Of a stretch of DNA of 64,000 nt, positions 1 through 64,000 are shown in pieces. The notes below the pieces were generated by a model. It was not told the DNA's origin. It saw only the letters and a list, made by a program, of their open reading frames with translations, and ran no database searches. How positions within the stretch are numbered: position 1 is the first letter of the stretch; each line of letters opens with the position of its first letter. Location: IMG/VR virus record IMGVR_UViG_3300046660_000488, positions 514,293 through 578,292 of that record. The stretch is one strand, 5' to 3'. Made by a program: the position numbers and the translations under genes.

Positions 1-2
1 GC

Positions 3-845
3 AATGGCCAAAAGGCATCGACCGGCAATAACAACACTGGGTGGTACGGCGCTTTCGGCGTTGGTGTCCAATGGCGTGCGGCGGACGGGGGAGGCTACAG
101 CAACGTGACCTCCGGATCATTTGCTCCGTGCTACCCGAACTATGTCGTGTGGGCTTCGGACAACGTCCGTTTCCTTTGCTACGGCGGCCAAGGAGTTACG
201 CGGGGAGCAAGCGATTTGAACCCAGCACCGACGTATTATGGAAGTTTCTGGGGACAGCTTTCGGATGCTGGCGCCCTATTCTGCCAGACACCGACCGCGA
301 ACATCGCTTTCACAAAGGCGGAATGGTTCGGAAACGACGTCGTCATTTTCAACGGCACGGCGCCGAAGGCCGTGACCTATGGCTCGATCACGCCTCGAAA
401 TCTGACTATTCTCGGGGATACACCGACGATCCCAACCAGTGCGACGATCACCAAGCTATCTGAGACACGCTTCCTCGCCAGCTTCGTCAACTATCAGAAC
501 TACGCCATCGTCACCGATTTCACCTACGACGGCGTGGCCAACACACTGACCGGCCGCATCGTGACCAACACGCTGATGGGCAATACGGTCAACAACGGCA
601 ATACCCGCATTGTCGTGCCTCACATGCTAGATGACGACCGCTTGCAACTCTATTACTTCGACGGTGTCCGCCAATTCCAGCACCGGTACGTCAAGTCGGG
701 AACAGGCCCGTTCATCAAGTCGTTGAACGACTTCGCCTTCCCTCCTTTCTCGGCCGCCGCAACTTTTACATCGCACAGCAGTGGCAACGCGCTGCACGTA
801 TTCGGTTCGGGTGGTAACGTGGCACTATATAACACCTCGATTTAA
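3..845 (+). CDS. 5'-truncated virion/tail-associated protein (C-terminal part)
   Basis: Frame of the 105..845 ORF is open back to position 3; rich in T/N/G/S with a beta-type composition. Confidence 0.55.
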   Translation, partial: NGQKASTGNNNTGWYGAFGVGVQWRAADGGGYSNVTSGSFAPCYPNYVVWASDNVRFLCYGGQGVTRGASDLNPAPTYYGSFWGQLSDAGALFCQTPTANIAFTKAEWFGNDVVIFNGTAPKAVTYGSITPRNLTILGDTPTIPTSATITKLSETRFLASFVNYQNYAIVTDFTYDGVANTLTGRIVTNTLMGNTVNNGNTRIVVPHMLDDDRLQLYYFDGVRQFQHRYVKSGTGPFIKSLNDFAFPPFSAAATFTSHSSGNALHVFGSGGNVALYNTSI

Positions 846-850
846 TTCAA

Positions 851-885
851 GAATTTTGGTGAACGAAATAATTTCACCAAAATTC
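851..885. repeat. 13-bp inverted repeat
   Basis: GAATTTTGGTGAA (851-863) / TTCACCAAAATTC (873-885), 9-nt loop, just after the stop codon. Confidence 0.75.
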
Positions 886-895
886 GCTTTTCTTG

Positions 896-926
896 TTGAC
901 CGGAAAATTCGTTTCCGGCATAAATA
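896..926 (+). promoter_or_regulatory. Promoter for leader/tRNA operon (TTGACC-N17-CATAAA overlapping a TAAATA box)
   Basis: TTGACC at 896-901, TAAATA at 921-926, upstream of SD GGAGA (991-995). Confidence 0.5.
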
Positions 927-1005
927 GAAATATCAGGGGTGCACAACGCACCTCGGAAACCAATTCGCCCCTCGGGGCTTTCACCATCTAGGAGACTGAA
1001 TTTCA

Positions 1006-1146
1006 ATGTTCGCCGTGGCCACCCACATCCCAGCAAATTTCGTCGTCGGCGCCTTCGCCGTCGCGATGCCTGCTGTCGTGGCCCCGATGAATCAAATTCA
1101 GCCCACCGTCGCCGCCCAGTTTGGGCACGGAGGTTTGCACTCGTGA
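1006..1146 (+). CDS. Putative attenuator leader peptide, 46 aa (MFAVATHIPANFVVGAFAVAMPAVVAPMNQIQPTVAAQFGHGGLHS)
   Basis: SD GGAGA then ATG at 1006, TGA at 1144-1146; followed by a terminator; absent from the supplied ORF track. Confidence 0.8.
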   Translation: MFAVATHIPANFVVGAFAVAMPAVVAPMNQIQPTVAAQFGHGGLHS

Positions 1147-1184
1147 TCAGAAGCTGAGAAATCAGCATCCAATCAGAGCGAAGC

Positions 1185-1219
1185 AAGCCTCCAAGGGAAA
1201 CCTCGGAGGCTTTTTCTTT
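1185..1219 (+). terminator. Intrinsic terminator (attenuator) upstream of first tRNA
   Basis: AAGCCTCC (1185-1192) / GGAGGCTT (1205-1212) + TTTTTCTTT; alternative partner GGAGGTTT at 1129-1136. Confidence 0.85.
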
Positions 1220-1259
1220 GGCCTCTCTTCAACCTCCAACCGTCCCTCGATTGTTTCGT

Positions 1260-1334
1260 GGTTCATTAGCTCAGCGGTAGAGCAATCGCTTGATAAGCGA
1301 TAGGTCGCTGGTTCGAATCCAGCATGAACTACCA
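1260..1334 (+). tRNA. tRNA-Ile(GAT)
   Basis: Cloverleaf, loop TTGATAA, TTCGAAT T-loop, encoded CCA. Confidence 0.95.
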
Positions 1335-1365
1335 AACAGTCGAGAGACAACCCCGAGTACTTTGT

Positions 1366-1439
1366 TCTTCTATAGCTCAGCCCGGTAGAGCAATCGCTTG
1401 ATAAGCGATAGGCCGTAGGTTCAAATCCTACTGGAAGAA
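1366..1439 (+). tRNA. tRNA-Ile(GAT), no encoded CCA
   Basis: TCTTCTA/TGGAAGA acceptor, loop TTGATAA; acceptor stem extended by flanks. Confidence 0.85.
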
Positions 1440-1457
1440 CAAAGTACTTGGGTCCAC

Positions 1458-1532
1458 GGGCCTGTAGTTCAACGGGAGAACGTCTGCATTACAAGCAGAA
1501 TGTCGGGGGTTCAACTCCCTCCGGGCCTACCA
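1458..1532 (+). tRNA. tRNA-Val(TAC)
   Basis: Cloverleaf, loop ATTACAA, CCA. Confidence 0.9.
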
Positions 1533-1737
1533 AAATACTGCTTGACAACGGTTCAACCGAACTTTAGGCAAGCAACCGCGCTCTTCGGGAAGCTCTCTTT
1601 GCTTACCGGACGGATTCCAAAACCTACCATAGGTGCGGAGTCGTGTAAAGGGGCCGGGGTCTTTGACATCGTTGATTTGCGTAACGAATTGGTCGGGCTT
1701 TACCAGAGCCCGGCCGACTTCGGGGACGTGTGTTTGA

Positions 1738-1809
1738 TGAGGGATAGTTCAGCGGTAGAACGCCTGTCTCTGGAACAGGATGTCGTAGGTTCGATCCCTA
1801 CTCCCTCAT
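1738..1809 (+). tRNA. tRNA-Gln(CTG), no encoded CCA
   Basis: TGAGGGA/TCCCTCA acceptor, loop CTCTGGA; 16-bp flanking extension. Confidence 0.85.
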
Positions 1810-1830
1810 CAAACACACGTCCCCATAGGT

Positions 1831-1906
1831 TCGGGGGTAGTTCAGTTGGTAGAACGGCAGTTTTTGGTACTGCATGTCGAAGGTTCGAGTCCTTCTCCCC
1901 GATCCA
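1831..1906 (+). tRNA. tRNA-Gln(TTG)
   Basis: Cloverleaf, loop TTTTGGT, CCA. Confidence 0.9.
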
Positions 1907-1928
1907 AACACTCAGTATTCATCCTTGT

Positions 1929-2014
1929 TGGGGAATGGTGTAATGGTAACATCCCGGCCTTTGACTCCGGAGACCGAGAAGGATTTGTAGGTTCGAGCCC
2001 TACTTCCCCAGCCA
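1929..2014 (+). tRNA. tRNA-Gln(TTG) with long variable region
   Basis: TGGGGAA/TTCCCCA acceptor, loop CTTTGAC, 16-nt variable region, CCA. Confidence 0.85.
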
Positions 2015-2043
2015 GCATGAATATTGAAGACAATGTACTTTGA

Positions 2044-2120
2044 CGCGGAGTGGAGCAGTCAGGTAGCTCGTTTGGCTCATAACCAAAAGGTCGCGGGATC
2101 GAAGCCCGCCTCCGCATCCA
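2044..2120 (+). tRNA. tRNA-Met(CAT), initiator-like (C1.A72)
   Basis: CGCGGAG/CTCCGCA acceptor, loop CTCATAA, T-loop ATCGAAG, CCA. Confidence 0.9.
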
Positions 2121-2129
2121 AGTACATTG

Positions 2130-2359
2130 AGGCCGCGTAACAAGAGAGTGAAGCAGTGATGCCCCGTCATCTGTACCTGACGGGGAGGCCAGAAACAGAC
2201 CGTGCATACGCCCCACGGTCTCTAAATATGGAACACGGACCCACTGGGGCCGTGCGGGAGCCAGCACGACCCGCCGTGGTCTAAGTCCGTAAGGGGCAGA
2301 AAGCGGCACACCCGGTACTGGCGGGTAACCTATTTGGTCGAATGACCATCACCTTTTTT

Positions 2360-2360
<1 letters not shown>
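2130..2360 (+). ncRNA. Candidate structured RNA of unknown family
   Basis: Dense helices 2162-2169/2178-2185, 2197-2204/2214-2221, 2234-2238/2250-2254, 2269-2275/2320-2326; no convincing ORF. Confidence 0.4.
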
Positions 2361-2437
<77 letters not shown>

Positions 2438-2455
2438 ATTGTCCATGTGCTTCGT

Positions 2456-2532
2456 CTAGGCGTAGCGCAGTCTGGTAGCGCGCCTGCTTTGGGAGCAGGA
2501 TGTCGCAGGTTCGAATCCTGCCGCCTAGACCA
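2456..2532 (+). tRNA. tRNA-Pro(TGG)
   Basis: Cloverleaf, loop TTTGGGA, CCA. Confidence 0.95.
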
Positions 2533-2555
2533 AGCACATGGACTTTCACCTACGG

Positions 2556-2638
2556 CAGTCGGTGAGGATGTAACAGGTTCGATCCCTGACCACAGGCTCT
2601 TGCGAGCGTGTGAGTAAGCCCATCCAAACCGACTACTG
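2556..2638 (+). ncRNA. Candidate Y-RNA-like (permuted tRNA-like) RNA
   Basis: Terminal stem AGTCGGT/ACCGACT + GGATG/CATCC enclosing a T-arm CAGG-TTCGATC-CCTG and a further hairpin; no anticodon arm or CCA. Confidence 0.4.
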
Positions 2639-2639
2639 A

Positions 2640-2727
2640 TCCTCACGACCCAGCTTGGTGACGGGCGCCGACTGTTAATCGGATGACATGGAAATGTGGC
2701 AAGGTTCGAAACCTTGGTGAGGAACCA
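2640..2727 (+). tRNA. tRNA-Asn(GTT) with long variable arm
   Basis: TCCTCAC/GTGAGGA acceptor, loop CTGTTAA, variable hairpin ACAT-GGAA-ATGT, CCA. Confidence 0.85.
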
Positions 2728-2797
2728 TTTCGCAGTTGACTTGCATTTAAGTGCTTGTCATAAATAAGGAACACGAAGGTGCTTCGGCACACTTTGT

Positions 2798-2873
2798 TCT
2801 CTCGTAGCTCAGTTGGTAGAGCGTCTGACTGTTAATCAGAATGTCGTAGGTTCGAGTCCTACCGGGGGAGCCA
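2798..2873 (+). tRNA. tRNA-Asn(GTT)
   Basis: Canonical cloverleaf, G73, CCA. Confidence 0.95.
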
Positions 2874-3011
2874 TTTCTACTACGGTGAGCAAGTAACCGC
2901 CTAACGTCCTTTGGACGAAGGTGCTCCAGCACAAGACGCTGGGCTGACAAAGCACTTGCACAATTCTCTTATCCTGCTTTTCGGTGTTTCGCCAATTTTC
3001 GGGATAACGAT

Positions 3012-3087
<76 letters not shown>

Positions 3088-3151
3088 ATTTTCTAATCTC
3101 GCGCAGGGCGCCGTGATGAACGGATAAGTCCGCTGCACGCCTTTCTTGGAT

Positions 3152-3257
3152 GGGCTGGACGCCTCCTGACATCGACGTCAGGGTAGAGGTACGGAACCTC
3201 GGGCTACGGCGACAGGGTTCGCGACCCTACGCGGTTCGATCCCGCGCCGGTCCACCA
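3152..3257 (+). ncRNA. tRNA-like RNA with alanine acceptor identity and no canonical D/anticodon arms
   Basis: GGGCTGG/CCGGTCC acceptor (G3.U70), A73, CCA, T-arm CGCGG-TTCGATC-CCGCG; 106 nt. Confidence 0.7.
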
Positions 3258-3266
3258 AGCAGTTTT

Positions 3267-3342
3267 GGGGCATTAGCTCATCTGGTAGAGCGCGACAATC
3301 GCAATGTCGAGGTGAGCGGTTCAAGTCCGCTATGCTCCACCA
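3267..3342 (+). tRNA. tRNA-Ala(CGC)
   Basis: Cloverleaf, loop ATCGCAA, G3.U70, CCA. Confidence 0.95.
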
Positions 3343-3343
3343 A

Positions 3344-3646
3344 TCACCGGCCGTTCAGGAATTTCTCCGAGCAGATGTAATCGCAGACGGAGAACACCAC
3401 GGCTTCCGCACCAGACTCGAAGGCGTCGCTGCTGTGATCGCCGGACCACTGGGGCTTCGCGAAACTGCACGACACGCCGTCCTCGTGGACGCCGACGTCG
3501 ATGATGTGGCCTTCGCCTTCGAACTTGGTCAGCGTCTCTTTCGCCCACACCACCGCTTCATAGAGGTCTTCGGTGATCTCGGATGGGACATTCGCATACA
3601 TGGCGAAAATCTGGTCCTTGAGCGCTTGGGGATAGTGGGCGGTCAT
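3344..3646 (-). CDS. Hypothetical protein, antisense within tRNA array
   Basis: 100-aa ORF filling the gap between tRNAs, coding-like composition. Confidence 0.7.
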   Translation of the reverse strand: MTAHYPQALKDQIFAMYANVPSEITEDLYEAVVWAKETLTKFEGEGHIIDVGVHEDGVSCSFAKPQWSGDHSSDAFESGAEAVVFSVCDYICSEKFLNGR

Positions 3647-3709
3647 GACGATCTCGGGTTTGGTTTACCAAATCCTACACACAACACCCGGCGGGTTCAA
3701 CCCCGCTAC

Positions 3710-3785
3710 GGGGCATTAGCTCATCTGGTAGAGCGCCTGTTTTGCAAGCAGGAGGTGTGGGGTTCGAGTCCCCAATGCTCCACCA
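3710..3785 (+). tRNA. tRNA-Ala(TGC)
   Basis: Cloverleaf, loop TTTGCAA, CCA. Confidence 0.95.
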
Positions 3786-3791
3786 AACAAT

Positions 3792-3866
3792 GCGTCTGTA
3801 GCTCAGTGGGAGAGCGCTTCCGTGACATGGAAGAGGCCGACAGTTCAATCCTGTCCAGATGCACCA
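3792..3866 (+). tRNA. tRNA-Val(GAC)
   Basis: Cloverleaf, loop GTGACAT, CCA. Confidence 0.95.
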
Positions 3867-3940
3867 TTTCACTACCCAACCCCGGAGGATAACCAAATGA
3901 CCCCGCTAAACGCAGGAAAGTAAGCAAGAAATTCCGAAAG

Positions 3941-4219
3941 ATGATCGACGTGTACGGGATATTCACCCGAGACATTGAAGAGCATCTTGACTTCAGTGAC
4001 GACATGCTCTTGGAAATGTACCAAGCAGAGTCAGTCGGTGGAGACTGTCATCATCGGAATGGCTTCTACCATGGAAAGAAATTCATGGATGTGAGCGTCA
4101 AGATGTGGCGCGAGGACATGTCGAAAGGCACGTTGTTCCTCTGCGAACTCTACGACGATCCTCTCCTGCCCAACTGGTGGTTGGACAAAATCTTCGGTCG
4201 GTCTGGTCCTCCAGACTGA
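3941..4219 (+). CDS. Hypothetical protein (true start may be the out-of-frame ATG at 3897)
   Basis: 92-aa ORF; frame is open from 3893; strong SD GGAGG precedes ATG 3897. Confidence 0.7.
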   Translation: MIDVYGIFTRDIEEHLDFSDDMLLEMYQAESVGGDCHHRNGFYHGKKFMDVSVKMWREDMSKGTLFLCELYDDPLLPNWWLDKIFGRSGPPD

Positions 4220-4226
4220 CCAACAT

Positions 4227-4303
4227 GTAGCCGTAGCTCAGTCTGGTAGAGCGCCTGCCTGAAAAGCAGGGCGTCGGTGGTTCAAATCCACCCGGTTGCA
4301 CCA
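4227..4303 (+). tRNA. tRNA-Phe(GAA)
   Basis: Cloverleaf, loop CTGAAAA, CCA. Confidence 0.95.
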
Positions 4304-4304
4304 T

Positions 4305-4871
4305 TTACTCCTTCTGGAGTTTCTTTTCTCGCCAGAGGCGGCTGTTGGGGCCATCGCCATTCCACCCGTCAAACAGCCCTTCATCCTGTGCGGCTCGCAT
4401 CATCGGAGCAACACGAATCCACGCTTGGTACGGCATAGTTCCTCGGGTGTGGTTGCATCGAACACACGAGGTGTTGACGTTGTTCTGCAAGTGGCCAAGG
4501 CTATTGTCGATCCGGTCCAGCGTAATGCGGACCTCTGGTGGTTCAACACCGCAATAAAAGCACGGCTTGGCCACGCATTCGGCCACGAATTCGAGCGTGA
4601 GGTCGCAGTCGCGGTTCTTTCGCTTGTCGGTATAGCGGCAGTCTTGCAGCACGTTGCGGGCTACGGTCATGTGATCGTTCTCTCTCCGAGCTTTGCGACG
4701 AACCGCATGGCGACGCTCTTCGGCTTGTTGGAACCCTTCCGGGTTGCTGATGAACTGTTCGCGGCGGCAGGGGCCGCATTTCTTTCGGCGCCGACCGGCG
4801 CTCATGTGGAACGCGCTCTCGGGGCGATCCTCTCCGCAATATTTGCACAACATAGTGCCATTAAGGCACAT
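4305..4871 (-). CDS. HNH (His-Me finger) homing endonuclease-like protein
   Basis: CKYC/CGPC zinc motifs and CFYCG...LDRIDNSLGHLQNNVNTSCVRCN HNH signature. Confidence 0.85.
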   Translation of the reverse strand: MCLNGTMLCKYCGEDRPESAFHMSAGRRRKKCGPCRREQFISNPEGFQQAEERRHAVRRKARRENDHMTVARNVLQDCRYTDKRKNRDCDLTLEFVAECVAKPCFYCGVEPPEVRITLDRIDNSLGHLQNNVNTSCVRCNHTRGTMPYQAWIRVAPMMRAAQDEGLFDGWNGDGPNSRLWREKKLQKE

Positions 4872-4907
4872 CTGGTTTTCCAAATTCAATATTTGGTTAA
4901 CCACTTT

Positions 4908-4984
4908 CAGGGCGTAGCGCAGCATGGTAGCGCACTTGGTCGGGAACCAAGGGGTCGCAGGTTCAAATCCTGCCGTTCTGACCA
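4908..4984 (+). tRNA. tRNA-Pro (loop TCGGGAA; GGG in canonical register)
   Basis: C1-G72, A73, CCA; non-canonical C33/A37. Confidence 0.85.
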
Positions 4985-5003
4985 TTTCGCCTACGGGCAT
5001 TAT

Positions 5004-5080
5004 CTATGTGTAGCTCAGTCTGGTAGAGCGCTGCTTTCGGGAAGCAGAGGCCGCAGGTTCAAATCCTGCCACGTAGACCA
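5004..5080 (+). tRNA. tRNA-Pro(CGG)
   Basis: Cloverleaf, loop TTCGGGA, CCA. Confidence 0.95.
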
Positions 5081-5103
5081 AAACACCGGCCACGAGCCAT
5101 CAT

Positions 5104-5180
5104 CTGAGTGTAACGCAGTCTGGTAGCGTGCCTGTTTCGGTAACAGGAGGTCGCGGGTTCAAATCCTGCCACTCAGACCA
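5104..5180 (+). tRNA. tRNA-Pro(CGG), U37 variant
   Basis: Cloverleaf, loop TTCGGTA, CCA. Confidence 0.9.
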
Positions 5181-5299
5181 ATTTCCTCGAACGAGGATAC
5201 GACTTTGGGAAGCTGACCGTTCCAGTGAGTTCGGCAGGGATGACCACCCGGCAGCTAGGCCTCGTCAGCCCGGCATGTCAGGCTAACCCAATTGACCAC

Positions 5300-5376
5300 G
5301 GTGCTGTAGCTCAGTCTGGTAGAGCAGCGGGCTCATAACTCGCTTGTCGCAGGTTCAAATCCTGCCAGCACCACCA
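5300..5376 (+). tRNA. tRNA(CAT): elongator Met or Ile2
   Basis: Cloverleaf, G1-C72, loop CTCATAA, CCA; Met versus lysidine-Ile cannot be resolved by eye. Confidence 0.9.
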
Positions 5377-5382
5377 ACCTTC

Positions 5383-5457
5383 GGGTGATTAGCTCAGTGG
5401 TAGAGCGCTGCTTTCACACGGCAGAGGTCACTGGTTCAAGCCCAGTATCACCCACCA
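5383..5457 (+). tRNA. tRNA-Val(CAC)
   Basis: Cloverleaf, loop TTCACAC, CCA. Confidence 0.95.
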
Positions 5458-5485
5458 AGAAAAAGGGGCCGAAGCCCCCTGATCC
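5458..5485 (-). terminator. Terminator-like hairpin for the minus-strand gene
   Basis: AAAAAGGGG-CCGAAG-CCCC immediately beyond the stop at 5486. Confidence 0.5.
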
Positions 5486-5728
5486 TTACTCTTCGACGTA
5501 CTGGATTTCTCGCCAAAAATCTCCGGTCGGCGTCACGGTAAAACCACCGGTGTTGGAGACGATCCTGACGTAATGTTCTGCCAGTTCGAGCACGGCCGTT
5601 TCGAGATAGCGGCCGTCGTCTTCGGTGGTGGACGTCAGAACGACCGTGCCGGTCGTGTTGAGCGGATCGAGCGCACCGGCGCGAACGGTGTCGAGCAACG
5701 CTTCGAAGTATACGTCGTAAGTAGCCAT
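5486..5728 (-). CDS. Hypothetical protein
   Basis: MATYDVYF start with SD AAGGA upstream. Confidence 0.7.
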   Translation of the reverse strand: MATYDVYFEALLDTVRAGALDPLNTTGTVVLTSTTEDDGRYLETAVLELAEHYVRIVSNTGGFTVTPTGDFWREIQYVEE

Positions 5729-5803
5729 GAAATGTGTCCTTGAAATGGGTTTAGTATCCAGCCACAAGGATAGCACTGGCCGCTTATTATAAGCAAAATA
5801 TAC

Positions 5804-5879
5804 GCCGCCTTAGCTCAGTTGGTAGAGCGCGTCCTTGGTAAGGACGAGGCCACGGGTTCAAGTCCCGTAGGTGGCTCCA
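5804..5879 (+). tRNA. tRNA-Thr(GGT)
   Basis: Cloverleaf, loop TTGGTAA, CCA. Confidence 0.95.
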
Positions 5880-5893
5880 TTTTCCCTCCTGAT

Positions 5894-5968
5894 GCCGGGG
5901 TAGCTCAGGGGTAGAGCAGCGGGCTGAAAATCCGCGTGTCGGAGGTTCGAATCCTCTCCCCGGCACCA
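5894..5968 (+). tRNA. tRNA-Phe(GAA)
   Basis: Cloverleaf, loop CTGAAAA, CCA. Confidence 0.95.
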
Positions 5969-5969
5969 T

Positions 5970-6044
5970 GGTCGCGTAGCTCAGCGGGAGAGCGTCCCCT
6001 TGACGTGGGGAAGGTCGCAGGTTCAATCCCTGCCGCGACTACCA
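5970..6044 (+). tRNA. tRNA-Val(GAC)
   Basis: Cloverleaf, loop TTGACGT, CCA. Confidence 0.95.
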
Positions 6045-6074
6045 TTTTTCTCAACCAGAAAGGAACCGACTCCC

Positions 6075-7171
6075 ATGGGGTTCAGCCGCTAAGTCCAGAG
6101 AGCCTTCAACGGTATCTGGCGATCAAAGACCTAACTGACCCGGCGACGGGTAAACACGCAATCAACGTTGTCCTCCAGAAATTGACGAAGGCGGTCCAAG
6201 ACTGGGCGGGTTTACACCCGGAAGTCCTGCGTTCCTCCCCAATCGTTTCCATCCAAGACAATTACGACCGCCTCTACTATGAGGCGGACGCTGTCGCACG
6301 CTCGTCGCGCTATTCGCATTATGTGGATGACACCCACATCTTGCGGACGCACACGACGGCGGCCGTGCCCGGCTATCTGCGCGAGACCACGGACGACCGT
6401 CTGATGGTTCTGCCGGGCATCGTCTATCGCCGCGACGTCATGGACAAGATGCACGTCGGCGAACCACACCAAGTCGATCTGTGGATCGTCAAGCAGGCCC
6501 GCCTGCGGCGCCGCGATCTTGAGGCCATGATCTCGGCCATCATGACTGCGATCCTACCCGGCCGCGTGTACCGCTGCAACGAGACCATCCATCCCTACAC
6601 CGTCAACGGCCTTGAGGTCGAAGTGCAGGTTGGCGACCGTTGGGTCGAGGTCTTGGAATGCGGCGAGGCCCACCCATGGGTTCTGAACGACGCTGGGCTG
6701 TCTTCAGCCACATGGTCGGGACTGGCCATGGGCATCGGTCTGGACCGTCTGGTGATGCTCCTGAAGGGCGTGGAGGACATCCGGCTGCTACGGAGCACCG
6801 ACAAGCGCGTCTACGGCCAGATGCAGACCATGCAGCCCTATCTACCGGTCAGCGATCAGCCGAGCGCTAAGCGGGACCTGTCCATCGTCGTTGACGAAGT
6901 GGACATGGAACTGTTGGGCGACAAGGTCCGCACTTTGCTGGGCGACCGGGCCGAGTGGATGGAGGAAATCATCCACGTCGGCGACTACGGCTGGCACGAT
7001 GTTCCGGACGCTGCTCGCCAACGTCTGGGTATGGGGCAGGATCAACGGAACCTCGTTATCCGGCTGATCATGCGCTCGCCGACCCAGAGCATCCCTCGCG
7101 AGGTCGCAAACGAGGTCTACGCGCAAGTCTACGAAGGTCTGCATCAGGGCTCCACGGTCGGCTATCGCTGA
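6075..7171 (+). CDS. Monomeric PheRS-like class II ligase (catalytic domain + FDX-ACB); start requires a -1 shift at codon 2-3
   Basis: LRTHTTA, motif 2 PGIVYRRD..H..EPHQVD, motif 3 GLAMGIGLDRLVML, C-terminal RDLS..RSPTQS FDX-ACB-like; SD-preceded ATG 6075 is out of frame. Confidence 0.85.
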
Positions 7172-7204
7172 CCGTGGATGGTTCTGTGCCACCTAAATAG
7201 TTCC

Positions 7205-7594
7205 ATGGATCGTGAAGCCAAACTCGCTGAACTCATTGATCGCGTCAAGGATTTGCCGGACAAGGCGACCACGCGCGGATACACCTCATATCTGATCATC
7301 GTTCCCCATCATGACATGGCGGGCGACGTATCGATGGCCGTCTCTGAAGAATTCAGGGAATTTGGATACGGCGTTGACAAGGTGACGAAGTCTGAAGTTC
7401 GTGGAGACGAGTTTAGGGTCCTCGTGCGGCCCATCAGTGCTGCTGCGACGAACATCCACAACTTGACCTTCCACGTGTTCTGCATTCCGGGTGATGACGG
7501 ACTGACGGGTCATCAGAAGCAAACATTGCAGAAGATGCTTGAAGCGTTCAGCTACAAGGCACTGGAAACTGCTGATCTCCGCATCGTCTACTGA
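7205..7594 (+). CDS. Hypothetical protein
   Basis: ORF downstream of TAAATA (7194). Confidence 0.7.
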   Translation: MDREAKLAELIDRVKDLPDKATTRGYTSYLIIVPHHDMAGDVSMAVSEEFREFGYGVDKVTKSEVRGDEFRVLVRPISAAATNIHNLTFHVFCIPGDDGLTGHQKQTLQKMLEAFSYKALETADLRIVY

Positions 7595-7600
7595 ATCTCG

Positions 7601-7628
7601 TTGACGAGATCGAAAATGTGTGCATAGT
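7601..7628 (+). promoter_or_regulatory. Sigma70-type promoter
   Basis: TTGACG-N16-CATAGT with TG extended -10. Confidence 0.55.
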
Positions 7629-7649
7629 GCGATCCGAACAGGAGGCACT

Positions 7650-7865
7650 ATGGAAACTTGGGTTCTCGTAATCGTCGTGTGGATGTCGCCGAGCTTTAGC
7701 CATAGCGGTGGTTCTGGCGCGCTGGCGATCACCAACGTCCCCGGCTATGCGTCGTGGGACGAGTGCAATCGCGCGGCTGGCACGGTCTCCAAGAGCGGCG
7801 GAGAAACCAAGGGCTACTGCGTCCCCGGTCCCAAGACCATCGTCGTCAAGCCGAAGGGCAAGTGA
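7650..7865 (+). CDS. Small exported/membrane protein
   Basis: SD GGAGG; hydrophobic N-terminus; two Cys. Confidence 0.75.
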   Translation: METWVLVIVVWMSPSFSHSGGSGALAITNVPGYASWDECNRAAGTVSKSGGETKGYCVPGPKTIVVKPKGK

Positions 7866-8833
7866 TGCACCCGACCCGCGACCGTCTCATCAAGATCATC
7901 GAGCGCACCGAGAACGAGATCGGCTCCGACGCGGCGGCCGACGAAATCCTCGCGCTGCTGCGTGAGCCGCCCAGAAACCACATGGACGTGGTCTGGCCGG
8001 ACGAGGACGAACTGAACGTTCGCCGGACCATGCTCATGGCCGACGTCGTCGCCTTCATCGCGCCCGAGGCGCGCAAGGATGGCAACGGCGGGTACGCGCC
8101 CTGCGACGATGCTGACATCCGGGCGCTGAACGCGCTCATCCGCGAAATCATCGACATGCGCTTCGTTCGAGACAGCGACCGTGGACAGGTCGTGGATTTC
8201 GCCACGGTCAACCGTCTCGAAAATCGCCTCCACACCTTCTACGAACCCCACTCGCCGGACATGCGGGACGAAGCCTCGCCTTCGGAGCGCACCGTCTACG
8301 CCATGCAGATCGCCACGGTCGCTGGGCTGATGGCCGCCGAGACCGGCCGCATGCTGAACCAACTGGGTCGTCGCATGCAGTTTCAAATCGAGGCCGACGA
8401 CAAGAAAGCCTTGCAGGACGCCGAAGCTCGCCGCGACATGGAGGCGGCTGAGCTTTTCGTCTCGCTGGTCTCGACCCGGCCGTTCCACCAATCGCTCTCC
8501 GACTATCGGTCGGCGGCGGCCGAGCTAGGCCCTCGCAACGAGGCGGTGAAGCTGATGCGCGACGCGCTGGCCAAGTCGATCCTGCCGGACACCGAGAACG
8601 CGGCCATCCACATCGACCGCTTGATCGACGAGAACAAGATGGACGAAGCCATCGCCGCTCTGGAGGATGGTTTCGACAAATGGTTCCGTGGCGCCTTCTC
8701 AGAGCAGCGTGAGCGCATCAACACCTACTATCGCGGACTTCGTGAGCGGGCGCGTCGCGCCAAGCTCCCGGCTGATCCGGCGTGGCAGATTTTCATTTCG
8801 CCGCAGGAACCCACGGGAGACCAGTATGCGTGA
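7865..8833 (+). CDS. Hypothetical protein
   Basis: 322-aa ORF translationally coupled to the upstream gene. Confidence 0.8.
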   Translation: MHPTRDRLIKIIERTENEIGSDAAADEILALLREPPRNHMDVVWPDEDELNVRRTMLMADVVAFIAPEARKDGNGGYAPCDDADIRALNALIREIIDMRFVRDSDRGQVVDFATVNRLENRLHTFYEPHSPDMRDEASPSERTVYAMQIATVAGLMAAETGRMLNQLGRRMQFQIEADDKKALQDAEARRDMEAAELFVSLVSTRPFHQSLSDYRSAAAELGPRNEAVKLMRDALAKSILPDTENAAIHIDRLIDENKMDEAIAALEDGFDKWFRGAFSEQRERINTYYRGLRERARRAKLPADPAWQIFISPQEPTGDQYA

Positions 8834-9179
8834 CACCGTCCGGATCGTCACCACCAACAAGGTGCTGTTCGATTTCGCCCAGAAATTCCAGACTGAGCAT
8901 CGCAGCGCGGCGCTGGGCGACCATGTCTTCCTGATTCTGAAGGGTCTGATCATGACCGGGATCGAGGACGCCATGAAGATGGCCGACAAATGCGGCTGGA
9001 CGGGCGTCGAGTTGGTTTCGGCCAGCAGCAACCGCCTGATCGAGGTCGCCAAGGAAGGCGACCCCAAGCGCAACATCGGCTCGATGACCTTCCAGCGACG
9101 CGACGAGGACCAACCTCAGCGCATGATCGCCGTCAATTTCTACGAGGACCACACCCTGTCATGCACGCTTCTGGGATGA
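8826..9179 (+). CDS. Hypothetical protein
   Basis: Coupled ORF, MRDTVRIV start. Confidence 0.75.
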   Translation: MRDTVRIVTTNKVLFDFAQKFQTEHRSAALGDHVFLILKGLIMTGIEDAMKMADKCGWTGVELVSASSNRLIEVAKEGDPKRNIGSMTFQRRDEDQPQRMIAVNFYEDHTLSCTLLG

Positions 9180-9676
9180 CGCCGCTCGACATCGAATTGG
9201 CCAAGCTCGCCGAGCACAAGGCCATCGGCTGGGACTTCGACAAGACACTCGTCAACAGCGAGGCGTCGGAAATCCTGCATCGCTTCATCTTGGATCACCC
9301 CGAGATCGAGCACCACATCGTCACGTTCCGCTCGCACGGCTTGCAGCACAACGTCTGGGTCGAGCTTGAGCAATACGCGGACGCGCCGGGTCGCGGCCAT
9401 TTCAAGGGCGTCGTCAACATCGACGACCACCGCTGGGAAGCGTGGAACGACGCCGTGCGGCGCCGGACGCCGGGTGGTGGCCTGAGCGGGCCGATGAGCG
9501 ACGCAGAGGTCTTCTACTGCTCGTGGAAAGGTCAGGTCTGCAAAGACCTTGGCCTGACCCTGCTGGTCGATGATGACCCGTCGTGCGTCACCTTGGGCTG
9601 CGAGGCCCACGGAATCGCCTTCTATGACCCGGACAGCCTTATCCGGGCAGTCCGACGTGGTCCAGCACCCACATAA
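9176..9676 (+). CDS. HAD-superfamily phosphatase-like protein
   Basis: N-terminal WDFDKTL (DxD motif I), T-F-R motif II, LVDDD motif IV. Confidence 0.7.
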   Translation: MTPLDIELAKLAEHKAIGWDFDKTLVNSEASEILHRFILDHPEIEHHIVTFRSHGLQHNVWVELEQYADAPGRGHFKGVVNIDDHRWEAWNDAVRRRTPGGGLSGPMSDAEVFYCSWKGQVCKDLGLTLLVDDDPSCVTLGCEAHGIAFYDPDSLIRAVRRGPAPT

Positions 9677-9794
9677 CGCCGATGCTGGACACGATCATAA
9701 TGACCGTGACGCACCATGCGAACAGCATGCCGCGCGCGGGCGATAGCGGATCGGGGTTCACCCATTCCTCAGAATTCCAGTCGTTCACTGGCAT
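9639..9794 (-). CDS. Small single-pass membrane protein (51 aa)
   Basis: Read manually: MPVNDW...LFAWCVTVIMIVSSIGVMWVL; below the ORF-track cutoff. Confidence 0.5.
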   Translation of the reverse strand: MPVNDWNSEEWVNPDPLSPARGMLFAWCVTVIMIVSSIGVMWVLDHVGLPG

Positions 9795-9867
9795 CTTATC
9801 GTCTTGATCTTCCACAACGTGTTCCTCCCACGTAGTGATTTATTTTGGTTAACCAAATTGTCGCTTA

Positions 9868-10125
9868 TTATTCCCACCAGCGCAATTTGAAATGGACCAC
9901 GTGCTGCGGTTTTTTGAATGCGAACACGAGCCATTCGCCGCCGGAATTGATGTAGGTCCAGTCGGCCTGCGGGGTGTACTCGGCCATCCAGACGGTCAAA
10001 TCCTCGGCCAGCTTGTCCTTCGGCATCAACTCGTCGCGGTGCTTGATCGCGATGACCAGTTCAGGGTCTCTGCCCTGCGTCACGAACTGGTAGCTCGGGT
10101 GCTTCTTGAGATCGGTGGCGTTCAT
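9868..10125 (-). CDS. Hypothetical protein (F-KLRW C-terminal motif)
   Basis: ORF; C-terminus VHFKLRWW resembles ends of the 21606, 22008 and 47770 proteins. Confidence 0.75.
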   Translation of the reverse strand: MNATDLKKHPSYQFVTQGRDPELVIAIKHRDELMPKDKLAEDLTVWMAEYTPQADWTYINSGGEWLVFAFKKPQHVVHFKLRWWE

Positions 10126-10610
10126 CCGATGGCGTCCGCCATCATCAGGCCCATCATCAGCATAGAATCTGACGAGGCGTGGATCGTGAACCGGTGGTCA
10201 AGATGGTGTCCGGGGATGATCGTGATCAGGTGGTTCCCCAGCGTGTATGAGACGACTGGAGGCTTGTTGGTGTTGGGGTAATACGCCGGGTAGAGCGAGG
10301 CGACGAACCGCTCGCCTTGGCTGCTCTTAATCTCAACGAAACGGCTGAAGCGACCGGCCACGTCCTCGACGCGGATGCTCCAGCGATAGCTCCCATGATC
10401 GCCATATTGGACGAGGTGTCGGCGACTTGAGGCCTCGAAGCACATTTCGTAAAAAGCTCGCCAGACTCCGACCTGAACCGAACCGGCGAGCATGTCGCCT
10501 TCGATCTCGTCGCGGCTGACGAAGAGCTTGAGGCCCGCCGTGGCGCGTTTGCGCTTGCGGGCGCCGAGCGAAAATGGCTCGGCGACTTCGGGAACAGAAT
10601 CGAACGCCAT
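10122..10610 (-). CDS. Hypothetical protein
   Basis: Coupled minus-strand ORF. Confidence 0.7.
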   Translation of the reverse strand: MAFDSVPEVAEPFSLGARKRKRATAGLKLFVSRDEIEGDMLAGSVQVGVWRAFYEMCFEASSRRHLVQYGDHGSYRWSIRVEDVAGRFSRFVEIKSSQGERFVASLYPAYYPNTNKPPVVSYTLGNHLITIIPGHHLDHRFTIHASSDSMLMMGLMMADAIG

Positions 10611-10688
10611 GATACCAGTCTGAAATGGATCGACGCCTAAATTCAGCAGCGTCCAGATCAGATTAGCACATGGTTTACGAGACGGAAA

Positions 10689-10943
10689 TTATTCCGTGAT
10701 CTCGACGAGACGAAAAGCGACGGCCTCGCAGGGGAACTTTTCCTTGGCGGCTTGCTTCTCGGCCTCTTCCTCGACGATCCACAGACGGTCGAAGCGATGA
10801 CCCCAGCGGTCTTCGTCGGTGTGCGTGTTGTGGGCGTTGAAGATTTGCTTGAAACGGCCGTCGCCGATCCGACGCACTTTCCACACCCGCGACGGATCGT
10901 CGGGTGTGGTGATGTGGCGAGTGTTCTCGTAGACGTAGGTCAT
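10689..10943 (-). CDS. Hypothetical protein
   Basis: Coupled minus-strand ORF. Confidence 0.7.
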   Translation of the reverse strand: MTYVYENTRHITTPDDPSRVWKVRRIGDGRFKQIFNAHNTHTDEDRWGHRFDRLWIVEEEAEKQAAKEKFPCEAVAFRLVEITE

Positions 10944-11611
10944 CAGGCGACTTTCGCGGCGTCTTCGGCTTCTCGTTCGGCGCGGCGCGCCGCTCGATAG
11001 TCGTTGATGATCTTCTCGACGCTCGCATAGACGGACGGATCACCGTCCTTCAGGTGCGGCAGGAGATCACGCTTCTCCGGAACGTAGCGCTGGGCGAAAT
11101 CCGGATCGTCGTTGATGATCGAATCCAAGTTGTCCTCGGAATCGACCAGCTTGATCGTCTGGACTTCGGCTGGCTGCGCGGCCGTGTGATCGCGGTTCAG
11201 CGCCATCCGGACCTTGCGGTTTCCATCCCACGGCATGGCGACGTCGGTCAGGCCGTCCACGTACAGAGCGACCAGATCGCCGAATTCCTGACGGATCAAC
11301 TCGATGGTGATGCCGGGGACCATGTACAGAACGATGTCACCAGCCTTGAAGGCCGGGCGAGAACAGAATTCGCCGGTCTTGACGATGACCTCGCCATTAC
11401 CATCAACGAATTTTCGAGTGTCCTCGACGGTGTCATGCAGCAGGGCTGCGACAACCATTTCGACGGTGGCGCCGGGCAGTGCGGCGATCCGCAGGGCCAG
11501 ACGGCGCGGGTGGACGATATACGGCTCGTCCGTATACCTACGCCGCTGACCGACAGCAGCGTGCGCGACCATGGCGAACAGGTCGGCCTTCACGATTAAA
11601 GGATGGTTCAT
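10943..11611 (-). CDS. HD-domain hydrolase, RelA/SpoT hydrolase (SAH/Mesh1)-like
   Basis: AH..GQ.R....PYIVHP, AALLHDTVEDT, EFGD.VA..VDGLTD, IKL.D..DN motifs. Confidence 0.85.
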   Translation of the reverse strand: MNHPLIVKADLFAMVAHAAVGQRRRYTDEPYIVHPRRLALRIAALPGATVEMVVAALLHDTVEDTRKFVDGNGEVIVKTGEFCSRPAFKAGDIVLYMVPGITIELIRQEFGDLVALYVDGLTDVAMPWDGNRKVRMALNRDHTAAQPAEVQTIKLVDSEDNLDSIINDDPDFAQRYVPEKRDLLPHLKDGDPSVYASVEKIINDYRAARRAEREAEDAAKVA

Positions 11612-11659
11612 ATCTATCATGCCGCGCATTATGCGGCATGGATACAATTTCGTCAACCA

Positions 11660-12385
11660 CTATTCCTTGAGCAAGCGGCCCAAGGTCAACACCCTGTCAA
11701 GTACTACTTGGTTCTGATAGTGGATTCCGCGTCTATAAAACTTCCTGCCCTCGTGCATCATATAGGCAGTCACGTAGCCTTCCTCGCAATAGGCGAAGTA
11801 GAGTTTGACGTTGAATCTCTCGATCTGGATGTTCGGCAACACCACGGCGTGCATACCGAACCGGTTCTCATAACCGATGGTGAACGGTTGGTTTCGAACC
11901 AAGGCCATGCACGGTTCGAAGAACGATCCGAGAGCCATGTCCCAAGTCGTGTTGAAGTCTTTGCTGTATTCGGGGAGACCTTTGGCGTAGGCCATAATCT
12001 TCACAACGTCATGATAGTAGGCGTCGATGTTGGCGTGCTTCGACAGGTCTTCTCTTGACGGTGAACTTCGCGGCATATACCACCCGAATTGGTCACTGCC
12101 TATCGGGTTGTGCTGCACCTTGCAGTTGCCAAGATAGCCGGGCGTTCTGGCTGCGACCGGCGGGAACGGACGGGCCAGAAGGCCGTAGTCGTCCAGAACC
12201 CAGTCAAGTTTGTGTCGATCTTCCTTGCGCGTCTGGCGAGTGAAAGACGGCTCGGGCTTTTCCGGCCATTTCCATTCGCAGATGTACAGGCGCTGGAATT
12301 CCTCAAGGCTCAGAGGTTGTCGAATCTGCTCATGCCAGTCGGCGAGCATCTTTTCAGCTTTTTCGAAAACGCCTTTGGCACTCAT
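11660..12385 (-). CDS. Hypothetical protein
   Basis: 241-aa ORF. Confidence 0.75.
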   Translation of the reverse strand: MSAKGVFEKAEKMLADWHEQIRQPLSLEEFQRLYICEWKWPEKPEPSFTRQTRKEDRHKLDWVLDDYGLLARPFPPVAARTPGYLGNCKVQHNPIGSDQFGWYMPRSSPSREDLSKHANIDAYYHDVVKIMAYAKGLPEYSKDFNTTWDMALGSFFEPCMALVRNQPFTIGYENRFGMHAVVLPNIQIERFNVKLYFAYCEEGYVTAYMMHEGRKFYRRGIHYQNQVVLDRVLTLGRLLKE

Positions 12386-12423
12386 CCGTTTGGTTTACCA
12401 AACGTTGACGGTGCGGGGCAACC

Positions 12424-12789
12424 CTAAATGTAGACGGCCGACATGATCCGGTCATGGCGCCGGGCGACCGTCAGCACGGTCTTATAGCCACGCAGCATGC
12501 CATCGCGGACTTGTGGGTTCATCCCGCCGCCTTGGAGCAGGCCGGAGACGTCGCGCACGGCGTCCTCGACGTCCTTCAGCTTGGTGGCCCCGTGGATCGA
12601 GTTGCGGACGGTCTGGTAGGCGGCCAGCGCGCCGACGATGTCGCCCAGACGGTTCATCGAGCCGACGTCGCTCAGGGCTTCGAACGAGTTGCGATTGATC
12701 GCCTCGACGAATTGCTGCTGGCGCCCACGCTCGGACGCGATCAGGGAGTCCAGTTCGTTTCGAAATCGGCCAATGAACGTGTCAGACAT
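12424..12789 (-). CDS. Hypothetical protein
   Basis: ORF in coupled minus-strand run. Confidence 0.75.
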   Translation of the reverse strand: MSDTFIGRFRNELDSLIASERGRQQQFVEAINRNSFEALSDVGSMNRLGDIVGALAAYQTVRNSIHGATKLKDVEDAVRDVSGLLQGGGMNPQVRDGMLRGYKTVLTVARRHDRIMSAVYI

Positions 12790-13102
12790 AGAGCACCACG
12801 ATCTTGCCCGCTTTCGCGAACATGTTGAAGTTGCATTCCCCCTTGGTGCAGATGGCCTCGCGGACCTTCCTGCGTTTGCCGACGCCCTTCAGCAGGGCGC
12901 GGGCCAGAGCCAGAGCAGTTTCGTCCATGGCCGGGATCATCGTGTAGAACGACGCCTTGCGCGGGACGACCTTGATCCGGCCTGCGTACGGATTGACCTC
13001 GCCATCCTCGTAATAGTCCGGCACGTCCATGCGGTCGTACTCAGCGTAGAGTTCGCTGACCGGCATGATCTGGACGTTGGTCAACCCGTTCTGGACGCTC
13101 AT
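12782..13102 (-). CDS. Hypothetical protein
   Basis: ORF in coupled minus-strand run. Confidence 0.75.
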   Translation of the reverse strand: MSVQNGLTNVQIMPVSELYAEYDRMDVPDYYEDGEVNPYAGRIKVVPRKASFYTMIPAMDETALALARALLKGVGKRRKVREAICTKGECNFNMFAKAGKIVVLYV

Positions 13103-13518
13103 GCGGGCTCACCGAAGAGCCGGGCGGCCCACGACGCCAGCCCGGTCGCGGCGACCTTCGGCGGCTGGTGCAGGACGACCTCGCGGCGGCTGCGCGCCAG
13201 ACGGCGGGGCCACTCTTCGAGGATCACGTAGACGCCGTTCTCAAAGCGCGCCAGCGTCCAGCCGTCCTCGATAGGCGGTCGGTCGGTGGGGCAATGGACG
13301 ATCTGTCCCTTCGGAAGCTGGTTCCGGTATTTCTTGTTGCGGAAATTCCAGTGGTCGGAAACCCGAAGGCTTCCTTCCGGGGTGTGACCCCACGTTTTGT
13401 CGGGCGTGTCGTACAGCGAACTGCCGAAGGGGCTCGGGAACACGACCTTCCATTCGGCCGCGATCTTGTCGGCAAGCTCGGAAGGCATGGTGCTCGGCTG
13501 TAGGAACGATGTCGGCAA
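13099..13518 (-). CDS. Hypothetical protein
   Basis: ORF, SPFGSSLY...RVSDHWNF motif. Confidence 0.75.
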   Translation of the reverse strand: MPTSFLQPSTMPSELADKIAAEWKVVFPSPFGSSLYDTPDKTWGHTPEGSLRVSDHWNFRNKKYRNQLPKGQIVHCPTDRPPIEDGWTLARFENGVYVILEEWPRRLARSRREVVLHQPPKVAATGLASWAARLFGEPA

Positions 13519-13545
13519 AGCGGGTCTCCACTAATTGTGGAGCGC

Positions 13546-13573
13546 ACTATACATGAAGCTCAAGCACAGTCAA
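13546..13573 (-). promoter_or_regulatory. Sigma70-type promoter
   Basis: TTGACT-N16-TATAGT on the minus strand with TG extension. Confidence 0.6.
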
Positions 13574-13952
13574 CGTACTTTTCAAGCAAACCGTAGCGAC
13601 GAGGGCGATCCCAATTTGGGTCATGCTCTTTCGCGCGAGTTTCCGAGATCGCGGTGAACGGCTCTTGCTTCTCGACGTAGCAAAAGCCGTCGCCGGTGTG
13701 CTGCACCATTGGTGCGAACGGGCGACGCTTGCGCTGTTCAACCGGCGCCCAGCCAACGAACAATCCGTCAAAGCCTTTGCCGTTGATCTGGAGATACCAT
13801 CGACCAGCCCCGACGACGCCGACCTGCTCGTAATAGGCCGTGACCGTGGACAGGTACGGCTCGTCGTACTTGCCCCGAACCTCGACCAACACCAGAACCG
13901 GCCGCCCATCCGTGGGGACGGTCTTGGGGTCTCGCCACTTGATGCGGGTCAT
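13560..13952 (-). CDS. Hypothetical protein (DUF551-like N-terminus)
   Basis: W...P.DG.PVLV motif typical of small phage proteins. Confidence 0.7.
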   Translation of the reverse strand: MTRIKWRDPKTVPTDGRPVLVLVEVRGKYDEPYLSTVTAYYEQVGVVGAGRWYLQINGKGFDGLFVGWAPVEQRKRRPFAPMVQHTGDGFCYVEKQEPFTAISETRAKEHDPNWDRPRRYGLLEKYVDCA

Positions 13953-14194
13953 CAGCTAATCCTCACCGGCTTGCCGAAGAAAGGGTTGCGCGGGCTCATC
14001 AGGCTGAACTGGTTGCGCTTGTCGGCGAAGTTGGCCGCCACGATCTCGTTCTCGGCCTCGTCCCAGCCAGCTTCCCAGAATTGCAGGAAGTACGCCCGCC
14101 GGTAGATGCGGGCACCCATGAAGCGTTCCTTGCCCTCACGCCGCGCGTGATAGCCCTTGTTCTGGATCGCCCACGTGACCTTGTTGTGCCGCAT
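13952..14194 (-). CDS. Hypothetical protein
   Basis: Coupled ORF. Confidence 0.7.
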   Translation of the reverse strand: MRHNKVTWAIQNKGYHARREGKERFMGARIYRRAYFLQFWEAGWDEAENEIVAANFADKRNQFSLMSPRNPFFGKPVRIS

Positions 14195-14484
14195 CAGGCG
14201 GCGATGGGCTGGGTCTTCAGCAGCTTGGCGCGGTAGCGCTCGATCAGGCCCCAGTCGCGGGCGCGGATCGGCGTGTCGTACTCGGCCATGAAGCGCTGGT
14301 GGTCGTTGCCGTTCAGGCCGACCTTACCCGGCCCGATGTTGCGATGATGGGCGTCCATGGCGGCTTCGCGCAGGTCGTGATCGCCAGCGGCAAAGCGTTG
14401 GATGATGTCAAGGTCTTCCTGCGGCATCGTCGCCAGCACGGACGTGGCCTTAGCGGGAATCAGGCTCTTCAAAAGCGTAAGCAT
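14194..14484 (-). CDS. Hypothetical protein
   Basis: Coupled ORF with SD GGAGG. Confidence 0.7.
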   Translation of the reverse strand: MLTLLKSLIPAKATSVLATMPQEDLDIIQRFAAGDHDLREAAMDAHHRNIGPGKVGLNGNDHQRFMAEYDTPIRARDWGLIERYRAKLLKTQPIAA

Positions 14485-14549
14485 GTGGGCCTCCTATTTT
14501 CGAATACCAAAATAGCCGGTCACGCGCCTTCACGCAACCGTCGTCAAAA

Positions 14550-14867
14550 TCAGTCGATGCTGCGGTCGCGGTCGCGCCACGCTTCGACCTTGGACATCAG
14601 GTCGGCGTCCAGCGGAAAGGGCTTCTGCCGCTCTTCCACCAAGGCGAGGAAATCAGCGGCGTCCTTCGTGTTCACGAGGATGTTCAGGTGGCGAATCTCG
14701 AAGCACACCCGAGCGAAACCGACGCCGCACGGGCTGTTGGTGATGATCTGCTCCCAGCGTTTTCCTTTCCAGAAAAACTCGTCGATGGTTTTCGCCATTA
14801 CGTCGGCGCCGTCACCCGAATAGTAGAGATCGAGGTATTGGACCGTGTCGTTGAAGCGAACTTGCAT
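14550..14867 (-). CDS. Hypothetical protein
   Basis: ORF with SD GGAG. Confidence 0.7.
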   Translation of the reverse strand: MQVRFNDTVQYLDLYYSGDGADVMAKTIDEFFWKGKRWEQIITNSPCGVGFARVCFEIRHLNILVNTKDAADFLALVEERQKPFPLDADLMSKVEAWRDRDRSID

Positions 14868-15121
14868 CTGTGCTGGTGCTCCTAAGAATTGATCGGACGC
14901 ACACTATAGGACGGAAGTTCAATCTCGTCCACCAAAAAATTGACGGAAATTGTCCCAGTAGCGCCCTATGGGTCCGTACTGTGCCAGTTCGCGCCGAATT
15001 TCCGGCTGCATTTCGGCTAAATACATTGAAATCACTCAGCATTTTCTGAGTGGTTAACGAAATATTGCCCTGCTGGCCTCGGGTTCCGTACGCTGGCTCT
15101 CATACTTGAAGCATTTTGATC

Positions 15122-16612
15122 ATGAAGTCTTGGACGCTCAAAATTCTCGACGAAGTCAATATCAAATTTGACGGGCTCGAACCCCATACTCGCCGAGAGA
15201 TCGTCAATGCGTGCAAGTTCTTCATGCCGCACGCTGCGTTCTCGGAGGCGTACAAGCTAAAGCGTTGGGACGGCATGGCGAACTTCGCCACGCCCGGCGG
15301 CGGCTCGTTCATGAACATGCTGGACCGTATCCAGCCGATCCTGTGGCGTCACGGCTATTCCCCCGATCACATGGTGATCGAGGACGCCCGGAAACACTGG
15401 AACTTCCAGTGGCCGGAAGTCAAGGAAGACATGCTGGCCCACAAGGTTTGGCCGGAAGGTCACCCGGCTGAGGGTGAGCCGGTCATGCTGCGCGACTATC
15501 AGGTCGAGGTGATCGAGCGCTATCTGAAGAACCCGGCGTCGATCCAGTCGATTTCCACGGGCGCGGGCAAGACGCTGATCACGGCCGCCCTGTCGGCCAC
15601 GGTCGAGCGGTACGGCCGGTCCATCGTCATCGTGCCGTCCATCGACCTCGTGTCGCAGACCGAAGAAGACTACATCAACCTCGGGCTCGACGTCGGCGTG
15701 TTCTGCGGCGCGCGCAAGGAATGGAACCGCACGCACACGATCTGCACGTGGCAGTCGCTGGGCGCCTTCAGCAAGCGCGACCGCAATGGCGTGAGCGAAG
15801 CTGGCTGCACGCTGGAGGAATTCCTGTCCGGCGTCGTCTGCGTGATGGTGGACGAAGTTCACTCGGCCAAGGCCGACGTCCTGCACAAGATGCTGACCGG
15901 TCCCATGGCCAACATCCCCCTGCGCTGGGGCCTGACCGGCACGATTCCGAAGAAGGAATTCGAGTACATGTCGATCCTGTGCTCGCTGGGTCCGTGTGTG
16001 GGTTCGATCACGGCGCGCGAGCTTATCAATCGCGGCGTGCTGTCGGAACTGTTCATCGACATCCTTCAGCTTCAGGAAGGCGATCTCGAATTCAAGACGT
16101 TCGCTGACGAGTACAAGCACACCACCACGAACGCGCATCGGATGAAATTCCTCGCGACCTATTGCGAGGCCATCGCGCAGACCGGCAACACCCTGATCCT
16201 CGTGGATCGCATCGAGAGCGGCCGGGCTCTGCTCGAAGCCTTGGGTCCTGAGCGTGCGGTGTTCATTTCCGGCAAGGTCAAGTCGAAGGATCGCAAGAAG
16301 GAATACAAGGAAGTTCAGGGGGCCGATGGGAAGATCATCATCGCCACCTACGGCGTCGCGGCCGTGGGCATCAACATCCCCCGCATCTTCAACCTCGTGC
16401 TGCTCGAAGCTGGCAAGTCGTTCGTCCGCACGATCCAGTCGATTGGTCGTGGCATCCGTACCGCCAAGGACAAGGACTTCGTCCACGTCTACGACGTCAC
16501 GTCGAACCTGAAGCACAGCAAGAAACACCTCGCCGAGCGCAAGGGCTTCTACAAGGAAGCCGAATACGCCCACCGCATCACGAAGCTCGAATACCGGAAC
16601 CTCGTGCTATGA
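15122..16612 (+). CDS. uvsW: SF2 DNA helicase, UvsW-like
   Basis: LRDYQ Q-motif, STGAGKT Walker A, DEVH, GLTGT, VGINIP, QSIGRGIR. Confidence 0.9.
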   Translation: MKSWTLKILDEVNIKFDGLEPHTRREIVNACKFFMPHAAFSEAYKLKRWDGMANFATPGGGSFMNMLDRIQPILWRHGYSPDHMVIEDARKHWNFQWPEVKEDMLAHKVWPEGHPAEGEPVMLRDYQVEVIERYLKNPASIQSISTGAGKTLITAALSATVERYGRSIVIVPSIDLVSQTEEDYINLGLDVGVFCGARKEWNRTHTICTWQSLGAFSKRDRNGVSEAGCTLEEFLSGVVCVMVDEVHSAKADVLHKMLTGPMANIPLRWGLTGTIPKKEFEYMSILCSLGPCVGSITARELINRGVLSELFIDILQLQEGDLEFKTFADEYKHTTTNAHRMKFLATYCEAIAQTGNTLILVDRIESGRALLEALGPERAVFISGKVKSKDRKKEYKEVQGADGKIIIATYGVAAVGINIPRIFNLVLLEAGKSFVRTIQSIGRGIRTAKDKDFVHVYDVTSNLKHSKKHLAERKGFYKEAEYAHRITKLEYRNLVL

Positions 16613-17022
16613 AAACGTTCGATGCGCTGGACGAAGATCACAAGCGGTCAGCCATCCGGTTGGCCGCGATGATCCCTGACATGGTCGAGGCGTCCTTGTT
16701 GGTCCCCTACCATTCCATCGGGATCGTCGTCGTCCACAACGAAATCCGCCGGTTGATCAACAAGATCATCCGTCAGGAACTGGCGAAATGGGGCGCGCTC
16801 GAAGAATACAGCCCGTGGACCATCCGCGCCAAAAATGACTGCACCTTCCACGTCTCTCCGATCTCGGGCGTCGCCTACCGTGGTCGATCCATCAACAAGT
16901 TGTACCTGCCGCCGATGGACATCCTCGACACCAAGCGCCTCAACGAAATGAACTATTTCCTGTACGGCTTCATGCCGGTGATCATGAGTTGTCGTGACTG
17001 CGAAATCGTCTACAACTACTGA
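16609..17022 (+). CDS. Hypothetical protein
   Basis: Coupled ORF. Confidence 0.7.
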   Translation: MKTFDALDEDHKRSAIRLAAMIPDMVEASLLVPYHSIGIVVVHNEIRRLINKIIRQELAKWGALEEYSPWTIRAKNDCTFHVSPISGVAYRGRSINKLYLPPMDILDTKRLNEMNYFLYGFMPVIMSCRDCEIVYNY

Positions 17023-17158
17023 TTCGTCTCAGAGAACAAGAATATTTCAAGTTATAGCGGCACTTTGCTTCTATACTACGGTAAATATTGTCTGAAATTC
17101 AATACGCTGTCATATTGACGGTAGTATTGGGGCAATGATGCTCACTTGAGGACTTGTT

Positions 17159-17662
17159 TTGAGAATTTTGACGCCTGAGAACGCGCCGTTCGAAATGAAC
17201 GAAGTGCCGAACCAAGTGGATGATCTGCGGTACTGCGTGCTCGACTATTCGAACCAAGCGGATGTCGATTTCTATTTCATCCCCATGATCTTTCTGGACT
17301 CGTTCCCACGTCCAGCGGCTGACCTGATGATCGGCTCCTACCGTATCCAGATGCCTCTGGATTGGTCCGTCGTGATCGCGGACCGCAACCTTGGGAACAT
17401 GGAGATCATCGAACTGAAGCATCTGAACGACCGCGACTTCGAAGCCTTCGTTCTAAACCCCATCAGTGGGTACGCGCCGGAGTGCTTGGCCATCGAAATG
17501 GTCAACGTGTTCCCAGACGTCAACTGGTATTTCCCGAAGCTGAAACGCGGCCACATCCTCGCCGTCCCCCTGTCCGAAAAACCCGGCGCGCCGTGCGCGT
17601 ATTTCGTCAAGGACACCAACAAGCTTCCGGACGGCCTCGATATTTCGAAGGTCTTTGCATGA
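17159..17662 (+). CDS. Conserved jumbo-phage hypothetical protein
   Basis: TTG start; MRILTPEN...FYFIPMIFLDSF type seen beside UvsW in Rak2/GAP32-like phages (from memory). Confidence 0.75.
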   Translation: MRILTPENAPFEMNEVPNQVDDLRYCVLDYSNQADVDFYFIPMIFLDSFPRPAADLMIGSYRIQMPLDWSVVIADRNLGNMEIIELKHLNDRDFEAFVLNPISGYAPECLAIEMVNVFPDVNWYFPKLKRGHILAVPLSEKPGAPCAYFVKDTNKLPDGLDISKVFA

Positions 17663-17898
17663 GCAGCGCGATCTACCAATCGCGGAGCGACGATCCTCGC
17701 ATGGTGGCCGCCATCGCACAGATGAAAGTGCGGCGGGATGCGACCACTGACGTCGAAAAACGTCAGGAAATCGGGCGCCAGATCGACCTACTGGAAGACG
17801 GTCTCATCATCTACCACCTTCTGCATGGGCCAAATCCCCCAAGCGAGGAAGAGTATTTGACAAAATACTACGCCGGTTTGGAGGACGGAACCGAATGA
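17659..17898 (+). CDS. Hypothetical protein
   Basis: Coupled ORF. Confidence 0.7.
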   Translation: MSSAIYQSRSDDPRMVAAIAQMKVRRDATTDVEKRQEIGRQIDLLEDGLIIYHLLHGPNPPSEEEYLTKYYAGLEDGTE

Positions 17899-18092
17899 CA
17901 CTAGAAGAGGCGAAGCAAGCATTGGTGGTGGCATCATCAAAGCGGGACTTGGCCTTTGAAATGTGGCCGAGCAATCCAACGACCATCGCGGTAGCTGGAC
18001 ACTTTGACGACCATACCTATGCCAGAGAATGGCAAAAGTACAACGACCTGATTGAAACAATACTTAACCAATTTCCGGAGTTGAAATCATGA
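17895..18092 (+). CDS. Hypothetical protein
   Basis: Coupled 65-aa ORF. Confidence 0.6.
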   Translation: MTLEEAKQALVVASSKRDLAFEMWPSNPTTIAVAGHFDDHTYAREWQKYNDLIETILNQFPELKS

Positions 18093-18667
18093 CCACCAAG
18101 ACTGAACTTGACAACCTGCTGGCCGAGACCCTGAAGGCCAACAACCGTGGCTCCACCAAGGAAGCCATCCGCATCCTGCTGAACTCGCTGGTCCCCGCGC
18201 TGGTGGACTTCGTCGAGAACCCCGGCGTTTCGTTCGTCCCGGCCGAAGTGACCAAGGAAGAAGCCGTCGCTCAGGCTGAAGCCCTGTTCTCGCCGCCGTC
18301 CAAGGCTGACGAGATCGCGGAAGACGCCATGATCATCGAGCGCATCCAAGACTCTCCGGAGCGCAAGGTGTTCTCCGTGGACGTCGGCTCGCTGGCGCCC
18401 GAAGAGGTCGTCGCCAAGCTGGAGGAATTCAAGGAAGAATTCGCCGCCGCCAAGGTGGAAGGTGAGACCTGCGAGCCGTGCGAACCGACCGAAGAGAACC
18501 CGAACGGCGTCGCCGATCCGGTCGTGATCCCGGCCGAAGACGTGCCCGCCACTGAAGTGGCCGACGAGCCTGCCGCTGAAGTCGCCGACAAGGCGGATGA
18601 TGCTGGTGAGGACGCCCCGGCTGCGAAAACCGCGCCGAAGGGCAAGACGACCAAGAAGGCTGATTAA
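18089..18667 (+). CDS. Acidic, low-complexity hypothetical protein
   Basis: E/A/P-rich C-terminus, strongly biased codons. Confidence 0.8.
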   Translation: MTTKTELDNLLAETLKANNRGSTKEAIRILLNSLVPALVDFVENPGVSFVPAEVTKEEAVAQAEALFSPPSKADEIAEDAMIIERIQDSPERKVFSVDVGSLAPEEVVAKLEEFKEEFAAAKVEGETCEPCEPTEENPNGVADPVVIPAEDVPATEVADEPAAEVADKADDAGEDAPAAKTAPKGKTTKKAD

Positions 18668-18832
18668 AATCAGCGAGTGAGCACGCTGGCCCGCCACGAA
18701 AAAAATTGAGCGTCGTAGCGGGCCAGCGGAGCAACCAAATAGCAGGGAGAGTGCTATCCGAAAACCTTTGACATGGCCGTCTACTCGTATTTATTATGCG
18801 TTGGTAAACCATTTCGATTAAGGCCATTTTTC

Positions 18833-19375
18833 GTGAGTTCCCCGCCCAAAGCGCGGCCGAAGTACGTCCTCGACATGTTCAAAGAGGTACTTCCCGCCGC
18901 CGACCGACGTGACTTCGGGTTTTTCACCCGCCTATCCGACGATCAGAAAAAGGGCTTCTCGGCTCCCGTCATTCTGCGCGCCGCATCCATCATCGGGGAC
19001 GGACCCCAAGCTGCTCGGCAGATCGAGAAAGTCAACGAGCGGGCCAACCTGAACTTCCACGCGCTCTACAAACACCCAGACCTCCAGTACCGGCTTATCG
19101 CATCCTGCGGCACGGGGCGACAGCAATTCCACCCTTGGATCGCTGGAGCCAAATCAGGCAAGAAAACCGACAAGGTCACCCTGTTCTTGGCCCGGTTCCA
19201 CCCGACCGCGAACGACTTCGAGTTGGACATTCTCCTCTCCAAGTTCACCGATGAAACGTTCCGGCAGTTTGTCCGCTCCAGCGGCATCACGGATGCGGAA
19301 GAAAAAGAGGTTTTGGAAGCGTATGACCGTCTCACCGGAAAAGCAAAAAGCCCCAAGAAAAAAGCAAAAGGCTGA
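18833..19375 (+). CDS. Putative clamp-loader small subunit (gp62-like)
   Basis: LDMFK.VL.A.D.RD..FF..LS...K.FS...KHP.LQY.L...FHPWI pattern; replication context; start uncertain. Confidence 0.5.
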   Translation: MSSPPKARPKYVLDMFKEVLPAADRRDFGFFTRLSDDQKKGFSAPVILRAASIIGDGPQAARQIEKVNERANLNFHALYKHPDLQYRLIASCGTGRQQFHPWIAGAKSGKKTDKVTLFLARFHPTANDFELDILLSKFTDETFRQFVRSSGITDAEEKEVLEAYDRLTGKAKSPKKKAKG

Positions 19376-20054
19376 GCCGGTCGGGTTTTCCTGCGAACAC
19401 TGCAAGAAGACCTACGTCCGCGAGAGCACGCTGCTGAGCCACGTCTGCGAGCCGAAGCGCCGTTTGATGGAGAAAGACCAGAAACACGTGGTGTTCGCCT
19501 TCTGGGCCTACAACCATTTCTGGAAGATGAACATGTACGGCGCTAAGGAGCGCACGTACAAGGATTTCATGACAAGCAACGTCTACACCGCCTACGTGCG
19601 GTTCGGGCGCTACATCATGGACATCAACGCCATCAACCCGAAAGCCTACGTCGATTACTTGATGAAGAACAAGGTCAAGATCGACGATTGGGTCAAGGAC
19701 TCTGTCTACGAGCGCTACATCCGCGAACTGAATACCAAGGAAAGCGCCGACGCCGCGATCCAGCGCACGACCATGCTGATGGAAGAGTGGGCCATCAACA
19801 CCGGCAAACCGTGGGTCGATTTCTTCCGAGAGATCAATCCGAACCAAGCCACGTCGTGGATTTTGTCCGGCCGCATCAGCCCGTGGGTCATCTACACCGC
19901 CAATAGCTCGCACGAAATGTTCGACCGCATGTCGGACGAACAGCTTGCTTTGGTGCATAACTACATAAACCCGGACTTTTGGAAGCATCGCATCAAGATG
20001 CACCAGACGGACGTGGCGACAATTCGAGAGATTTTTGATTCTGTAGGTATTTGA
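19323..20054 (+). CDS. C2H2-type zinc-finger protein
   Basis: CEHCKKTY.RE.TL..HVC motif. Confidence 0.75.
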   Translation: MTVSPEKQKAPRKKQKAEPVGFSCEHCKKTYVRESTLLSHVCEPKRRLMEKDQKHVVFAFWAYNHFWKMNMYGAKERTYKDFMTSNVYTAYVRFGRYIMDINAINPKAYVDYLMKNKVKIDDWVKDSVYERYIRELNTKESADAAIQRTTMLMEEWAINTGKPWVDFFREINPNQATSWILSGRISPWVIYTANSSHEMFDRMSDEQLALVHNYINPDFWKHRIKMHQTDVATIREIFDSVGI

Positions 20055-20518
20055 TGAGCGATTTTGGAGAAGAGCCCCAGCGGATTGATGAAGCCGCTGT
20101 CGAGGCAGAAATCCGCCACCAGATGTACGGCCAATACCTTGGCGACGACGATGGCGGTGACGACCTGTACAGCATGTACGGCGTCCGTGACGACGACCTC
20201 GACGATCCTGCGGTTTCTCCAGAACTGCGCGCCGCGCAGATCGACGCCCTCAAGCAAATCCGCCCCGGCGCCTACGCCAAGCAGACCGTTCGGGATGTGG
20301 TCGAGATTGATCTGGGCATGGGCAAGACCGCGACCGTCGCCGGAGCCGACTACGTCAAGAAACTGGAACAGGTGATCGACAAGCAGGGCATGATGCTCCG
20401 ACAACTATTCACCCTCGTTCGACAGCAGCGTGTGGCGATCAACCAAATCAACAGCCAGAACGGCCAAGAGTTCAATTCGATCTGGAATGAACTTGAGAAG
20501 AAAATAACGATGAGGTAA
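20054..20518 (+). CDS. Hypothetical protein with C-terminal coiled coil
   Basis: Coupled ORF. Confidence 0.75.
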   Translation: MSDFGEEPQRIDEAAVEAEIRHQMYGQYLGDDDGGDDLYSMYGVRDDDLDDPAVSPELRAAQIDALKQIRPGAYAKQTVRDVVEIDLGMGKTATVAGADYVKKLEQVIDKQGMMLRQLFTLVRQQRVAINQINSQNGQEFNSIWNELEKKITMR

Positions 20519-20527
20519 TCTTCACCT

Positions 20528-20983
20528 ATGGCTTGCGTAATCATCAACGACTTCGTGTCCGACCGCCGGACTGAGATCACCTTCAACCACCCGCAGGATT
20601 TCCAACGGGTGGACGCCATGTGGGAAGATGAAGACCAGCTTCTACGGGAGCTTCAGACCACCGAGGCCTTCAAGGGCAAGACGCGGTGGTGCGACCTCAC
20701 CCCGATGAACTACCGCTTCCTGCTGATGAACGTCCTGAACAAGGTCAGCGCCCTGTCGGACGAAGAGCAATCGGACCCCGGCCACGAGGCGATGTCGAGC
20801 CTGACGTTCTGCCTCAGCGCCTTGCTGAAATGTCTGGAAGATCGTAGCCAGAGCACGGTGGAATTGCTGCGCGTCAACCGACTCGGCGAGCAGGAAATGC
20901 TTTACGACTTCACCGCCAGCGTCAACATGCAACTCGAACGCAAGCCCACCAAAGGCTTCCGCGTCGTCGTGGACAACACCTGA
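20528..20983 (+). CDS. Hypothetical protein
   Basis: ORF coupled to mini-DnaE. Confidence 0.8.
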   Translation: MACVIINDFVSDRRTEITFNHPQDFQRVDAMWEDEDQLLRELQTTEAFKGKTRWCDLTPMNYRFLLMNVLNKVSALSDEEQSDPGHEAMSSLTFCLSALLKCLEDRSQSTVELLRVNRLGEQEMLYDFTASVNMQLERKPTKGFRVVVDNT

Positions 20984-21609
20984 TGGGCAAGGTCACTACC
21001 GACATCGACATCGACTTCGCGGATCGCGAAGGCGCGCTCGACGCCCTGATGGTCGTGTCGGCCAGCATGAGCAAGGATGGCGTCCGCAGGCGCCACCCGA
21101 CCAGCGTCTATTTCCAGAACATCCCGACCGATCCCATCGACGGCTACGCGGCCATCGAGTACGAGCCTGCGGCCGATAACGGCTACTTCAAGATCGACTT
21201 CCTGAACAACAGCATCTACAACGGCATTCGGGACGAAGAGCATCTTGACGCCCTGATCAATACGCCGGTGGACTGGGACCTGTTCCTGATCCCCGAAGTC
21301 GTGTCTGAACTCGCCCACATCAAATCCCATTTCAACGTCGTCCAATTCGTCAAGCCTAAGAGCATCGACGATCTGGCCGTGATCCTCGCCCTGATCCGTC
21401 CGGGCAAGCGTCACCTGATCGGCGCGCCGCGCCACAAGATCGACGCCGAAATCTGGTCGGCCGGGAACGAGGACTACACCTTCAAGCGTGCCCACGCCTG
21501 TGCGTACGCCGTCAGCATCATCGTCCAGTTGAACAAACTGTTCGAGGAATTGGCGCCCTTGCTCGACGACAACAGCCAGCACGGAGACTCGTCGGAGTTC
21601 TTCTCTTGA
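20983..21609 (+). CDS. Miniature DNA polymerase III alpha (DnaE)-like catalytic core, 208 aa
   Basis: TDIDIDF (PDFDVDF), RHPTSVY, YFKIDFLN (KFDFLG), LAVILALIRPG, YTFKRAHACAYA. Confidence 0.85.
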   Translation: MGKVTTDIDIDFADREGALDALMVVSASMSKDGVRRRHPTSVYFQNIPTDPIDGYAAIEYEPAADNGYFKIDFLNNSIYNGIRDEEHLDALINTPVDWDLFLIPEVVSELAHIKSHFNVVQFVKPKSIDDLAVILALIRPGKRHLIGAPRHKIDAEIWSAGNEDYTFKRAHACAYAVSIIVQLNKLFEELAPLLDDNSQHGDSSEFFS

Positions 21610-21962
21610 TCGTCACGCGCAAGTCGCCGTGTCAGTTGGTCTACGAAGGCGTGGAATCCACGAACCGCGTGATCGATCTGCCTGTGCTTGACCTGCACGA
21701 AAACGAAATCGGTCTCGACTCCGGCCGCTTCAAGCATTTCACCCGTGAAAAGCAGGAATTGAAGGTCAAGCTGACGCTGGCCCGCGATCCTGAAGAGACC
21801 CGCTTCATGATGCGTGAGCGCGTCGAGTGGATCGCCCGACATACCGACGAGCCATGGTCGATGGACGTCACCTACAAATCCATGGAACAGCCGCTGGAGG
21901 CGACATTCTGGTTCGCCGAGACCACGGCGGCCGTCCTATTCAAGCTTGTATGGTACGACTGA
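21606..21962 (+). CDS. Hypothetical protein
   Basis: Coupled ORF, TTG start. Confidence 0.7.
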   Translation: MIVTRKSPCQLVYEGVESTNRVIDLPVLDLHENEIGLDSGRFKHFTREKQELKVKLTLARDPEETRFMMRERVEWIARHTDEPWSMDVTYKSMEQPLEATFWFAETTAAVLFKLVWYD

Positions 21963-22007
21963 TCGGGTTATAGGAAATGGTAAACCATATTTTTGTAGGC
22001 CATTTCC

Positions 22008-22703
22008 ATGGGTCGTTTGATCCCCATCGCTCCGAATTTCAAGATCGAAGATCAAAAAACCGGGCCTCCGGTTCAAATGTCGAGAGTGGTCCATCTGGCC
22101 GATAAGGACGGCGTGCCGCTTTCGAACATGAGCGGGTTGGTGATAGTCAACGAACCGGCGTCTGCACCAGCGGTAAAGAACGACGCTTTCATTCGCCCGT
22201 CGAACATCATCTATCAAATCGTCGGCGATCTGAACAGCGCAAGCTACGACAATCCCGAAAAGCCTCATCGAAACCAACCGTTCAAAATGAGACATCGACC
22301 CGCCTCTGACCGGGTCGTGATGAGTATTGACGCCGACCCAAACCAGTCATTCTGGACGTTCGACGAATTCGAAGAATTCGTTCACGGGCTGAAACATGAC
22401 GTCTACATCAGCGAATTCCAATTCGCCCAACTGAACGTCAAATCATCCACAGTCACGCTTTATACGACCAGTATGATTGACCATGCGAACTTGACGGCCC
22501 GAATCCGGTCTCCGCGAAAGCCGCCACTGAAATTCGACATTGATGAAAACGAGCTTGGCGAACTGGCCGAGTGGTGCACCAAGAACCTGCTCGGCATGTT
22601 CGATCTCGAAGTGTCAAACTGGGGTCCAGTGCGGAACGCTTATCTTCGCGTTAAGGATGACGTAGAAGAGGTGCATGCAAAGCTGCGATGGTGCGGCAAC
22701 TAA
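22008..22703 (+). CDS. Hypothetical protein
   Basis: 231-aa ORF. Confidence 0.75.
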   Translation: MGRLIPIAPNFKIEDQKTGPPVQMSRVVHLADKDGVPLSNMSGLVIVNEPASAPAVKNDAFIRPSNIIYQIVGDLNSASYDNPEKPHRNQPFKMRHRPASDRVVMSIDADPNQSFWTFDEFEEFVHGLKHDVYISEFQFAQLNVKSSTVTLYTTSMIDHANLTARIRSPRKPPLKFDIDENELGELAEWCTKNLLGMFDLEVSNWGPVRNAYLRVKDDVEEVHAKLRWCGN

Positions 22704-22760
22704 GACTTGCAATATTTGACAACTGTGCTACAGGTTCGGCTTCGATAGCAGGAGACCGCG

Positions 22761-23015
22761 TTGTCCCTATTCGGTAATCGCATCGCGCGCCCCATCGGGG
22801 CCGCCGACATGGAGCACTATGAATCGGGCCTCGTGCTCCGGTTCGCTATTGTCATGTCCGGCCGCAGCGAGACCGACTGGGCCGCGCTGTCGCCACGGAC
22901 TAAGGGCCGTTGGCTCGACAAATCCCGCGACGCCCTCTGCGCTGTCCTGAACGAAAAGGAAGTGGTGGCCAAGCTCCCGCTTCTCGTCAATAACCTGACG
23001 CAGAGGGATCAATGA
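22761..23015 (+). CDS. Hypothetical protein
   Basis: SD GGAGA + TTG start. Confidence 0.7.
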   Translation: MSLFGNRIARPIGAADMEHYESGLVLRFAIVMSGRSETDWAALSPRTKGRWLDKSRDALCAVLNEKEVVAKLPLLVNNLTQRDQ

Positions 23016-23266
23016 CCCAGCCCACCAAGCTCATCGTCACCGACGAGATCGTCGCCCACGTTCTGCTGGCTACCTTCGATTCCATCATCGAAGGCCGCAA
23101 GGAACCGAACATCGTCGATTTCCTTCTGGCCGAAGGGATCGCTCAGGCGGTGTTGCAAACGGCCTTTCCCGAGGTGAAGGATCGCGAGAGCGTGGCTGAT
23201 CACGGCCAAACCGTCGTGGTCTGGCGCGACCTGCGCGCCGAGCAGAAAGCTAAGCGGGGGTACTGA
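23012..23266 (+). CDS. Hypothetical protein
   Basis: Coupled ORF. Confidence 0.7.
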   Translation: MTQPTKLIVTDEIVAHVLLATFDSIIEGRKEPNIVDFLLAEGIAQAVLQTAFPEVKDRESVADHGQTVVVWRDLRAEQKAKRGY

Positions 23267-23268
23267 AC

Positions 23269-23715
23269 ATGAGAGTCACCTTCCACGGCGAGGAATTCTC
23301 GCACACGATCAACCTGAACCCGATGGGCGCCATCAAGGAATGGCTGGAGGCGCGCGCCAAGCGCAAGGCCAAGAACGATCTCGCCATCCTGCTCAAGCAA
23401 GCGGCGATGAACGAGTTTCAATGGAACACCAACGTCATCCGGGCGACGGACAATAACGGGCGCCTGAGCGTCGGGTCCTCGCTGAACCGGGATTTCGACG
23501 ACACCATCGCGGTCGGGTTCTATCTCGGGAACAGCACGTGGCGGCACGTCAACATCAGCACCTCGCGTGCGCGCCTGATGGCCAAGATGCTTGTCGAGCG
23601 CGCTGACGCCATCGAAGAAATCGACGGCCAAGCTCACGACATCGACAAGCCGCAGGAATTCATCGACGGCCTGAAGCCGGGTGACCAGTACTACAACCTC
23701 TACCACAAGGCCTGA
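23269..23715 (+). CDS. Hypothetical protein
   Basis: ORF in operon. Confidence 0.75.
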   Translation: MRVTFHGEEFSHTINLNPMGAIKEWLEARAKRKAKNDLAILLKQAAMNEFQWNTNVIRATDNNGRLSVGSSLNRDFDDTIAVGFYLGNSTWRHVNISTSRARLMAKMLVERADAIEEIDGQAHDIDKPQEFIDGLKPGDQYYNLYHKA

Positions 23716-23716
23716 T

Positions 23717-24232
23717 ATGAAGCCCCACACGGCATTGCTCTTCGGTCTGGGCTTGGGACTGACGGCTGGTATCCTCGGGATGATGTCGCTGGATCGCTCG
23801 CTCGACCACGTCGAGAAAAAATCGGCGGCCAGCGTTCAGGTCAAAGTGGACAACGACAACGGCAACGACCGGGTCGTCTACGTCACCGCGATCTACGACG
23901 GCGACACCTTCAGCTTCAACATGCCGGGCCTGCCGCCCAAGCTGAACCCCCTGAAGATCAGGGTGCGGGGCGTGGACACGCCCGAGCGCGGCGGTAAGGC
24001 CAAGTGCGACGCCGAGCGGAATGCGGCAGATCGCGCACGCGAGTTCACCAAGAAACTGATCCACGGCAATGGCGACAAGGTGCTGCTGAAGAACCTCGAC
24101 TGGGACAAATACGGCGGGCGGGTTGATGCTGACGTCTACGTCGGAGACACGCTGCTCTCGGATCGCCTGATCGCTGGCGGCTACGGCCGCGAGTACCACG
24201 GCGAGAAACGCGACATCGGGTGGTGCAACTGA
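23717..24232 (+). CDS. Thermonuclease (SNase family) with N-terminal signal/TM segment
   Basis: YDGDTF, IRVRGVDTPE, DKYGGRV motifs; hydrophobic N-terminus. Confidence 0.9.
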   Translation: MKPHTALLFGLGLGLTAGILGMMSLDRSLDHVEKKSAASVQVKVDNDNGNDRVVYVTAIYDGDTFSFNMPGLPPKLNPLKIRVRGVDTPERGGKAKCDAERNAADRAREFTKKLIHGNGDKVLLKNLDWDKYGGRVDADVYVGDTLLSDRLIAGGYGREYHGEKRDIGWCN

Positions 24233-24233
24233 C

Positions 24234-24458
24234 ATGGGCGTGAAATCGACAGTTCATCTGTCTCGCGAAGAGGCAGAGCGGCGCTACATCGACCACATTA
24301 TCGACACGGTGCTTCGGCCCCGTCTGGTCAGTCAGGTCTCGTTCTTGAGCGACACTGAGCTTGAGGATGTGATCGAGCGGTTCAACGACGAGAAATATGA
24401 GAGCGGCGGCGGGTTCGACAACTACATCATCGACGCCCGGACTGACGTCCGTACGTGA
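24234..24458 (+). CDS. Hypothetical protein
   Basis: 74-aa ORF ending the operon. Confidence 0.7.
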   Translation: MGVKSTVHLSREEAERRYIDHIIDTVLRPRLVSQVSFLSDTELEDVIERFNDEKYESGGGFDNYIIDARTDVRT

Positions 24459-25200
24459 TCTGAAGGAAACCGTTCGCTCGCGCTCACTTTCTTCCTTCAG
24501 ATCGAAGCTCTCTATGTGAGTTTCGAATCATATGTCCCTAGATTTACAGTCTCTTTCTCCCCCTGTCGTGGTGACGCGCTTATCCAATGGTCGCACTGAT
24601 GCGATTTGAAGAAGGGCAGTCACCACGACAGGGGGATTTCGGTCGTTACGTCCCTGAGTTCGTATCGCCTTTCGATAGCAACTGGACACGTTTATAGTGT
24701 CAGCAGGCGGTCTCCCTAGACCTGCATGCCATTGCCCAATCCCGGCCGCTTCACCTGAAGAGAGGGGTTTTGGGGCTGTGGTCTCGATGTGTGCTCGCGC
24801 ACCTTTTCATCGGCCAGCCTTGCACCCCCGGTAAGCTTTTGTGCCAGACGGTTATGATTTGTTGGATCAAGCTCGTGAGCACGGCAATCGAAGAACCGCA
24901 CTCACGCGGGCGGCGGTCAAATTCTCCAGACCGGACCGCCCTCGTTTTCGTGGTGCCTTTTTACATGCCTGAAGCATGTGGAGGGGCCGTTACTGCTTTC
25001 CGCATGTCCGCCTCCGTGGTTGCTCTACCCCTGCACCGGTCACCAGTTAGGCCCAGTCTTTTCCAGTTTTGCGGTGGGGTGAACCGCTGTATACCCCTGA
25101 GCACTATATGAGTCCTTGTATAGAATCCTTTATCAAATACTGTCGATAAAATAGTAGGCACAGAATTCCGAATCAGAGGTAGTGACCTCTGCGTGACGAT
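24457..25200. other. About 750-bp apparently non-coding region with long inverted repeats (origin or structured RNA candidate)
   Basis: 12-bp IR 24457-24468/24492-24503; 18-bp IR 24558-24575/24619-24636; no ORF with phage-like codon bias. Confidence 0.55.
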
Positions 25201-25295
25201 CTCGTAAACCATTTATTGACCAGAAAATACCTGACCTATATGGTGCAGAAATCAGGTGGAAACGCCTGTTATTTCAACAAAGGTATTTGAGTTAG

Positions 25296-25823
25296 ATGAA
25301 GTTTCTCGCCCCTCTGGCCGCCATTGCGGCCCTCGCTATCGCCGGTTCGGCCGCCGCTGCTCCCTCGAACTACGTCCAAGGTTCGGTCGGTGGTCAATTC
25401 CAAGCCAACCGCGCTGACGCCACTTCCTACTCGGCCGCTGTCGGCCGCGACTTCGGCACGGTCCGCGTCGAAGGCGAATACGTCGCCTCGCGTGGTTCGG
25501 ACAATGCCAAGCTCGGCACGGTCGAAGCCAATCTGGGCAACGTCAACGTGTTCGTCGAGCCGGTGACGGTCTACGGCATCACTCCCTTCGTCGGCGCGGG
25601 CGTCGGCTACGGCTCGCTGTACGGCGCCGGTGTCAAGGGTGATCGCAACGGCACGGTGTTCAACGCCCAAGTCGGCGCCACCTACAAGCTGACCCCGAAG
25701 CTGGACGTGGTGGGCTCGTACCGCTACTGGCTGGCCGCCGACGTGGACGTCCAAAAGGCGCCCAAGATCGTCGAGCAGTATCGCGCCGAGACCCTGTCGG
25801 TGGGCCTGCGCTACAGCTTCTAA
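25296..25823 (+). CDS. Outer-membrane beta-barrel protein (OmpA-TM/Ail-Lom-like)
   Basis: Sec signal peptide, amphipathic strands, TPFVGAGVG, C-terminal LRYSF BAM motif. Confidence 0.85.
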   Translation: MKFLAPLAAIAALAIAGSAAAAPSNYVQGSVGGQFQANRADATSYSAAVGRDFGTVRVEGEYVASRGSDNAKLGTVEANLGNVNVFVEPVTVYGITPFVGAGVGYGSLYGAGVKGDRNGTVFNAQVGATYKLTPKLDVVGSYRYWLAADVDVQKAPKIVEQYRAETLSVGLRYSF

Positions 25824-25848
25824 TCCTTCGGGATATGAGGTACGGATG

Positions 25849-25879
25849 AGGCCGGGAGAAATCCCGGCCTTTTTCTTTT
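25849..25879 (+). terminator. Intrinsic terminator
   Basis: AGGCCGGGA-GAAA-TCCCGGCCT + T tract. Confidence 0.85.
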
Positions 25880-25890
25880 GGGGAACGAGA

Positions 25891-26430
25891 ATGACCATCG
25901 CCTTGATCGCAGCCATGGACCTCAACGGCGTCATCGGCAAGGACGGAACCCTACCGTGGAAGCTGCGGGACGACATGGTCCTGTTCAAGATGCAGACCTA
26001 CGGCCACAACGTCTACATGGGCCGCAAGACTTGGGAGTCCATCGGCGCCAAACCCCTGCCCGGCCGCGACAACATCGTGTTCTCCAACCAGTTGGCGGCG
26101 AAGGCCGGGGAAAACTCCTGCGAAATTCTCCAATTTGGAAATGAGTTTGTGGACGTTTACCGCGTTCACCAGATCGACAACGTTCTGAGCGACATCGGCG
26201 CTAATTACCACAGCAAGAAGCAGTTCGTCATCGGCGGGGCGAAGCTCTACGAAGCCACGCTACCTGATGCTGACGAACTGTACATCACCCGCGTGCTGGC
26301 CGAAGTCGAGGGCGACACGGTTTTCCCCGACATCGACCTCCACGAATGGAAGTTGATCACCCGCCTCGATTTCCCTAAGAACGACCGAAACGACCACGCT
26401 TTCTTCCACGCTTACTACGTTCGCAAGTAG
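25891..26430 (+). CDS. folA: Dihydrofolate reductase
   Basis: IAAMD.NGVIG..GTLPW, MGRKTWESIG.KPLPGR, IGGAKLY, GDT.FP. Confidence 0.95.
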   Translation: MTIALIAAMDLNGVIGKDGTLPWKLRDDMVLFKMQTYGHNVYMGRKTWESIGAKPLPGRDNIVFSNQLAAKAGENSCEILQFGNEFVDVYRVHQIDNVLSDIGANYHSKKQFVIGGAKLYEATLPDADELYITRVLAEVEGDTVFPDIDLHEWKLITRLDFPKNDRNDHAFFHAYYVRK

Positions 26431-26470
26431 AGCGGCTTGACAACAGTATAGATTCTGATACTCTGCTTGG

Positions 26471-27103
26471 ATGATCGTAGAGACCATCACAGCAGAGTGC
26501 AGCCAGTATCTGGCCGCCTTCGACCACACCCGGCCCCTCCTACGGGGTCTGGAGGGCATGAAGGCTGACCATCTGCTGATGATGCCCACCGACCGCTCCA
26601 AGCGCTCTGGCGCCGAATTGGGCGTCGAGCAGCACACCGACGCTTACCTGAAGAAAAACAAGTTCAAGGCCATGCGTCTCCAGAGTGCGTTCTGCACTCA
26701 CGAGGCCACGTACGCCGAGCAATACGGTGACCTGTTCTATTTCTTCCCCAAGGACGGCTACTCGTTCGCTTATGGCGCGGGTCGGGACCTGATCCCGACC
26801 GTTGAGAAATGGCTGATCGAGGACGCGAATTACGAAGCCCGCCAGATGGGCTTGGGGCCGGGTGTGCAGGACATGCTCCACGACGCACGCTCGGACATAT
26901 GGACCTTCGGTGTCTATCTGGATCGCGCCCCCAAGATGCGGAAGCTGTACCACGCCTACCTCGACCGCTATGGTCTGTCGCAGACTGATCTGCGGGCTGG
27001 CCTCGACGCCAACGCCGAATTCTGGTTCACCGGCGAGTACCATGTGGTCCGCAAGGAAAGTCAGATGGGCTGGGAAGTATGGAAAGCCTTCGGGCTTTTC
27101 TGA
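26471..27103 (+). CDS. Hypothetical protein, possible ADP-ribosyltransferase fold
   Basis: PLLRG ... SAFCT ... EFW spacing resembles R-S-E ARTs. Confidence 0.45.
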   Translation: MIVETITAECSQYLAAFDHTRPLLRGLEGMKADHLLMMPTDRSKRSGAELGVEQHTDAYLKKNKFKAMRLQSAFCTHEATYAEQYGDLFYFFPKDGYSFAYGAGRDLIPTVEKWLIEDANYEARQMGLGPGVQDMLHDARSDIWTFGVYLDRAPKMRKLYHAYLDRYGLSQTDLRAGLDANAEFWFTGEYHVVRKESQMGWEVWKAFGLF

Positions 27104-27195
27104 AACCACAGTTTTCCATCTATACTTGAAATAGTGCTTGCAATAAGCACTGCGTGTGCTACTGTGTGTTCTCGGATCAACGAACGGAGCGCCCC

Positions 27196-27660
27196 ATGTC
27201 GTCGAAGACCTCCATCGTCTACGTGAACCACTATCACACCCACACGGTGGAATCGCTCGACAAGGCGCTGGCGCTCCTGACGATGCTGGCCCCGATGAAA
27301 ATGTCGCCTGATGTTTATCAGCCGGTCGCGCGCGAATCCGTCCGCGAAATGATCTGGGTGCACAACGTCCTGTCGCGCATGACCGAACAGCCGCAGATCG
27401 AAATCAAGACCACCGGCATCGACAACGACGAGACCGGCAAGGTGAAGGTCTACGACCTGACCGATAAGCACAACATGGAGTACACCAAGAAGGTGTTCGA
27501 CATGGTCAAGGGCGCCGTCAGCGACCCGTTCATCCACGGCAACGACCCGGTCGGCTGCGAAGGCTTCCGCGAGGCGGCCATTACCAACCTGCACAAGGCG
27601 CGCTATCTGATGGCGGCGCTGCTGGCTGGCGTGTTCGTCAAGGAAGAGGCCAAGGCCTAA
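27196..27660 (+). CDS. Hypothetical protein
   Basis: SD GGAG, MSSKTS start. Confidence 0.75.
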   Translation: MSSKTSIVYVNHYHTHTVESLDKALALLTMLAPMKMSPDVYQPVARESVREMIWVHNVLSRMTEQPQIEIKTTGIDNDETGKVKVYDLTDKHNMEYTKKVFDMVKGAVSDPFIHGNDPVGCEGFREAAITNLHKARYLMAALLAGVFVKEEAKA

Positions 27661-28244
27661 TGTCTAACCACCACGCCTACTATCTGGACAAGACCAACAC
27701 CCTGTCGCCGGACGAGTACCGCGAGCAGTACGATTTGGGCTACGCGGCGATGAAGGCCGGTGTGGACCGCACGTCCGGCCTACCGCGCGGCGACCTGCGC
27801 GACATGACCATGGCGCTGGCGTGGCGGAACGGCTGGTGGGTGGCGTGGAAGGAAACTCAGCCGGTGGTCCGCGAAATGCCGTCCAAGGACTTCGAGAACA
27901 TCGCTGTGCTCTATCGCGAAGCGGCACAAGGCTTCCGCTATCTGGGCCTCTATGCTGAGCCCGCGCTGGGCGGCGAGCAGTCCAACAACGCCATCCATCT
28001 GGCCGACATGGGCGCCAGCCTGAAGCGCCTGTCGGAACAGCAACTGGCGGACGGTGACAAGGCTCTGGCCAAATCGACCGGCGACATGGCCGAAATCTTG
28101 CTGGCTTTCCGCAACTGGCCCAAGGAACCCGGTGACGAGTCGTTCTGGGACAAGTGCGACCCGGCCGCCGACGAGGCGTCCAAGATCGCCGGACAGTACG
28201 AATTTCTGGCGGTTCAGGCCGCCCAACGCGAACAGGAGGTCTAG
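27660..28244 (+). CDS. Hypothetical protein
   Basis: Coupled ORF. Confidence 0.75.
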   Translation: MSNHHAYYLDKTNTLSPDEYREQYDLGYAAMKAGVDRTSGLPRGDLRDMTMALAWRNGWWVAWKETQPVVREMPSKDFENIAVLYREAAQGFRYLGLYAEPALGGEQSNNAIHLADMGASLKRLSEQQLADGDKALAKSTGDMAEILLAFRNWPKEPGDESFWDKCDPAADEASKIAGQYEFLAVQAAQREQEV

Positions 28245-28247
28245 GCC

Positions 28248-28784
28248 ATGGAATTCACCAAGATCGACGGCTGGTATCTCCGCGAAGGCTCACGCAAGTG
28301 CACCTCGCCGCCCACGGTCGAAGACATGACCATCCGGCCCGAGAACATCCACCACATCCATGGGCTGTCGAGCGGCATCACCCGGCTGGAGCAAGTGGCT
28401 GAAGACGCCGTGACCGAAACGGCCGACGACATCCGCCGTCAGGAGTTGGCGCGCTGGGCGTTCAAGCACCTGATCTCGCTGCACAACAGCCTCGCCCAGT
28501 ACATCGGCGACAAGGACGGCCTGCTGTCCCTGCGGAAATTCGAGGCGTTCGAGAAGGACGCGCGGACGAACCGCGACAGCCTGCTGGTGGTGTCCTACCT
28601 CGGCGACAAGACTTTCCGCGACATCATCGCGCTGGCGCGTGTGATCGACGCTGACTACCTGCACGACTACAACCCGCTGTTCGAGCAGGGCATGGCCATC
28701 AACATCCTGAAGCTGCGGGCGCGCATCTGCCTGTTCATCCGCGCGCTGACCGGCAACATGGACCTGAAGAGGGAAGCCGCCTGA
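28248..28784 (+). CDS. Hypothetical protein
   Basis: SD GGAGG. Confidence 0.75.
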   Translation: MEFTKIDGWYLREGSRKCTSPPTVEDMTIRPENIHHIHGLSSGITRLEQVAEDAVTETADDIRRQELARWAFKHLISLHNSLAQYIGDKDGLLSLRKFEAFEKDARTNRDSLLVVSYLGDKTFRDIIALARVIDADYLHDYNPLFEQGMAINILKLRARICLFIRALTGNMDLKREAA

Positions 28785-29074
28785 TGCAGCGCAAGTACGT
28801 CATCCTCGTGGACGCACACCCCGAGAGCCATCAGGCGTCGGAATTCCCGGTCCTGATCGATAACCGGATCGCCCACCGCTCCGTCCACCAGTGGGCGCGC
28901 GAGAACGACACCGGCTATCGCCACGGCGTGCGGACCTACACCAAGCCGGTGTCGGCCGGGTTCTTCTCCATCGTGGACGGCAAGGTTCAGGTCGGCGGCT
29001 ACAGCGAGACCTTGGACCTGCACTCCCGGCCGGAAGACGCCGACATCATCAGCAAATTCCTGTTCGGAGCCTGA
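28784..29074 (+). CDS. Hypothetical protein
   Basis: Coupled ORF; PVSAGF motif. Confidence 0.75.
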   Translation: MQRKYVILVDAHPESHQASEFPVLIDNRIAHRSVHQWARENDTGYRHGVRTYTKPVSAGFFSIVDGKVQVGGYSETLDLHSRPEDADIISKFLFGA

Positions 29075-29077
29075 TCC

Positions 29078-29452
29078 ATGGCCTGCATCATCAAGGCCAT
29101 CGGCCGCAACCTCGACGACATGGTCTACATCACGCAGGACCCGGCTGGCTGGGTTACTCGCAATCGGGCTGACGCTCAGGTCATCGAAGATGAGGGCGCC
29201 GCCCGCCAGCAGGCTGAGCGGTACAGCCTTCGCGCTCTGCATTCCGGAGAGGGCTACGTCTTCACTGTCGAGTACCTGTCCGAGATCACGATCAAAAACT
29301 GGCACACCGACATCGACAAGCTGGCCACGGCGCTGGCCCATTTCGATCAGGAGTCGCACGGCTGGCCAAAAGTTGAACTGGAGCGCGTGTCGGACCCCGA
29401 GCACTATCGCCAGCAGGCTCGCATGATTTTTGCGGCCTTCGCAAAATCGTAA
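29078..29452 (+). CDS. Hypothetical protein
   Basis: ORF in operon. Confidence 0.75.
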   Translation: MACIIKAIGRNLDDMVYITQDPAGWVTRNRADAQVIEDEGAARQQAERYSLRALHSGEGYVFTVEYLSEITIKNWHTDIDKLATALAHFDQESHGWPKVELERVSDPEHYRQQARMIFAAFAKS

Positions 29453-29523
29453 ACGAAATATATCGACCGAAATCCAACGCCGTCGTATCCTGACCAAATA
29501 GGGCGTTGTGAGTATTTTTGGTC

Positions 29524-29922
29524 ATGGTCAAGCTGTTCATTGACGACGAGCGCTTCCCGCCGGGGGACGGCGAGGGATGGATCGTCGTGCGGACAATGGA
29601 AGAGGGTCAGGCGTACATCGCCCAGCACGGTTGCCCGACCTTCATCAGCTTCGACCATGACCTTGGGTACGACGGCCTCGCCCTTCTCCCGACCGGCTAC
29701 GACTTCGCCAAATGGCTGGTAGATCAGGATATGGACGCCAAGGGCCATTTCTTCCCAGACGGTTTCTGGTACTACGTCCACAGCCAGAACCCGGTCGGCG
29801 CTCGCAACATCGACGAGTTGATGTCGAGCTATTTGCTTGTGCACCGTGAAATGCCGGAGGGGATTACTATCGGATGGACGGCTGAGCCGACCACAGCGGG
29901 CTTCAGCATCCGCTATCGGTAG
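29524..29922 (+). CDS. Cyclic-phosphate-processing receiver domain protein
   Basis: LFIDDER.P, ISFDHDLG, TGYD, VHSQNPVG motifs. Confidence 0.85.
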   Translation: MVKLFIDDERFPPGDGEGWIVVRTMEEGQAYIAQHGCPTFISFDHDLGYDGLALLPTGYDFAKWLVDQDMDAKGHFFPDGFWYYVHSQNPVGARNIDELMSSYLLVHREMPEGITIGWTAEPTTAGFSIRYR

Positions 29923-29928
29923 CACAGA

Positions 29929-29956
29929 TTGACTTCACAACTGAACTGTGCATAAT
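29929..29956 (+). promoter_or_regulatory. Sigma70-type promoter
   Basis: TTGACT-N16-CATAAT with TG extension. Confidence 0.6.
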
Positions 29957-29988
29957 GGCCTCCAAGTTCAACTTCGGAGGCCATTTGC

Positions 29989-30636
29989 ATGTCCAAGGGC
30001 GAGATCATTCTGATCAAGGGTCGCGTGATCGACCAAGACGGCAAGCTGGCCGACATCGGCCGCTACGTCGCGCCCGTGAGCATGAAGGCCGATTTCGACG
30101 ACGAGGGCTATCCCTGCCTGTCGTTCCAGATGATCCATCGCATCCCCAGCCAGATGCTGGACGCCCTGCGCGACATCGTCATGACCAACGCCAACGGCGG
30201 CTTCTCCTACGAGTTCACCGCGCTGAAGATCGTCGGTGGCCAGATGGTCGCCCAATTCTCGCGCGGCTGCGGCCAAGTCGGTGAACGGAAGACCGTTCGC
30301 GAAGGCCTGTCGTTCTGGATGATCGACCGGCCGCACGTCATCCTCCCCTCGACCGTCCTCGAAGGCGATCCGCGCACCGGACCGTGGGAGCTTCCGGAAT
30401 ACATGACCGCATGGCTGGAGACCAACTGCGGCTTCGAGGCCGTCAGCGAAGAGCGCGTGAACGAGGCGCGTGGCTGGAATTGGGCCATCGCCGAGATCAA
30501 GCCCAAGGTCGTCAAGACGCTTTCCGACCGGTTCGTCGCCAGCATCGTCTTCCATGAGCCCGAGACGGCTCACGCTTTCGTCGCTAAATTTGGCCTGAAG
30601 ACGCTGAACATCGACGTTCTGCGTCAGGGAGGATAA
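29989..30636 (+). CDS. Hypothetical protein
   Basis: SD GGAGG; 215 aa. Confidence 0.8.
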   Translation: MSKGEIILIKGRVIDQDGKLADIGRYVAPVSMKADFDDEGYPCLSFQMIHRIPSQMLDALRDIVMTNANGGFSYEFTALKIVGGQMVAQFSRGCGQVGERKTVREGLSFWMIDRPHVILPSTVLEGDPRTGPWELPEYMTAWLETNCGFEAVSEERVNEARGWNWAIAEIKPKVVKTLSDRFVASIVFHEPETAHAFVAKFGLKTLNIDVLRQGG

Positions 30637-30640
30637 GACC

Positions 30641-30853
30641 GTGTACGACGTCACTTCCGGCATCGCCGAAGCCGGGCGCCTCGACCCGATCCGTTCGAGC
30701 CTGCAAACGGCACGCCAATTCCAGCGAGACGCTGACACCCGTCTTGCCAGTTTCAGGGAAGGCACGTCGCACCACGACAGCGCCGTCGAGGACAAGAAAC
30801 GCGCGGATGCCATGTTGGACGCCGCCCTCGCCCAGCTTGAAAGCCTGCGCTGA
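30641..30853 (+). CDS. Hypothetical protein
   Basis: SD GGAGGA, GTG start. Confidence 0.65.
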   Translation: MYDVTSGIAEAGRLDPIRSSLQTARQFQRDADTRLASFREGTSHHDSAVEDKKRADAMLDAALAQLESLR

Positions 30854-31296
30854 TGGCTGTCCCCAAATTCATCTACGTCGTCAGCGGACAGCAGCATTGG
30901 ATGTTCGCGCTCAGCAACTGGCGCCTGATCGTCGAGCGCGCCGTCATGACCGGCCAACCTGCCGAGATCAAGGACAAGTGGAAGCTCAAGCACCCGGTAA
31001 AGCCGGGCTGGGGCCGCACGATCATCAACATCACCGCTTGGACGTCGGACGACTACGTCAAGGTGCTGAACGACATGAACAAAGGATACAAGATCGACCC
31101 AGATCACCTGTTCCGCGTCCGCAGCGTCTATGACGGCGCCATCCTGAAGACCGGACGTTCGAGGGAAATCCTCGAAGGCTATCGCGACGATTCCTCACCG
31201 GCTGGCTACGGCAAGATTGTCGTCGAGCCGATCCCCGGCCGGGAGGCGGATTGCCCCAAGCCGATCTTCCTCAAGAACGAGCCGATCTTCGACTGA
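30853..31296 (+). CDS. Hypothetical protein
   Basis: Coupled ORF. Confidence 0.75.
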   Translation: MAVPKFIYVVSGQQHWMFALSNWRLIVERAVMTGQPAEIKDKWKLKHPVKPGWGRTIINITAWTSDDYVKVLNDMNKGYKIDPDHLFRVRSVYDGAILKTGRSREILEGYRDDSSPAGYGKIVVEPIPGREADCPKPIFLKNEPIFD

Positions 31297-31364
31297 ATTC
31301 AATCTGGTTGACCAAACTGTCCTTTCTCTGGTAAATAGAGTTTCCTCTAACAGGAAGAAGGACA

Positions 31365-31568
31365 ATGGCGAAGCGACCCCCGCGCAACCCGCGCAACCCG
31401 CACGCCCAAGCCCTCTTCACCTGCAAGCTCTTCGCTCCGAAGTCCGTGCCGGTGAAAAAGGGAAAGGGCATGAAGTACGACCGCAAGAAGGATCGGGGAG
31501 TGGACCTCTCCGGTCCTTATTTTTTGCCTGAATACTTGGGGTTTTTGAGACCAGTGTTTTTCGCTTAA
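31365..31568 (+). CDS. arfA: Alternative ribosome-rescue factor A homolog
   Basis: N...ALF...LF.......KKGKG.KY.RK aligns with ArfA [30 protein letters not shown] AAGGA. Confidence 0.8.
   Translation: MAKRPPRNPRNPHAQALFTCKLFAPKSVPVKKGKGMKYDRKKDRGVDLSGPYFLPEYLGFLRPVFFA
31488..31525 (+). terminator. Intrinsic terminator inside arfA CDS (non-stop mRNA)
   Basis: 13-bp stem AAGGATCGGGGAG/CTCTCCGGTCCTT, loop TGGAC, then ATTTTTT; stop codon about 40 nt further on. Confidence 0.8.
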
Positions 31569-31628
31569 CCTGAAATTAACGTCCCCCTGCTACATCGTGC
31601 CGCATGTACAAACAGAGGGAGATCAGCA

Positions 31629-31922
31629 GTGTCGCAAGTCACCAAGATTCGTCAAGTCCTCCGAGCGCGTATCGCGGCGGCGCTGGCCGACCGCGCGGGC
31701 ATTTGCGACGAACGGCTCGATGAAATCGAGTCCATCGCCTACAACTCGGTCCAGTCTCTGAAGCCGAACGTGCTCCGCAATCTGATGCAGCACCACATGC
31801 GGAAGATGGAAGACGGCCACATCCTCATCGAAATCCCGTTCATCATCGCCGCCGAGTTGGCCTTGGAAATTATCCAAGCACGCGCGGACGACTACCACAA
31901 CTATGACCAAATCTGTGCTTGA
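31629..31922 (+). CDS. Hypothetical protein
   Basis: SD GGGAG, GTG start. Confidence 0.7.
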   Translation: MSQVTKIRQVLRARIAAALADRAGICDERLDEIESIAYNSVQSLKPNVLRNLMQHHMRKMEDGHILIEIPFIIAAELALEIIQARADDYHNYDQICA

Positions 31923-31981
31923 CTCCAAGTATAGATTGTAGTACACACACCATATTGTCTGAAGCGATTTGGAGGCCCACG

Positions 31982-32743
31982 ATGACTTTTGAATTCAAGA
32001 GCGCGTCCTACCCCTACGGCATCGTGGAAAGCCTGATCAGCGAAGAGCAAGCCCAGACGGTTCTGGACATGCTGGCCGAAGCTGGCATCGACAGCGTCTT
32101 CAACAGCGCCACCACCACCGACGCCGCCAGCCGCGAACTGCGGTGGAAGTCCGTACCGGCGATTGTCCAGTACGTCGAGAATTTCCCGGCGTCGTGGATG
32201 TTCGAGGTCTCCGGTTTCCAGAGCAACCAGCGCGCGCTCAAGAATTTGGAAGCGGTCCGCGAGAGCTATGCCGCCATCGAGAACCCGGCGATCCGGGGCG
32301 AGTTGCTGAGCAAGCTGAACGACGTGCGCGAGACCCCGCGCGGCTTCCGCAAGGCAGAGATCACCGATTGCTCGCACTGGGCGCGCACGGCGGCCGTCGA
32401 TAACACCCGCAAGAGCACCGACAGCAAGGGCCGCGCCTTCACGGTCGGCAAGCCCGCCTACAAGCCCGAGCCGGGCTGCAAGGCCGCGCTGCTGGTCAAG
32501 GAAGCTGTCCATTTCAGCTACATCCAAGACTCGTGGGCCGACTATTCGGAATATCTGGTTCCGATCAAGATCGAAGACGGCGCCGATCTGGCCGTCTGCC
32601 GCCGCAACCTCGCGGCCTTCGCCCGGTCGCTGAGCACCCACAACGGCATGGCCGGTTCGGGCTCGGAATGGACCTTCACCTTGGAAGAGTTTCCGGCCGG
32701 TACGGTCGTCCGCGCCGTCGCCCGCCATTCCATCGCTGACTAA
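31982..32743 (+). CDS. Hypothetical protein
   Basis: SD GGAGG; MTFEFKS start. Confidence 0.8.
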   Translation: MTFEFKSASYPYGIVESLISEEQAQTVLDMLAEAGIDSVFNSATTTDAASRELRWKSVPAIVQYVENFPASWMFEVSGFQSNQRALKNLEAVRESYAAIENPAIRGELLSKLNDVRETPRGFRKAEITDCSHWARTAAVDNTRKSTDSKGRAFTVGKPAYKPEPGCKAALLVKEAVHFSYIQDSWADYSEYLVPIKIEDGADLAVCRRNLAAFARSLSTHNGMAGSGSEWTFTLEEFPAGTVVRAVARHSIAD

Positions 32744-32800
32744 TGGGTGGCCATCGGCCACCCTCTCAGCTATAATTCGTTTCCCAGTTTCGGAGTCCCC

Positions 32801-33223
32801 ATGTCGTCCCTGAAGATCAAGAGCAAGGCCGCCAAAAAGGTCCACACCTACGTCAAGGTCGAAGACCTCGACCGCGCGGTGCTGGCCATCATTGGCCCGG
32901 ACATCTTCATGAAAGACCTGCATGACCGCCCGAAGCGTCACCAGATCGCTCTGGACATGATCGAGGCCGGTAAGCTGACCGGGACCGACGTGGAAACCGT
33001 CCTGACGGCCAAGGCTGAACTGGACCGCTACGGCTCCTACGAGCAGCCCCTGCCCGGCATGGAGCTTCGCTCAGCCCGCGCCCATTTCGAATTCGAAGAA
33101 TTCGACCCCATCAGCGGCATCTACGCCTTCAAGTGCGTGAAGCCGTCCAAGATGTGGAAGCTCGGGACGCTGGTCGGCGTGGACACCCACGGCATCTTCG
33201 GCGGCGTCATCCACCGCGCCTAG
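32801..33223 (+). CDS. Hypothetical protein
   Basis: SD GGAG; MSSLKIK start. Confidence 0.75.
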   Translation: MSSLKIKSKAAKKVHTYVKVEDLDRAVLAIIGPDIFMKDLHDRPKRHQIALDMIEAGKLTGTDVETVLTAKAELDRYGSYEQPLPGMELRSARAHFEFEEFDPISGIYAFKCVKPSKMWKLGTLVGVDTHGIFGGVIHRA

Positions 33224-33462
33224 ATGTCGTCGTTCATCCACATGACGACAAGGTCATCGCCCAAGACCGTCGTCTTGTAGCGGTCGCCGTTGCGGCGGAT
33301 CAGGTTCAGCCGCATCAGGGCGGCCAAGTCGGTCGTGGACAGGCTCTGGTGATCGACGATCCCGTAATTGGGGTTGGCGATCACGCAGAGCAGGCAGAGT
33401 AGGTCAGCCTGCGATTTGGACAACGTGTCGCCCAGTCGCACCATCGCTGATGCTTCGGTCAT
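33220..33462 (-). CDS. Small winged-helix-like hypothetical protein
   Basis: SD GGAGG; DLAALMRLNLIRR..DRYKTTVLG resembles a wHTH wing. Confidence 0.6.
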   Translation of the reverse strand: MTEASAMVRLGDTLSKSQADLLCLLCVIANPNYGIVDHQSLSTTDLAALMRLNLIRRNGDRYKTTVLGDDLVVMWMNDDI

Positions 33463-33866
33463 GCAAATGCCTCCAGAAGGGTCTGGTGAGCTTGCCGGTC
33501 CGGAACGTGGTTGTCGAGGTCCGCGCTGAGATTTTCCATGAATGTGCTCATCAAACGCACAGCCAGATCGCACGTTGAGTAGACGCCGTCGCGCCATGCG
33601 GTCGGACTCTCGGCGTGTTCCTTTCGGAAGATGCGCGCCCGGTCGTTGATGTAGGCGGACAGCAGTTCAGCATCTTGCACGCTGAACCCGTTGGCCTTGA
33701 TCCGCCCGAAGGCTTTGTGGACGTGATCGAGTGGGGTGAACGGGATGCGGCGATCATTCGGCGCGGTGTAGTACACGTCCTTGCCAATCAAGTTGTAGGC
33801 TTGGATCGCGTGATTGATGTCCGCCATGTCTTCGACGAGCAAGGTGATGATCGGGGTAAGCTGCAT
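33459..33866 (-). CDS. Hypothetical protein
   Basis: SD GGAGA; MQLTPII start. Confidence 0.7.
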   Translation of the reverse strand: MQLTPIITLLVEDMADINHAIQAYNLIGKDVYYTAPNDRRIPFTPLDHVHKAFGRIKANGFSVQDAELLSAYINDRARIFRKEHAESPTAWRDGVYSTCDLAVRLMSTFMENLSADLDNHVPDRQAHQTLLEAFA

Positions 33867-33976
33867 CTGTGGTCTCCTACACATACTGTAGCGCAGGATC
33901 GGCGAGACCTTAACCGGCGCGAACGAAATTTTTCAGTCGTGGATTCCTAAATACCCTACACGATTGGAGAAACACC

Positions 33977-34210
33977 ATGGAAAATTGGTATCGCGATTAC
34001 AAGAACCTCGTCGAGAGCACGGTTGAAGCTCCGTCGTACGGCGCCCGGCTGCAACAGGCTGTCATGAACGCCGAGAGCGCCATGTTCCACGTTCTGGCGG
34101 ATGGTGGCTTCAACGGCCCGGCCGACCTCGCAGCGATGCAGGAAGCCCACGCCGCGTTGCGCGCGCTGATGGCTGAACCGGAATACAAGATGCTGGGCGT
34201 TCAGGGCTGA
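33977..34210 (+). CDS. Hypothetical late protein
   Basis: TAAATA at 33948, SD GGAGA. Confidence 0.75.
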   Translation: MENWYRDYKNLVESTVEAPSYGARLQQAVMNAESAMFHVLADGGFNGPADLAAMQEAHAALRALMAEPEYKMLGVQG

Positions 34211-34221
34211 TAAATATCGCC

Positions 34222-34881
34222 ATGGAACGTTCAGACGACATGCGTAGCCTGCTGGACCTCGTCGAGGCTGATGTGCCCGTCGAGGCCGGTGTGGAGGACA
34301 CGATCTTCGAAGCCTTCAAGGGCTGGAGCACGCTCAGCGAAAGCTACCGCTACGCAGGCAACTGCACCGGGCTGGCGGCCGACGATCTTCACGACATGAT
34401 GGACAAGGCTCGGCAGGTCACCTACTCGACCTTCGTCAAGGCCATTGGTCTCGACCAACTGCGTGAACTGTTCGCCGACTACGGTTGGGGACACCAGCGC
34501 GGTTTCGTCCGCATGAAGACTGATCCGCACATCACCTACTATCGCAGCATCTTCAAGGGCAAGCACTGCTACTACGTCCGCGAGTCCGGCATCGAGTACA
34601 TCTTCGTCGATGACGACAAGCCGAGCGCCGAAATGCAGGTCAAGCCGAACCGGTTCACGATCACCGCCGATGGCGCCGTGATCAAGGGTTTCTCGCGCGG
34701 TGTGTTCAACGGCGCCAAGACCCCCGACAGCCTGAAGATCACGTGGACGTCCACGCCCAGCAGCAAGGCCGCAGAGACGCTGACCCGCATGGTTCGGCAG
34801 TCGAAACTGGAAGAGATCATTTTGGACGACGAGCCGACATCGGCCGAGAACGTCATCGCGCAGCTTAAGCGCTTCCTCTAA
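34222..34881 (+). CDS. Putative virion-associated protein
   Basis: TAAATA at 34211; N-terminal MRSLLDLVE motif. Confidence 0.75.
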   Translation: MERSDDMRSLLDLVEADVPVEAGVEDTIFEAFKGWSTLSESYRYAGNCTGLAADDLHDMMDKARQVTYSTFVKAIGLDQLRELFADYGWGHQRGFVRMKTDPHITYYRSIFKGKHCYYVRESGIEYIFVDDDKPSAEMQVKPNRFTITADGAVIKGFSRGVFNGAKTPDSLKITWTSTPSSKAAETLTRMVRQSKLEEIILDDEPTSAENVIAQLKRFL

Positions 34882-34937
34882 TCCTTTTCGTTGACGAAAT
34901 CGGTTATCGTGTTACTCGTTGGCAAACAGGAGTTCCC

Positions 34938-35315
34938 GTGTCCGATCTCGATCACAGCGCCGTAATTTTCAAGATCAAGACGACCATCCATTCCCTGTCG
35001 GACGAGGATGGCTTCAACCATTACCGCACGCGGAAAATGGTGTCGGAGAGCTTCAGCTTTTCGGATTTGGAAGGCGACGTGCGCGGCACGGTCCTGATGT
35101 TGATGGACCTACCAGACGAACTTCGGAACAAGGTTGTCGTCGGCGGCGTGGAATCGCTTGATCACCTGCCGCAAAATTTCACTAAGGTCAGGTTGTTCGG
35201 TGCCGTTTTCATGCCGTTGGATGGAATCATCCTGCCTAGTCAGCATGGGGTCGCTCAGTGGTTCGCCACGATCAAGCTCGTGTCTGACGGCGACCCTTTG
35301 GCATTTTTCTCGTAA
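34938..35315 (+). CDS. Hypothetical protein
   Basis: SD GGAG, GTG start. Confidence 0.65.
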   Translation: MSDLDHSAVIFKIKTTIHSLSDEDGFNHYRTRKMVSESFSFSDLEGDVRGTVLMLMDLPDELRNKVVVGGVESLDHLPQNFTKVRLFGAVFMPLDGIILPSQHGVAQWFATIKLVSDGDPLAFFS

Positions 35316-35693
35316 TCAGTCGATTTTTTTCAGCAGGGTGACCTGACGCTTCCGCACGCGGCGAGCGATGGTCTCTTGCAGGCTGACAGACGGCCCCGAT
35401 TGCAGGTCGAATTCCTTGCGCGCGAAATGCTTCAGGTACGGCCGGAAAATCTTGAACTTGTCCTTCAAGAAAATGTTGATCGGGATTTGCCGATTGCTAC
35501 CCCACCACCACTCTTCGCCCGACTTCAGGAAGATGCGGCGAAGGTTCTCATCGGGGATCGAGTCGAGCACGTACATCGACAGCAGTTGGCTGTCGGAATT
35601 CTGCACGATTCCGAGGTAGGGTGTTTCCAGAAGCACGCCGTAGCTGAGGAACGGGTACTTCTCAAGAATAGCGGCGATGCGCGCGTCGTCCAT
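35316..35693 (-). CDS. Conserved jumbo-phage protein (EKYPFLSY...WWWGSNRQIPINIFL)
   Basis: Distinctive motif; TAAATA on the minus strand at 35719-35724. Confidence 0.8.
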   Translation of the reverse strand: MDDARIAAILEKYPFLSYGVLLETPYLGIVQNSDSQLLSMYVLDSIPDENLRRIFLKSGEEWWWGSNRQIPINIFLKDKFKIFRPYLKHFARKEFDLQSGPSVSLQETIARRVRKRQVTLLKKID

Positions 35694-35785
35694 GATTCTG
35701 TACAAGCTATTATGCGAGTATTTAGGTCAGAAAAATCTGCTCATTTTCCACTTCGGCGTAGCAACGCACATGGGTAAATAGTTCC

Positions 35786-36373
35786 ATGCGCGATTATATG
35801 AAATTGATGGAAGATTTCGTCACTGGTGAACAAGAAACCAAGTGGGATTTCTGGGACTTTGCAAGGCATCTTGGCCTCGACGAATTCAAAGAGAAGTTCG
35901 ATGATGCCACCATCAACTGGCATAATCGCAACACTCGTACGCCTATTGACCGGATGGTCAAGAACAAGAAAGCCAAGTTGCTTTCCATGCTTCGTCTGTG
36001 GTTCAAGAAGGACGGGCCGCAGATGTACAGCACCCCTTTCGCCACGATGGACGACTTCAAGCAGGCGGCCAACGCGCCGGTCACCATGTGGCGCGGTGGT
36101 GGCGGTGAGTACAATCCGGACTACCCCGGACACCACTGGGTGAGCTTCACCCTCAGCGAGCGCCGGGTGACGACTTTCTCCGAGTACGACGGCACGCGGG
36201 CGACCCGATCCTACATGCTCCCCAAGCGACGCCAATACTGGGTCGTCGAACTGACGATCCCCCTGAGCGAAATCCTGCTTTACCTGCCCAACGGCGGGGA
36301 CGAGGAAGTTATCGTTTCGGCTGAGACAGCCAAGAAGGCCAAGGTGATCAAGCAGGTGACCGTCGATGCGTGA
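35786..36373 (+). CDS. Putative ADP-ribosyltransferase (R-S-E type), virion-targeted
   Basis: TMWRG, WVSFTL, GDEEVIV; TAAATA at 35775; MRDYMKLME N-terminus. Confidence 0.6.
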   Translation: MRDYMKLMEDFVTGEQETKWDFWDFARHLGLDEFKEKFDDATINWHNRNTRTPIDRMVKNKKAKLLSMLRLWFKKDGPQMYSTPFATMDDFKQAANAPVTMWRGGGGEYNPDYPGHHWVSFTLSERRVTTFSEYDGTRATRSYMLPKRRQYWVVELTIPLSEILLYLPNGGDEEVIVSAETAKKAKVIKQVTVDA

Positions 36374-37076
36374 GTGGATCAACCTGTTCGAGGCCGCGCC
36401 CACCGCAGGCACGATTTACTACCACGGCACGCCGTTGGAAGCAGCGGCCAAGGCCATCATGAAGACCGGCCTGAAGGGTGCGGAGGTGCAAGGTCGTGGA
36501 ATGATGGCGCCGGTGGCCGGGCGCGTCTACATGACGCCCAGCCTCGCCTACGCCATCATCTATGCGATTGGTGGCGCGTACGCGGGGCACGAAGCTCCGG
36601 AAAGCATGATCGCGAAATCTCGCTACGGCTATGTGTTCGTCATCGACGGCAACGATCTGGACACGGTTGAGCCCGATGAAGATTCCATCGGCGAATGGCT
36701 GCACAACAACGGTAAGCGAAGCGACGGCGGCAGTTCGTCGTTCGGAAACCGGCGTTTGGGCTCGATCCAATATGAGCCGAAATTCAAGCACGGCGATCCA
36801 CTCTTCCGGCTATGGCACAACGTCAAGAACGCCATGACGCCGCGTCAGTTCGAGTTGACCATGCAGGCGGAGTACGCGGCTTGGGCACACGGCGGAAAGC
36901 GCGCCTTGAAGGTTCTGAGCGATAACGACAAGGCCCTGCTCGTCGCGCAGGGAACCCACGTCCACCACGCCAGCGGCATCATGCCCTCGCAGTGCTGGAA
37001 GCTCGACAAAAAGCGCACTCAGGATTTGGCTGCGGACGGTTCCAATTTCTTCGAGATCGCCACACGGGTCTCATAA
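36366..37076 (+). CDS. Putative ADP-ribosyltransferase fold (H-Y type), virion-targeted
   Basis: YYHGT, I...GLK, VYMTPSLAYAIIYA, YGYVFVI; MREWINLFE N-terminus. Confidence 0.6.
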   Translation: MREWINLFEAAPTAGTIYYHGTPLEAAAKAIMKTGLKGAEVQGRGMMAPVAGRVYMTPSLAYAIIYAIGGAYAGHEAPESMIAKSRYGYVFVIDGNDLDTVEPDEDSIGEWLHNNGKRSDGGSSSFGNRRLGSIQYEPKFKHGDPLFRLWHNVKNAMTPRQFELTMQAEYAAWAHGGKRALKVLSDNDKALLVAQGTHVHHASGIMPSQCWKLDKKRTQDLAADGSNFFEIATRVS

Positions 37077-37085
37077 ATACTCTTC

Positions 37086-37886
37086 ATGACCGCCACGATC
37101 AATGTCTACAAGCTGCCACAAGTCGTCACATTGACCATGGGCGGAAACACGGGAGCCGCACTGATGAACTATCCTATGGTCCGCACTGACTTCAAAGTCA
37201 CGAAGGGTGTGAAGAACGAAATTCTGTTCTTCATTCGCAACGTGGATCGCAAGGTTGTTCAACTTGACGGCACGCCGCGCGCGGTGATCGTTGACACCCG
37301 CGACAACAAGCTGCTGCTCGAACGTGACCTGACGGTCTACGACGCCCCCAAGGGAATCTGGATGCTGTCGGTCTCGGCCGTGGACGCCGAGTTTTGGCCG
37401 CTGGGCTATCTGAAGTACAGCGTCGTCTTCCACCGTGAATCCGACGACGAAAACATCGCCCTCTACACCGACCGCGCCTACGGTCCGGATAGCTCCATCG
37501 AAGTCATCCAAGGCCCCTACCCGTCGCCGCCAGAGGCCCAGACGGTGCTGCTGGCCGACATGACTGAGCCGCAACTGAACACCATGATCAGCGGCTCGTA
37601 TCTGGGCGGCGCCAGCATCGGCAACGTGCTCGGCTATCACACCTTCCAATGGTCGGTCACCAATTTCATCGGGAAGCTGATCGTGCAGGGATCGCTGGAA
37701 CAGCAGCCCGCCGAGCAGGACTCCAACTGGTTCGACGTCAGCACGACGGAATTCGAGGTTGAAGCCCCCGGCAACGGCTCCATCTTCGTGGACAAGACCG
37801 GCCACTATCTGTGGCTGCGGTTCAAGGTCGTCTACGACGTGATGAACACCGGGACGTTCGAGAAGGTCGTCTTCCGTCCGATCTAA
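37086..37886 (+). CDS. Virion structural protein (beta-rich)
   Basis: TAAATA at 37074; beta-strand-rich sequence. Confidence 0.65.
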   Translation: MTATINVYKLPQVVTLTMGGNTGAALMNYPMVRTDFKVTKGVKNEILFFIRNVDRKVVQLDGTPRAVIVDTRDNKLLLERDLTVYDAPKGIWMLSVSAVDAEFWPLGYLKYSVVFHRESDDENIALYTDRAYGPDSSIEVIQGPYPSPPEAQTVLLADMTEPQLNTMISGSYLGGASIGNVLGYHTFQWSVTNFIGKLIVQGSLEQQPAEQDSNWFDVSTTEFEVEAPGNGSIFVDKTGHYLWLRFKVVYDVMNTGTFEKVVFRPI

Positions 37887-37922
37887 ATGGTCAGGAATTT
37901 CCCGACCTGATAAACATGAACG

Positions 37923-38243
37923 ATGAGCTATTGGGGTCCGTTAAAAGTCAGCAACGTTTCGGTCCGCGAGTTGCCGGATGGTCGTGTCCAGTTATTCGTC
38001 CGTGACCACACGTGGTCGCAGCTTTCTTACTGTGACAGTGGCCGATATGATGCGACGAACTGGAACGCCATGCGTACTGACACAGAAATGGGCCAGTGGT
38101 GTTCAAAGAACTTGACCCTTGCGGTGTATGTCGGTGGAGTATTCGATGTGTGCGGTAATGGAAACACTCTGACGTTCTTCAATATGGAAGACGCTGAAAA
38201 GTTTATGGAGAAATGGACTAAGCACAATCACGACGAATACTAA
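37923..38243 (+). CDS. Hypothetical protein
   Basis: 106-aa ORF with lower GC. Confidence 0.6.
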   Translation: MSYWGPLKVSNVSVRELPDGRVQLFVRDHTWSQLSYCDSGRYDATNWNAMRTDTEMGQWCSKNLTLAVYVGGVFDVCGNGNTLTFFNMEDAEKFMEKWTKHNHDEY

Positions 38244-38274
38244 ACGTCGGTGTTTATTTCGTCGTAAATATTTG

Positions 38275-39033
38275 ATGCGTATCCATATTCTCTCTGATCT
38301 CCATTTCGAAAAACACAAGATGGACCCAGACTACGTCCCGCCTGAGTGCGACGTGGTCGTGCTGGCTGGCGACATTTCGCCGGGCCTGCCGGGCATCGAG
38401 TGGGCCAAGGCCACCTTTAGCGTCCCTGTGATCTACGTCATGGGCAATCACGAGTACTGGCATCAGCGCGGCTTCTACAAGATCGTGGACAAGCTGAAGG
38501 CTGCGACCGCAGGGTCCAACGTCCACCTGCTCCAGAACGAGGCGGTGGTCATTGACGGTGTGCGTTTCATCGGCGCCACCTTGTGGGCGGATTTCAACCT
38601 GACCGGCCTTGGACCCTACAGCAAGGTCGTCTGCCATCGCGCGCTGGCGGACTATGACGCAGCGATCCACCTCGACGACGGAACGTTCCTTGGAACCGAC
38701 GAGGCCATGGACGAGCATTTCATGTCGAGGGATTACATCCACACCCAGTTGCGTGAGCAATTTGACGGCAAGACCGTGGTCGTCACCCACTACGGCTGTT
38801 CGCCGAAATCGGTTCATCCGCGCTGGGTGTCTAACCTCGCAACGCCGGGTTACGTCTCCGACCTCGACTACATGATGCACGAGTGTGGGCCGGTCCTATG
38901 GATTCATGGCCACGTCCACGACGCCTTCGACTATCAGGTCGCCGAGACGCGCGTGGTCACCAACCCGCGCGGCTATCCGGCCGAGCGCGAGGCTGGGAAC
39001 GGTTTCATCCGTGAGTTGGTGGTGACGATCTAG
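38275..39033 (+). CDS. Calcineurin-like metallophosphoesterase
   Basis: SDLH, AGDI, GNHE, THY, HGHVH motifs. Confidence 0.92.
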   Translation: MRIHILSDLHFEKHKMDPDYVPPECDVVVLAGDISPGLPGIEWAKATFSVPVIYVMGNHEYWHQRGFYKIVDKLKAATAGSNVHLLQNEAVVIDGVRFIGATLWADFNLTGLGPYSKVVCHRALADYDAAIHLDDGTFLGTDEAMDEHFMSRDYIHTQLREQFDGKTVVVTHYGCSPKSVHPRWVSNLATPGYVSDLDYMMHECGPVLWIHGHVHDAFDYQVAETRVVTNPRGYPAEREAGNGFIRELVVTI

Positions 39034-39632
39034 CTCGTCAGGCCTTCAAGGGATTCGAGGTCGGCGAGGATAGCGTCGATCTCGGCCCGGTCTCTCGCCA
39101 ATTCCTCTGGTGATTTCTGGCGCTTGGGGCGGTCATCCATCCAAGGCGTCGGTGGCATACCATGGACCGGCGGCTTGGGGATCGTGCGTTTCAGATCGAA
39201 CGAGGTGAAGACCTTTCGACCGCGCACGACCTTCACCTGCATCTGGTAGCCAAGGCCATCGAATTTGGCGCCCAGCTTCAGGGCCATGCGGTTGTAAAGC
39301 TCATCGCGCCCAGTGTCGTGGAAGCCGACGAAGCCGATCTGTCCGGGGAACTGGTTCTTGATGAAATGAGCCAGACAGTTGATGGCGTAGCCGAACACCT
39401 TCGTTGCCGAAGCGCCCTGCCCGCCGATGTTGTCGTGACGGCCGACCTTGTCGGGGTTTTCGAGATTGGGGACGTCGGCCGTGAAGGCAAACTCGTAGTA
39501 ATCTCCGCCGCCACCGTCGCGTTGGAACGTGGCGGTATAGGGCACGCCGTTGACCGCGAAGGTCGCCTTTGTCGGGCTATGCCACTGGACGCCTTGGCTG
39601 TCGAAGGCTTCGGTGATCTCTTTGTAACGCAT
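39030..39632 (-). CDS. Putative virion-associated protein
   Basis: TAAATA (minus) at 39638-39643; MRYKEITEA N-terminus. Confidence 0.75.
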   Translation of the reverse strand: MRYKEITEAFDSQGVQWHSPTKATFAVNGVPYTATFQRDGGGGDYYEFAFTADVPNLENPDKVGRHDNIGGQGASATKVFGYAINCLAHFIKNQFPGQIGFVGFHDTGRDELYNRMALKLGAKFDGLGYQMQVKVVRGRKVFTSFDLKRTIPKPPVHGMPPTPWMDDRPKRQKSPEELARDRAEIDAILADLESLEGLTS

Positions 39633-39636
39633 GCCC

Positions 39637-39852
39637 TTATTTAGGGTTGGCGTCCGCAATAATCCGGCGCTCGACTTCAGCCTTGGCTCGCGCCAGACCT
39701 TCGTCATCGCGAAAGCCGATGATCCCGCAGCGAGTGCTGTGGGTCACGCCGACCTTGTAGACCTCGTAGGTCCCTTTCTTCTTGCCGTAGGGGACGCGGA
39801 GCACCCAGTAGTCGCCTTTCTCGAAAGCGATGTCTTTTTCTTGGTAGCTCAA
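39637..39852 (-). CDS. Hypothetical protein
   Basis: Coupled ORF, TTG start. Confidence 0.65.
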   Translation of the reverse strand: MSYQEKDIAFEKGDYWVLRVPYGKKKGTYEVYKVGVTHSTRCGIIGFRDDEGLARAKAEVERRIIADANPK

Positions 39853-40190
39853 GCGGCCCTCCGTGCGGTCAGGATCGTGTGGTTCCGATTGAAATTGGGG
39901 TGTAGCGGCTCACCGACCGGGTAGATGCCGGTGGTGTGCCAGACACCATCGTGCTCGAACACCGGCGCCAAGGCGGTTTCGTCATGGACGAAGTACGAGC
40001 GTTTTCGCTTGGTCGAGCCGTCCGGCATGTCGATCAGGAACGTCGTGGCTTTCTTCCCAGCCGTCGCCGACGTCCCACCCTTGCGGCCGTAGCCTGCGGA
40101 GACGCGACGAAGGCTAGGCCGAAGCACGTTCAGACGCTCCATGGCGTCTTGCACCTTCGCTCGTGCGATGACGCGCTCGTCTTCGGTCAT
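39849..40190 (-). CDS. Hypothetical protein
   Basis: MTEDERV start, coupled. Confidence 0.7.
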   Translation of the reverse strand: MTEDERVIARAKVQDAMERLNVLRPSLRRVSAGYGRKGGTSATAGKKATTFLIDMPDGSTKRKRSYFVHDETALAPVFEHDGVWHTTGIYPVGEPLHPNFNRNHTILTARRAA

Positions 40191-40528
40191 CCGAGCACGC
40201 TGATGTCCCAGCGCATCTTCCGGCCCTCGGTGGTGTACGGCGTCTTGAACGGCACACCAAGGCTGGCGCGGGTGACTTGCTGCTCCGGCGGCAGAGCGAT
40301 GGTCTCCGAACCGTAGGGCTCGATGGTCCACCCGGCGGCCTTCAGCGCGTTGATCAGTTGATCGCGGACGGCGTTGAGGTCGTCGCCCCACACTTGGATG
40401 CCGTGGCGGTTCACTTCATAGCGCGCGTGCAGCGGGTCGCGCTCGATCTCGATGGTCTCGCCATTCTGATCGCGCAGCATGGTCCACAGGGCGCGGCGAA
40501 GCTTGGCTTTCTGGTTGGAGCTTGCCAT
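40187..40528 (-). CDS. Hypothetical protein
   Basis: SD GGAGG, coupled. Confidence 0.7.
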   Translation of the reverse strand: MASSNQKAKLRRALWTMLRDQNGETIEIERDPLHARYEVNRHGIQVWGDDLNAVRDQLINALKAAGWTIEPYGSETIALPPEQQVTRASLGVPFKTPYTTEGRKMRWDISVLG

Positions 40529-40530
40529 GA

Positions 40531-40692
40531 TCAGTTGACCTCCATCCAGTTGCGCTCGTCCGAGCCACGACCGGAGAGCAGAATCTTCGAACCATCGGTG
40601 AAGATGATCTCGACCCAGCTAGAGCCGGTCTCGACGCTTTCGACGGTCTTGCCGACAATTTCTTGGCAGGTTTCGCTGTCTTGGCTGTCCAT
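40531..40692 (-). CDS. Small hypothetical protein (53 aa)
   Basis: Read manually, MDSQDSETCQEIVGKTV...; SD GGAGG. Confidence 0.7.
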   Translation of the reverse strand: MDSQDSETCQEIVGKTVESVETGSSWVEIIFTDGSKILLSGRGSDERNWMEVN

Positions 40693-40762
40693 GTCGGCCT
40701 CCGTACTTCGAAAGAGGTGATCCTTCTATAGTATTGGAAGCACAGTGTCAAGCACAGTTATG

Positions 40763-40933
40763 CTATGTCTTGGGACGCCGCTGAAGCTGCAAAGCGAGGG
40801 CCGCGCTTTGGTCGTGCCAGTCGTCTTGGGCCTTGCGGCGCTGGCGGTCACCCGATTCCTTGACGATCATGACCAGAAGATCACGAAGCTCTTCATCGGT
40901 CAGGACGCTGATTTGCTCGGCAGTGATCGGCAT
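40763..40933 (-). CDS. Small hypothetical protein
   Basis: SD GGAGG; MPITAEQ start. Confidence 0.65.
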   Translation of the reverse strand: MPITAEQISVLTDEELRDLLVMIVKESGDRQRRKAQDDWHDQSAALALQLQRRPKT

Positions 40934-40983
40934 AGGAACCTCCCTGAAAGTTGAAAGGGGCCAGATCGCTCTGACCCCTTCCG

Positions 40984-41517
40984 TTACCACTTGATCGCGA
41001 AGTCCTTCCGCCGGACCTTGGCCATCCGACCATCGGGGTGGTGGAACACCAGCCCTTCATGGTCGTGAGCCATCAGCCACGCGACGAGCGCATCATGGGT
41101 GCGCTCGACCTCGACGATCACCGACCCATGCTTCCACAGTTCGTGGTGGGCCAGCTTGTACGGGTTGCTCTGGACCTTCGGGCCAACAAGCTCGTAGGTT
41201 CCATCGCTCAGCCCGTCCTTGAACGCTTCGGCGTGCCAACGGCTCGCCGGATCGTCCATGTCAACCGGAACCCAGTGCGGCCAGTGACCAGTCACCGGGT
41301 CAGCAGCGGGTTCGCAGGGGATCGCCCCGGCCGGAGGGGATTTGCCGTGCTTGGCGTCGAAACGCTTGAACAGCTTCCCGTCACGGATCATGCACGACGT
41401 TCCATCGTGCTTGATAGTGGCGACACCTTCACCGTCCATGACCCACTGAACTTGAACCTCGTCGGTTGCCCTACGGGTAGCCCGGTCAATCACGAACACA
41501 GTCTTCATCTTTTGCAT
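40984..41517 (-). CDS. ATP-dependent RNA ligase-like nucleotidyltransferase (DUF5565/RLIG1-like)
   Basis: Motif I KHDGT, III YELVG, IV EGLVF, V MAK; HWPHWVP segment. Confidence 0.75.
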   Translation of the reverse strand: MQKMKTVFVIDRATRRATDEVQVQWVMDGEGVATIKHDGTSCMIRDGKLFKRFDAKHGKSPPAGAIPCEPAADPVTGHWPHWVPVDMDDPASRWHAEAFKDGLSDGTYELVGPKVQSNPYKLAHHELWKHGSVIVEVERTHDALVAWLMAHDHEGLVFHHPDGRMAKVRRKDFAIKW

Positions 41518-41764
41518 GGTTCTCGAAAACTCCTCTGTCTGGGGTTTTCGAATCCTACCCGCAGAGGTGCTTCGAGAAGAAGCAAAGCCAATAGAGCACA
41601 TCACATGCTTCAAGTCAACAGCACAGATTCACATTCTATACTTTTGCCCTGAACGCCCGTCGATAAGCGACCGGTTACCTCGCGCCACATAATTTTGACG
41701 GCGAATTTTCCGGCTCCTATGGTGGGTTTCTGATTGGTAAACGAGTATCGCCGGAACCCCGACC

Positions 41765-42886
41765 TTGAGCAACATGCTGAACACCATCCTGCACGACGAT
41801 TTCGTGTGGACGGCGATCACCGGCGCTCTCTCCGGTCGGAGGGGTGTGTCCAACACGAACTTCCTGAATTTCAACTGCCCGATGTGCCCGCGCCGTGGGA
41901 AGACGCCGGACAAGGATCGGAAGTGCGGTGCCAAAAAGGACGCCCAAGGCATCGGCATCAACTGCTTCCGCTGCGGCTTCCGCACGCGCTATCAGGTCGG
42001 CGACATGGTGTCCGCCAACCTGAAGGGCTTCCTCGGCGCGCTGGGCGTTCCAGAGCGCGAGGTCATGAAGATCGGCCACAAGGCTTTCCAGTATCACAAG
42101 ATGCTGGCCAGCAATCCGGCCGCAGCCGCGCACGTGCCGTCGCTCGCAGTTCCGACTTTCCCGACCGTGTCTCTGCCGAGCGGGGCCAAGAGCTTCAGCC
42201 AACTGGCCAACGAGGGCTGCACGGACCCGGATTTCATGGCGGTGGTCGGCTATGCGGCCAGCCGGGGCATGGCCGTGTTCAACGGGGCCGAATATTACTG
42301 GACGCCGTCCAAGCTCGACGACATGAACCGTCGCATGATCCTGCCCTTCATCTACAAGGGCAAGATCGTCGGCTACACCGGACGCCTGATCGACGAGGCC
42401 ACCAAGACCAAGCCGCGCTACACCGGCAACGTCCCCTCGCATTTCCTGTTCAACAACCAGTTCCTTGAGGGGAGCCATCGGGTCTACGCCTTCATCTTCG
42501 AAGGCGTGCTCGACGCTGTCGCCGTGGACGGGGTCTCGACCTTGGGCTCGAAGCTGAGCAACGAGCAGGCCCACTGGTTGACGACGTCGGGCAAGATCAA
42601 CATCGTGGTCGCCGACCCGGACGTCGCCGGTCAGCGGATGATCGACCACGCCCTGACCCACAAGTGGCATGTGTCGTTCCCCAAGCTGCGCGAAGGGTCT
42701 GGTTTCGACAACTGGTGGGAGCGTGACGTCAAGGACGCGGCCGAAGCCACCAAGCGCTATGGCAAGCTCTACGTGACCCGCTCGATCATCGAAACGGCGA
42801 CCAACAACCCGCTCGAAATCCGGATGAAACGCAAGCTCATGTACTTCGAAAAACCCAAGGAGGAAGCTCCCAGAGTCAGCCAGTAA
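41765..42886 (+). CDS. DNA primase (Zn finger + TOPRIM)
   Basis: CPMC..CFRC zinc ribbon, GYTGR, EGVLDA, D.D.AG. Confidence 0.9.
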   Translation: MSNMLNTILHDDFVWTAITGALSGRRGVSNTNFLNFNCPMCPRRGKTPDKDRKCGAKKDAQGIGINCFRCGFRTRYQVGDMVSANLKGFLGALGVPEREVMKIGHKAFQYHKMLASNPAAAAHVPSLAVPTFPTVSLPSGAKSFSQLANEGCTDPDFMAVVGYAASRGMAVFNGAEYYWTPSKLDDMNRRMILPFIYKGKIVGYTGRLIDEATKTKPRYTGNVPSHFLFNNQFLEGSHRVYAFIFEGVLDAVAVDGVSTLGSKLSNEQAHWLTTSGKINIVVADPDVAGQRMIDHALTHKWHVSFPKLREGSGFDNWWERDVKDAAEATKRYGKLYVTRSIIETATNNPLEIRMKRKLMYFEKPKEEAPRVSQ

Positions 42887-42974
42887 TATATTGAGTTCAC
42901 AATTTTGGGCTCGGTATAACTAGGACTCCCTACTGAAAAACTCACCGTCACGGCAAGCAATTTGGCCCCGTGCG

Positions 42975-44588
42975 ATGAAGCTGGAATTTGCCAGCCCGGT
43001 ATTATTGAAAGCCATTTCTTTAATGTATACTCAAGCCAAAGCTGCCTCTTCGAACGAAGAGTTCAATTACGATGTGCAACTGCTCCTGCTTCGGACGATG
43101 ATGTCCGATTCGGATGTGTATGCTCGCAGCCAGAACATCATCAACCCTGATTTCTTCGACGACGTGCTGCGACCGGCGGCCCGTTTCATCAAGGAATACA
43201 CTGACAAGTACGCCAAGGTCCCGTCGCCGGAGATCGTCTACGCGAACACGAGAACGGACGTCCAACTGTTCCCTCACGCCAAGCAACACAGCGACTGGTA
43301 TCTCCAGACCATCGAGAAATTCTGCCAATACCGGGCGCTTGAACTAGCGGTTCTGAACGGCCTCGAACTGATCCAGAACGGCGAAGGCGCCAAGCTGGAG
43401 GCCATGGTCAAGGAAGCCATGACCATCAGCCTGATGACGGATTTGGGCACGTCCTACTTCCTCGATCCGGCCATGCGTCTTGAGCGCCTGAACGAGAACT
43501 CCAATTTCATGAAGACGGGGTGGGACATCCTCGACAAGAAACTTGGCGGCGGTCTGGCCGTTCAGGGTCTGCACATCTTCGCCGGTGGCTCGGGTTCTGG
43601 CAAGTCGCTCTTCCTGCAAAACCTCGCCCTGACGTGGGCGTTGGACGGCAAGAACGTCGTCTACATCACTCTCGAACTGTCTGAAGATTTCGCGGCCGTG
43701 CGTCTCGACTCCATGCTCACCGGGCTGGGAACGAAGGCGGTGCGGACGAACATCAGCGACGCGGCGCTGAAGATCGTCATGACCGGGAAGAAGCAGAAGG
43801 CGGGCGACCTCCGGATCAAGAAATTCCCCGAGGGCGGCACGAACTGCAACACGATCCGGGCCTTCCTGAAGGAATACGAGATCAAGGAAGGGTTCAAGCC
43901 GGACGTAATCCTGATCGACTATCTGGACCTGCTCCACCCGAACAACGCCAAGATCAACCCGTCCGACGCCTTCGTGAAGGACAAGTACGTCTCGGAAGAA
44001 ATGCGCTCCATCGCGTTCGACTGGAATTGCCCGGTCGTCACGGCGTCGCAGTTGAACCGCCAGTCGGTGGATGCTCCCGAGTACGATCACAGCCACATCG
44101 CTGGCGGTATCTCGAAGATCAACACCGCCGACAACCTGTTCGGCATCATCACCTCGAAGACCATGAAGGAGCGCGGCGAGTTCCGTCTGCAATTCCTGAA
44201 GTGCCGTTCGGCGCCGTGCGTGGGTCAGACCATCACGCTGGCCTTCGACCAACTGTCCATGCGGATCAGCAACTGGACGCAAGGGCCGATGGATGATGAC
44301 GACGACTTCCTGCCTGCCGAGCAAGCGGCTGAGCACGACCGTCGTCTGACGGGTCTGCGCGAAAGCCTGCGGCATGGGTCATCGGTCGGCGAAAGCCCGG
44401 TCATCGAAAGCCGGACGGTCGCGCCCGGCCAGCGGATCAGCGAGGCGGCCCACCCGGCACAGACGCCTCGCGTCCAAATCGAACAGGAAGTTGCATCCCG
44501 CATTCCTGAACCCGCCCTCGCGGCGGCCAACCCCGTCCGTGCGAACATCATGGACCTGATCAACAAGACTAGGAACGGCAACCAATGA
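42975..44588 (+). CDS. Replicative DnaB-like helicase (gp41-like)
   Basis: GGSGSGKS Walker A, YITLELSE, LIDYLD, TASQLNR, QFLKCR. Confidence 0.93.
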   Translation: MKLEFASPVLLKAISLMYTQAKAASSNEEFNYDVQLLLLRTMMSDSDVYARSQNIINPDFFDDVLRPAARFIKEYTDKYAKVPSPEIVYANTRTDVQLFPHAKQHSDWYLQTIEKFCQYRALELAVLNGLELIQNGEGAKLEAMVKEAMTISLMTDLGTSYFLDPAMRLERLNENSNFMKTGWDILDKKLGGGLAVQGLHIFAGGSGSGKSLFLQNLALTWALDGKNVVYITLELSEDFAAVRLDSMLTGLGTKAVRTNISDAALKIVMTGKKQKAGDLRIKKFPEGGTNCNTIRAFLKEYEIKEGFKPDVILIDYLDLLHPNNAKINPSDAFVKDKYVSEEMRSIAFDWNCPVVTASQLNRQSVDAPEYDHSHIAGGISKINTADNLFGIITSKTMKERGEFRLQFLKCRSAPCVGQTITLAFDQLSMRISNWTQGPMDDDDDFLPAEQAAEHDRRLTGLRESLRHGSSVGESPVIESRTVAPGQRISEAAHPAQTPRVQIEQEVASRIPEPALAAANPVRANIMDLINKTRNGNQ

Positions 44589-44866
44589 TTCCGGCCGCTG
44601 AACTCTTCTCCCGCATGCTCATGGATGCGGCGATGTTGCAAGCAGAAGTCATCGAATTCGAGCCTGAAATGGGCGTGGACAACGACACATTGTTCCACGA
44701 CCTTCAGATGGAGAGGGACGGCGTGTTCCTCTCCATGATCCACTACGTCAACACCCACGGTCAAGAGATCGTGGACGCGATCCGCGAAGAACGGTCTTCG
44801 CGCTTTGCCAAGACGCAAAACGTGCAAGATCACCCGTTTTTCAAAGCGATCAACGGCATCACCTGA
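44585..44866 (+). CDS. Hypothetical protein
   Basis: Coupled ORF. Confidence 0.7.
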   Translation: MIPAAELFSRMLMDAAMLQAEVIEFEPEMGVDNDTLFHDLQMERDGVFLSMIHYVNTHGQEIVDAIREERSSRFAKTQNVQDHPFFKAINGIT

Positions 44867-44899
44867 AACTCTTGCTGATGTCTGTTGCTAAATAACGTG

Positions 44900-45199
44900 A
44901 TGGGCGATCAGCAAAACTTTCAGCAGATGAGAGAGTTCATCTACCTGACTGAACAACAGGTCTATGCGGACTACGCAGACTTGTTTGAACAGCAGGTGGG
45001 TGAACCTTTGCTCGAAGAACAACAAGAAGTCTTCGAACATCCTATTCTGCATGACTGCCGCGAACTCGTCTTCAAACTAAGAGCCTTCATGGAAAGTGAG
45101 GGCGGTGATTACGCGATGGGTGTTGAGACCGGTATGCAGCGGGCTGCTGAAATGGTCGAGAATATCATCCGCCGCTATGAGAAGGGTGACGATGAGTAA
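44900..45199 (+). CDS. Hypothetical late protein
   Basis: TAAATA at 44889. Confidence 0.75.
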   Translation: MGDQQNFQQMREFIYLTEQQVYADYADLFEQQVGEPLLEEQQEVFEHPILHDCRELVFKLRAFMESEGGDYAMGVETGMQRAAEMVENIIRRYEKGDDE

Positions 45200-45452
45200 C
45201 CAGAAATTCCGCAGCATCCTCGACGAACTGGCCGGGTCAACAGCCGCGCCTGCGCGCGACCGCGACCAGTTTATCGAATACCAAGCCCAGCAGGTCATGG
45301 CGAGCGTCAGCCACCTCATGAACCTGATCCGCGAAACGTATGACCCGGAGACTGCCGAAGACCTGCAAAAGCGTCTGGTCAATTCGATCCGGACTGAAGA
45401 CGAGCGCAAGTTCCGTCGCAAGATGAAAGAGCTTCGCGAGGCCAAGAAGTGA
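45192..45452 (+). CDS. Conserved head-module hypothetical protein
   Basis: Coupled; L..LIRETYD.ETAEDL.KRL.NSIRT.D..KF motif. Confidence 0.75.
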   Translation: MSNQKFRSILDELAGSTAAPARDRDQFIEYQAQQVMASVSHLMNLIRETYDPETAEDLQKRLVNSIRTEDERKFRRKMKELREAKK

Positions 45453-46834
45453 AAATCGAGCTAAAAGCCGTCAGCAAGAAATCCAAGCTCATCCACATCG
45501 ACGGTGAGCGCGCCGGAATCGTGGACTGGGAATCCCAGTCCATGCCGAACACCTTGAGCGGTCCCGGCCGCAGGGCGTCGTTCTGGTCGGGTTTCGTTCG
45601 CTGGGACGGCCAGAAGCTTGGCCTGAACAAGATCGAGAAGGCGTCGGACATCGTCGCCAAGATCGAGCGCGAGATCGCGCGCCATGAAGCCCAGAAGACG
45701 GCTCCGTCGCTGGAAGAAGCCGGGATGATCTCCCGTCTTGCGAACCGTGCCGTGAACGGCATCAAGTCGGCCGCCGCCGACACCAAGGATCGTTTGGCCT
45801 ACGGGTTTGGTGACCATGGCGCTCTGGGTGAAATCGGACTGCGCTCGGCGACCAAGGAACTGACAAACCAGTGGAGCGTCTATGCGCGTCGGAACGCGCG
45901 GGCTGAGAAAGATCAGTCCTATCTGACGAACCCGAACCTCGAACAACTCGCGGACTTTCTCCAATTTCAGTACGGCTTGACGCTGACGCCAGAGCAGATC
46001 ACTGCGGCGATGAGCGGCAAGAAAGCAGCCCCCGCGAAAGCTGAAGCACCGGCCGTCGCGCCTCAAACCGCGACGGAAGCCATCCTGCAACGTCTTGCGA
46101 TCAAGGCCGTCATCAGCGAGGCGCCGACTATGCCGCCGGTTGATGCTCCGGACGAAGAAGAGCACGAAGCCGGTCCCGCCGACATCACGTTCGACCCCAA
46201 GCAACTGTTCCCGCGTCTGGCGAACATGCTGATGAATGCTGGCCTGTTGAAGGTAGACTTCAAAGGCGGCGTCAGCGTCGGGTCGCTTCACGGCAAAGGC
46301 GCGGAAGAAGAAAATGACGGCCCAGTCGCCGTGACGCCGGAGCAGGCCGCGCAGATCGCATCCAAGATCACCGATGATGGCTATCACCTCGACATGATCA
46401 AGCTGAGCAAGCAGCTTGGCGCGAAAAACGTGTCGCTGGCCCAGATGAACTGGCTCCAGCAGAACATCCACACGCCGATGGACGTTCGCCAAGTCATGCT
46501 GCGTCAGAAGGACGAGAAGACTGACAACCGCGACACCGTAGAGTTGCTGACCACAGTCGCCACGACGATTGCGGATTGCTTCACCAAGCAAGAACTGAAG
46601 GGCAACAACATCACCAGCCTTGGGTCCACCGTGGACGTTGACAAGATGGCGAAGATGCTCAAGGCCGAAAACATCGACGGAACCGTGCTCCAGATCATGG
46701 CCAACGCCGCGAAGGACCCGGACAAATTCGCGGCTCTGCTGATCCGTGAGAACGACGCCGCGACCCGCGCCGTTGCGGGCGTGATCAAAGCGTTCTCGGC
46801 ATCCATGGTGCGTGCCACGAAGGGCAAGAAGTGA
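45449..46834 (+). CDS. Putative virion protein
   Basis: 461-aa ORF in late operon. Confidence 0.75.
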   Translation: MKIELKAVSKKSKLIHIDGERAGIVDWESQSMPNTLSGPGRRASFWSGFVRWDGQKLGLNKIEKASDIVAKIEREIARHEAQKTAPSLEEAGMISRLANRAVNGIKSAAADTKDRLAYGFGDHGALGEIGLRSATKELTNQWSVYARRNARAEKDQSYLTNPNLEQLADFLQFQYGLTLTPEQITAAMSGKKAAPAKAEAPAVAPQTATEAILQRLAIKAVISEAPTMPPVDAPDEEEHEAGPADITFDPKQLFPRLANMLMNAGLLKVDFKGGVSVGSLHGKGAEEENDGPVAVTPEQAAQIASKITDDGYHLDMIKLSKQLGAKNVSLAQMNWLQQNIHTPMDVRQVMLRQKDEKTDNRDTVELLTTVATTIADCFTKQELKGNNITSLGSTVDVDKMAKMLKAENIDGTVLQIMANAAKDPDKFAALLIRENDAATRAVAGVIKAFSASMVRATKGKK

Positions 46835-47595
46835 GCTTTGAGTTCATCAACACCCTATCCGAAAGCCGTCTGATCCCGTCGAAGACATCGTACCGCCAGT
46901 ACGACGCCCAAGACATTTCGGAAATGGTGGCGCTGTATCTGTGCACCCTCTACATTCTGTACTGCGAGCGCGAAAGCCGCGAGACGGCGATCTCCTACGC
47001 CCGCCGCACGCTCCAGTACGGCATCCACTTCGGGACGTGGCACACCGGGGGCACGGACCTCTATGCCCTGCTGCACGGCATCACGGACGGGACAGACATC
47101 GACTTCCGCAATCAGAGCCGCAGCGAGCGTTTTCGCCACCAGCTTCCCATGGACGAAATCCTGATCGTTCGCTGGATTCGCGAACTGAGCCAAGGGTCGA
47201 TCCGTCCGGGCACGCACCGTCAATTGTTCATCCGTCTGGATTTCAACCTCAAGATCGAGAACCAGTCTATCCGGTCGGTTCGCCGTCTGGTCATGGACTG
47301 GAAGGATTTGGCCGAGCCTGAAGCTCGACTGGCCACCACGCGCCTGCTTCAGCTTCTCCGCAACCGCGCGCCGCGCAGCGAATTGCTGGGCACGCTGAAG
47401 GACATGGCCGACCGCCACCATCTGGAAATCAACGGCGCCCGTAACAAAGAAGCGGGCATCCCGAAATACAACGAGCCGCCCAAGGACATCAACGTCCCGG
47501 CGGCAGAGCCGAAGTCTAACCTGCTCCGGAGCCTCGCCACGGTTGGCGCTGGATACGCGGCCGGTCGTTTCATCGGCTCGCGACTGAGGAAGTAA
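46831..47595 (+). CDS. Putative virion structural protein
   Basis: Coupled, late operon; F...LSESRL N-terminus. Confidence 0.75.
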   Translation: MSFEFINTLSESRLIPSKTSYRQYDAQDISEMVALYLCTLYILYCERESRETAISYARRTLQYGIHFGTWHTGGTDLYALLHGITDGTDIDFRNQSRSERFRHQLPMDEILIVRWIRELSQGSIRPGTHRQLFIRLDFNLKIENQSIRSVRRLVMDWKDLAEPEARLATTRLLQLLRNRAPRSELLGTLKDMADRHHLEINGARNKEAGIPKYNEPPKDINVPAAEPKSNLLRSLATVGAGYAAGRFIGSRLRK

Positions 47596-47596
47596 C

Positions 47597-47773
47597 ATGC
47601 GTTGGAAAGAAATCGTCGAAACAGCATCTTGTGGAGCGACCGGGTCGGCGAGCATCGCCACGGCTCCGGGTGGTCTGGGTATGGGCTTTGACCCCAAGGG
47701 GGACAAGGGCATCTACCAGAACAAGAAGAAGCGCAAGAAGACCGACGAAAGCATGCCCATCATCCGTCGATGA
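47597..47773 (+). CDS. Small internal head protein candidate (58 aa)
   Basis: Read manually: MRWKEIVETASCGATGSASIA...; SD GAGGA. Confidence 0.75.
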   Translation: MRWKEIVETASCGATGSASIATAPGGLGMGFDPKGDKGIYQNKKKRKKTDESMPIIRR

Positions 47774-48045
47774 ATGTAGACTACAAATACATAGACGACC
47801 GCCGCACCAAAGAAGGTGATCTGGCTCGGGAAGGATACGTCTACCGGTTCTACTTCACAACGAAGGACCGGGACGATCTCAAGCATGTCTATGAATGGCT
47901 CGACGAGCACGTCCGGTCTGAAGTCAATAAGATGGAAATGTCGTCAAGCGGCAATGCTTTTCTAGGTCGTCCGACCGAATACATCCTCACGCTGTGCTTC
48001 AAGGACGACAAAGACGCTGTATTGTGCCGTTTGCGCTGGTGTTGA
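47770..48045 (+). CDS. Hypothetical protein
   Basis: Coupled ORF. Confidence 0.7.
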   Translation: MNVDYKYIDDRRTKEGDLAREGYVYRFYFTTKDRDDLKHVYEWLDEHVRSEVNKMEMSSSGNAFLGRPTEYILTLCFKDDKDAVLCRLRWC

Positions 48046-48108
48046 GCCTTCGAGGATAAATACTTTCATGGCCTTCGGCCCCAATCTCTCCTTTGAAAGG
48101 AAAACACA

Positions 48109-48468
48109 ATGTATAGCAATAAAGTGAACGGTCACGCCTTTGCTGGCGAGCACCTGACTTCGAACATCGACTACTTCACCGTTTCGACCCCGGTCAACCT
48201 GACCGCCGCCGTCGCCAACGGTATCTCGGCCCTCGACAAGCTCGTCGAAGTCGTCTCCCTGCGTGGCCAGCCGGTCATCATGGGCGCCGTCACGGGTACG
48301 GGTCCGTACGTCCTGAAGTTCGCAACGGAACACAAGGGCTCGTGGAACGTCTCGGGCGACCAAGTCACCGACAACTCGGCGGCTGACCTGAAGGCTGCGA
48401 TCATCGCCCACGGTGTTGGTTTCGGCTTTGACGCCAACACGACCGTCACGGTTTCGGCCTCGCTGTAA
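48109..48468 (+). CDS. Small virion structural protein, probably highly expressed
   Basis: TAAATA at 48057, SD AAGGA, strong codon bias, own terminator. Confidence 0.75.
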   Translation: MYSNKVNGHAFAGEHLTSNIDYFTVSTPVNLTAAVANGISALDKLVEVVSLRGQPVIMGAVTGTGPYVLKFATEHKGSWNVSGDQVTDNSAADLKAAIIAHGVGFGFDANTTVTVSASL

Positions 48469-48494
48469 TCCAGCACTGACGTAGTCTCAAGATT

Positions 48495-48528
48495 AGCCCC
48501 GGTGGTTCTCCACCGGGGCTTTTTCTTT
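48495..48528 (+). terminator. Intrinsic terminator
   Basis: AGCCCCGGTG/CACCGGGGCT + T tract. Confidence 0.85.
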
Positions 48529-48593
48529 GTCCGTCAAGTTGAGGCGAGCGCAGCTAAATACACAATCAGTGCTGAGGATGCGTTCCTTTTACC

Positions 48594-48740
48594 ATGACGA
48601 TTAATGAAATGTTCGAGAACTCGGGCAACCGCAAGACGATCTGGACGAAGCGTGGGGGTGAACTCTCCAAGCGCTCGACGATGGCTGCTGTCGCACCGCG
48701 AACCAAGTTCGAGCAGGTCAAGGCCGGTGAGCAGAAATGA
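48594..48740 (+). CDS. Small protein (48 aa)
   Basis: Read manually: MTINEMFEN...; TAAATA at 48555; ATGA overlap with next gene. Confidence 0.55.
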   Translation: MTINEMFENSGNRKTIWTKRGGELSKRSTMAAVAPRTKFEQVKAGEQK

Positions 48741-50671
48741 GCACCACCAAATTCGAAGACGACCTGCACAAGCTTCTTGGCGTCGATAAGGATCAGATCG
48801 CAAGTCTGATTACCAAACTCGACTACGACGATCTTGAGCGTCTTCGCGACGTCTCTGACGGTAAAAGCTCCGAAGACAAAGAAGAAGCAAAGAAGATCGT
48901 CAGTAAAGCTGCTGATGATAACACGGAAGTGGATGAAGAACTCAATTCTCTTCTGCTCCCGAAGTCGGAGCTTAAGAAATCGTCGAAGAATTCGAAAATC
49001 CTCAAGAAGTCAAAGAGCGGCAAACGCCGCAATCACAATGCGACCTTTGCCATCGGCAGTGAAGTGGCGGTCAAAGGTCATAGCGCAACAGTCAAGAAGC
49101 CTAAAGCGCCGGGCGGCACGGTAGGCGTCATGATCAACGGAGAAACCAAAATGGTCGATAAGAAAGACGTTCACCCTCTTGAAGAGGGCATCATGGGTAT
49201 GTCGAGGATGCCCGGCCTTCGTCGTATCCAAGAACTGGCAGGCATCGCGCCGCAGCCCGGTTCTTTCGATGAACCCGAGCCCGCCGTGGTTCCGGGTGCT
49301 GAAGCCAGCCCGCTGGCTCCCGGTGCAGTTCCGGTCGAAGACCCGATGACTGCTGGCATGAGCGATGACATGGGCATGGATGACGGCATGGGTGACCATG
49401 ACGATCTGGGCATGGACGAATTCGGCGCCGACATGGACGCCGGTCTGGACGGCGGCATGGACGCTGGTATGGATGCGGGCATGGACGCAGGTTCCGAAAT
49501 GGGTCCTGAGCCGATGAGCGCTGCTCCGATGACGCCGGTCGCTCCGGCGCCGGGCGTTGCTGGCCTGCCGGGTCTGTCGATGGGTGCGGACGACGCATCC
49601 AACCTCGACCAGATGATCACCGACATCGAGAACCTGATCCCGAACGTCAAGATCAGCGAGTTCAAGTCGATCATCGCTCGTCTGGACGGTCTGGTCTCGC
49701 TGGCCAAGAACGCTGGCCGCGCTGCTCTGTCGGAAGCGCAAGCTCGCCGCCGCGCTGCTGCTCTGGCTGAAGACTTCGGTCCGCGCAAGAAGCGCCCGGT
49801 TCGCTACGGTGACGACCACGAAGACACGGCCGCCGCCGACCACTGGCTGCACGGCGACGACGAAGAAGACCTCGGTGACATGATGGGCCGTTCGCGCGGT
49901 TCGCGCACAGGCCACGGCGTTGACGAAGAAGCTCCTTCGAAGCCGAAGAAGCGCCCGACGCGCTACGGCGACGATCTGGAAGACACGTCGGCTGCTGACC
50001 GCTTTGCGTTCGGCGATGATGACGACGACGATCTGGGTGATGCTCTGGGTATGTCGCGCGGCGAGCGTCGAGGCCACGGCTTCGACGAATCGTTCGACGA
50101 CGAAGACACCGAAGCCGCTGACAAGTGGCTGCACGGCGACGACGAAGAAGACTCCGACCTGCAAGACTATCTGGGCCACTCGCGTGGTTCGGCGAGCCGT
50201 CACCGCTCGTTCGACGAAGACTCGATCAAGTCCGGCATCGACACCATCAGCGTCGCTCGCGACATCATGAAGCGTGGCGAAGCCAAGGAAAAGGGTCTCG
50301 GCAAGCGTCGTGGTGAGGAAGAAGACGCTCCGCCCAGCGATGGCGAAGACGTCAGCCGCAAGTCGCTGTTCGATTTCGTGAAGGAAGCTGAAGCTGACGG
50401 CATGGAAACCATCGGCGCCAACCGCAACGACGCCATCAAGGCAATGCAGGCCCGCATGGGTCCGGGCACGCCTTCGACGGCTGCTGCGGCGGCTCTGGAC
50501 GGCATGATCAAGGCCGGTTCGATCCAGCAGAAGGGCGCCAGCTTCACGATGAAGCCGACCGACGACGCGACGTTCCACAACACCATGAACGCCACGGTCA
50601 ATCCGGCCAACAAGCAACCTATCCAACCTTCGACGTCTGCGACGTCGTCGGTCACGGGTGGCATGGGCTAA
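48737..50671 (+). CDS. Acidic repeat-containing head/scaffold-like protein
   Basis: 644 aa, GMDA repeats and three acidic GDD-E repeats; late operon. Confidence 0.75.
   Translation: MSTTKFEDDLHKLLGVDKDQIASLITKLDYDDLERLRDVSDGKSSEDKEEAKKIVSKAADDNTEVDEELNSLLLPKSELKKSSKNSKILKKSKSGKRRNHNATFAIGSEVAVKGHSATVKKPKAPGGTVGVMINGETKMVDKKDVHPLEEGIMGMSRMPGLRRIQELAGIAPQPGSFDEPEPAVVPGAEASPLAPGAVPVEDPMTAGMSDDMGMDDGMGDHDDLGMDEFGADMDAGLDGGMDAGMDAGMDAGSEMGPEPMSAAPMTPVAPAPGVAGLPGLSMGADDASNLDQMITDIENLIPNVKISEFKSIIARLDGLVSLAKNAGRAALSEAQARRRAAALAEDFGPRKKRPVRYGDDHEDTAAADHWLHGDDEEDLGDMMGRSRGSRTGHGVDEEAPSKPKKRPTRYGDDLEDTSAADRFAFGDDDDDDLGDALGMSRGERRGHGFDESFDDEDTEAADKWLHGDDEEDSDLQDYLGHSRGSASRHRSFDEDSIKSGIDTISVARDIMKRGEAKEKGLGKRRGEEEDAPPSDGEDVSRKSLFDFVKEAEADGMETIGANRNDAIKAMQARMGPGTPSTAAAAALDGMIKAGSIQQKGASFTMKPTDDATFHNTMNATVNPANKQPIQPSTSATSSVTGGMG
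49786..50220 (+). repeat. Three imperfect protein-coding repeats (EDT.AAD..LHGDD.ED.LGD..G.SRG...H..DE)
   Basis: Visible in translation and DNA. Confidence 0.8.
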
Positions 50672-50675
50672 AACG

Positions 50676-51086
50676 ATGTATGTTCTGCTCGGTGAGAATC
50701 GTAGCGAGGCAGTCAACCGGTTCCAAGAAAGCTTGGGACCGGTGACGCCGCGCCCTCTTGCCGAGCAGACATTTCGCGTCTTCGAGAAGAAGGGTTTCAT
50801 CGTCGAGCAAGACGGAAAGTACCTGATCGAAGACTCAGTCGGCCAAGCCGACATGCGTACTCAGGCGACCGCAGAGGTCGTCAAAGCTGCTGACGCCACG
50901 ACGCAGGCTCACTCGAAAAGCCGCTCCAAGGGTGGCATGCACCACTTCAACGTCAACTCGTCCAATTTCCAGCGCGCACGGATCGCGAATTCGTGGAGCC
51001 CGCAGATGGCGTCAGTGTTCGCCCCCTCCCTGTTTCAGGCGTTGGGCATGACGAACCCCAATCCCGCCGACGCATCCGACGATTAA
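50676..51086 (+). CDS. Hypothetical protein
   Basis: MYVLLGENR start. Confidence 0.7.
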   Translation: MYVLLGENRSEAVNRFQESLGPVTPRPLAEQTFRVFEKKGFIVEQDGKYLIEDSVGQADMRTQATAEVVKAADATTQAHSKSRSKGGMHHFNVNSSNFQRARIANSWSPQMASVFAPSLFQALGMTNPNPADASDD

Positions 51087-51136
51087 TATTGCCGGGAATA
51101 GAGCCTAAATAGGATAATAACCTATTCGGTCATTCA

Positions 51137-51361
51137 ATGCGCTATCATGAGATTTCCGGCGGGTTCCGTGTTCCGGTTTCCGAGGAAGAACAAGAAATCA
51201 TCAGCTTGATCCAAGAAAAGGATCAAGTAAAGAAGGCTGATCTCGATGAACGTCAGCGCGAAATCGCGCGCCTGATGGTATCGCGGGGTCTCCTCAACCG
51301 TGGGCGCGATGATGACCAAGTTGTTTTGACTTTGAACAGCCCGGACTTGTGGAGAAACTGA
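51137..51361 (+). CDS. Conserved small late protein
   Basis: TAAATA at 51106; MRYHEI N-terminus. Confidence 0.75.
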   Translation: MRYHEISGGFRVPVSEEEQEIISLIQEKDQVKKADLDERQREIARLMVSRGLLNRGRDDDQVVLTLNSPDLWRN

Positions 51362-52203
51362 TGCCTGACGTGAACGCGAATGACGCCGCTGAAATGCAGC
51401 GTTTCATTGACATGATGGAAGGCCGCAATCCCGGCCCGACACCGCTCCAGCGCGGTGGCAACATGCAGCAGCATGCACCTTTGCCTGTGGACGACGGCGG
51501 CGCCTCGGCCATGAAGGACATCCTGTTGGCGATGTACGAAGCAGCCCCTGAACTGCAAACGGCTGGCCGTCACCTGAACGGCGGCGGCGATGACTTCGAT
51601 CCGGTCGGCGCGGCTTATCAGCAGCAGCAGATGGAAGCTGGCGGCGGCTACATCCCGGAAATGGACGAGTACGGCAACGAGAACCCGGCCTACACCCGTC
51701 AGCAGGCGGTTCACGCCGCGCGAGCCGCCCAGTCCTACGCCCCTCCGGCGTTCGATCCGGCTGGCCTGATGGTCGAGCGCGCCAAGGGCGACCGCGAACT
51801 GCGCGAAGCCATGATGACGAGCGTCAACGATGACGGCGTCCGCATCGGCAAGTACCAGATCGTCGTCAACGAGAACGACGCTGGCCTGAAGAGCTTCGAC
51901 ATCACCAACGCCAAGACCGCCGAAGCTATCGCCACCGACCTGACCCTGTACGAAGCCGCGCGCGGCATCGTGCGTCACCTCAACGAAGGCCTGATGATCA
52001 ACAGCCGGGAAATCCGCGAAATCCTGAACACCGAAGCGATCTACGGCCGCTCGCGCCAGAACGCGGCGGAAGCCCGTGAGCGCCAGCGCGTCTACGAGCG
52101 TCGCAACGACCCGAGCAAGGCGAACCTCATGGAAGCTCGCTACAGCGATTCGCTGGCCAAGGCCAAAGCGGCGAAAGCCCGTCTGATTGACCTGACCAAG
52201 TAA
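51361..52203 (+). CDS. Putative virion structural protein
   Basis: SD GGAGA, coupled. Confidence 0.75.
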   Translation: MPDVNANDAAEMQRFIDMMEGRNPGPTPLQRGGNMQQHAPLPVDDGGASAMKDILLAMYEAAPELQTAGRHLNGGGDDFDPVGAAYQQQQMEAGGGYIPEMDEYGNENPAYTRQQAVHAARAAQSYAPPAFDPAGLMVERAKGDRELREAMMTSVNDDGVRIGKYQIVVNENDAGLKSFDITNAKTAEAIATDLTLYEAARGIVRHLNEGLMINSREIREILNTEAIYGRSRQNAAEARERQRVYERRNDPSKANLMEARYSDSLAKAKAAKARLIDLTK

Positions 52204-53879
52204 TGCGTTTTCGGGAGATCATCGCGGAGAAGCGTCGCAACGCTTCGGTGAACAAGAAAGAAAGCGGCCTGTCGCAACTCTTGAAGTACAAGGGGCAGGC
52301 CGACGTCTTCGTGTCTTTCACCAGCGATGTGGGTACTGCGTCCAATCCCACCGAAATCACCCCGCACGACACACAGACCGGCGTCCGCGCCAGAGGCGGC
52401 AACCACAACGCCCGTGGCTCGAAGATCGGCATCAATCCCCAGACCGAATTCGACACCCCGGTGGGCATCTACGCCTATCCGGTGGACTACGTCATCGAGA
52501 AGCAGACGCGGATGGAATTTGCCGCGTCACGCCCGTACATGTACGTATTCCGCGCCCAAGGCAACGTTCTCGATCTGCGCTCCTACACCGACGCCGACTT
52601 GAAGCAAGACGTCGCCAAGCTGATGAAACTCTACGATTTCTCGGAGAGCGAAGTTAAGCGCGCGATGCGTGACGCCACAACCCAGACCCCCGGTGGCCAA
52701 ATCTGGAACATCACCCGGATGGTTTCGATTGCCGTCACGAAGCGTGAAGAAGCCCGCAAGGGCTTCGACAACTACGACGAATACGAGCCGCAGGAAGATG
52801 ACTTCGATTCCTTCGAGGAATACGAAGCCGAGTACATGGACTGGGAGCAGAACAAGCCTAAGTCCAAGGTGAAGACCAAGGGCGACGCCGGGGAGGAAAC
52901 CGCCGCGCCGATGAAATGGAACACCGTCTGGCGAGCGCTCGGATATTCAGCGGTGATCGATCTGGATGGTCTCGGCATCATTCACGAGAACGAAGCCACA
53001 CAGGGCGTGTTCTTCAGCATCAAGTCCATCAAGGCTCTGGAAGTCATCGACAGCATCGACCCACAACCGGAATGGAAACTGACCCGTGTGTGGGCCGACA
53101 AGCCTGAGTTGTTCATCAGCCAGATGCAAAAGGGCAAGATCGCGCTCGAAGACATCATCGAGTTCATGAAAGAGCACGAGTACATGTTCTCGCATGTTCC
53201 GTTCGATGCGTTCCCCAACGATTTCAAGAAGTACATCTTCGCGCATCCGCTTGAATTCTTGAAGCGAAGCTACGCGATGCACCATGTGCCATTCCCTCCG
53301 GCAACCCAGATCATGATCATTGATCACGATCCGAGGCAGGTTCAGGCGTTGCACAAGCCGCTTGCCCGGCCGGTTCTGGCGTATATTGCCAAGAATTTCA
53401 GCCGGTTCGCGAAGGAAGTCCCAGAAGTCATCGACCGGCTCCCTCCCGCACAGCAGGTCGCTGAGATCACCAAGAACCCGGCCCTGATTACCTATCTGCC
53501 GGGGTCACCGACGATGGTTGCGGCGCCGGTTCTGGCGGCGATCATCGACATCGATCCGTCGTTGTTCATGCGGTACTACCATAGCTACGACGCTCCGAAG
53601 ATTCATCCTTCGGTGATCGCTAAATTCTACAAGCAAGTCGTCGTGCCTCGCAAGCACCAAACGCTGGAATTTCTGTCGCTGATCGCGTCGAAGTATCCGG
53701 CCGCGACGCTGGGTGCTTGTCTGGCGGTTACAGACAAAAGGACCGCCCGCGCTTTCTACAAGCTGGCGAGCGGCCCCATGGATGGAAATCTGGTTCAGAA
53801 GGATTGGACGCGGAATACGAGCAAGCCGCCGAGCATGCTGGCGAAGCTGATCCTGAAATACCGCCCCGATCTGGCTTAG
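52203..53879 (+). CDS. Putative injected internal head protein
   Basis: MRFREIIAE N-terminus; GINP...FDTPVGIYAYP and GLGIIH.NE motifs. Confidence 0.75.
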   Translation: MRFREIIAEKRRNASVNKKESGLSQLLKYKGQADVFVSFTSDVGTASNPTEITPHDTQTGVRARGGNHNARGSKIGINPQTEFDTPVGIYAYPVDYVIEKQTRMEFAASRPYMYVFRAQGNVLDLRSYTDADLKQDVAKLMKLYDFSESEVKRAMRDATTQTPGGQIWNITRMVSIAVTKREEARKGFDNYDEYEPQEDDFDSFEEYEAEYMDWEQNKPKSKVKTKGDAGEETAAPMKWNTVWRALGYSAVIDLDGLGIIHENEATQGVFFSIKSIKALEVIDSIDPQPEWKLTRVWADKPELFISQMQKGKIALEDIIEFMKEHEYMFSHVPFDAFPNDFKKYIFAHPLEFLKRSYAMHHVPFPPATQIMIIDHDPRQVQALHKPLARPVLAYIAKNFSRFAKEVPEVIDRLPPAQQVAEITKNPALITYLPGSPTMVAAPVLAAIIDIDPSLFMRYYHSYDAPKIHPSVIAKFYKQVVVPRKHQTLEFLSLIASKYPAATLGACLAVTDKRTARAFYKLASGPMDGNLVQKDWTRNTSKPPSMLAKLILKYRPDLA

Positions 53880-54202
53880 GCCGCCTTGGCGAAGAGCTTT
53901 TCGTAGGTCATCCAGTCGAACCGGCTGACGTTTTCGTAGAAATCGCCCGGCAGGGTGGCGATGTAATCGCGCACGGTCTGCTCCATGTCTTCCGGCACGC
54001 CGACGAACAGCGTCAGTTGGTAGGTCGTAGCGATCTCGCGCACGTCGCAGGCCGGAGCTTCGGTCAGGGCCTTGGCTTCGTCGAGGCGGCCGGTGAGGAA
54101 ATCCTTCGCGTCATTCACGTCCAGCAGGCAGATGCGGCAGACGGCGTCCAGCAGAGCAATCATGCGAGGGGTCGGGTAGTAGAACTTAACGTCGCGCGAC
54201 AT
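53876..54202 (-). CDS. Hypothetical protein
   Basis: SD GGAGA; MSRDVKFY start. Confidence 0.7.
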   Translation of the reverse strand: MSRDVKFYYPTPRMIALLDAVCRICLLDVNDAKDFLTGRLDEAKALTEAPACDVREIATTYQLTLFVGVPEDMEQTVRDYIATLPGDFYENVSRFDWMTYEKLFAKAA

Positions 54203-54340
54203 GAATGGTTCTCCGTGCTGTTCCGATGACCTCAAGCTACCACAATATTTTCAATTTGCAAGTGGAAATGTTGAATCAGAAGAGAAAAGATCGCCAGCAT
54301 AAATACAACACACAGACTGTGTTGGCTGCTTGGAGTAATC

Positions 54341-54628
54341 ATGGCTATCCGCGAGATTCGCGAACGAGCAATTCAGAAGCTCAAACCACTGAACGAACGT
54401 ATGGATCGTCAGTATGGGGTGAAGCTCGACCTGAATTCAGATCGCGACCATCTTCGGACGGTTTATGAGCACTACAAAGCTAAGCGTGAAACTATTCGCG
54501 CGAAGCTTGGCGAAGCAGCCGCCATCACAGACCCCGACTATGCCAAGGCCGTCTTCATCAGCGAGGCCGCCCGGCTATTTCTGCGGGAAATTTCGCCGAA
54601 GCGCATCCGCAAGAAAACCAAGAAATAA
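54341..54628 (+). CDS. Small late protein
   Basis: TAAATA at 54300, SD GGAG. Confidence 0.75.
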   Translation: MAIREIRERAIQKLKPLNERMDRQYGVKLDLNSDRDHLRTVYEHYKAKRETIRAKLGEAAAITDPDYAKAVFISEAARLFLREISPKRIRKKTKK

Positions 54629-54639
54629 CAGGAGCCATT

Positions 54640-56166
54640 ATGATTAAGAAGACCGTGAAGGAAACGGCTCAGGCCAAGGGTCTGGCTTTCCTCATCGAAA
54701 GCGAACTGGACAAGGCTGAGGTCGTCATCGCGGCCAAGGGCATCCTGTCCAAGCTGCAAGGCATGGCCGAAGACCTCGCCAAGATCGAGGCCGACGACAT
54801 CATGCCGATCCTCGACAACATGCGTCTGACCTTCGGGCCGGAACTGACCGACAGCTTCAACGACATCACGACGGCGAAAATTCGTCAGACGATGGAAGCT
54901 GTGAAGGGCGCCAAGGAAGCCATCACCCGCGAAGTCGGCCGTCTGGAGAACACGGTCAACGGCGAGCCCACCAACGATCTGGGCATGGGCGACGAAGGCA
55001 TGGGTATGGATGGCGACATGGCTGACGGTAGCTTCGATGCTCCGGAAGACAATGATCTCGACGTTCCGCCGATGCCTGACGCGGCTGACCCGGACGCGGT
55101 TCCGACCGCTGATCTCGCCGCTGGCGGCGAAGAAGGCCCCGACGCCGGTGGTCTGGCCGACGAACTGGACGCTGCTTTCGACAAGGAAGCGACCGCCGGT
55201 GGTGCTGCTGGCCGCGCCCGCAAGGAAAGCGCCATGGTCTCGCGCAACGTCAAGGCTCTTCGCGAATCGAAGAACCCGGACATGCTGATCTACGCTGCGT
55301 TCAAGCGCACGATGAAGGAAAGCCGCAAGATCGTCGAGTCCGCTCGCGCTGTGGCCAAGGCATTCGCCATCGACTTCGATGACGTCGCCACCATCGTGAA
55401 GGAACACGCTGTCAAGGAAAGCAAGACTCGTAAGGACGAGAAGGGCCGCAAGGACAAGAACGACGACCGCTCCGAGGATCGCAAGACCAAGAAGCGCGAA
55501 CGCCCCACGGACATCGACGAAGGCAAGACCTTCAAGGACGAGGAAGGCAAGACGTCGAAGAACAAGGACCGTTCGGAAGACCGCGCCACCAAGAAGCGCG
55601 AGCGTCCGAAGGACATCGACGAAGGCAAGACCTTCAAGGACGAAGACGGCAAGACCGACAAGAACAAGGATCGCTCCGAGGATCGCAAGACCAAGAAGCG
55701 CGAACGTCCTTCGGACCTCGACGAAGCCAAGAAGTCTTTTAAGGCTGGCGGCATCGCGGGTAAGCCGAGCGATGCACCGGTCGAAGAAAGCGTCCTGAAC
55801 CGTTTTCAGCCCCGTAAGGGTCTGAGCGACTTCCGCACCCGTCGCATCGACGTGGTGTCACAGGAAGACGGTACGGCTCGCGCCGTGAAGGATTACAACG
55901 ACCACGTCAATCGCACGATGGAAGTGCCGTATATCTACGCGATGGTGGACGGCGAAGCTCGCCAGTTCAACAGCCATTCCGGCGATCCCTTCATCATCCG
56001 CGTGTCGAAGACGATGCCGGAGCTTGTGAAGCGCTGGAACGGTGAAAACCTCAGCCCGCGTTGGCAGGTGAAAGTCGAGAATGGACAGGGCGTTGTGCCG
56101 CCCGACGTCAAGTCCGGCTTCATCGACGCTCCGGGTTATCGTTTCCTGCCACAACGGCCGCGATAA
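54640..56166 (+). CDS. Prohead core/scaffold-like protein with internal repeats
   Basis: SD GGAG; LIESE..KAEVVIAAK motif, acidic linker, 34-aa repeats. Confidence 0.7.
   Translation: MIKKTVKETAQAKGLAFLIESELDKAEVVIAAKGILSKLQGMAEDLAKIEADDIMPILDNMRLTFGPELTDSFNDITTAKIRQTMEAVKGAKEAITREVGRLENTVNGEPTNDLGMGDEGMGMDGDMADGSFDAPEDNDLDVPPMPDAADPDAVPTADLAAGGEEGPDAGGLADELDAAFDKEATAGGAAGRARKESAMVSRNVKALRESKNPDMLIYAAFKRTMKESRKIVESARAVAKAFAIDFDDVATIVKEHAVKESKTRKDEKGRKDKNDDRSEDRKTKKRERPTDIDEGKTFKDEEGKTSKNKDRSEDRATKKRERPKDIDEGKTFKDEDGKTDKNKDRSEDRKTKKRERPSDLDEAKKSFKAGGIAGKPSDAPVEESVLNRFQPRKGLSDFRTRRIDVVSQEDGTARAVKDYNDHVNRTMEVPYIYAMVDGEARQFNSHSGDPFIIRVSKTMPELVKRWNGENLSPRWQVKVENGQGVVPPDVKSGFIDAPGYRFLPQRPR
55417..55725 (+). 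repeat. Three tandem 102-bp (34-aa) charged repeats
   Basis: GAAGGCAAGACC at 55519 and 55621; unit EGKTFKDE.GK..KNKDRSEDR.TKKRERP.DID. Confidence 0.9.
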
Positions 56167-56172
56167 ACAACA

Positions 56173-56202
56173 AAGGGGCCGCTCACCAGCGGCCCCTTCT
56201 TT
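56173..56202 (+). terminator. Intrinsic terminator
   Basis: AAGGGGCCGCT/AGCGGCCCCTT + CTTT. Confidence 0.75.
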
Positions 56203-56220
56203 CTATGAGTGCTGGAACCC

Positions 56221-56580
56221 ATGTACCTATTTGAACTCTTCGACGAACAGTCCTTGGACGTGACAGACAACATCAAGTCGTCGCTGATGGACATCCTGAC
56301 GCCGCTCGTGGCGTCGGAAGTGCCATTTGTCACGTTCAACCAGTTGATCGACAAGATGAACAGCAGCGGTACAGGTCTGTCCATCGACCGCGCTCTGATC
56401 ATGGACCTGCTGGACCCGGATAAGGTCAAGATGGTCAGCAAGATCGAGGGCGACCGCATCTACCTGACGTCGCCGGACGGCGCCGACCGCTCAGTGACGA
56501 AAGACGACGCTGTGAAGGATCAGGAGCACGTCTCGAAGATGGCCACGGACCAAGCGTCCAAGTCCATGGACAGCCTCTAA
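56221..56580 (+). CDS. Conserved late protein
   Basis: MYLFELFDE N-terminus. Confidence 0.75.
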   Translation: MYLFELFDEQSLDVTDNIKSSLMDILTPLVASEVPFVTFNQLIDKMNSSGTGLSIDRALIMDLLDPDKVKMVSKIEGDRIYLTSPDGADRSVTKDDAVKDQEHVSKMATDQASKSMDSL

Positions 56581-57032
56581 TCCAGCACGACGCCTTCGAT
56601 GGCGACGATGACGCCGCGTTCGTTCAAACGCACCACGATCATTTCCGGGCGACGGAAATGCTCCATCACGAAATCCGGTGATTCCGGCGTGATCAGGTCG
56701 GCCTCGTAGGTCCGATCCTCGTCTTCATCCGCCCATACGCGCACCTGCGCGACGAAATCCGGATGCCACTTGCCGTTCACCCGATGAGCCCACAGTTGTC
56801 CGCGCGGATAGTGGAGGTGGCTGCGCTGTTCGACGCCATCGACGAATTCCCGGCCCACCAGATCGTTGAATGTCTCGATGATGTTCTCGTCTTCGATGCG
56901 CTGAAGCGCACGCAGGAGGGCGTCAGCTTCGATGATCTCGACCTCTCCCGACGTGGTTTCCACGGTCGTCGTCGCGTTCTTGATGATCGTGAACAGCGCC
57001 GCAGCCGTGAGGTTCACCGGAAGAAAAGCCAT
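56577..57032 (-). CDS. Hypothetical protein
   Basis: SD GGAGG; MAFLPVN start. Confidence 0.7.
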   Translation of the reverse strand: MAFLPVNLTAAALFTIIKNATTTVETTSGEVEIIEADALLRALQRIEDENIIETFNDLVGREFVDGVEQRSHLHYPRGQLWAHRVNGKWHPDFVAQVRVWADEDEDRTYEADLITPESPDFVMEHFRRPEMIVVRLNERGVIVAIEGVVLD

Positions 57033-57142
57033 CGAAGCACCTCCAAATATTGATCTCAAGTATTCATAGCACAGTTGCTGCGAAAAGCAAGCCAGAAAGA
57101 TATGGCGCTCAATTTTACCGGCGGAGTACGGTTAACCATTGA

Positions 57143-57913
57143 TTGACCCGTATTGGACGCCATTTCGTGATCCCGATTCTGAACGACTTCAAGTACGTAC
57201 GCCTCCAACGCAACACCGCTGACGATGGCATGCGTTTCTACACGTGTCCGGAAACGGGAGCATTTCTTCCCAGCGTCACCACCATCCTTGGCCACACCAA
57301 GGACAAGACCTTCCTGATCGAGTGGAAGAAGCGGATTGGTGAGAAAGAGGCCGACCGCATCCGCGACGAGGCGGGCAAGATCGGCACGCTGATGCACACC
57401 CACCTCGAAAACCACATCCAAGGCAAGCCTCGCCCCGGCGGCAACAACAAAATCCGGGTGCTGGCCGCCGGGCTGGCCGACACCATCATCGAGAAGGGTC
57501 TGTGCAAGGTCTCAGAGGCTTGGGGCTTCGAGGTCCCGCTGTACTTCCCCGGCATGTACGCGGGAACGACCGACCTCGTCGGCATCCACGAAGGCTCCCC
57601 CGCCATCATGGACTACAAGAACTCGCGGAAGATCAAGACCAAGGAGCAGATCGAGGATTACTTCTGCCAGTGTGCCGCCTACGCGCTGGCTCACAATTAC
57701 GCCTTCGGGACCAACGTCGCCAAGGTCGTGATCTTCATGGTGGACCGCGAACGCAACTTCAAGGAATTCGTCATCCAAGGCAACGAGTTCTTCAAATACT
57801 GCGACATCTGGATGAAGCGGATCGACCAATACGCGGCCACGGGCGGCGCGTTGCAGTTCAATCCGGGCGCCAATGTCAACGTCACATGGGTGGAGCCGAA
57901 CACCAGCGAGTAG
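57143..57913 (+). CDS. PD-(D/E)XK exonuclease (MGME1/Cas4/lambda-exo-like)
   Basis: PSVTTIL, GT.MH..LE, AGTTDL, IMDYKNS, QCAAY. Confidence 0.9.
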   Translation: MTRIGRHFVIPILNDFKYVRLQRNTADDGMRFYTCPETGAFLPSVTTILGHTKDKTFLIEWKKRIGEKEADRIRDEAGKIGTLMHTHLENHIQGKPRPGGNNKIRVLAAGLADTIIEKGLCKVSEAWGFEVPLYFPGMYAGTTDLVGIHEGSPAIMDYKNSRKIKTKEQIEDYFCQCAAYALAHNYAFGTNVAKVVIFMVDRERNFKEFVIQGNEFFKYCDIWMKRIDQYAATGGALQFNPGANVNVTWVEPNTSE

Positions 57914-57949
57914 TGGGGCTAAATACAGGGTCAAGTTTTGGATGAACCC

Positions 57950-58543
57950 ATGTACGTTTTGATCAGCAAGTTCCAACTCCGTCGCGGACCAGAGGCTAAG
58001 CTTCCGGGCGCTCCGACTTCTTTGGAACCCCTGCAAATGAGCGCAGGTCTGGATAACGGTGAGGTCGCCATGACCGCCGATACCGGCCGCGTGTTCATCG
58101 GGCACATCCCAGCGCCGGGCGACGTCAACTATCGCCGGGCGGCCTTCCCCTACCAGAACATCGAAGTCCTGACCGAAGCGTCCCCGCGCATCCGCGAACT
58201 GATCAGCGAATTCACCCGCGATCAGGGCACGGATTCGTTCTATCTGCCGCTGCAAATCCAGTCGGACGGCAGTTACGCCGTCCCGACCGGCTATTCCGAT
58301 CCGACCGAAATCCCGAACGAGTGTTCGGCGACGTTCGAGTACCACGCCTTCGACGGCAACGGGAACCCGATGCAGCAAGGCGTCGTCCGAGCGGCCACGG
58401 GACTGGGTGTCTCGGCGACCGAAAAGATCGGAAGCGGCGTCACCTTCACCCTGACCCCCAACGGCTCGGTGACCAACCTAACGATCCTGCCGAACCAAAC
58501 CTGCATCATCTACCTTCGGCGGACCATCATCAACAGTGTCTAA
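57950..58543 (+). CDS. Tail-fibre/baseplate-associated protein with Mtd_N-like N-terminus
   Basis: QLRRG...L..GEVA...DTGRVFIG motif; TAAATA at 57920. Confidence 0.7.
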   Translation: MYVLISKFQLRRGPEAKLPGAPTSLEPLQMSAGLDNGEVAMTADTGRVFIGHIPAPGDVNYRRAAFPYQNIEVLTEASPRIRELISEFTRDQGTDSFYLPLQIQSDGSYAVPTGYSDPTEIPNECSATFEYHAFDGNGNPMQQGVVRAATGLGVSATEKIGSGVTFTLTPNGSVTNLTILPNQTCIIYLRRTIINSV

Positions 58544-59006
58544 AGTTTCGGTGAAAATCATGAACCCCTTCGTACTTGAGCCCAGTGCATTGCTGGCAGA
58601 GTGGAAGAAGCTTCGAGCAGACATGGCAGGCAAGCCTGACGTGGATCAACTGCACATGGTTATGGAATTCTGGTCGATGGCGCCACTCGTGAAGATCGCC
58701 TACGACCCGGAAGGCTTGGACACGTATCCCACTGCTTGGGAAATGATGAACTTCAACGACTGGTGCGAGAATTCCGTCGCAGTCGGCATGGAGTTTACGC
58801 TTCGTCTGGCTGGATGGTCTGCTGATCGACTGCGCGTCGTGATGCTGAAGGACTATGATGCTTCGATCCAGCGTTTGGTGCTCGAAGTCGATGGTAAATA
58901 CTACCTCAATTACGAATACCGTGAGGTGACGGAAATCCCGCAGACGAACCATTCGTCGCTGGAGATTTGGCAGTTCAACGGTCGAAAGTACCAGCGACTG
59001 ACATGA
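58536..59006 (+). CDS. Conserved protein, possible transglutaminase-like cysteine peptidase fold
   Basis: PTAWEM...WCENSVAVGMEFTL resembles TPWE..GDCED.A pattern. Confidence 0.45.
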   Translation: MSKVSVKIMNPFVLEPSALLAEWKKLRADMAGKPDVDQLHMVMEFWSMAPLVKIAYDPEGLDTYPTAWEMMNFNDWCENSVAVGMEFTLRLAGWSADRLRVVMLKDYDASIQRLVLEVDGKYYLNYEYREVTEIPQTNHSSLEIWQFNGRKYQRLT

Positions 59007-60826
59007 CCATCACATCCGTCACGAAAATCCAGTTCTTCCCCATGACAGAGGGTGAATTCGCCGCAGCAGATGCTGGTCAGGCGATTTTCCTGACGGATAC
59101 CGCACGCATCGTGGTCGGCGCTGACCCGACCCACGGCAACCCCTACCACATCCGGGCGGCGGACAAGGAAAACCGTTTCCCGTTTGAGGCCATCGAAGTC
59201 CTGACCGAAGCGTCCCCGCGCGTACGCGAGCTTTACGGCCTGAACATCCGCAATACCGATCAGGCCGCCGCGCTGGCGCCGGTCGTCATTCCGGCCGGTG
59301 AGACGGTCCCGGCCGCGTACGCATACGTCTACGGTGGCCAAGCCATCCCGATCAGCTTCACCGGCAACATGTCGGCGACGTTCGAGTACCATGCCTTCTC
59401 GGGTGGCTCGCCAGCACAGACCGGCTTGCTCCGCTTGCTTGGTGGGTCCTCGCCGGTGTTCGCCACCAGCGGTGATGTCGGGACGTCCCTGACGTTCACG
59501 CTGGAGAGCATGGGCGACACCTGCACGATCATGTGCACCAACAACTCGGCCGATCCTGTTCGCCTGATTGTTCGCGCCACCATCATCATTCCGACGCTGA
59601 GCGAAGGCGGTCCGCCAGTCTCGACCGATCAGCCGCCGGTCTGGGGCACGACGGCAGGCCCGCTGGGCGAGTACGACGCTTCGGTCACCATCCAGTTCCA
59701 AGCCTCCGACCCGGAAGGCGAGCCGGTCACGTTCGCCGTATCGAATGGAACCTCCATTCCGAACGGCCTGACCCTGTCGAGTGATGGCCTGATGCTGGGC
59801 ACGGTTGTTCGCACCAGCGTCGAGGTCATCAACCACTTCACCCTGTCGGCCAGCGATGGCGTCAACACGGTCTACCGTGATTTCACCCTGACAGTTCCGG
59901 CCGCCGTGGTGCAGAACTTGCCGCCTGTCTGGCAGTCGCCGACCGCAGGCAATCTGGGATCGTTCACGCAGAACCAGCCGCTGAGCATTGCGCTGTTCGC
60001 GTCAGACCCGGAAGGCCAGAACGTCACCTACGTCTCGGCCTTCACCACGGGCGTCGAGGCCCCCTTCAGTTCGATCATTCCGGGCCTGACCCTAGACCCC
60101 GGCACGGCCACGATCAGCGGCACGCCGACCACGTCGTCTTCGTACAATTTCCGCATTTACGCCAGCGACCCGGCGGGCAACCGCACGTCGCGAGATTTCT
60201 CGCTGACGGTCGGCGCCCAGAACCTGCCCGCTGTCTGGACGACGACGGCCGGTGGCCTTGGATCGTTCGTCGAAGGCTCGGCCGTCTCGGTGCAGGTCAC
60301 GGCGACCGATCCGGAAGGCTTGGTGATCTCGTACTCGTCGCCCGATCTGCCGTCCGGTCTCACCCTCAACGCTTCGACGGGTGCGATTACTGGAACTGCC
60401 CCGGCTGTCAGCGGCACGTCCACCCTCAGCTTCACGGTCAACGCCGTGGACAACAGCGGCGTGCCGGTGGGTCGCCAGTTCTCGATTACGGTGCTCGACA
60501 CCGCGTCCCTGCCGAACTGCCCCTCGACCTATGCCGACATGACCATCACCGGTCGCCTGCTCGGGCAGGAGCCCCACCAGAACCTTCCGGGGTTCGGTTC
60601 TGGCACGGTCTGGGGGACGGCCACCTACGGCTACACCAACGATTCAAACATGTCGGCCGCAGCCGTCCACGCTGGCCTGCTTCAGGTGGGCGAGACGGGG
60701 GTTATCCGCTTCGCCCTAACCAACCCCGTCTACAAGACCAACTACCCTTCCAGCACCGCTCACGGGGTCACGACGACGCCTTGGGAGACCGGTTGGTGCG
60801 GGGTCACGCTGTCGCGCATTTCCTAA
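59003..60826 (+). CDS. Adhesin: paralog of the 57950 domain + three putative-Ig repeats + C-terminal LCCL domain
   Basis: A.DPEG..VT...LP.GLTL....I.G repeats; VWGT..YTNDSNM.AAAVHAGLL LCCL motif. Confidence 0.8.
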   Translation: MTITSVTKIQFFPMTEGEFAAADAGQAIFLTDTARIVVGADPTHGNPYHIRAADKENRFPFEAIEVLTEASPRVRELYGLNIRNTDQAAALAPVVIPAGETVPAAYAYVYGGQAIPISFTGNMSATFEYHAFSGGSPAQTGLLRLLGGSSPVFATSGDVGTSLTFTLESMGDTCTIMCTNNSADPVRLIVRATIIIPTLSEGGPPVSTDQPPVWGTTAGPLGEYDASVTIQFQASDPEGEPVTFAVSNGTSIPNGLTLSSDGLMLGTVVRTSVEVINHFTLSASDGVNTVYRDFTLTVPAAVVQNLPPVWQSPTAGNLGSFTQNQPLSIALFASDPEGQNVTYVSAFTTGVEAPFSSIIPGLTLDPGTATISGTPTTSSSYNFRIYASDPAGNRTSRDFSLTVGAQNLPAVWTTTAGGLGSFVEGSAVSVQVTATDPEGLVISYSSPDLPSGLTLNASTGAITGTAPAVSGTSTLSFTVNAVDNSGVPVGRQFSITVLDTASLPNCPSTYADMTITGRLLGQEPHQNLPGFGSGTVWGTATYGYTNDSNMSAAAVHAGLLQVGETGVIRFALTNPVYKTNYPSSTAHGVTTTPWETGWCGVTLSRIS

Positions 60827-60963
60827 GCCGGTTCTCGTTTACCAGTTTAGAAATTGACGAAAAATCGTCTGAAAATCTACGATCTGAAAATAGGTTCTGA
60901 AGGGCTTTAACGAGTTTCCAAGGGGCTAAATACCTCTCCCTCAGATCAGATTTAGGACATCAT

Positions 60964-63441
60964 ATGCGCGTTCGTAAGAGAAACGGTACTATCGAGGCCG
61001 TTGACCTCAACAAGATTGTCAACTCCATTTCAAAGGTCGTGTCAGACCTCGAAGACGTCGATGTATTCAAGGTCGCGACCAAGACGGTCGGCGGTCTTGT
61101 TGACGGCGTTTCGACCCGTGAACTCGACCTCCTGTCGATCCGCAACGCGGTCGGCCTCATCATCGAAGACCCGGTCTACTCCAAGGTCGCGGCACGTCTT
61201 CTGTCCAACTTCATCAACAAGGAAGTTGACGGCCAAGACATCCAGTCCTTCTCGCAATCCATTCAGATCGGCTACGACGAAGGCCTGATCAACGAGCAGA
61301 CCTACAAGCTCGTCATGGCCAACAAGCGCAAGCTGAACGCGGCCATCAAGATCGAGCGCGACTGGAATTTCGAATACCACGGCATCCAAACGGTTTACGA
61401 CCGTTATCTGCTGAAGCATCCCTCGCGCATCATCACGGGCGACGACGGCAAGAAGACCCGCGCCGTCATCGAGACGCCGCAGTACTTCCTGATGCGCGTG
61501 GCCTCCGGTCTGGCCAACGACGCCACCGAAGCGGTCGAACTGTACACCCTGCTGTCCAGCCTCGAATACATGACCTCGACGCCGACCCTGTTCAACTCGG
61601 GCACGAGCCACAGCCAGATGTCGTCGTGCTACCTGCTGGACAGCCCGCAGGACGATCTGGGCGACATCTACAAGCGCTACAGCGACATCGCCTCGCTGTC
61701 GAAGTTTGCTGGCGGCATCGGCGTCTCGGCGTCGCGCATCCGTTCGGCCGGTTCGCACATCAAGGGCACGAACGGCAAGTCGAACGGCATCGTTCCGTGG
61801 CTGCACACCCTGTCGGCTTCGGTCGCGGCGGTGAACCAAGGCGGCAAGCGCAAGGGCGCCGCCTGCGTCTATCTGGAACCGCACCACCCGGACATCATGC
61901 AGTTCCTTGAACTGCGCGACAACACCGGTGAGAAGGAAAAGCGCGCCTACAACCTGAACATCGCCAACTGGGTTTCGGACCTGTTCATGCTGCGCGTGAA
62001 GGCTGACGCCCTGTGGTCCCTGATCGACCCGGCCGCTGCTCCGGAACTGACCGACCTCTACGGCTCGGCCTACGAGGCTCGCTACCTCGAACTCGAAGCT
62101 GCTGGCCGTGTCGTCGAGCAAATCCCGGCTCGCAAGCTCTACGCGCGCATGATGCGTACGCTCGCGGAAACCGGCAACGGCTGGATGTGCTTCAAGGACA
62201 CGTCGAACCGTCGCGGCAACCAAGTCGGTGAAGGTGGCATCATCCACCTGTCGAACCTGTGCACGGAAATCCTCGAAGTCACGTCGTCAGGCAAGAAGGT
62301 TCGCCTGACCCGCGAGCAGATGATGTCCACCACGGCGGCCGAGATGGTCGAGAAGAACATCCGCATCACCGGCTTCAACGTCGCTGCGGACGAATTCGAA
62401 GCCATCGAAGGCATGGAGACGGCGGTCTGCAACCTCGGTTCGATCAACGTGGGTCGCGGCTACGTCAAGAACGGCAAGCTCGACAAGGAAAAGCTGCGGA
62501 AGAACGTCGCCATCGCGGTCAAGTACCTCGACCGCGTCATCGACCGCAATTTCTACCCGATCCCCGAAGCCGAGTCCTCGAACAACCGCTGGCGTCCGGT
62601 GGGTCTGGGCCTGATGGGTCTGGCCGATTTCTTCGCTCAACTGCGTCTGCCGTTCGAGAGCGACGAGGCTATCCGCCTTTCGGCCGAGATTCAGGAGGAA
62701 ATCTACTTCCAAGCCCTGAAGACCTCGAACGAACTGGCCAAGGTCCACGGTCCGCACCGCGACTTCGCGCTCACCCGCGCGGCCAAGGGTGAACTCCAGC
62801 ACGATCTGGCTGGCGTCGTTCCCAAGGACGAGGCCCGGTGGGAAGCTCTGCGTTCGGAGATCGTCGAGCACGGTCTGCGTAACTCGCTGCTGATCGCCAT
62901 CGCCCCGACCGCGACCATCGCCCACATCACGGGCGCTGAAGAGTGCATCGAGCCGATCAAGTCGAACCTGCTGAAGCGCGAAACCCTGTCGGGCGAATTC
63001 GTCGCGATCAACAAGCACCTCGTGGCCGATCTGAAGAAGCTGGGCCGATGGACGCCGGAGACCATCAACCGCCTGAAGGTGGACGAAGGGTCGATGCAGG
63101 GTATCGAGGGTCTTCCGGCCGAACTGTACGACCTGTACAAGACGGTCTGGGAAATCAGCCAGAAGAAGATCATCGAGCACGGCGCCGCCCGTGGCGTCTG
63201 GATCGACCAGTCGCAATCGCTGAACATCTTCATCGACCTGAACAAGTTCCCTGAAGACAAGCGCATCGGCGTCCTGTCGTCGGTCTACATGCTGGCGTGG
63301 GAAAGCGGACTGAAGACCACCTACTACTTCCGCAGCCGTTCGGGTTCGCGGATCGCGCAGGTGACCACTGACCGCCCGAGCATTGCGGTAGCCGCCCCGG
63401 TGGCTGCTGAAGAGCCGGAAGTGTGCGACGCCTGCATGTAA
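60964..63441 (+). CDS. nrdA: Class I ribonucleotide reductase alpha subunit with ATP cone
   Basis: VRKRNG ATP cone, TPTLFN, SSCY, NLCTEI, CNLGS, APTA, TYY, C-terminal CDAC. Confidence 0.97.
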   Translation: MRVRKRNGTIEAVDLNKIVNSISKVVSDLEDVDVFKVATKTVGGLVDGVSTRELDLLSIRNAVGLIIEDPVYSKVAARLLSNFINKEVDGQDIQSFSQSIQIGYDEGLINEQTYKLVMANKRKLNAAIKIERDWNFEYHGIQTVYDRYLLKHPSRIITGDDGKKTRAVIETPQYFLMRVASGLANDATEAVELYTLLSSLEYMTSTPTLFNSGTSHSQMSSCYLLDSPQDDLGDIYKRYSDIASLSKFAGGIGVSASRIRSAGSHIKGTNGKSNGIVPWLHTLSASVAAVNQGGKRKGAACVYLEPHHPDIMQFLELRDNTGEKEKRAYNLNIANWVSDLFMLRVKADALWSLIDPAAAPELTDLYGSAYEARYLELEAAGRVVEQIPARKLYARMMRTLAETGNGWMCFKDTSNRRGNQVGEGGIIHLSNLCTEILEVTSSGKKVRLTREQMMSTTAAEMVEKNIRITGFNVAADEFEAIEGMETAVCNLGSINVGRGYVKNGKLDKEKLRKNVAIAVKYLDRVIDRNFYPIPEAESSNNRWRPVGLGLMGLADFFAQLRLPFESDEAIRLSAEIQEEIYFQALKTSNELAKVHGPHRDFALTRAAKGELQHDLAGVVPKDEARWEALRSEIVEHGLRNSLLIAIAPTATIAHITGAEECIEPIKSNLLKRETLSGEFVAINKHLVADLKKLGRWTPETINRLKVDEGSMQGIEGLPAELYDLYKTVWEISQKKIIEHGAARGVWIDQSQSLNIFIDLNKFPEDKRIGVLSSVYMLAWESGLKTTYYFRSRSGSRIAQVTTDRPSIAVAAPVAAEEPEVCDACM

Positions 63442-63450
63442 TGCAGGCAG

Positions 63451-63479
63451 AGGGCCACGGGGAAACTCGTGGCCCTTTT
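63451..63479 (+). terminator. Intrinsic terminator
   Basis: AGGGCCACG/CGTGGCCCT + TTT. Confidence 0.8.
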
Positions 63480-63531
63480 GCTATCCAAAAAGCGATGATA
63501 GGGTCACCCTCGTAACGAGTGGAGACCCTAC

Positions 63532-63861
63532 ATGGTTGACTATGGCCTGCCGCCGCTGAGCAAGGCTTCCCGCGAGATCGACCGCTCGGTTCGAAGCGCG
63601 ATCAAGCAAGTTCAGGAAACGGGGCAATTGGCTCCGGGCGACCGCGTGGAGTACGCCTTCCTGATCGTCCGCGAAAAGCTGGACAGGATGGAGAATGACG
63701 CTCAGTACGAGCACCTGATGATCAGCTTCACCGACGCGGCCATGCAGACGGCCGTCGTCAACGAGATCAAGCGCAGCTTGGGCGTCGAAACCGAAGTCCG
63801 TTCGCATTACCCGGACGACCTGTCGGAGATCGCCAAGCACGGCCTCTCGTTCGTCGCATGA
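63532..63861 (+). CDS. Hypothetical protein
   Basis: SD GGAGA. Confidence 0.75.
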   Translation: MVDYGLPPLSKASREIDRSVRSAIKQVQETGQLAPGDRVEYAFLIVREKLDRMENDAQYEHLMISFTDAAMQTAVVNEIKRSLGVETEVRSHYPDDLSEIAKHGLSFVA

Positions 63862-64000
63862 TGGAAGCCACCCTCACCATCACGTTCCCACCCGGCACAA
63901 CCGGGCAGGAGGTGAGGGATTACGGCATGAGCATGATCGCCACGATGCTCGTGGAAGTGGCCAGAGCGACGCCGGGCGGCATGGACGTTCTCATGGCGGA
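63858..64000 (+). CDS. 3'-truncated hypothetical protein
   Basis: ATGATG overlap with upstream stop; frame open to the window end. Confidence 0.55.
   Translation, partial: MMEATLTITFPPGTTGQEVRDYGMSMIATMLVEVARATPGGMDVLMA

Follow-up and report, generated by a model that had tools for sequence, protein, structure and literature searches.

A predicted leader-peptide switch in front of phage tRNA genes that matches its codons to the tRNAs encoded downstream

Introduction

In the leader-peptide transcription attenuators of enterobacterial amino-acid biosynthetic operons (trp, his, leu, thr, pheA, ilv), a promoter-proximal short ORF with a run of regulatory codons precedes an intrinsic terminator whose 5' arm can instead pair with an upstream strand, and the position of the ribosome decides which fold forms. 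Such leaders sense one to three amino acids, with the ilvGMEDA and ilvBN leaders responding to Leu, Val and Ile at once, and the pheST attenuator of E. coli uses Phe codons to control a gene of the translation apparatus. T-box riboswitches also match the expression of translation-related genes to the charging state of a specific tRNA by a terminator/antiterminator choice, although here the tRNA is bound directly and without translation. Blocks of tRNA genes are found in T4, T5, mycobacteriophages and jumbo phages, where they are thought to support phage translation or replace host tRNAs. However, how phages regulate these genes is essentially unknown, and tRNA arrays are usually treated as constitutive cargo.

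Here, we analyse a 46-codon ORF in front of a block of 24 tRNA genes in a giant phage. The ORF is made almost entirely of the codons that those tRNAs read and sits inside a predicted terminator/antiterminator switch, suggesting that the phage most likely transcribes these tRNAs when ribosomes run short of them. We find the same design in front of 22 tRNA blocks in eight related phage genomes or contigs.

Results

A codon-matched leader ORF precedes a 24-tRNA array

The analysed window is a 64,000-nt stretch of IMG/VR contig IMGVR_UViG_3300046660_000488 (578,292 bp, GC 58%). ARAGORN found 24 tRNA genes at 1260-6044 on the plus strand and nowhere else in the 64 kb, covering exactly Ile, Val, Gln, Met, Pro, Asn, Ala, Phe and Thr with 16 distinct anticodons. 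Rfam confirmed 23 of them, whereas the 88-nt 'Asn' at 2640-2727 was not confirmed. The array is interrupted by a few small ORFs and is directly followed by a PheRS-like gene at 6074-7171 (+; Pfam tRNA-synt_2d, E = 4e-35). As no terminator lies between 6044 and 6074, this gene is probably co-transcribed with the array. Upstream, a 386-aa gene with its stop at 843-845 is followed by a terminator-like hairpin with a T-rich tail at 854-895 (+; arms 854-863 / 873-882). The 386-aa protein has no relative in IMG/VR or in a set of 5.8 billion proteins, and nucleotide BLAST of the array and of the leader against 50,697 phage records gave only tRNA-level hits or nothing.

Between this hairpin and the array, promoter P1 (896-926, +) consists of TTGACC (896-901), an 18-nt region and CATAAATA (919-926), with a palindromic spacer (CCGGAAA..TTTCCGG). 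A stem-loop at 936-954 (+) lies just after the predicted transcription start. The Shine-Dalgarno sequence AGGAG (990-994, +) is 11 nt before the ATG at 1006, which opens a leader ORF of 46 codons with its stop at 1144-1146 (1006-1146, +).

To determine whether the codon content of this ORF could arise by chance, we scored codons readable by the array under standard wobble rules. In agreement with a preliminary description of the locus, which is confirmed on the sequence, 37 of the first 39 codons are readable, and all 16 distinct anticodons have a cognate or wobble codon in the leader; of all 46 codons, 37 are readable. All four Pro codons, all four Ala codons, CAA and CAG, and GTC and GTG are present. 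Array-readable codons make up only 0.43 of the 15,645 codons in 53 long ORFs, giving binomial P = 2e-7 for the whole ORF and 7e-12 for the first 39 codons. No 46-codon window in those genes reaches 37 (maximum 34), and the ORF ranks 1 of 621 six-frame small ORFs in 74 kb.

The leader overlaps mutually exclusive predicted folds

Downstream of the ORF, an intrinsic terminator (1183-1219, +) comprises a 5' arm at 1185-1192, an inner 3-bp helix capped by a GAAA loop, a 3' arm at 1205-1212 and a U tract at 1213-1219. The hairpin alone folds at -21.2 kcal/mol, although it was missed by a simple terminator scan with a loop limit of 8 nt. The antiterminator proposed in the preliminary description (8 bp) is longer than described there: 1129-1138 (+; codons 42-45) pairs with 1183-1192 over 10 bp (duplex -19.5 kcal/mol), enclosing a spacer hairpin at 1140-1178 (+) that contains the stop codon. 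Before the 3' arm is transcribed, the 5' arm is paired to 1129-1136 with probability 1.00. For 1100-1220, the terminator fold (-53.2) and the enforced antiterminator fold (-49.0) are close in energy, as expected for a switch. The duplex is stronger than 296 of 300 dinucleotide shuffles.

Only 40 nt separate the U tract from the first tRNA, leaving no room for another promoter. However, a copy of the P1 motif at 2736-2766 (+; P3), without leader or terminator, lies upstream of the last 14 of the 24 tRNAs and could supply them without passing the attenuator. The idea in the preliminary description that the tRNAs are transcribed only upon shortage is thus too strong for this window, whereas its other candidate promoter, near 1542, does not match the conserved motif.

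A second, divergent array has its own matching leader

We next examined the sequence just upstream of the window in L001, a locus of the same contig whose position 9897 equals window position 1. Ten kilobases upstream of the window, L001 carries a second array on the minus strand (Arg x3, Leu x6, Met, Lys x4 and Trp x2). It is preceded by the same promoter motif (P2; TTGAC, 18 nt, CATAAATA), a 5' hairpin similar to those following P1 and P3, a 34-codon ORF (L001 7233-7129, minus strand) that begins MTRRLATLRLKTLRLLKW, and a -25 kcal/mol hairpin with a T-run. Strikingly, 19 of its 34 codons are readable by that array (background 0.23, P = 4e-5), it again ranks 1 of 621, and 12 of 12 anticodons are covered. 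Each leader is depleted in the other array's codons (z = +5.1/-2.7 and -2.9/+4.2). This second leader is nonetheless less clear-cut: its SD-like AAGGA lies 13 nt from the ATG, and its antiterminator is only moderately favoured (P about 0.6) and no better than shuffles.

The exact motif TTGAC-N18-CATAAATA occurs only three times in 74 kb, always at the tRNA arrays. Three scans of the whole IMG/VR collection found only P1, P2 and P3 in this contig and no related phage, most of the 150 loci recovered being chance matches. No third array with the same promoter exists, and tRNAs for Gly, Ser, Asp, Glu, His, Cys and Tyr were not located.

Leader content co-varies with array content in related phages

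The preliminary description had proposed testing whether leader codon content co-varies with the anticodon set of each array. To do this, we used the PheRS-like gene to find relatives, which led to LR745206, a huge phage of 634,780 bp (GC 29%) that we read in 50-kb pieces, and from there by BLAST to LR756502 and LR756500. A metagenome scan with a PheRS alignment gave 78 more loci, including L174, which is 70% identical, has a GC content of 57% and carries both arrays. The array-then-PheRS order is also seen in L174 and in the loci L175, L220 and L238. In contrast, a closer relative contig (PheRS 53% identical) has no tRNAs within 10 kb of that gene, although its arrays could not be reached. 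LR745206 has 59 tRNAs in blocks sorted by amino acid, and every block is preceded by a conserved promoter-like sequence, a short ORF and a strong hairpin plus T-run.

A search using structure alone, requiring an ATG ORF of 12-70 codons ending near a hairpin plus T-run that precedes a tRNA, recovered 22 modules in eight genomes or contigs (this phage, L174, LR745206, LR756502, LR756500, L220, L238 and a further locus, L226; GC 22-58%). In most relatives, 10-30 nt separate the terminator from the first tRNA. All 22 leaders are enriched for the codons of their own tRNAs. For example, a His/Phe/Trp/Lys array follows a leader with H, K, F and W, Arg/Ser arrays follow runs such as SSRSRSS, Glu/Tyr tRNAs follow Y and E, and Ile(UAU)/Gly/Ala tRNAs follow I, G and A. 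An Asn/Leu/Val/Ile/Thr/Met/Arg(AGR) array has a leader with those residues at 24 of 25 codons, Pro/Asp/Gln tRNAs follow PQPQDQDP, Gln tRNAs alone follow seven consecutive Gln codons, Asp/Phe arrays follow MFNFTDFNDFDFTDMK, and a His/Glu/Val/Trp array follows an H, E, V and W leader. The Fisher-combined P is about 1e-51, but it is overstated because homologous modules are not statistically independent. Independently of this value, permuting leaders among arrays within genomes ranks the true pairing first of 2, 120 and 120 (product 3.5e-5), and each array's own leader is its best match. Some Ser-rich leaders do not fit cleanly, as they use AGT/TCT codons that the detected tRNA-Ser(UGA) should not read.

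Cognate codons lie where a stalled ribosome is predicted to free the antiterminator

To investigate how ribosome position might affect the switch, we masked the RNA up to 13 nt past the first base of the A-site codon and computed the probability that the terminator's 5' arm is paired upstream before its 3' arm exists. In the window's leader, the antiterminator is intact for A-site codons 2-37/38 and lost from codon 39-40, and the cognate codons end at codon 39. Codons 2-39 (1009-1122, +) form a predicted sensing zone, in which 36 of 38 codons are read by the array's tRNAs and only His7 and Gly15 have no tRNA in the array. In the second leader, the switch is at codon 18-19 and the cognate-rich stretch ends with Trp18. 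The same holds for 11 further leaders. Across the 13 modelled leaders, the antiterminator stays formed (P 0.55-0.9) while the A site is in the upstream zone and collapses within 0-4 codons after the last cognate codon. Cognate codons make up 156 of 263 in that zone against 31 of 131 downstream (Fisher P = 2e-11). A test of the gap between the last cognate codon and the masking boundary against within-leader shuffles was not significant (4335 of 20000), because cognate codons are dense. These simulations are in silico only and treat folding at equilibrium, not kinetically.

The non-cognate tail of each peptide is explained by its second job: here, Gly-His-Gly-Gly-Leu encodes the GGAGG..GC strand that mimics the terminator's 3' arm. 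Antiterminator duplexes are stronger than dinucleotide shuffles overall (combined P = 3e-6), although individual tests were not significant for the second leader or for several AT-rich leaders. Alternatively, translation of the ORF might act after or apart from intrinsic termination, with the hairpin as a processing or stability element and, for example, a stalled ribosome protecting the transcript from RNases or from Rho. The two leader regions are unusually structured (z = -5.6 and -6.3), and tRNA precursors are heavily processed. Nonetheless, this appears very unlikely, as every module ends in a canonical GC-rich hairpin plus T-run, the alternative pairing involves exactly the terminator's 5' arm, and the masking boundary coincides with the end of the cognate codons.

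Without any ribosome, the antiterminator is predicted to form in most leaders (P = 1.0 in the window's leader, 0.6-0.8 in most others). The default is therefore ON, and only LR745206 leader A shows an OFF default. This would also switch the arrays on under any translation block, and as a stalled ribosome cannot tell a missing tRNA from an uncharged one, the switch might sense amino-acid starvation or general translation capacity rather than tRNA abundance. We consider this unlikely, as making more tRNA does not relieve amino-acid starvation, and the exact match of the leader to the array's own anticodon set, maintained through evolution, argues that the controlled product is what is being measured.

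Codon-set membership rather than the peptide is conserved

To examine how the leader evolves, we compared leader 1 with that of L174. The promoter motif, the initiation region (CTAGGAG..TTTCAATGTTCG), the GGAGG antiterminator core and the terminator are conserved, whereas P3 is absent from L174. In 40 aligned codons, the peptide has 17 nonsynonymous and 8 synonymous differences, yet 14 of 15 replacements in the sensing zone remain codons read by the array. Moreover, the two non-cognate codons of the window's leader (His7, Gly15) are cognate in L174. Selection therefore acts on membership in the codon set and not on the peptide, which argues against a functional small protein. The peptide does look like a membrane helix (Ala/Val/Phe/Pro rich), and array 1 happens to hold many tRNAs for hydrophobic residues. 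However, the peptide has no Leu in 39 residues, the second leader is Arg/Leu/Lys/Trp-rich in the same way, 22 of 22 modules match their arrays, and there is no promoter space between the terminator and the first tRNA. An ordinary small hydrophobic protein, or a non-coding ORF matching the array by coincidence in front of a hairpin that simply ends a small transcript, is thus highly improbable and already contradicted by the co-variation.

Discussion

Overall, our data support, with high confidence for an inference made from sequence without expression data, a model in which region 896-1219 is a promoter-proximal, ribosome-mediated transcription attenuator that gates the tRNA array. In this model, transcription starts at P1 and a ribosome loads at ATG 1006 to translate the leader. 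If every matching aminoacyl-tRNA is plentiful, the ribosome reaches codons 40-46 or the stop and covers 1129-1138, so that the terminator 1185-1212 forms and RNA polymerase stops at the U tract. If any of these tRNAs is scarce, the ribosome stalls inside the sensing zone, 1129-1138 pairs with 1183-1192, the terminator cannot form and the polymerase reads on into the tRNA genes and probably the PheRS-like gene. Because the products are the tRNAs that the leader tests, the circuit would be a closed, self-limiting feedback loop on tRNA supply.

The preliminary description further proposed that the switch responds to host tRNA cleavage, for example by anticodon nucleases, so that the arrays would be inducible replacement tRNAs. 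The partition of tRNA genes into separately gated sets would let the phage answer the loss of particular tRNA species, and a subset of huge-phage genomes carries genes for ligating tRNAs cleaved by host defences (Al-Shayeb et al. 2020, PMC7162821). However, this trigger is pure inference and remains a tentative, rather unlikely specification of the model: nothing in the sequence distinguishes it from plain feedback on supply and demand during heavy phage translation, the sets do not obviously follow known nuclease targets, and no defence or anti-defence gene was tied to the loci.

More broadly, it is somewhat more likely than not that huge phages of at least two very different lineages, one with GC 58%, sigma-70-like promoters and SD sites and the other with GC 22-32% and Bacteroidetes-type promoters, organise their tRNA genes into autonomous supply-on-demand regulons. 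PMC7162821, which released the LR genomes, places the genomes above 634 kb in the Mahaphage clade with predicted Bacteroidetes hosts. Each block would be gated by a leader that samples exactly the anticodons encoded behind it, with nested single-amino-acid leaders inside larger blocks, and the charged tRNA pool for each codon set would be held at a set point independently of the host. This would be the first case of leader-peptide attenuation controlling tRNA genes and a natural multiplexed sensor of up to 16 anticodons, possibly used to override host tRNA depletion or cleavage. In this reading, the design explains why huge phages split their tRNAs into blocks by amino acid and extends classical attenuation to RNA products and to many amino acids at once. 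The leader composition also predicts which tRNAs belong to one transcription unit, which helps annotation, and the modules are compact, portable sensors of decoding capacity for chosen codon sets, which may interest synthetic biology and work on phage-host conflicts over tRNAs.

For phage tRNA clusters in general, regulation by matched leader peptides was not found in the literature searched, which covered few subscription journals, nor in a term search of PMC7162821. A sampled cluster of Caulobacter phage CcrSC, whose tRNA-Met resembles one here, shows no such module. The element is not a T-box, as an Rfam scan of 1-7500 at E <= 1 found only tRNAs and chance-level hits and no cis-regulatory family, with only a sub-threshold ctRNA hit at 1182-1222 that is the terminator hairpin. 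In contrast to pheST, which controls only the synthetase, senses only Phe and involves no tRNA genes, a PheRS-like gene here sits at the end of the gated array and, in L220 and L238, directly behind Asp/Phe arrays with D/F-rich leaders. The ilvGMEDA and ilvBN leaders sense three amino acids that share a pathway, whereas here the set is defined by which tRNA genes lie downstream and changes when the array changes. Like the trp and his leaders, the element combines a short ORF, regulatory codons, an intrinsic terminator and a competing upstream strand, and the poly-Gln leaders before Gln tRNAs (L170 28937-28990, L165 15638-15688) look like the run of seven His codons in the his leader. Unlike in those operons, the controlled genes are tRNA genes rather than enzymes, the system is found in phages and modules are nested inside arrays. 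The regulatory codons cover up to 9 amino acids and 16 anticodons rather than 1-3 amino acids, sensing zones are long (up to 38 codons), and most leaders lack an evident 1:2 pairing that gives OFF without translation, a feature that belongs to the trp type and is not essential to the mechanism.

A second tRNA array and the promoters of the tRNA blocks

Upstream of the window, on the extended stretch of the same contig (L001), we found a second, divergently transcribed array of 16 tRNAs (Arg, Leu, Met, Lys, Trp) at L001 3567-7322 on the minus strand, that is, 2.6-6.3 kb upstream of window position 1. This array has its own promoter, 34-codon leader and terminator. Together, the two arrays cover 13 amino acids, whereas no tRNAs for Gly, Ser, Asp, Glu, His, Cys or Tyr were found in the 74 kb examined. 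Between the two divergent arrays lie a collagen-repeat protein (L001 8641-9579; Pfam Collagen, E = 1e-22) and the 386-aa protein that ends at window 845, the latter of which has no homologue in 5.8 billion proteins.

An internal promoter, P3 (window 2736-2766), has the same TTGAC-N18-CATAAATA motif and a following hairpin, but no leader ORF or terminator. P3 precedes the last 14 tRNAs and is absent from the close relative L174. The spacers of all three promoters (window 902-918, L001 7316-7300 on the minus strand, and window 2742-2758) contain short inverted repeats, for example CCGGAAA..TTTCCGG. These could be an operator for a regulator acting on all tRNA promoters.

Unusual elements within and behind the array

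Within the array, a 239-nt GC-rich gap (window 2121-2359) ends in a hairpin (2335-2348) plus seven T's immediately before tRNA-Met 2360. This gap contains no matching leader ORF and gave no Rfam hit. We also observed unusual tRNA-like elements at window 2640-2727, 1929-2014 and 3230-3256: an 88-nt 'tRNA-Asn' that is called by ARAGORN but not by Rfam, an 86-nt tRNA-Gln, and a T-arm plus CCA-like remnant in a gap where no tRNA is called, respectively. In addition, small protein ORFs are embedded in the tRNA array at window 3344-3646 (-), 3941-4219 (+), 4305-5000 (-) and 5486-5776 (-). One has a weak HNH-endonuclease match (E = 0.006), suggesting mobile insertions between tRNA genes.

Behind the array (window 6044-6110), the PheRS-like ORF has no canonical in-frame start codon between the last tRNA and its conserved N-terminus; ATG 6075 is out of frame and opens a 5-codon mini-ORF. 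In several relatives (L174, L175, L220 and L238), the same gene sits directly behind an array that contains tRNA-Phe.

Leaders and tRNAs in other phage contigs

Among the relatives, Ser/Arg leaders (L163 49630-49704, L169 30420-30494 and L226 11518-11577) contain many AGT and TCT Ser codons, although the only tRNA-Ser detected downstream in two of them has anticodon UGA. Missed tRNA genes, expanded wobble, or sensing at the level of serine charging are possible causes. A GC-rich relative (L178, 62%) carries a tRNA with a CUA (amber-reading) anticodon among Lys tRNAs (L178 32-677).

In an unrelated AT-rich phage contig (L042 2260-2045, minus strand) and its relative L033, a promoter-like site, a 33-codon ORF using 18 different amino acids and a strong terminator lie between the first tRNA and 13 further tRNAs of mixed specificity. 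Although the enrichment was not significant by eye, this may be the same principle in another lineage.

Nested attenuators occur in the AT-rich relatives (L165 15638-15688, L170 28937-28990, L164 23081-23164, L169 44656-44739 and L163 49630-49704). Inside a larger gated block, a second promoter-leader-terminator unit precedes a subset of tRNAs, for example Gln tRNAs behind six to seven Gln codons, whereas the outer leader carries codons for the whole block.

What the first reader, a model, noticed from the sequence alone, without database searches (positions are those of the whole stretch)
921..41517. Integrated translation-rescue system with three independent ribosome-based stress switches
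SEEN: the window holds a tRNA array behind a codon-sensing attenuator, a PheRS-like gene entered through a Phe-codon -1 shift, and an arfA homolog with a non-stop mRNA. It also has a SpoT-like HD hydrolase (10943), a cyclic-phosphate-processing receiver protein (29524), a metallophosphoesterase (38275) and an RNA ligase (40984). KNOWN: anticodon nucleases leave 2',3'-cyclic phosphate ends and stall ribosomes, and T4 Pnk/Rnl1 repair such tRNAs; uncharged tRNA triggers ppGpp synthesis; ArfA is made only when trans-translation fails. INFERENCE: together these could form a demand-driven counter-defence that replaces tRNA, recharges it, heals and seals it, removes alarmone and rescues ribosomes. 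The genes are dispersed, so the linkage is functional inference only.
Basis: inference. Interest (0 to 1): 0.85.

Follow-up and report, generated by a model that had tools for sequence, protein, structure and literature searches.

The report
Huge phage's ribosome-sensing translation switches
A 578-kb soil phage seems to switch on its own tRNA genes, a PheRS-like enzyme and a ribosome-rescue factor only when ribosomes stall, using three sequence devices that recur in related phages and, for one device, in bacteria; two of these uses have not been described before.

Summary

1. tRNA array. A promoter, a 46-codon leader ORF, an antiterminator/terminator pair and then 24 tRNA genes recur in seven related huge phages. 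Every isoacceptor in the array has a readable codon in its leader (16/16; 0 of 20,000 simulations). A second Arg/Leu/Lys array in five relatives has its own leader rich in Arg/Leu/Lys codons. That leader carries the rare ATA codon in L101-L103; tRNA-Ile(UAU) is seen in the arrays of L102 and L103.

2. PheRS-like gene. NCBIfam files it as the "PheS-related mystery ligase SrmL". It has no usable in-frame start. In 11 of 11 clade members (4 phage lineages, 7 alphaproteobacterial genomes) it begins with SD, a start codon, GGR or GAG, a Phe codon, 0-2 codons and a stop, and the enzyme continues in the -1 frame.

3. ArfA-like gene. A divergent ArfA family carries an intrinsic terminator inside the ORF in all four lineages examined, giving a non-stop mRNA.

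The HD alarmone-hydrolase-like, cREC, metallophosphoesterase and RNA ligase genes are real but scattered. The only linkages are array to ligase, and ArfA with cREC or the phosphoesterase. No polynucleotide kinase was found. "One integrated counter-defence system" therefore remains inference, and the toolkit itself is already known in jumbo phages. No expression data exist.

The parts
896..925 (+). Promoter-like site P1 (TTGACC, 18 nt, ATAAAT) driving the leader and the tRNA array
   Evidence: The motif TTGAC-N17-20-TAAAT occurs 3 times in 64 kb against 0.07 expected. The same layout precedes the leader in six related phages.
1006..1146 (+). Leader ORF 1 (46 codons), proposed codon-sensing leader peptide; SD AGGAG lies 11 nt upstream
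   Evidence: 35 of 37 sensing codons specify the nine amino acids of the array (p 3e-10). All 16 array anticodons are served and 36 of 45 codons are readable by the array, matched by 0 of 20,000 simulations. Twelve variants are on record.
1129..1192 (+). Antiterminator: long hairpin whose base pairs 1129-1138 (3' end of the ORF) with 1183-1192 (the terminator's 5' arm)
   Evidence: The best alternative partner of the terminator's 5' arm lies here, dG -19.9 against -15.8 for the terminator. Across 7 phages 90.7% of cells are paired, 6 pairs have compensatory changes, and the covariation score beats 500 of 500 shuffles.
1187..1219 (+). Intrinsic terminator (GCCTCC...GGAGGC hairpin plus T-run) between the leader and the first tRNA
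   Evidence: Across 7 phages 96.8% of cells are paired, with no double changes.
1260..6044 (+). Array of 24 tRNA genes (Ile, Val, Gln, Met, Pro, Asn, Ala, Phe, Thr; 16 distinct anticodons)
   Evidence: ARAGORN; Rfam finds 23 of the 24.
2736..2765 (+). Second promoter-like site inside the array, just before tRNA-Asn 2798
   Evidence: It is a caveat: the distal tRNAs and the ligase may also be transcribed without attenuation. It is not conserved in L005.
6058..6092 (+). SD (GAAAGGAA) plus the mini-ORF M-G-F-S-R-stop; proposed -1 shift site G_GGG with the Phe codon TTC (6081-6083) in the A site
   Evidence: The arrangement is conserved in 11 of 11 clade-A loci. The Roseinatronobacter locus confines the shift to ATG GGG TTT, because TGA follows directly.
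6077..7171 (+). Body of the PheS-related ligase (SrmL family; mitochondrial-PheRS-like architecture), read in the -1 frame relative to ATG 6075
   Evidence: Pfam; NCBIfam NF051887, 439 bits against a cutoff of 300; PDB best hits are mitochondrial PheRS, E 2e-22. Codon differences just after the mini-ORF stop are 324 synonymous to 185 non-synonymous in this frame, against 49/426 and 33/444 in the other two frames.
10943..11656 (-). HD-domain protein of the RelA/SpoT-hydrolase / small-alarmone-hydrolase type
   Evidence: Pfam HD_4. PDB hits 4yf1, the Rel hydrolase domain and MESH1, E 1e-7 to 1e-2, with the HD motif aligned. A syntenic copy is present in L005.
29518..29922 (+). cREC_REC (cyclic-phosphate-processing receiver) protein
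   Evidence: Pfam PF20274, E 5e-23. Homologs (68% and 54% identity) lie next to, or one gene from, the ArfA-like gene in L094 and L095.
31308..31336 (+). Promoter-like site of the ArfA-like gene (same motif class as P1)
   Evidence: The same motif precedes the homologs in L094, L095 and L097.
31365..31568 (+). ArfA-like ORF (67 codons); the conserved core is residues 1-54
   Evidence: Pfam ArfA, 19.4 bits. 14 of 17 family members hit ArfA. The only PDB hits of the family profile are five ArfA chains. In the ESM atlas 65 of the 100 nearest clusters are ArfA.
31488..31527 (+). Intrinsic terminator inside the ArfA-like ORF (13-bp stem, 5-nt loop, T-run), about 40 nt before the stop codon; predicted to give a non-stop mRNA and a product of about 53-54 residues
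   Evidence: A hairpin plus U-tract sits at the same ORF position, with different stem sequences, in L094, L095/96 and L097.
38272..39033 (+). Calcineurin-type metallophosphoesterase (specificity unknown)
   Evidence: Pfam; no PDB sequence hit. A homolog (49% identity) lies about 1 kb from the ArfA-like gene in L097.
40984..41517 (-). RLIG1-type ATP-dependent RNA ligase (177 aa, KxDG motif) with its own terminator
   Evidence: Pfam RLIG1; PDB 9c6l 'RNA ligase1', E 4e-11; start and terminator read directly.

Best explanation
The window comes from a 578-kb huge phage from a rhizosphere metagenome; an alphaproteobacterial host is likely but inferred. It carries a translation-support toolkit, and three of its parts have their own ribosome-operated control element.

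(1) tRNA array: a trp/his-type transcription attenuator. The leader ORF contains at least one codon for every tRNA isoacceptor encoded downstream.
- If any of those tRNAs is scarce, the ribosome stalls in the leader. The GGAGG segment at the 3' end of the ORF then stays free and pairs with the terminator's 5' arm, and RNA polymerase reads on into the array.
- If decoding is smooth, the ribosome reaches the stop codon and covers that segment. The terminator forms and transcription ends.
- Shown: the anatomy, its conservation, the codon mirror and the covariation. Inferred: the kinetics and the outcome.

(2) PheS-related ligase at the end of the array: made only by ribosomes that start at the mini-ORF and slip back one base. 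The most likely event is that fMet-Gly-tRNA in the P site re-pairs on G_GGR while the A-site Phe codon waits for Phe-tRNA. Otherwise the ribosome makes M-G-F-x-x and terminates. Enzyme synthesis would thus rise when charged tRNA-Phe is short.
- Shown: the frame break, its conservation, and coding in the -1 frame. Inferred: the slip mechanism, the sensing, and that the enzyme charges tRNA-Phe.

(3) ArfA-like rescue factor: transcribed into an mRNA that ends inside its ORF. As for bacterial ArfA, the product would be tagged and destroyed by trans-translation, and would accumulate only when tmRNA is overwhelmed.
- Shown: family resemblance and the conserved in-ORF terminator. Inferred: the regulation.

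The HD hydrolase, cREC, phosphoesterase and RNA ligase are ordinary jumbo-phage translation and RNA-repair accessories. Their tie to the switches is loose.
For: Attenuator:
- The layout is conserved in WIN, L005, L006, L088, L101, L102 and L103.
- The leader composition is extreme: p 3e-10, and no comparable stretch among 13,288 proteome windows.
- Every anticodon of each array is served by its own leader (16/16, 14/14, 12/12, 13/13), matched by 0-27 of 20,000 simulations.
- The second array has a leader rich in Arg/Leu/Lys codons (12 of 17, p 8e-6), whereas leader 1 has 0-1 such codons.
- ATA (1.5% of Ile codons) appears in leader 2 of L101-L103. L102 and L103 carry tRNA-Ile(UAU) in that array (L101's array is cut off by the locus end). 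Leader 1 uses only ATT/ATC and ACC, matching tRNA-Ile(GAU) and tRNA-Thr(GGU).
- The antiterminator is the best alternative partner in 8 of 9 leaders and covaries.

Frame break:
- It is present in 11 of 11 clade-A loci, while about 75 clade-B loci start normally.
- Five genomes have no in-frame start codon at all, and the synonymous to non-synonymous ratio shows the -1 frame is coding.
- The Phe codon is invariant, which forces GTT or ATT in the coding frame in all 11.
- It is not an assembly error.
- The sister phages place tRNA-Phe genes on both sides of the ligase.

ArfA. Precedent for non-stop ArfA and BrfA: PMC8012679.
Against: - There are no expression data of any kind; the laid runs were DNA contigs.

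Attenuator:
- A second promoter-like site lies inside the array at 2736.
- Most leader-1 variants begin M-S-L-V-A-R-H and keep invariant Gly codons that the array does not serve. The peptide is fairly conserved (71% column identity), so a functional micropeptide is not excluded.
- Equilibrium folding favours the terminator in most ribosome-masked states.

Frameshift:
- The four phage relatives have GAG rather than GGR, which re-pairs poorly in the -1 frame.
- No conserved stimulatory RNA structure was found.
- Three genomes have an in-frame TTG three codons before the conserved segment.
- Many bacterial homologs have an internal ATG at M-R-D-L-T-D, where the NCBIfam model begins.
- NCBI's curated family calls the enzyme a 'mystery ligase', true PheS models score far below their cutoffs, and the gene has no conserved neighbours.

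ArfA:
- The window protein alone is below the Pfam threshold, and the family profile reaches solved ArfA chains only at E about 0.3.
- To my knowledge ArfA is not typical of Alphaproteobacteria.
Confidence: 0.6

Rival explanations
1. The leader ORFs encode small functional peptides: a hydrophobic, membrane-type peptide before array 1 and a basic amphipathic one before array 2. The hairpins are plain terminators for those genes. The tRNA arrays are transcribed from other promoters or by constitutive read-through, and the codon resemblance is a by-product of peptide composition.
For: - The leader-1 peptide is fairly conserved across 12 variants.
- It contains residues the array does not serve (S, L, R, H at the N-terminus; invariant Gly).
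- A promoter-like site lies inside the array.
- Equilibrium folds mostly favour the terminator.
Against: - Two unrelated peptides each match their own array down to the isoacceptor.
- Rare ATA, TTA, CTA and CGA codons appear where cognate tRNAs are encoded.
- A hydrophobic peptide almost without Leu is odd.
- The non-served residues cluster at the ORF's ends, where stalling would not free the antiterminator.
- The antiterminator overlaps the ORF's 3' end and covaries.
- No promoter motif lies between the terminator and the first tRNA.
Confidence: 0.15
2. The ligase frame break is real recoding but not a Phe sensor. It could be a constitutive, fixed-ratio -1 shift that keeps enzyme levels low. 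Alternatively, the mini-ORF is an ordinary upstream ORF and the enzyme starts at a downstream weak or non-canonical codon (CTG, TTG or ATG near R-Y-L-A-L-R-D-L-T-D). The enzyme may not be a PheRS at all.
For: - The NCBIfam model and many gene calls begin at M-R-D-L-T-D.
- L004 naturally starts at M-I-D-L-T-D.
- GAG in the phage relatives re-pairs poorly in the -1 frame.
- No stimulatory structure was found.
- The family is curated as a 'mystery ligase'.
Against: - The 16 codons between the mini-ORF stop and D-L-T-D are under protein-coding selection in the -1 frame, so they are translated.
- The window phage has no ATG, GTG or TTG there until 6182, which lies inside the catalytic-domain match.
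- The Phe codon is invariant in 11 of 11 loci while the flanking mini-ORF codons vary.
- tRNA-Phe genes flank the ligase gene in the sister phages.
Confidence: 0.25
3. One reading: all listed genes form one integrated, demand-driven counter-defence system against tRNA-cleaving host defences, which replaces, recharges, heals and seals tRNA, removes alarmone and rescues ribosomes.
For: - All component families are present.
- ArfA-like genes recur next to cREC or the phosphoesterase in rearranged relatives.
- In L003 a phosphatase-kinase gene abuts the ligase homolog.
- The concept fits published jumbo-phage genomics (PMC7824862).
Against: - The components are spread over 40 kb among unrelated genes.
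- No 5'-kinase was detected in the window.
- The phosphoesterase is generic.
- No link to any defence system was found.
- Each switch is self-contained, with its own promoter.
Confidence: 0.15
4. The ArfA-like ORF is not a ribosome-rescue factor. It is a small basic protein of another function, and the hairpin plus T-run is an ordinary terminator that happens to precede a spurious ORF extension.
For: - The Pfam score is below threshold.
- The single sequence finds nothing in the PDB.
- The C-terminal tails are unalignable, so the true stop may simply be miscalled.
Against: - No in-frame stop precedes the terminator in any of the four lineages, so a transcript that ends at this terminator has no stop codon, whatever the protein does.
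- 14 of 17 members hit ArfA, and ArfA chains are the only PDB hits, aligned on the KKGKG-Y-RK core.
- The language-model neighbours are ArfA.
Confidence: 0.15

Closest known systems
Ribosome-mediated transcription attenuators of amino-acid operons (trp, his, leu, thr, ilv, pheA/pheL, pheST/pheM leaders)
   Same: Promoter, short leader ORF rich in 'regulatory' codons, mutually exclusive antiterminator and terminator hairpins, and a leader stop codon placed close to the antiterminator's 5' strand.
   Different: - It controls tRNA genes rather than biosynthetic or synthetase genes.
- It senses nine amino acids and 16 isoacceptors at once rather than one to three.
- It lies in a phage.
- No Rfam leader family matches, and no such case turned up in the literature searches.
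Autoregulatory frameshifting in prfB (RF2), and SD-stimulated -1 frameshifting in dnaX
   Same: - A short zero-frame ORF followed by the functional protein in another frame.
- A slow A-site event whose speed depends on the product's own activity.
- An SD-like element 12-13 nt upstream of the shift codon, within the range that stimulates -1 shifts in dnaX (my recollection of Larsen et al. 1994).
   Different: - The direction is -1, not +1.
- The sensed codon is a sense (Phe) codon rather than a stop.
- The shift occurs at codon 2-3, directly after initiation.
- There is no X_XXY_YYZ heptamer and no downstream structure.
Hungry-codon (aminoacyl-tRNA-limited) frameshifting studied in E. coli reporters
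   Same: The proposed mechanism is the same: the peptidyl-tRNA slips leftward while the A-site codon is vacant.
   Different: So far it is known only as an error or laboratory phenomenon. The 2016 recoding review states that for functional trans-frame products of this kind 'no examples are known' (PMC5009743).
Bacterial ArfA (E. coli and others) and B. subtilis BrfA
   Same: A small basic protein with the KKGKG-Y-RK core, a stem-loop or terminator inside the ORF that gives a non-stop mRNA, an active product of about 55 residues, and a variable, dispensable tail (PMC8012679).
   Different: - It is a divergent subfamily (below the Pfam threshold for the window protein).
- It is phage-encoded and driven by a phage promoter motif.
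- It is linked to cREC or a phosphoesterase.
- It is not listed among jumbo-phage rescue factors in PMC7824862.
Mitochondrial monomeric PheRS (FARS2; PDB 3cmq, 5mgu)
   Same: A class II PheS-type catalytic core followed by an FDX-ACB-like C-terminal domain in a single chain; these are the best PDB matches.
   Different: It scores far below the curated PheS cutoffs and falls in NCBIfam 'PheS-related mystery ligase SrmL'. Its substrate has not been tested.
Jumbo-phage RNA-repair and translation-support toolkit (T4 Pnkp/Rnl, tRNA provisioning, cREC, HD-alarmone phosphodiesterase)
   Same: tRNAs, an ATP-dependent RNA ligase, cREC, a phosphoesterase and an HD alarmone-hydrolase-like protein are all present, as described in PMC7824862.
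   Different: No polynucleotide kinase was detected here. The new aspect is the regulation, not the toolkit.

Membership tests
Ribosome-mediated transcription attenuator (leader-peptide type) | Short translatable leader ORF with SD between the promoter and the regulated genes | tested here: met
   Promoter motif 896-925, SD, ORF 1006-1146; conserved in 7 phages.
Ribosome-mediated transcription attenuator (leader-peptide type) | Leader enriched in codons whose decoding reflects the regulated product | tested here: met
   All array anticodons are served; 36 of 45 codons are readable against a background of 0.43; 0 of 20,000 simulations match. The two arrays have reciprocal leaders.
Ribosome-mediated transcription attenuator (leader-peptide type) | Intrinsic terminator upstream of the regulated genes, plus a mutually exclusive antiterminator that overlaps the leader's 3' end | tested here: met
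   Terminator. The antiterminator is the best partner in 8 of 9 leaders, with 6 compensatory pairs.
Ribosome-mediated transcription attenuator (leader-peptide type) | Read-through rises when the ribosome stalls at the regulatory codons | not testable with these tools
   Needs reporter or in vitro assays. Equilibrium masking was inconclusive.
Programmed -1 ribosomal frameshift | The functional product needs two overlapping frames, and no alternative start is available | tested here: met
   Five of 11 genomes have no in-frame start; the -1 frame is coding from the mini-ORF stop onward.
Programmed -1 ribosomal frameshift | The frame break is conserved across diverged relatives | tested here: met
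   11 of 11 clade-A loci at 58-70% protein identity.
Programmed -1 ribosomal frameshift | Canonical slippery heptamer X_XXY_YYZ with a downstream stimulatory structure | tested here: not met
   The site is G_GGR_UUY or G_GAG_UUU. The consensus fold is -5 kcal/mol with no covariation. The site therefore fits single P-site slippage, not the dnaX or viral type.
Programmed -1 ribosomal frameshift | A trans-frame protein is detected | not testable with these tools
   Needs proteomics or a reporter.
ArfA (PF03889) | Sequence match to the family model | tested here: inconclusive
   The window protein scores 19.4 bits against a cutoff of 25.5. 14 of 17 homologs match at E up to 0.01, best 8e-6. The only PDB hits are ArfA chains, at E 0.3.
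ArfA (PF03889) | Expression from a non-stop mRNA (stem-loop or terminator inside the ORF) | tested here: met
   Sequence level only: terminator at 31488-31527; same position in 3 other lineages. Transcript ends were not observed.
ArfA (PF03889) | RF2-dependent release of ribosomes stalled on non-stop mRNA | not testable with these tools
   Biochemical assay needed.
Phenylalanyl-tRNA synthetase (PheS / mitochondrial PheRS) | Class II PheS-type catalytic core | tested here: met
   PF01409, E 5e-35; PDB mitochondrial PheRS, E 2e-22.
Phenylalanyl-tRNA synthetase (PheS / mitochondrial PheRS) | Reaches the curated equivalog cutoffs for PheS | tested here: not met
   TIGR00469, 120 against 258; TIGR00468, 112 against 237. 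It meets NF051887 SrmL instead, 439 against 300.
Phenylalanyl-tRNA synthetase (PheS / mitochondrial PheRS) | Charges tRNA-Phe with Phe | not testable with these tools
   Context only: flanking tRNA-Phe genes and the invariant Phe codon in the mini-ORF.
T4-type tRNA heal-and-seal pathway (Pnkp + Rnl) | RNA ligase with the KxDG nucleotidyl-transferase motif | tested here: met
T4-type tRNA heal-and-seal pathway (Pnkp + Rnl) | 5'-OH polynucleotide kinase | tested here: not met
   No kinase family appeared in Pfam scans of about 80 ORFs of the window. One may lie elsewhere in the 578-kb genome.
Small alarmone hydrolase / RelA-SpoT HD hydrolase | HD_4 domain with the HD metal motif | tested here: met
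   Only the N-terminal ~60 residues align; activity is untested.

The most novel reading that the evidence does not exclude
Two points would be new.

1. Huge phages govern their tRNA arrays with multi-codon leader-peptide attenuators in which every encoded isoacceptor has a sensing codon. This would be the first case of attenuation controlling tRNA genes, and a built-in 'tRNA supply meter'.

2. The SrmL 'mystery ligase' of Alphaproteobacteria and these phages is a stand-by PheRS. Its synthesis would be gated by the first natural hungry-codon -1 frameshift sensor.
Probability: 0.45. Interest if true: 0.9.

Novelty: new variant of a known kind. Interest (0 to 1): 0.8.

Why it matters
- Phage tRNA regulation. 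Phage tRNA arrays are usually treated as constitutive codon-usage or anti-defence cargo. A leader that holds a codon for every tRNA in its array would make expression demand-driven and self-limiting. It would also extend classical attenuation from amino-acid supply to tRNA supply.
- Hungry-codon frameshifting. The conserved start-Gly-Phe mini-ORF gives a testable natural instance of regulation by hungry-codon frameshifting, a use the field has said has no known example (PMC5009743).
- The mystery ligase. The same mini-ORF offers a first functional clue for a curated 'mystery ligase' family found in cultured Rhizobium, where genetics is feasible.
- Gene annotation. Gene callers mis-start this family everywhere, with many inconsistent N-termini, so annotation can be corrected.
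- Ribosome rescue. A phage ArfA with the non-stop trick shows that phages import ribosome-rescue capacity together with its feedback control.

Tried and rejected
- Assembly error at the GGGG run: rejected. An independent assembly at 175x depth is identical.
- Close DNA relatives in deposited phages: none; only the tRNAs match.
- ArfA searches that found nothing: tblastn against phage records, the word-based protein search and the single sequence against the PDB. P0122, P0135 and P0136 from the exhaustive search were set aside; P0122 proved to be a tandem-repeat translation.
- Downstream frameshift-stimulating structure: not found.
- Conserved gene neighbours of the ligase in about 80 bacterial loci: none.
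- Leader 2 in IMG/VR by a back-translated pattern: no hit. The leader-1 DNA pattern and the peptide-alignment scans of IMG/VR found only the source contig.
- Generality probe in Caulobacter phage CcrSC: a phage tmRNA precedes a 3-tRNA cluster, and there is no leader.
- Equilibrium ribosome-masking folds: they do not by themselves discriminate, because the terminator usually wins.
- Rfam: no known leader or cis-regulatory family at 850-1300; the only extra hit is a sub-threshold ctRNA_p42d match on the terminator.
- One intermediate-clade locus (P0110): no DNA could be retrieved.
- 'SrmL' in the literature: nothing relevant.

Full report
WHAT THE WINDOW IS. The window is 58% GC and phage-like, with no close DNA relative among deposited phages; only its tRNAs match. 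Its source is IMG/VR contig 3300046660_000488, 578,292 bp, from a rhizosphere metagenome. Syntenic sister phages are:
- a 569,661-bp NCBI contig (L005);
- two JGI contigs (L006, L007);
- a 415-kb IMG/VR contig (L088);
- L101, L102 and L103, found later.
I made my own gene calls from codon usage and scanned about 80 ORFs against Pfam.

OBSERVATION.
- There are 24 tRNA genes at 1260-6044.
- The other domain hits are a PheS-type class II core with a weak FDX-ACB hit, HD_4, cREC_REC and a metallophosphoesterase.
- The RLIG1-type ligase runs from ATG 41517 to 40984, has a KxDG motif and matches solved 'RNA ligase1' at E 4e-11.
- The HD protein aligns with small alarmone hydrolase, Rel-hydrolase and MESH1 structures over its HD motif.
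- The phosphoesterase stays generic.

SWITCH 1: LEADER IN FRONT OF THE tRNA ARRAY.

Anatomy. Upstream of the first tRNA lie a promoter-like site (896-925), an SD, a 46-codon ORF (1006-1146), a strong hairpin plus T-run (1187-1219), and then about 40 nt to tRNA-Ile. The promoter motif TTGAC-N17-20-TAAAT occurs three times in 64 kb against 0.07 expected: here, at the ArfA-like gene, and once inside the array at 2736. The same layout is present in all six relatives.

Codon mirror. The ORF is built almost entirely from the nine amino acids whose tRNAs follow it.
- 35 of 37 'sensing' codons belong to that set (p 3e-10), and none of 13,288 windows of the phage's own proteome is comparable.
- At codon level, each of the 16 distinct anticodons of the array has a readable codon in the leader, and 36 of 45 codons are readable by the array (background 0.43). 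None of 20,000 simulated ORFs reaches both values.

The second array is an independent test. The relatives carry a second, minus-strand array (Arg, Leu, Lys, plus Met, Ile-UAU and Gly in some).
- It has its own promoter, a short ORF beginning M-T-R-R-L... or M-I-R-L... with 12 of 17 early codons for Arg, Leu or Lys (p 8e-6), and a terminator.
- Leader 1 contains 0-1 Arg/Leu/Lys codons.
- Leader 2 uses rare codons that match the encoded isoacceptors: TTA, CTA, CGA and ATA. ATA is 11 of 711 Ile codons in this phage.
- ATA is present in the leaders of L101, L102 and L103. L102 and L103 carry tRNA-Ile(UAU) in that array; L101's array runs off the locus. L005 and L006 have ACC at that position, and the visible part of L006's array lacks this tRNA.
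- Leader 1 uses only ATT/ATC and ACC, matching tRNA-Ile(GAU) and tRNA-Thr(GGU).

RNA structure.
- The terminator's 5' arm has its best alternative partner in the 3' part of the leader ORF in 8 of 9 leaders, at -16 to -23 kcal/mol. That equals or beats the terminator hairpin.
- On seven aligned leader-1 sequences this antiterminator hairpin is 90.7% paired (slid controls 30-40%). It has six pairs with compensatory changes, and its covariation score exceeds all 500 shuffles.
- The terminator is 96.8% paired and invariant.

Caveats.
- The internal promoter-like site at 2736.
- Most variants begin M-S-L-V-A-R-H and keep Gly codons that the array does not serve.
- Equilibrium folding with a masked ribosome footprint mostly favours the terminator, so the kinetic step is inferred.
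- No Rfam family matches, and no paper in the searchable library describes a leader-peptide-controlled tRNA operon.

SWITCH 2: FRAME BREAK AT THE START OF THE PheS-RELATED LIGASE.

The site. After tRNA-Val (which ends at 6044) come an SD (GAAAGGAA), then 10 nt, then ATG 6075, GGG, TTC, AGC, CGC, TAA. The enzyme's reading frame runs one base behind. It has no ATG, GTG or TTG between the tRNA and 6182, a position already inside the catalytic-domain match. The source contig's gene caller used that TTG (P0001). An independent assembly at about 175x depth agrees base for base.

Comparison with relatives.
- More distant relatives start with an ordinary in-frame ATG or GTG at the equivalent place. 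These are three huge phages and about 75 loci from Actinomycetota, Myxococcota, Patescibacteria and other bacterial groups, at 53% identity or less.
- All 11 members of the closer clade (58-70% identity) share the break: the window phage, three sister-phage lineages, five alphaproteobacterial metagenome-assembled genomes (one a 7.2-Mb chromosome), a Roseinatronobacter isolate and a Rhizobium rhizogenes isolate.
- Their shared layout is SD, a start codon (ATG or TTG), GGR (GAG in the three sister lineages), TTY, 0-2 variable codons, a stop, and the enzyme in the -1 frame.
- In Roseinatronobacter the stop directly follows the Phe codon, which confines the shift to start-Gly-Phe.

Evidence that the -1 frame is translated.
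- Five genomes have no in-frame start codon at all.
- The 16 codons after the mini-ORF stop show 324 synonymous against 185 non-synonymous pairwise differences in the -1 frame, against 49/426 and 33/444 in the other two frames.
- The Phe codon is invariant even though it forces the disfavoured GTT or ATT in the coding frame.
- No conserved downstream structure exists.

Proposed mechanism (inferred). The best fit is P-site slippage of fMet-Gly-tRNA on G_GGR while the Phe codon waits in the A site. It may be helped by the SD 12-13 nt upstream. The GAG variant in the phages fits this less well.

Literature and identity of the enzyme.
- The recoding compendium says that for functional products of hungry-codon frameshifting 'no examples are known' (PMC5009743).
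- No later paper links PheRS with programmed frameshifting in bacteria.
- NCBIfam files the protein as 'PheS-related mystery ligase SrmL' (439 bits, cutoff 300), whereas true PheS models fall far below their cutoffs.
- Its best structural relatives by sequence are mitochondrial monomeric PheRS.
- It has no conserved neighbours in bacteria.
- In the sister phages it is flanked by tRNA-Phe genes on both sides.
- I therefore call it PheRS-like. Its substrate is inferred from this context and from the Phe-codon gate.

SWITCH 3: ArfA-LIKE GENE WITH A TERMINATOR INSIDE ITS ORF.

Family membership.
- ORF 31365-31568 (67 codons) has its own promoter motif and a Pfam ArfA hit below threshold.
- An exhaustive HMMER search found about 15 small homologs that are 50-64% identical over residues 1-54 only. 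Their alignment shows a conserved core followed by unalignable tails.
- 14 of 17 members hit Pfam ArfA.
- The family profile's only PDB hits are five ArfA chains, aligned on the KKGKG-Y-RK core (E about 0.3).
- 65 of the 100 nearest language-model clusters are ArfA.

The non-stop feature.
- A 13-bp hairpin with a T-run at 31488-31527 ends about 40 nt before the stop codon.
- The three other lineages examined have a hairpin plus U-tract at the same ORF position with different stem sequences.
- The apparently conserved S-G-P-Y/F-L motif is simply the translated 3' arm and U-tract.
- This is the documented ArfA/BrfA arrangement: a non-stop mRNA whose product is destroyed by trans-translation unless tmRNA is saturated (PMC8012679). 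The predicted product is about 53-54 residues.

IS IT ONE SYSTEM?
- The components are separated by a helicase, an SNase, a porin-like protein, DHFR and many unknown genes.
- The recurrent linkages are array to ligase, and ArfA next to or near cREC (L094, L095) or near a homolog of the phosphoesterase (L097). All of these are in related but rearranged contigs.
- No kinase was found, so a complete heal-and-seal route is not demonstrated within the window.
- The toolkit as such (tRNAs, RNA ligases, cREC, phosphoesterases, HD-alarmone hydrolase) is already described for jumbo phages. That overview names PTH2 and IF3, but neither ArfA nor any regulation of this kind (PMC7824862).

VERDICT.
- Observation: confirmed.
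- Interpretation: partly supported. There are three self-contained ribosome-sensing devices, each with comparative support. The integrated counter-defence narrative is unproven.
- My confidence in the parts:
  - attenuator about 0.7;
  - a required -1 recoding event about 0.85, and its role as a Phe sensor about 0.55;
  - ArfA family about 0.8, and non-stop control about 0.7;
  - a single integrated system about 0.15-0.2.
- All mechanisms belong to known kinds. Their application to tRNA arrays and to an aaRS-like gene through a hungry sense codon appears new.

Noticed in passing
window 2736-2765: A third copy of the rare phage promoter motif lies inside the tRNA array, just before tRNA-Asn 2798. 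L005 has only a 21-nt gap at the equivalent place.
   Followed up: partly
window 1929-2014 and 2640-2727: There are two unusually long tRNA calls: Gln-UUG, 86 nt, and Asn-GUU, 88 nt. The Asn call is the one ARAGORN gene that Rfam did not report. They may carry an insertion or intron, or be pseudo-tRNAs. Sister phages have long Gln and Asn tRNAs at the same places.
   Followed up: no
window 3941-4219 (+); L005 9280-9558; L006 9476-9754; L007 3415-3693: A 92-codon ORF of identical length sits inside the array, just upstream of a tRNA-Phe gene, in four phages. It has no Pfam or NCBIfam match. Other ORFs with good coding scores, some on the minus strand, also lie between tRNAs (for example 3344-3646).
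   Followed up: no
L003 6895-7992: In a 517-kb relative, a 365-aa protein with a DxDGT HAD-phosphatase motif and a P-loop (Pnkp-like, phosphatase then kinase) ends in a TAATG overlap with the start of the ligase homolog. This RNA-repair linkage is absent from the window.
   Followed up: no
P0001-P0120: Gene callers gave this ligase family many different N-termini: internal TTG, GTG or ATG starts, or long spurious upstream extensions. The NCBIfam model starts after the segment shown here to be translated. The family is probably mis-annotated at its 5' end throughout the alphaproteobacterial clade.
   Followed up: partly
L099 10443-10875 (Caulobacter phage CcrSC, record 148442-148874): ARAGORN calls a permuted (two-piece) tmRNA directly upstream of a tRNA-fMet/Met/Cys cluster, in a stretch that the GenBank record leaves unannotated.
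   Followed up: no
L005 ~1400-1480 (-) and L006 ~1330-1410 (-): Between the leader-2 terminator and the first tRNA-Arg there is a TTGACA box and a further strong GC hairpin (GCCCCCGG...CCGGGGGC). Its role is unknown.
   Followed up: no
window 1182-1222: The leader terminator gives a sub-threshold Rfam hit to ctRNA_p42d, a Rhizobium plasmid antisense RNA (28.5 bits against a gathering score of 50). This is probably just hairpin shape.
   Followed up: no
window 900-1300 in runs X2-X4: Contigs about 96% alike over this stretch are present in other soil samples. Among the listed differences, two fall in the leader ORF: one is synonymous and one changes Thr to Asn, both array amino acids. Several listed differences cluster in the 5' untranslated region (979-995). 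A further 95 differences were not shown.
   Followed up: partly
window 18089-18667, 25296-25823, 25846-26430, 42975-44588, 60964-63441: Other recognisable genes are a short ORF with a T4-portal-like segment, an outer-membrane beta-barrel protein (unusual in a phage), DHFR, a DnaB-type helicase and a class I ribonucleotide reductase alpha subunit.
   Followed up: no
L103 2367-2453 (-): ARAGORN calls a tRNA-Gly with the unusual anticodon ACC, 87 nt long, inside the Arg/Leu array of one relative.
   Followed up: no

What the first reader, a model, noticed from the sequence alone, without database searches (positions are those of the whole stretch)
6057..6095. PheRS-like gene gated by a hungry-Phe-codon -1 frameshift at its second codon
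SEEN: SD AAGGA (6060-6064) precedes ATG 6075, which reads ATG GGG TTC AGC CGC TAA (MGFSR-stop). The synthetase frame is -1 and has no ATG/GTG/TTG between the upstream tRNA and residues deep in the catalytic domain. A P-site tRNA-Gly can re-pair perfectly from GGG (6078-6080) to GGG (6077-6079), replacing the A-site UUC (Phe) with GUU and giving MGVQPLSPE... KNOWN: empty A-sites promote slippage; an SD 10-14 nt upstream stimulates -1 shifts (dnaX); prfB autoregulates by frameshifting. INFERENCE: the enzyme is made only when Phe-tRNA is scarce, an autoregulatory loop. The alternative is a missing G from a sequencing error or natural inactivation.
Basis: partly seen in the sequence, partly recalled or inferred. 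Interest (0 to 1): 0.85.

Follow-up and report, generated by a model that had tools for sequence, protein, structure and literature searches.

The report
Frameshift gate on phenylalanine-free synthetase gene
A giant phage carries a phenylalanine-tRNA-synthetase-like gene whose protein has no phenylalanine and can be reached only if the ribosome slips back one base just before a phenylalanine codon; the layout is conserved in phages and bacteria, so the enzyme is probably made only when charged Phe-tRNA runs short.

Summary
SD AAAGGA (6059-6064) precedes ATG 6075, which reads MGFSR-stop. The synthetase-like ORF (6077-7171) lies in the -1 frame, and its first in-frame canonical start is TTG 6182.

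It is not a sequencing error. An independent 175x contig is identical. 28 distinct relatives, from jumbo phages and alphaproteobacteria, keep the layout: SD, start codon, G[G/A]R, TTY, then TAA at codon 6 in 27 of them. 16 of the 28 have no in-frame start at all. Cyanobacterial relatives have a second version, ATG AAC NNN NNG GAC TTY.

The junction is always G_G[G/A]N_UUY. This fits a -1 slip of the P-site tRNA while a Phe codon waits in the A site.

The protein belongs to NCBIfam "PheS-related mystery ligase SrmL" and has the fold of mitochondrial PheRS. The family is almost Phe-free: 0 of 364 residues here, and 0 in 101 of 125 other members. In phages the gene is flanked by tRNA-Phe genes.

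I found no paper describing this. A 2016 review says no natural productive hungry-codon frameshift is known.

Best reading: a Phe-tRNA-sensing frameshift gate on a backup PheRS. Conserved recoding is well supported. The sensing is inferred and untested.

The parts
4227..4303 (+). tRNA-Phe (GAA), first copy in the 24-tRNA array
   Evidence: ARAGORN
5894..5968 (+). tRNA-Phe (GAA), second copy, two genes upstream of the synthetase-like gene. Related phages carry a tRNA-Phe on both sides of the gene.
5970..6044 (+). tRNA-Val (GAC), ending 30 nt before the start codon. No promoter-like or terminator-like site lies between it and the gene, so the gene is probably co-transcribed with the tRNA array.
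6059..6064 (+). Shine-Dalgarno AAAGGA. It is conserved as gaaagg 8-11 nt (mode 9) before the out-of-frame start codon in 28 relatives.
6075..6092 (+). Gate ORF ATG GGG TTC AGC CGC TAA (MGFSR*): start, Gly codon, Phe codon, two variable codons, TAA
6077..6083 (+). Proposed slip site G_GGG_UUC. P-site tRNA-Gly moves from GGG 6078-6080 to GGG 6077-6079. The A-site codon changes from UUC (Phe) to GUU (Val).
   Evidence: The sequence itself.
6077..7171 (+). Main ORF in the -1 frame (364 codons plus TGA). It is an SrmL / PheS-related ligase with a mitochondrial-PheRS-like fold and contains no Phe.
6095..6119 (+). Small hairpin CCAGA-GA-GCC-(UUCAAC)-GGU-A-UCUGG, 11 nt after the Phe codon. It is conserved in the clade, with one pair that covaries at synonymous sites. 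Its role is unknown.
6182..6184 (+). TTG used as the start by automatic annotation. Rejected as the native start: it is not conserved as a start codon in relatives, and it would delete helix 7-14 and cut helix 28-44 of the model.

Best explanation
The gene at 6077-7171 encodes a monomeric, mitochondrial-type PheRS-like enzyme of the SrmL family. It is very likely a backup phenylalanyl-tRNA synthetase that can be built without phenylalanine.

Proposed mechanism:
1. Ribosomes start at ATG 6075, directed by the SD at 6059-6064, and decode GGG.
2. With fMet-Gly-tRNA in the P site, the A site holds UUC (Phe).
3. If Phe-tRNA(Phe) is available, Phe is inserted and translation ends three codons later at TAA, giving only MGFSR.
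4. If Phe-tRNA(Phe) is scarce, the A site stays empty. The peptidyl-tRNA-Gly re-pairs one base back (G_GGG) and translation resumes at GUU in the synthetase frame. The product is MGVQPLSPE..., a 365-residue enzyme without a single Phe.
5. The enzyme recharges tRNA-Phe, including the phage's own copies, and so closes the gate.

Shown: the sequence layout, its conservation, the re-pairing rule, the Phe-free composition, the fold, and the tRNA-Phe linkage.

Inferred: that the slip happens, that it happens at this step, that Phe-tRNA supply sets its rate, and that the enzyme charges tRNA-Phe with Phe.
For: 1. The layout is conserved. 28 distinct loci have SD, then ATG (22), TTG (5) or GTG (1), then GGG/GGA/GAG/GAA, then TTY. 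TAA is codon 6 in 27 of them. The main ORF is in the -1 frame in all.
2. 16 of the 28 have no in-frame ATG/GTG/TTG between the nearest upstream in-frame stop and the conserved LSPE.
3. 27 of these loci fall in a well-supported clade that mixes jumbo phages and alphaproteobacteria, and L010 groups with them; L019 stands apart. All keep intact ORFs whose part from the DLTD motif to the stop is 346-388 codons long.
4. More than 100 other family members have an in-frame ATG exactly one base further upstream: 54 nt before the anchor instead of 53.
5. Seven cyanobacterial loci have a different gate ORF (MN..DF...) but the same junction, G_GAC_TTY, with the main ORF at -1. The main-frame codons LLKPDLT after the junction differ only synonymously.
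6. The junction codons are only G[G/A]N preceded by G. After a -1 slip, positions 1 and 2 can still pair (G:C36, G:C35 or G:U35).
7. There is nucleotide-level constraint beyond coding. GTT/ATT occurs in 28 of 28 against 17-18% usage. CTA/TTA occurs in 25 of 28 against 5.8%. The neighbouring synonymous site is free: TCG, TCA, TCC and TCT all occur.
8. In-frame relatives start MGVPLSPERL (L166) or MGSHNLT (L014).
9. The protein has 0 Phe in 364 residues, against 3.8% in other ORFs of the window (P about 6e-7). 101 of 125 non-frameshift family members also have 0 Phe.
10. The AF2 model has pLDDT 91. Its top Foldseek hits are human mitochondrial PheRS, TM 0.79 over the full length. It scores 438.7 bits on NCBIfam NF051887 SrmL, cutoff 300.
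11. tRNA-Phe genes flank the gene in related phages.
12. An independent contig at depth about 175 is identical.
Against: - There is no experimental or transcript/peptide evidence for the slip.
- G_GGG_UUC is not a canonical X_XXY_YYZ heptamer. The efficiency of single-tRNA slips is usually low.
- UUY is not a rare codon, so scarcity must come from physiology, not codon usage.
- In the phage subclade (GAR) and in cyanobacteria (GAC), re-pairing relies on a G:U at the middle position. For Asp there is also a third-position mismatch.
- SD stimulation cannot be general, because the cyanobacterial site lies 15 nt or more further from the SD.
- The conserved TAA position and the hairpin are not explained by the model.
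- The enzyme's amino-acid substrate is unproven. The FPFT motif of mitochondrial PheRS aligns with HPYT here, which could mean a changed specificity.
- Some loci have distant in-frame starts upstream, and most cyanobacterial genes have an in-frame TTG just after the gate ORF. Alternative initiation is therefore not excluded everywhere.
Confidence: 0.6

Rival explanations
1. Sequencing or assembly error (a missing G in the GGGG run), or a recently inactivated pseudogene. The true gene would simply read ATG GGG GTT...
For: A 4-G homopolymer sits exactly at the frame change. One extra G would restore an in-frame MGVQ.
Against: An independent assembly at depth about 175 gives the same sequence. 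27 further distinct loci from other samples and organisms have the same one-base offset. Many have no homopolymer at the site (ATGGGATTT, TTGGAGTTT), and all have intact full-length ORFs.
Confidence: 0.02
2. The gene starts at the annotated in-frame TTG 6182 (329-aa product). The short ORF at 6075 is an unrelated or merely repressive upstream ORF.
For: TTG 6182 is the first canonical in-frame start, and it is what the gene caller chose.
Against: The 35 residues upstream are conserved as protein across the family (LSPERLxRYLALRDLTDP), with synonymous variation in the main frame. The TTG is CTG, ATC, GTG or GTT in relatives. In the model it lies inside helix 28-44, and helix 7-14 would be lost. 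No SD precedes it.
Confidence: 0.05
3. A -1 frameshift is needed, but it is constitutive or does not sense Phe-tRNA scarcity. Two versions are possible: an old one-base deletion 'rescued' by a fixed level of slippage, or a slip made by tRNA-Phe itself in the P site (N_UUY to NUU) after Phe has been decoded.
For: The conserved architecture shows recoding, not regulation. In five cyanobacterial loci and in L010 the Phe codon is followed directly by a stop. A stop is a slow A-site codon that could let P-site tRNA-Phe slip, as in prfB logic.
Against: tRNA-Phe would mispair at position 1 in every case. The base before UUY is always R or C, never U. Nothing in this version would then explain the strict G_G[G/A]N before the Phe codon. 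The product would also carry a Phe, although the family has purged Phe from some 350 positions. An invariant Phe codon in a PheS homologue is about a 3% coincidence per origin, and it recurs in separate architectures.
Confidence: 0.17
4. Termination-reinitiation. Ribosomes translate the short ORF, stop at TAA, and restart nearby in the synthetase frame at a non-AUG codon. In many cyanobacteria this would be the TTG of DLT.
For: Very short upstream ORFs overlapping a main ORF are typical of coupling. In L177 the gate ORF's TGA overlaps an in-frame TTG. A few alphaproteobacterial loci have an in-frame TTG two codons after the junction.
Against: In the window and in most relatives no in-frame ATG/GTG/TTG lies within 25 codons of the TAA. 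Main-frame codons upstream of any candidate restart vary synonymously, so they are translated. L075, L163 and L176 lack the TTG. This model gives no reason for the Phe codon or the G_GRN rule.
Confidence: 0.06

Closest known systems
prfB (release factor 2) autoregulatory +1 programmed frameshift
   Same: An early, slowly decoded A-site codon acts as a sensor of the gene's own product. Zero-frame ribosomes make only a short peptide. An SD lies upstream of the site. The arrangement is conserved across many lineages, with repeated loss to an in-frame form.
   Different: The direction is -1, not +1. The sensor is a sense codon read by an aminoacyl-tRNA, not a stop codon read by a protein factor. 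The site is at codon 2/3 (codon 5/6 in cyanobacteria). The SD spacing is about 12 nt rather than 3 nt.
Hungry-codon leftward frameshifting (laboratory phenomenon in starved E. coli; Gallant, Lindsley, Weiss and others, from my own knowledge; reviewed in PMC5009743)
   Same: The peptidyl-tRNA slips -1 while the A-site codon waits for a scarce aminoacyl-tRNA. Re-pairing at -1 is needed.
   Different: It is known as an error under artificial starvation. The 2016 review states that no natural example producing a useful trans-frame protein is known. Here it would be a conserved, required step of gene expression.
dnaX -1 frameshift, and B. subtilis cdd (SD-stimulated -1 slips)
   Same: An SD about 10-14 nt upstream of the P-site codon and a downstream hairpin are present in the window's clade.
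   Different: There is no tandem slippery heptamer. The hairpin is weak and 11 nt away. The cyanobacterial version lacks the SD spacing. There is one product rather than a fixed ratio of two.
pheM/pheL leader peptides (attenuation of pheST and pheA)
   Same: A short leader ORF with Phe codons ahead of a Phe-related gene reads out Phe-tRNA supply through ribosome pausing.
   Different: There is a single Phe codon. No terminator/antiterminator was found. The leader overlaps the main ORF, and the readout would be a change of reading frame, not of transcription.
Mitochondrial monomeric PheRS (FARS2, PDB 3CMQ) and NCBIfam NF051887 'PheS-related mystery ligase SrmL'
   Same: The protein has a class II catalytic core plus a C-terminal FDX-ACB domain in one chain (TM 0.79). 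It is a member of NF051887 by score.
   Different: Identity to FARS2 is only about 21%. It scores below the pheS_mito cutoff. The FPFT motif of mitochondrial PheRS aligns with HPYT. It is almost free of Phe. It occurs on phages, plasmids and islands. Its function is undescribed.

Membership tests
NCBIfam NF051887, PheS-related mystery ligase SrmL | Whole-protein HMM score above the curated cutoff (300 bits) | tested here: met
   438.7 bits, E 1.4e-131, profile 1-349 on residues 16-358
Mitochondrial-type monomeric PheRS (TIGR00469 pheS_mito / PheRS-M) | HMM score above the curated cutoff (258 bits) | tested here: not met
   120.5 bits
Mitochondrial-type monomeric PheRS (TIGR00469 pheS_mito / PheRS-M) | Single chain with a class II catalytic core followed by an FDX-ACB anticodon-binding domain | tested here: met
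   Pfam tRNA-synt_2d 3.8e-35 plus a weak FDX-ACB hit. AF2 model pLDDT 91. Foldseek top hits 3cmq/5mgw at TMq 0.79-0.80 over the full length.
Mitochondrial-type monomeric PheRS (TIGR00469 pheS_mito / PheRS-M) | Canonical active-site signatures (motif 2 YRRD..H..HQ, motif 3 GxGxGxxR, aromatic FPFT) | tested here: inconclusive
   VYRRD...PHQVD and GIGLDRL are present and invariant in the family. FPFT of mitochondrial PheRS aligns with HPYT. That FPFT holds the substrate ring is from my own knowledge, not from a tool result.
Mitochondrial-type monomeric PheRS (TIGR00469 pheS_mito / PheRS-M) | Charges tRNA-Phe with phenylalanine | not testable with these tools
   Circumstantial only: tRNA-Phe genes flank the gene in phages
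Canonical -1 programmed ribosomal frameshift site | Slippery heptamer X_XXY_YYZ that lets both tRNAs re-pair | tested here: not met
   G_GGG_UUC: tRNA-Phe cannot pair with GUU at position 1. Relatives have G_GGA_UUU, G_GAG_UUU and G_GAC_UUC.
Canonical -1 programmed ribosomal frameshift site | Stimulatory structure 5-9 nt downstream | tested here: inconclusive
   An 8-bp interrupted hairpin lies 11 nt downstream, 93.8% paired, with one covarying pair. The whole-leader fold has z = 0.48.
Canonical -1 programmed ribosomal frameshift site | Two-frame architecture conserved among homologues, with both frames intact | tested here: met
   28 + 7 loci in three clades
Hungry-codon (P-site slip, empty A site) frameshifting | P-site tRNA can re-pair in the -1 frame | tested here: met
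   All junction codons are G[G/A]N preceded by G. GCN and GUN never occur.
Hungry-codon (P-site slip, empty A site) frameshifting | The rate rises when the aminoacyl-tRNA for the A-site codon is limiting | not testable with these tools
   Indirect only: the A-site codon is invariably Phe in a Phe-free PheS homologue
prfB-type autoregulatory frameshift | +1 shift at a stop codon with an SD 3 nt upstream | tested here: not met
   The shift needed is -1, at a sense codon. The SD ends 10 nt before the ATG.
Leader-peptide transcription attenuator (pheM/pheL type) | A run of cognate codons, plus alternative terminator/antiterminator hairpins before the gene | tested here: not met
   A single Phe codon. 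No + strand terminator-like site in 5400-7700. No Rfam leader or T-box match.

The most novel reading that the evidence does not exclude
This would be the first natural, conserved use of hungry-codon frameshifting. An aminoacyl-tRNA synthetase paralogue would be switched on by scarcity of its own product, Phe-tRNA(Phe), sensed as an empty A site at a single Phe codon. The enzyme itself has been purged of phenylalanine, so it can be made when no Phe-tRNA exists. This 'bootstrap' PheRS would be spread by jumbo phages, plasmids and islands, and would give the 'mystery ligase' SrmL a function.
Probability: 0.5. Interest if true: 0.92.

Novelty: new variant of a known kind. Interest (0 to 1): 0.86.

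Why it matters
Autoregulation by recoding is known for release factor 2 and antizyme. No aminoacyl-tRNA synthetase is known to be controlled this way. A major review states that no natural productive hungry-codon frameshift is known (PMC5009743).

If confirmed, it would matter in five ways:
- It adds a new class of amino-acid sensing, in which a single codon is read by frame choice.
- It explains a widespread family that NCBI names a 'mystery ligase'.
- It shows how cells and phages solve the bootstrap problem of rebuilding Phe charging when none is left.
- It suggests why jumbo phages carry tRNA-Phe/synthetase cassettes: possibly to survive host shut-off or attack on Phe-tRNA.
- It corrects the systematic mis-annotation of these genes, whose N-termini are called truncated or extended.

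The hypothesis is directly testable with simple reporters and a reconstituted translation system.

Tried and rejected
- Nucleotide search of 50,697 phage records with the region found only tRNA matches. The protein-level best hit was an unannotated 635-kb uncultured phage whose gene has a normal in-frame ATG.
- Rfam at a permissive threshold found nothing but the tRNA.
- The promoter/terminator scan found nothing between the tRNA and the gene.
- Folding the whole leader gave z = 0.48, no better than shuffles. Only the small hairpin is conserved.
- Transcriptional slippage is rejected. Many relatives have no homopolymer at the site.
- Initiator-tRNA slip is rejected. There is no pairing at NAU/CUU, and it would leave the Phe codon unexplained.
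- A +1 or -1 event at the TAA is rejected. Codon 5 is not conserved, and +1 gives the wrong frame.
- In-frame near-cognate starts are rejected. None is conserved (ATT in 9 of 28, TTG in 4 of 28).
- A scan for Phe-rich upstream ORFs in the 124 distinct upstream regions of non-frameshift members found only 7 scattered hits and no pattern. Inspection of Myxococcota and Actinomycetota leaders showed nothing comparable.
- Literature searches for a frameshift in a PheRS gene, monomeric bacterial PheRS, a Phe-free synthetase, or 'SrmL' found nothing relevant.
- The runs other than the probable source sample held only tRNA-like pieces or distant relatives, so they give no independent read of the G run.
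Full report
**Setting.** The window is part of a jumbo phage genome. Its own contig is 578 kb. PHROGs hits include a DnaB-like helicase, a DNA helicase, a ribonucleotide reductase large subunit and a virion protein. Positions 1260-6044 hold 24 tRNA genes on the + strand, including two tRNA-Phe(GAA) at 4227-4303 and 5894-5968. The finding lies 30 nt after the last tRNA (tRNA-Val, 5970-6044).

**The observation.** One search confirms AAAGGA at 6059-6064 and ATG GGG TTC AGC CGC TAA at 6075-6092. The long ORF (frame = 2 mod 3) is open from inside the tRNAs to TGA 7169-7171. Translated from 6077 it reads GVQPLSPESLQRYLAIKDLTDP.... It matches Pfam tRNA-synt_2d (3.8e-35) plus a weak FDX-ACB hit. The first in-frame canonical start after the tRNA is TTG 6182, which automatic annotation used (P0001, 329 aa). 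The rest is exact.

**Is it an error?** No.
- A contig assembled independently (Logan) from the probable source run, at word depth about 175, matches 5600-7200 with no difference and no gap.
- More decisive is the comparison with relatives. I collected about 175 loci of the family from viral, genome and metagenome collections and from assemblies. I anchored them on the conserved DLTD motif.
- In more than 100 loci (Myxococcota, Actinomycetota, Gemmatimonadota, Gammaproteobacteria and others) an SD-preceded ATG lies in frame, most often 54 nt before the anchor.
- In 28 distinct sequences the start codon lies 53 nt before the anchor, one base out of frame, exactly as in the window.
- Their consensus is gaaagg, 8-11 nt, then ATG (22), TTG (5) or GTG (1), then GGG/GGA/GAG/GAA, then TTT (24) or TTC (4), then two variable codons, then TAA (27 of 28; L010 has TGA directly after TTT).
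- Sixteen of the 28 have an in-frame stop just upstream (often TGA inside ..A TGA AAG G..) and no in-frame ATG/GTG/TTG before the conserved LSPE.
- All 28 retain intact ORFs whose part from the DLTD motif to the stop is 346-388 codons long.
- On a maximum-likelihood tree, 27 of these loci fall in a starred clade (SH-aLRT 99) that mixes jumbo-phage and alphaproteobacterial genes, and L010 (Roseinatronobacter alkalisoli) joins them in an unresolved fork within it. Arenibaculum pallidiluteum (L019, 46% identity to the window) groups with Rhizobium genes whose ATG GGG AGC is in frame.
- Inside the big clade four members have reverted to in-frame starts. L166 reads ATG GGA GTG CCA CTA AGT (MGVPLSPE...). 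L169 reads TTG GTT TGC.
- Sequencing error and pseudogene are therefore excluded.

**Constraint at the nucleotide level.**
- In the bodies of these same genes GTT is 17% of Val codons and ATT 18% of Ile codons. Yet the main-frame codon lying under the Phe codon is GTT or ATT in 28 of 28.
- CTA+TTA are 5.8% of Leu codons, yet they provide the TAA in 25 of 28 (ATA in two more).
- The next main-frame codon always begins with C or T, although its amino acid varies (S, L, Q, P, R).
- Its own third position is free: TCG, TCA, TCC and TCT all occur. Synonymous sites are therefore not simply frozen by recent ancestry.
- The gate's Phe codon is mostly TTT, whereas the gene bodies prefer TTC 44:7.

**A second architecture.** Seven cyanobacterial loci (Scytonema, Pelatocladus, Calothrix and metagenomic relatives) lack an in-frame start upstream of DLT. 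They carry SD, then ATG AAC NNN NNG GAC TTY. This is followed at once by TAA (five loci) or by a stop four codons later (two loci). Again the main ORF is in the -1 frame. After the junction the main-frame codons L-L-K-P-D-L-T differ among these loci only synonymously (CTA/CTC/TTA, AAA/AAG, CCG/CCA, GAC/GAT, TTG/CTA/CTC, ACG/ACA/ACC). They are therefore translated, although annotators start these proteins at the TTG of DLT. A Phe codon at the frame junction thus recurs with a different leader peptide (MN..DF against MGF/MEF).

**Where and how the frame changes.** The shift must occur after the start codon and before the zero-frame stop. In L019 the main frame also has a TAG two codons before the start. 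That leaves codons 1-5.
- Across all 35 loci the junction is G_G[G/A]N_UUY. The codon before Phe is GGG, GGA, GAG, GAA or GAC, and it is always preceded by G.
- These are the codons whose tRNAs (position 35 = C or U, position 36 = C) can still pair at the first two positions with GG after moving back one base. GCN and GUN never occur.
- tRNA-Phe could not re-pair at -1, because the base before UUY is never U. A tandem (dnaX-like) slip or a P-site tRNA-Phe slip is therefore disfavoured. The initiator tRNA has no pairing at -1 either.
- The pattern is what is expected for a single P-site slip while the A site is empty. This is the mechanism established for hungry-codon leftward frameshifting (my own knowledge of the Gallant/Lindsley and dnaX kinetic literature; reviewed in PMC5009743).
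- The product would be MGVQPLSPE..., matching the in-frame relatives.
- In the window's clade the initiation SD ends about 12 nt before the P-site codon. By my recollection of the dnaX literature this is the range in which SD pairing favours -1 slips. The cyanobacterial site is 9 or more nt further away, so this cannot be essential.
- A small hairpin (6095-6119) is conserved. It has one pair that covaries at two synonymous Arg positions (CG 10, UA 10, GC 2). It lies 11 nt from the Phe codon and is weak. I leave its role open, as also the strict position of TAA.

**Why Phe?** The protein.
- The AlphaFold model (pLDDT 91.3, pTM 0.85) superposes over its full length on human mitochondrial PheRS (3cmq and others, TMq 0.79-0.80). 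That enzyme is also the best sequence match in the PDB (2e-22).
- The model's helices 7-14 and 28-44 precede or span residue 36, so a TTG 6182 start would mutilate the fold.
- NCBIfam places the protein in NF051887, 'PheS-related mystery ligase SrmL' (438.7 bits, cutoff 300). It is below the cutoffs of the true PheS models. I found no paper on this family.
- Three observations tie it to Phe-tRNA.
  - First, in the related phages the gene sits between two tRNA-Phe genes (L002, L086/87, L167, L168, L170, L171, L173). The window has tRNA-Phe two genes upstream.
  - Second, the window protein has no phenylalanine in 364 residues, against 3.8% in 21 other ORFs of the window (P about 6e-7). Of 125 non-frameshift family members, 101 have none. 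The frameshift clade has 0-5. The FPFT motif of mitochondrial PheRS aligns with an invariant HPYT.
  - Third, the only Phe codon associated with the gene is the one at the gate, and productive ribosomes never decode it.
- A protein purged of Phe is what one expects of an enzyme that must be made when Phe-tRNA is unavailable. A gate that opens when a Phe codon cannot be read is the matching control.
- The bacterial copies lie on a repABC plasmid (L175) and in an island with an integrase, a capsid gene and a NusG paralogue (L174). This is an accessory, mobile function.

**Rivals.**
- Sequencing error or pseudogene: about 0.02.
- A start at TTG 6182: about 0.05.
- Termination-reinitiation at a non-AUG codon: about 0.06. 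It is more plausible in cyanobacteria, where a TTG follows. It is contradicted by the loci without a TTG and by synonymous variation upstream of it.
- A real but non-sensing frameshift, constitutive or by tRNA-Phe slip: about 0.17.
- I put conserved, required -1 recoding at about 0.85, and the full Phe-tRNA-sensing loop at about 0.6.

**Known or new?** The logic is that of prfB, but with the opposite direction and a sense codon. The mechanics are those of hungry-codon slippage. Atkins et al. 2016 write that no natural productive examples of that are known. The GeneTack survey of conserved prokaryotic frameshifts does not mention phenylalanyl, pheS or tRNA ligase, and lists only an unspecified 'tRNA synthetase' +1 cluster classed as phase variation. 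Later literature in the held library has nothing. I rate it a new variant of a known kind (autoregulatory programmed frameshifting) and of high interest. The decisive experiments are simple: PURE translation with and without Phe-tRNA, N-terminal mass spectrometry, the silent TTC-to-TGC swap, and charging assays.

Noticed in passing
window 6077-7171; loci L001-L177: The whole SrmL family is almost free of phenylalanine: 0 F in the window protein, 0 F in 101 of 125 non-frameshift members, and 0-5 F in the frameshift clade. The FPFT motif of mitochondrial PheRS aligns with an invariant HPYT.
   Followed up: yes
L002, L086, L087, L167, L168, L170, L171, L173 (phage-like loci): There is a conserved cassette tRNA-Phe(GAA) - srmL - tRNA-Phe(GAA) inside phage tRNA arrays. 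The window has only the upstream copies (4227-4303, 5894-5968) and no tRNA after the gene.
   Followed up: partly
L034, L059, L075, L078, L163, L176, L177 (Nostocales): Cyanobacteria have a second gate architecture: SD, ATG AAC NNN NNG GAC TTY, then a stop, with the main ORF at -1. Public annotations start these proteins at the TTG of DLT (LTNPANG.../MTNPANG...) and so probably truncate them.
   Followed up: partly
L166:591 and L169:3001: Two members inside the frameshift clade have returned to an in-frame start (ATG GGA GTG...; TTG GTT TGC...). Each lost the Phe codon together with the offset. These are natural 'revertants' that give the expected N-terminus.
   Followed up: yes
window 6095-6119 and the same place in 25 relatives: A small conserved hairpin lies after the gate ORF. 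One base pair covaries between the third positions of two Arg codons (CGU..CGA against CGC..CGG). Its function is unknown.
   Followed up: partly
window 6081-6083 and relatives: The gate uses TTT in 24 of 28 loci although the gene bodies use TTC 44:7. The wobble-read codon may be chosen for slow decoding, or it may be forced by the overlapping main-frame codon.
   Followed up: no
window 1260-6044: An array of 24 tRNA genes on one strand in under 5 kb, with several isoacceptor duplicates (Ile x2, Gln x3, Met x3, Pro x4, Asn x2, Ala x3, Val x4, Phe x2). Two calls are unusually long: tRNA-Gln 1929-2014 (86 nt) and tRNA-Asn 2640-2727 (88 nt).
   Followed up: no
L174:7064-7429, L173:5266-5688, L168:8851-9315 and L172:5453-5827: Neighbours of srmL in other elements include a NusG-family paralogue directly upstream in an alphaproteobacterial island, a PTH2 peptidyl-tRNA hydrolase in one phage-like contig, and GNAT acetyltransferases in two others.
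   Followed up: no
window 7178-14823: None of nine ORFs of the window tested — eight downstream of the gene (138-359 aa) and 105-845 before the tRNA array — has any Pfam match at E <= 0.001.
   Followed up: partly
L027, L061, L022 and other Myxococcota loci: In-frame family members of Myxococcota share an SD-to-ATG spacer containing TTTCC (GAGAGGTTTCCATG, GAGGATTTCCATG). No upstream start codon was seen that would read the TTT/TTC, so its meaning is unclear.
   Followed up: no
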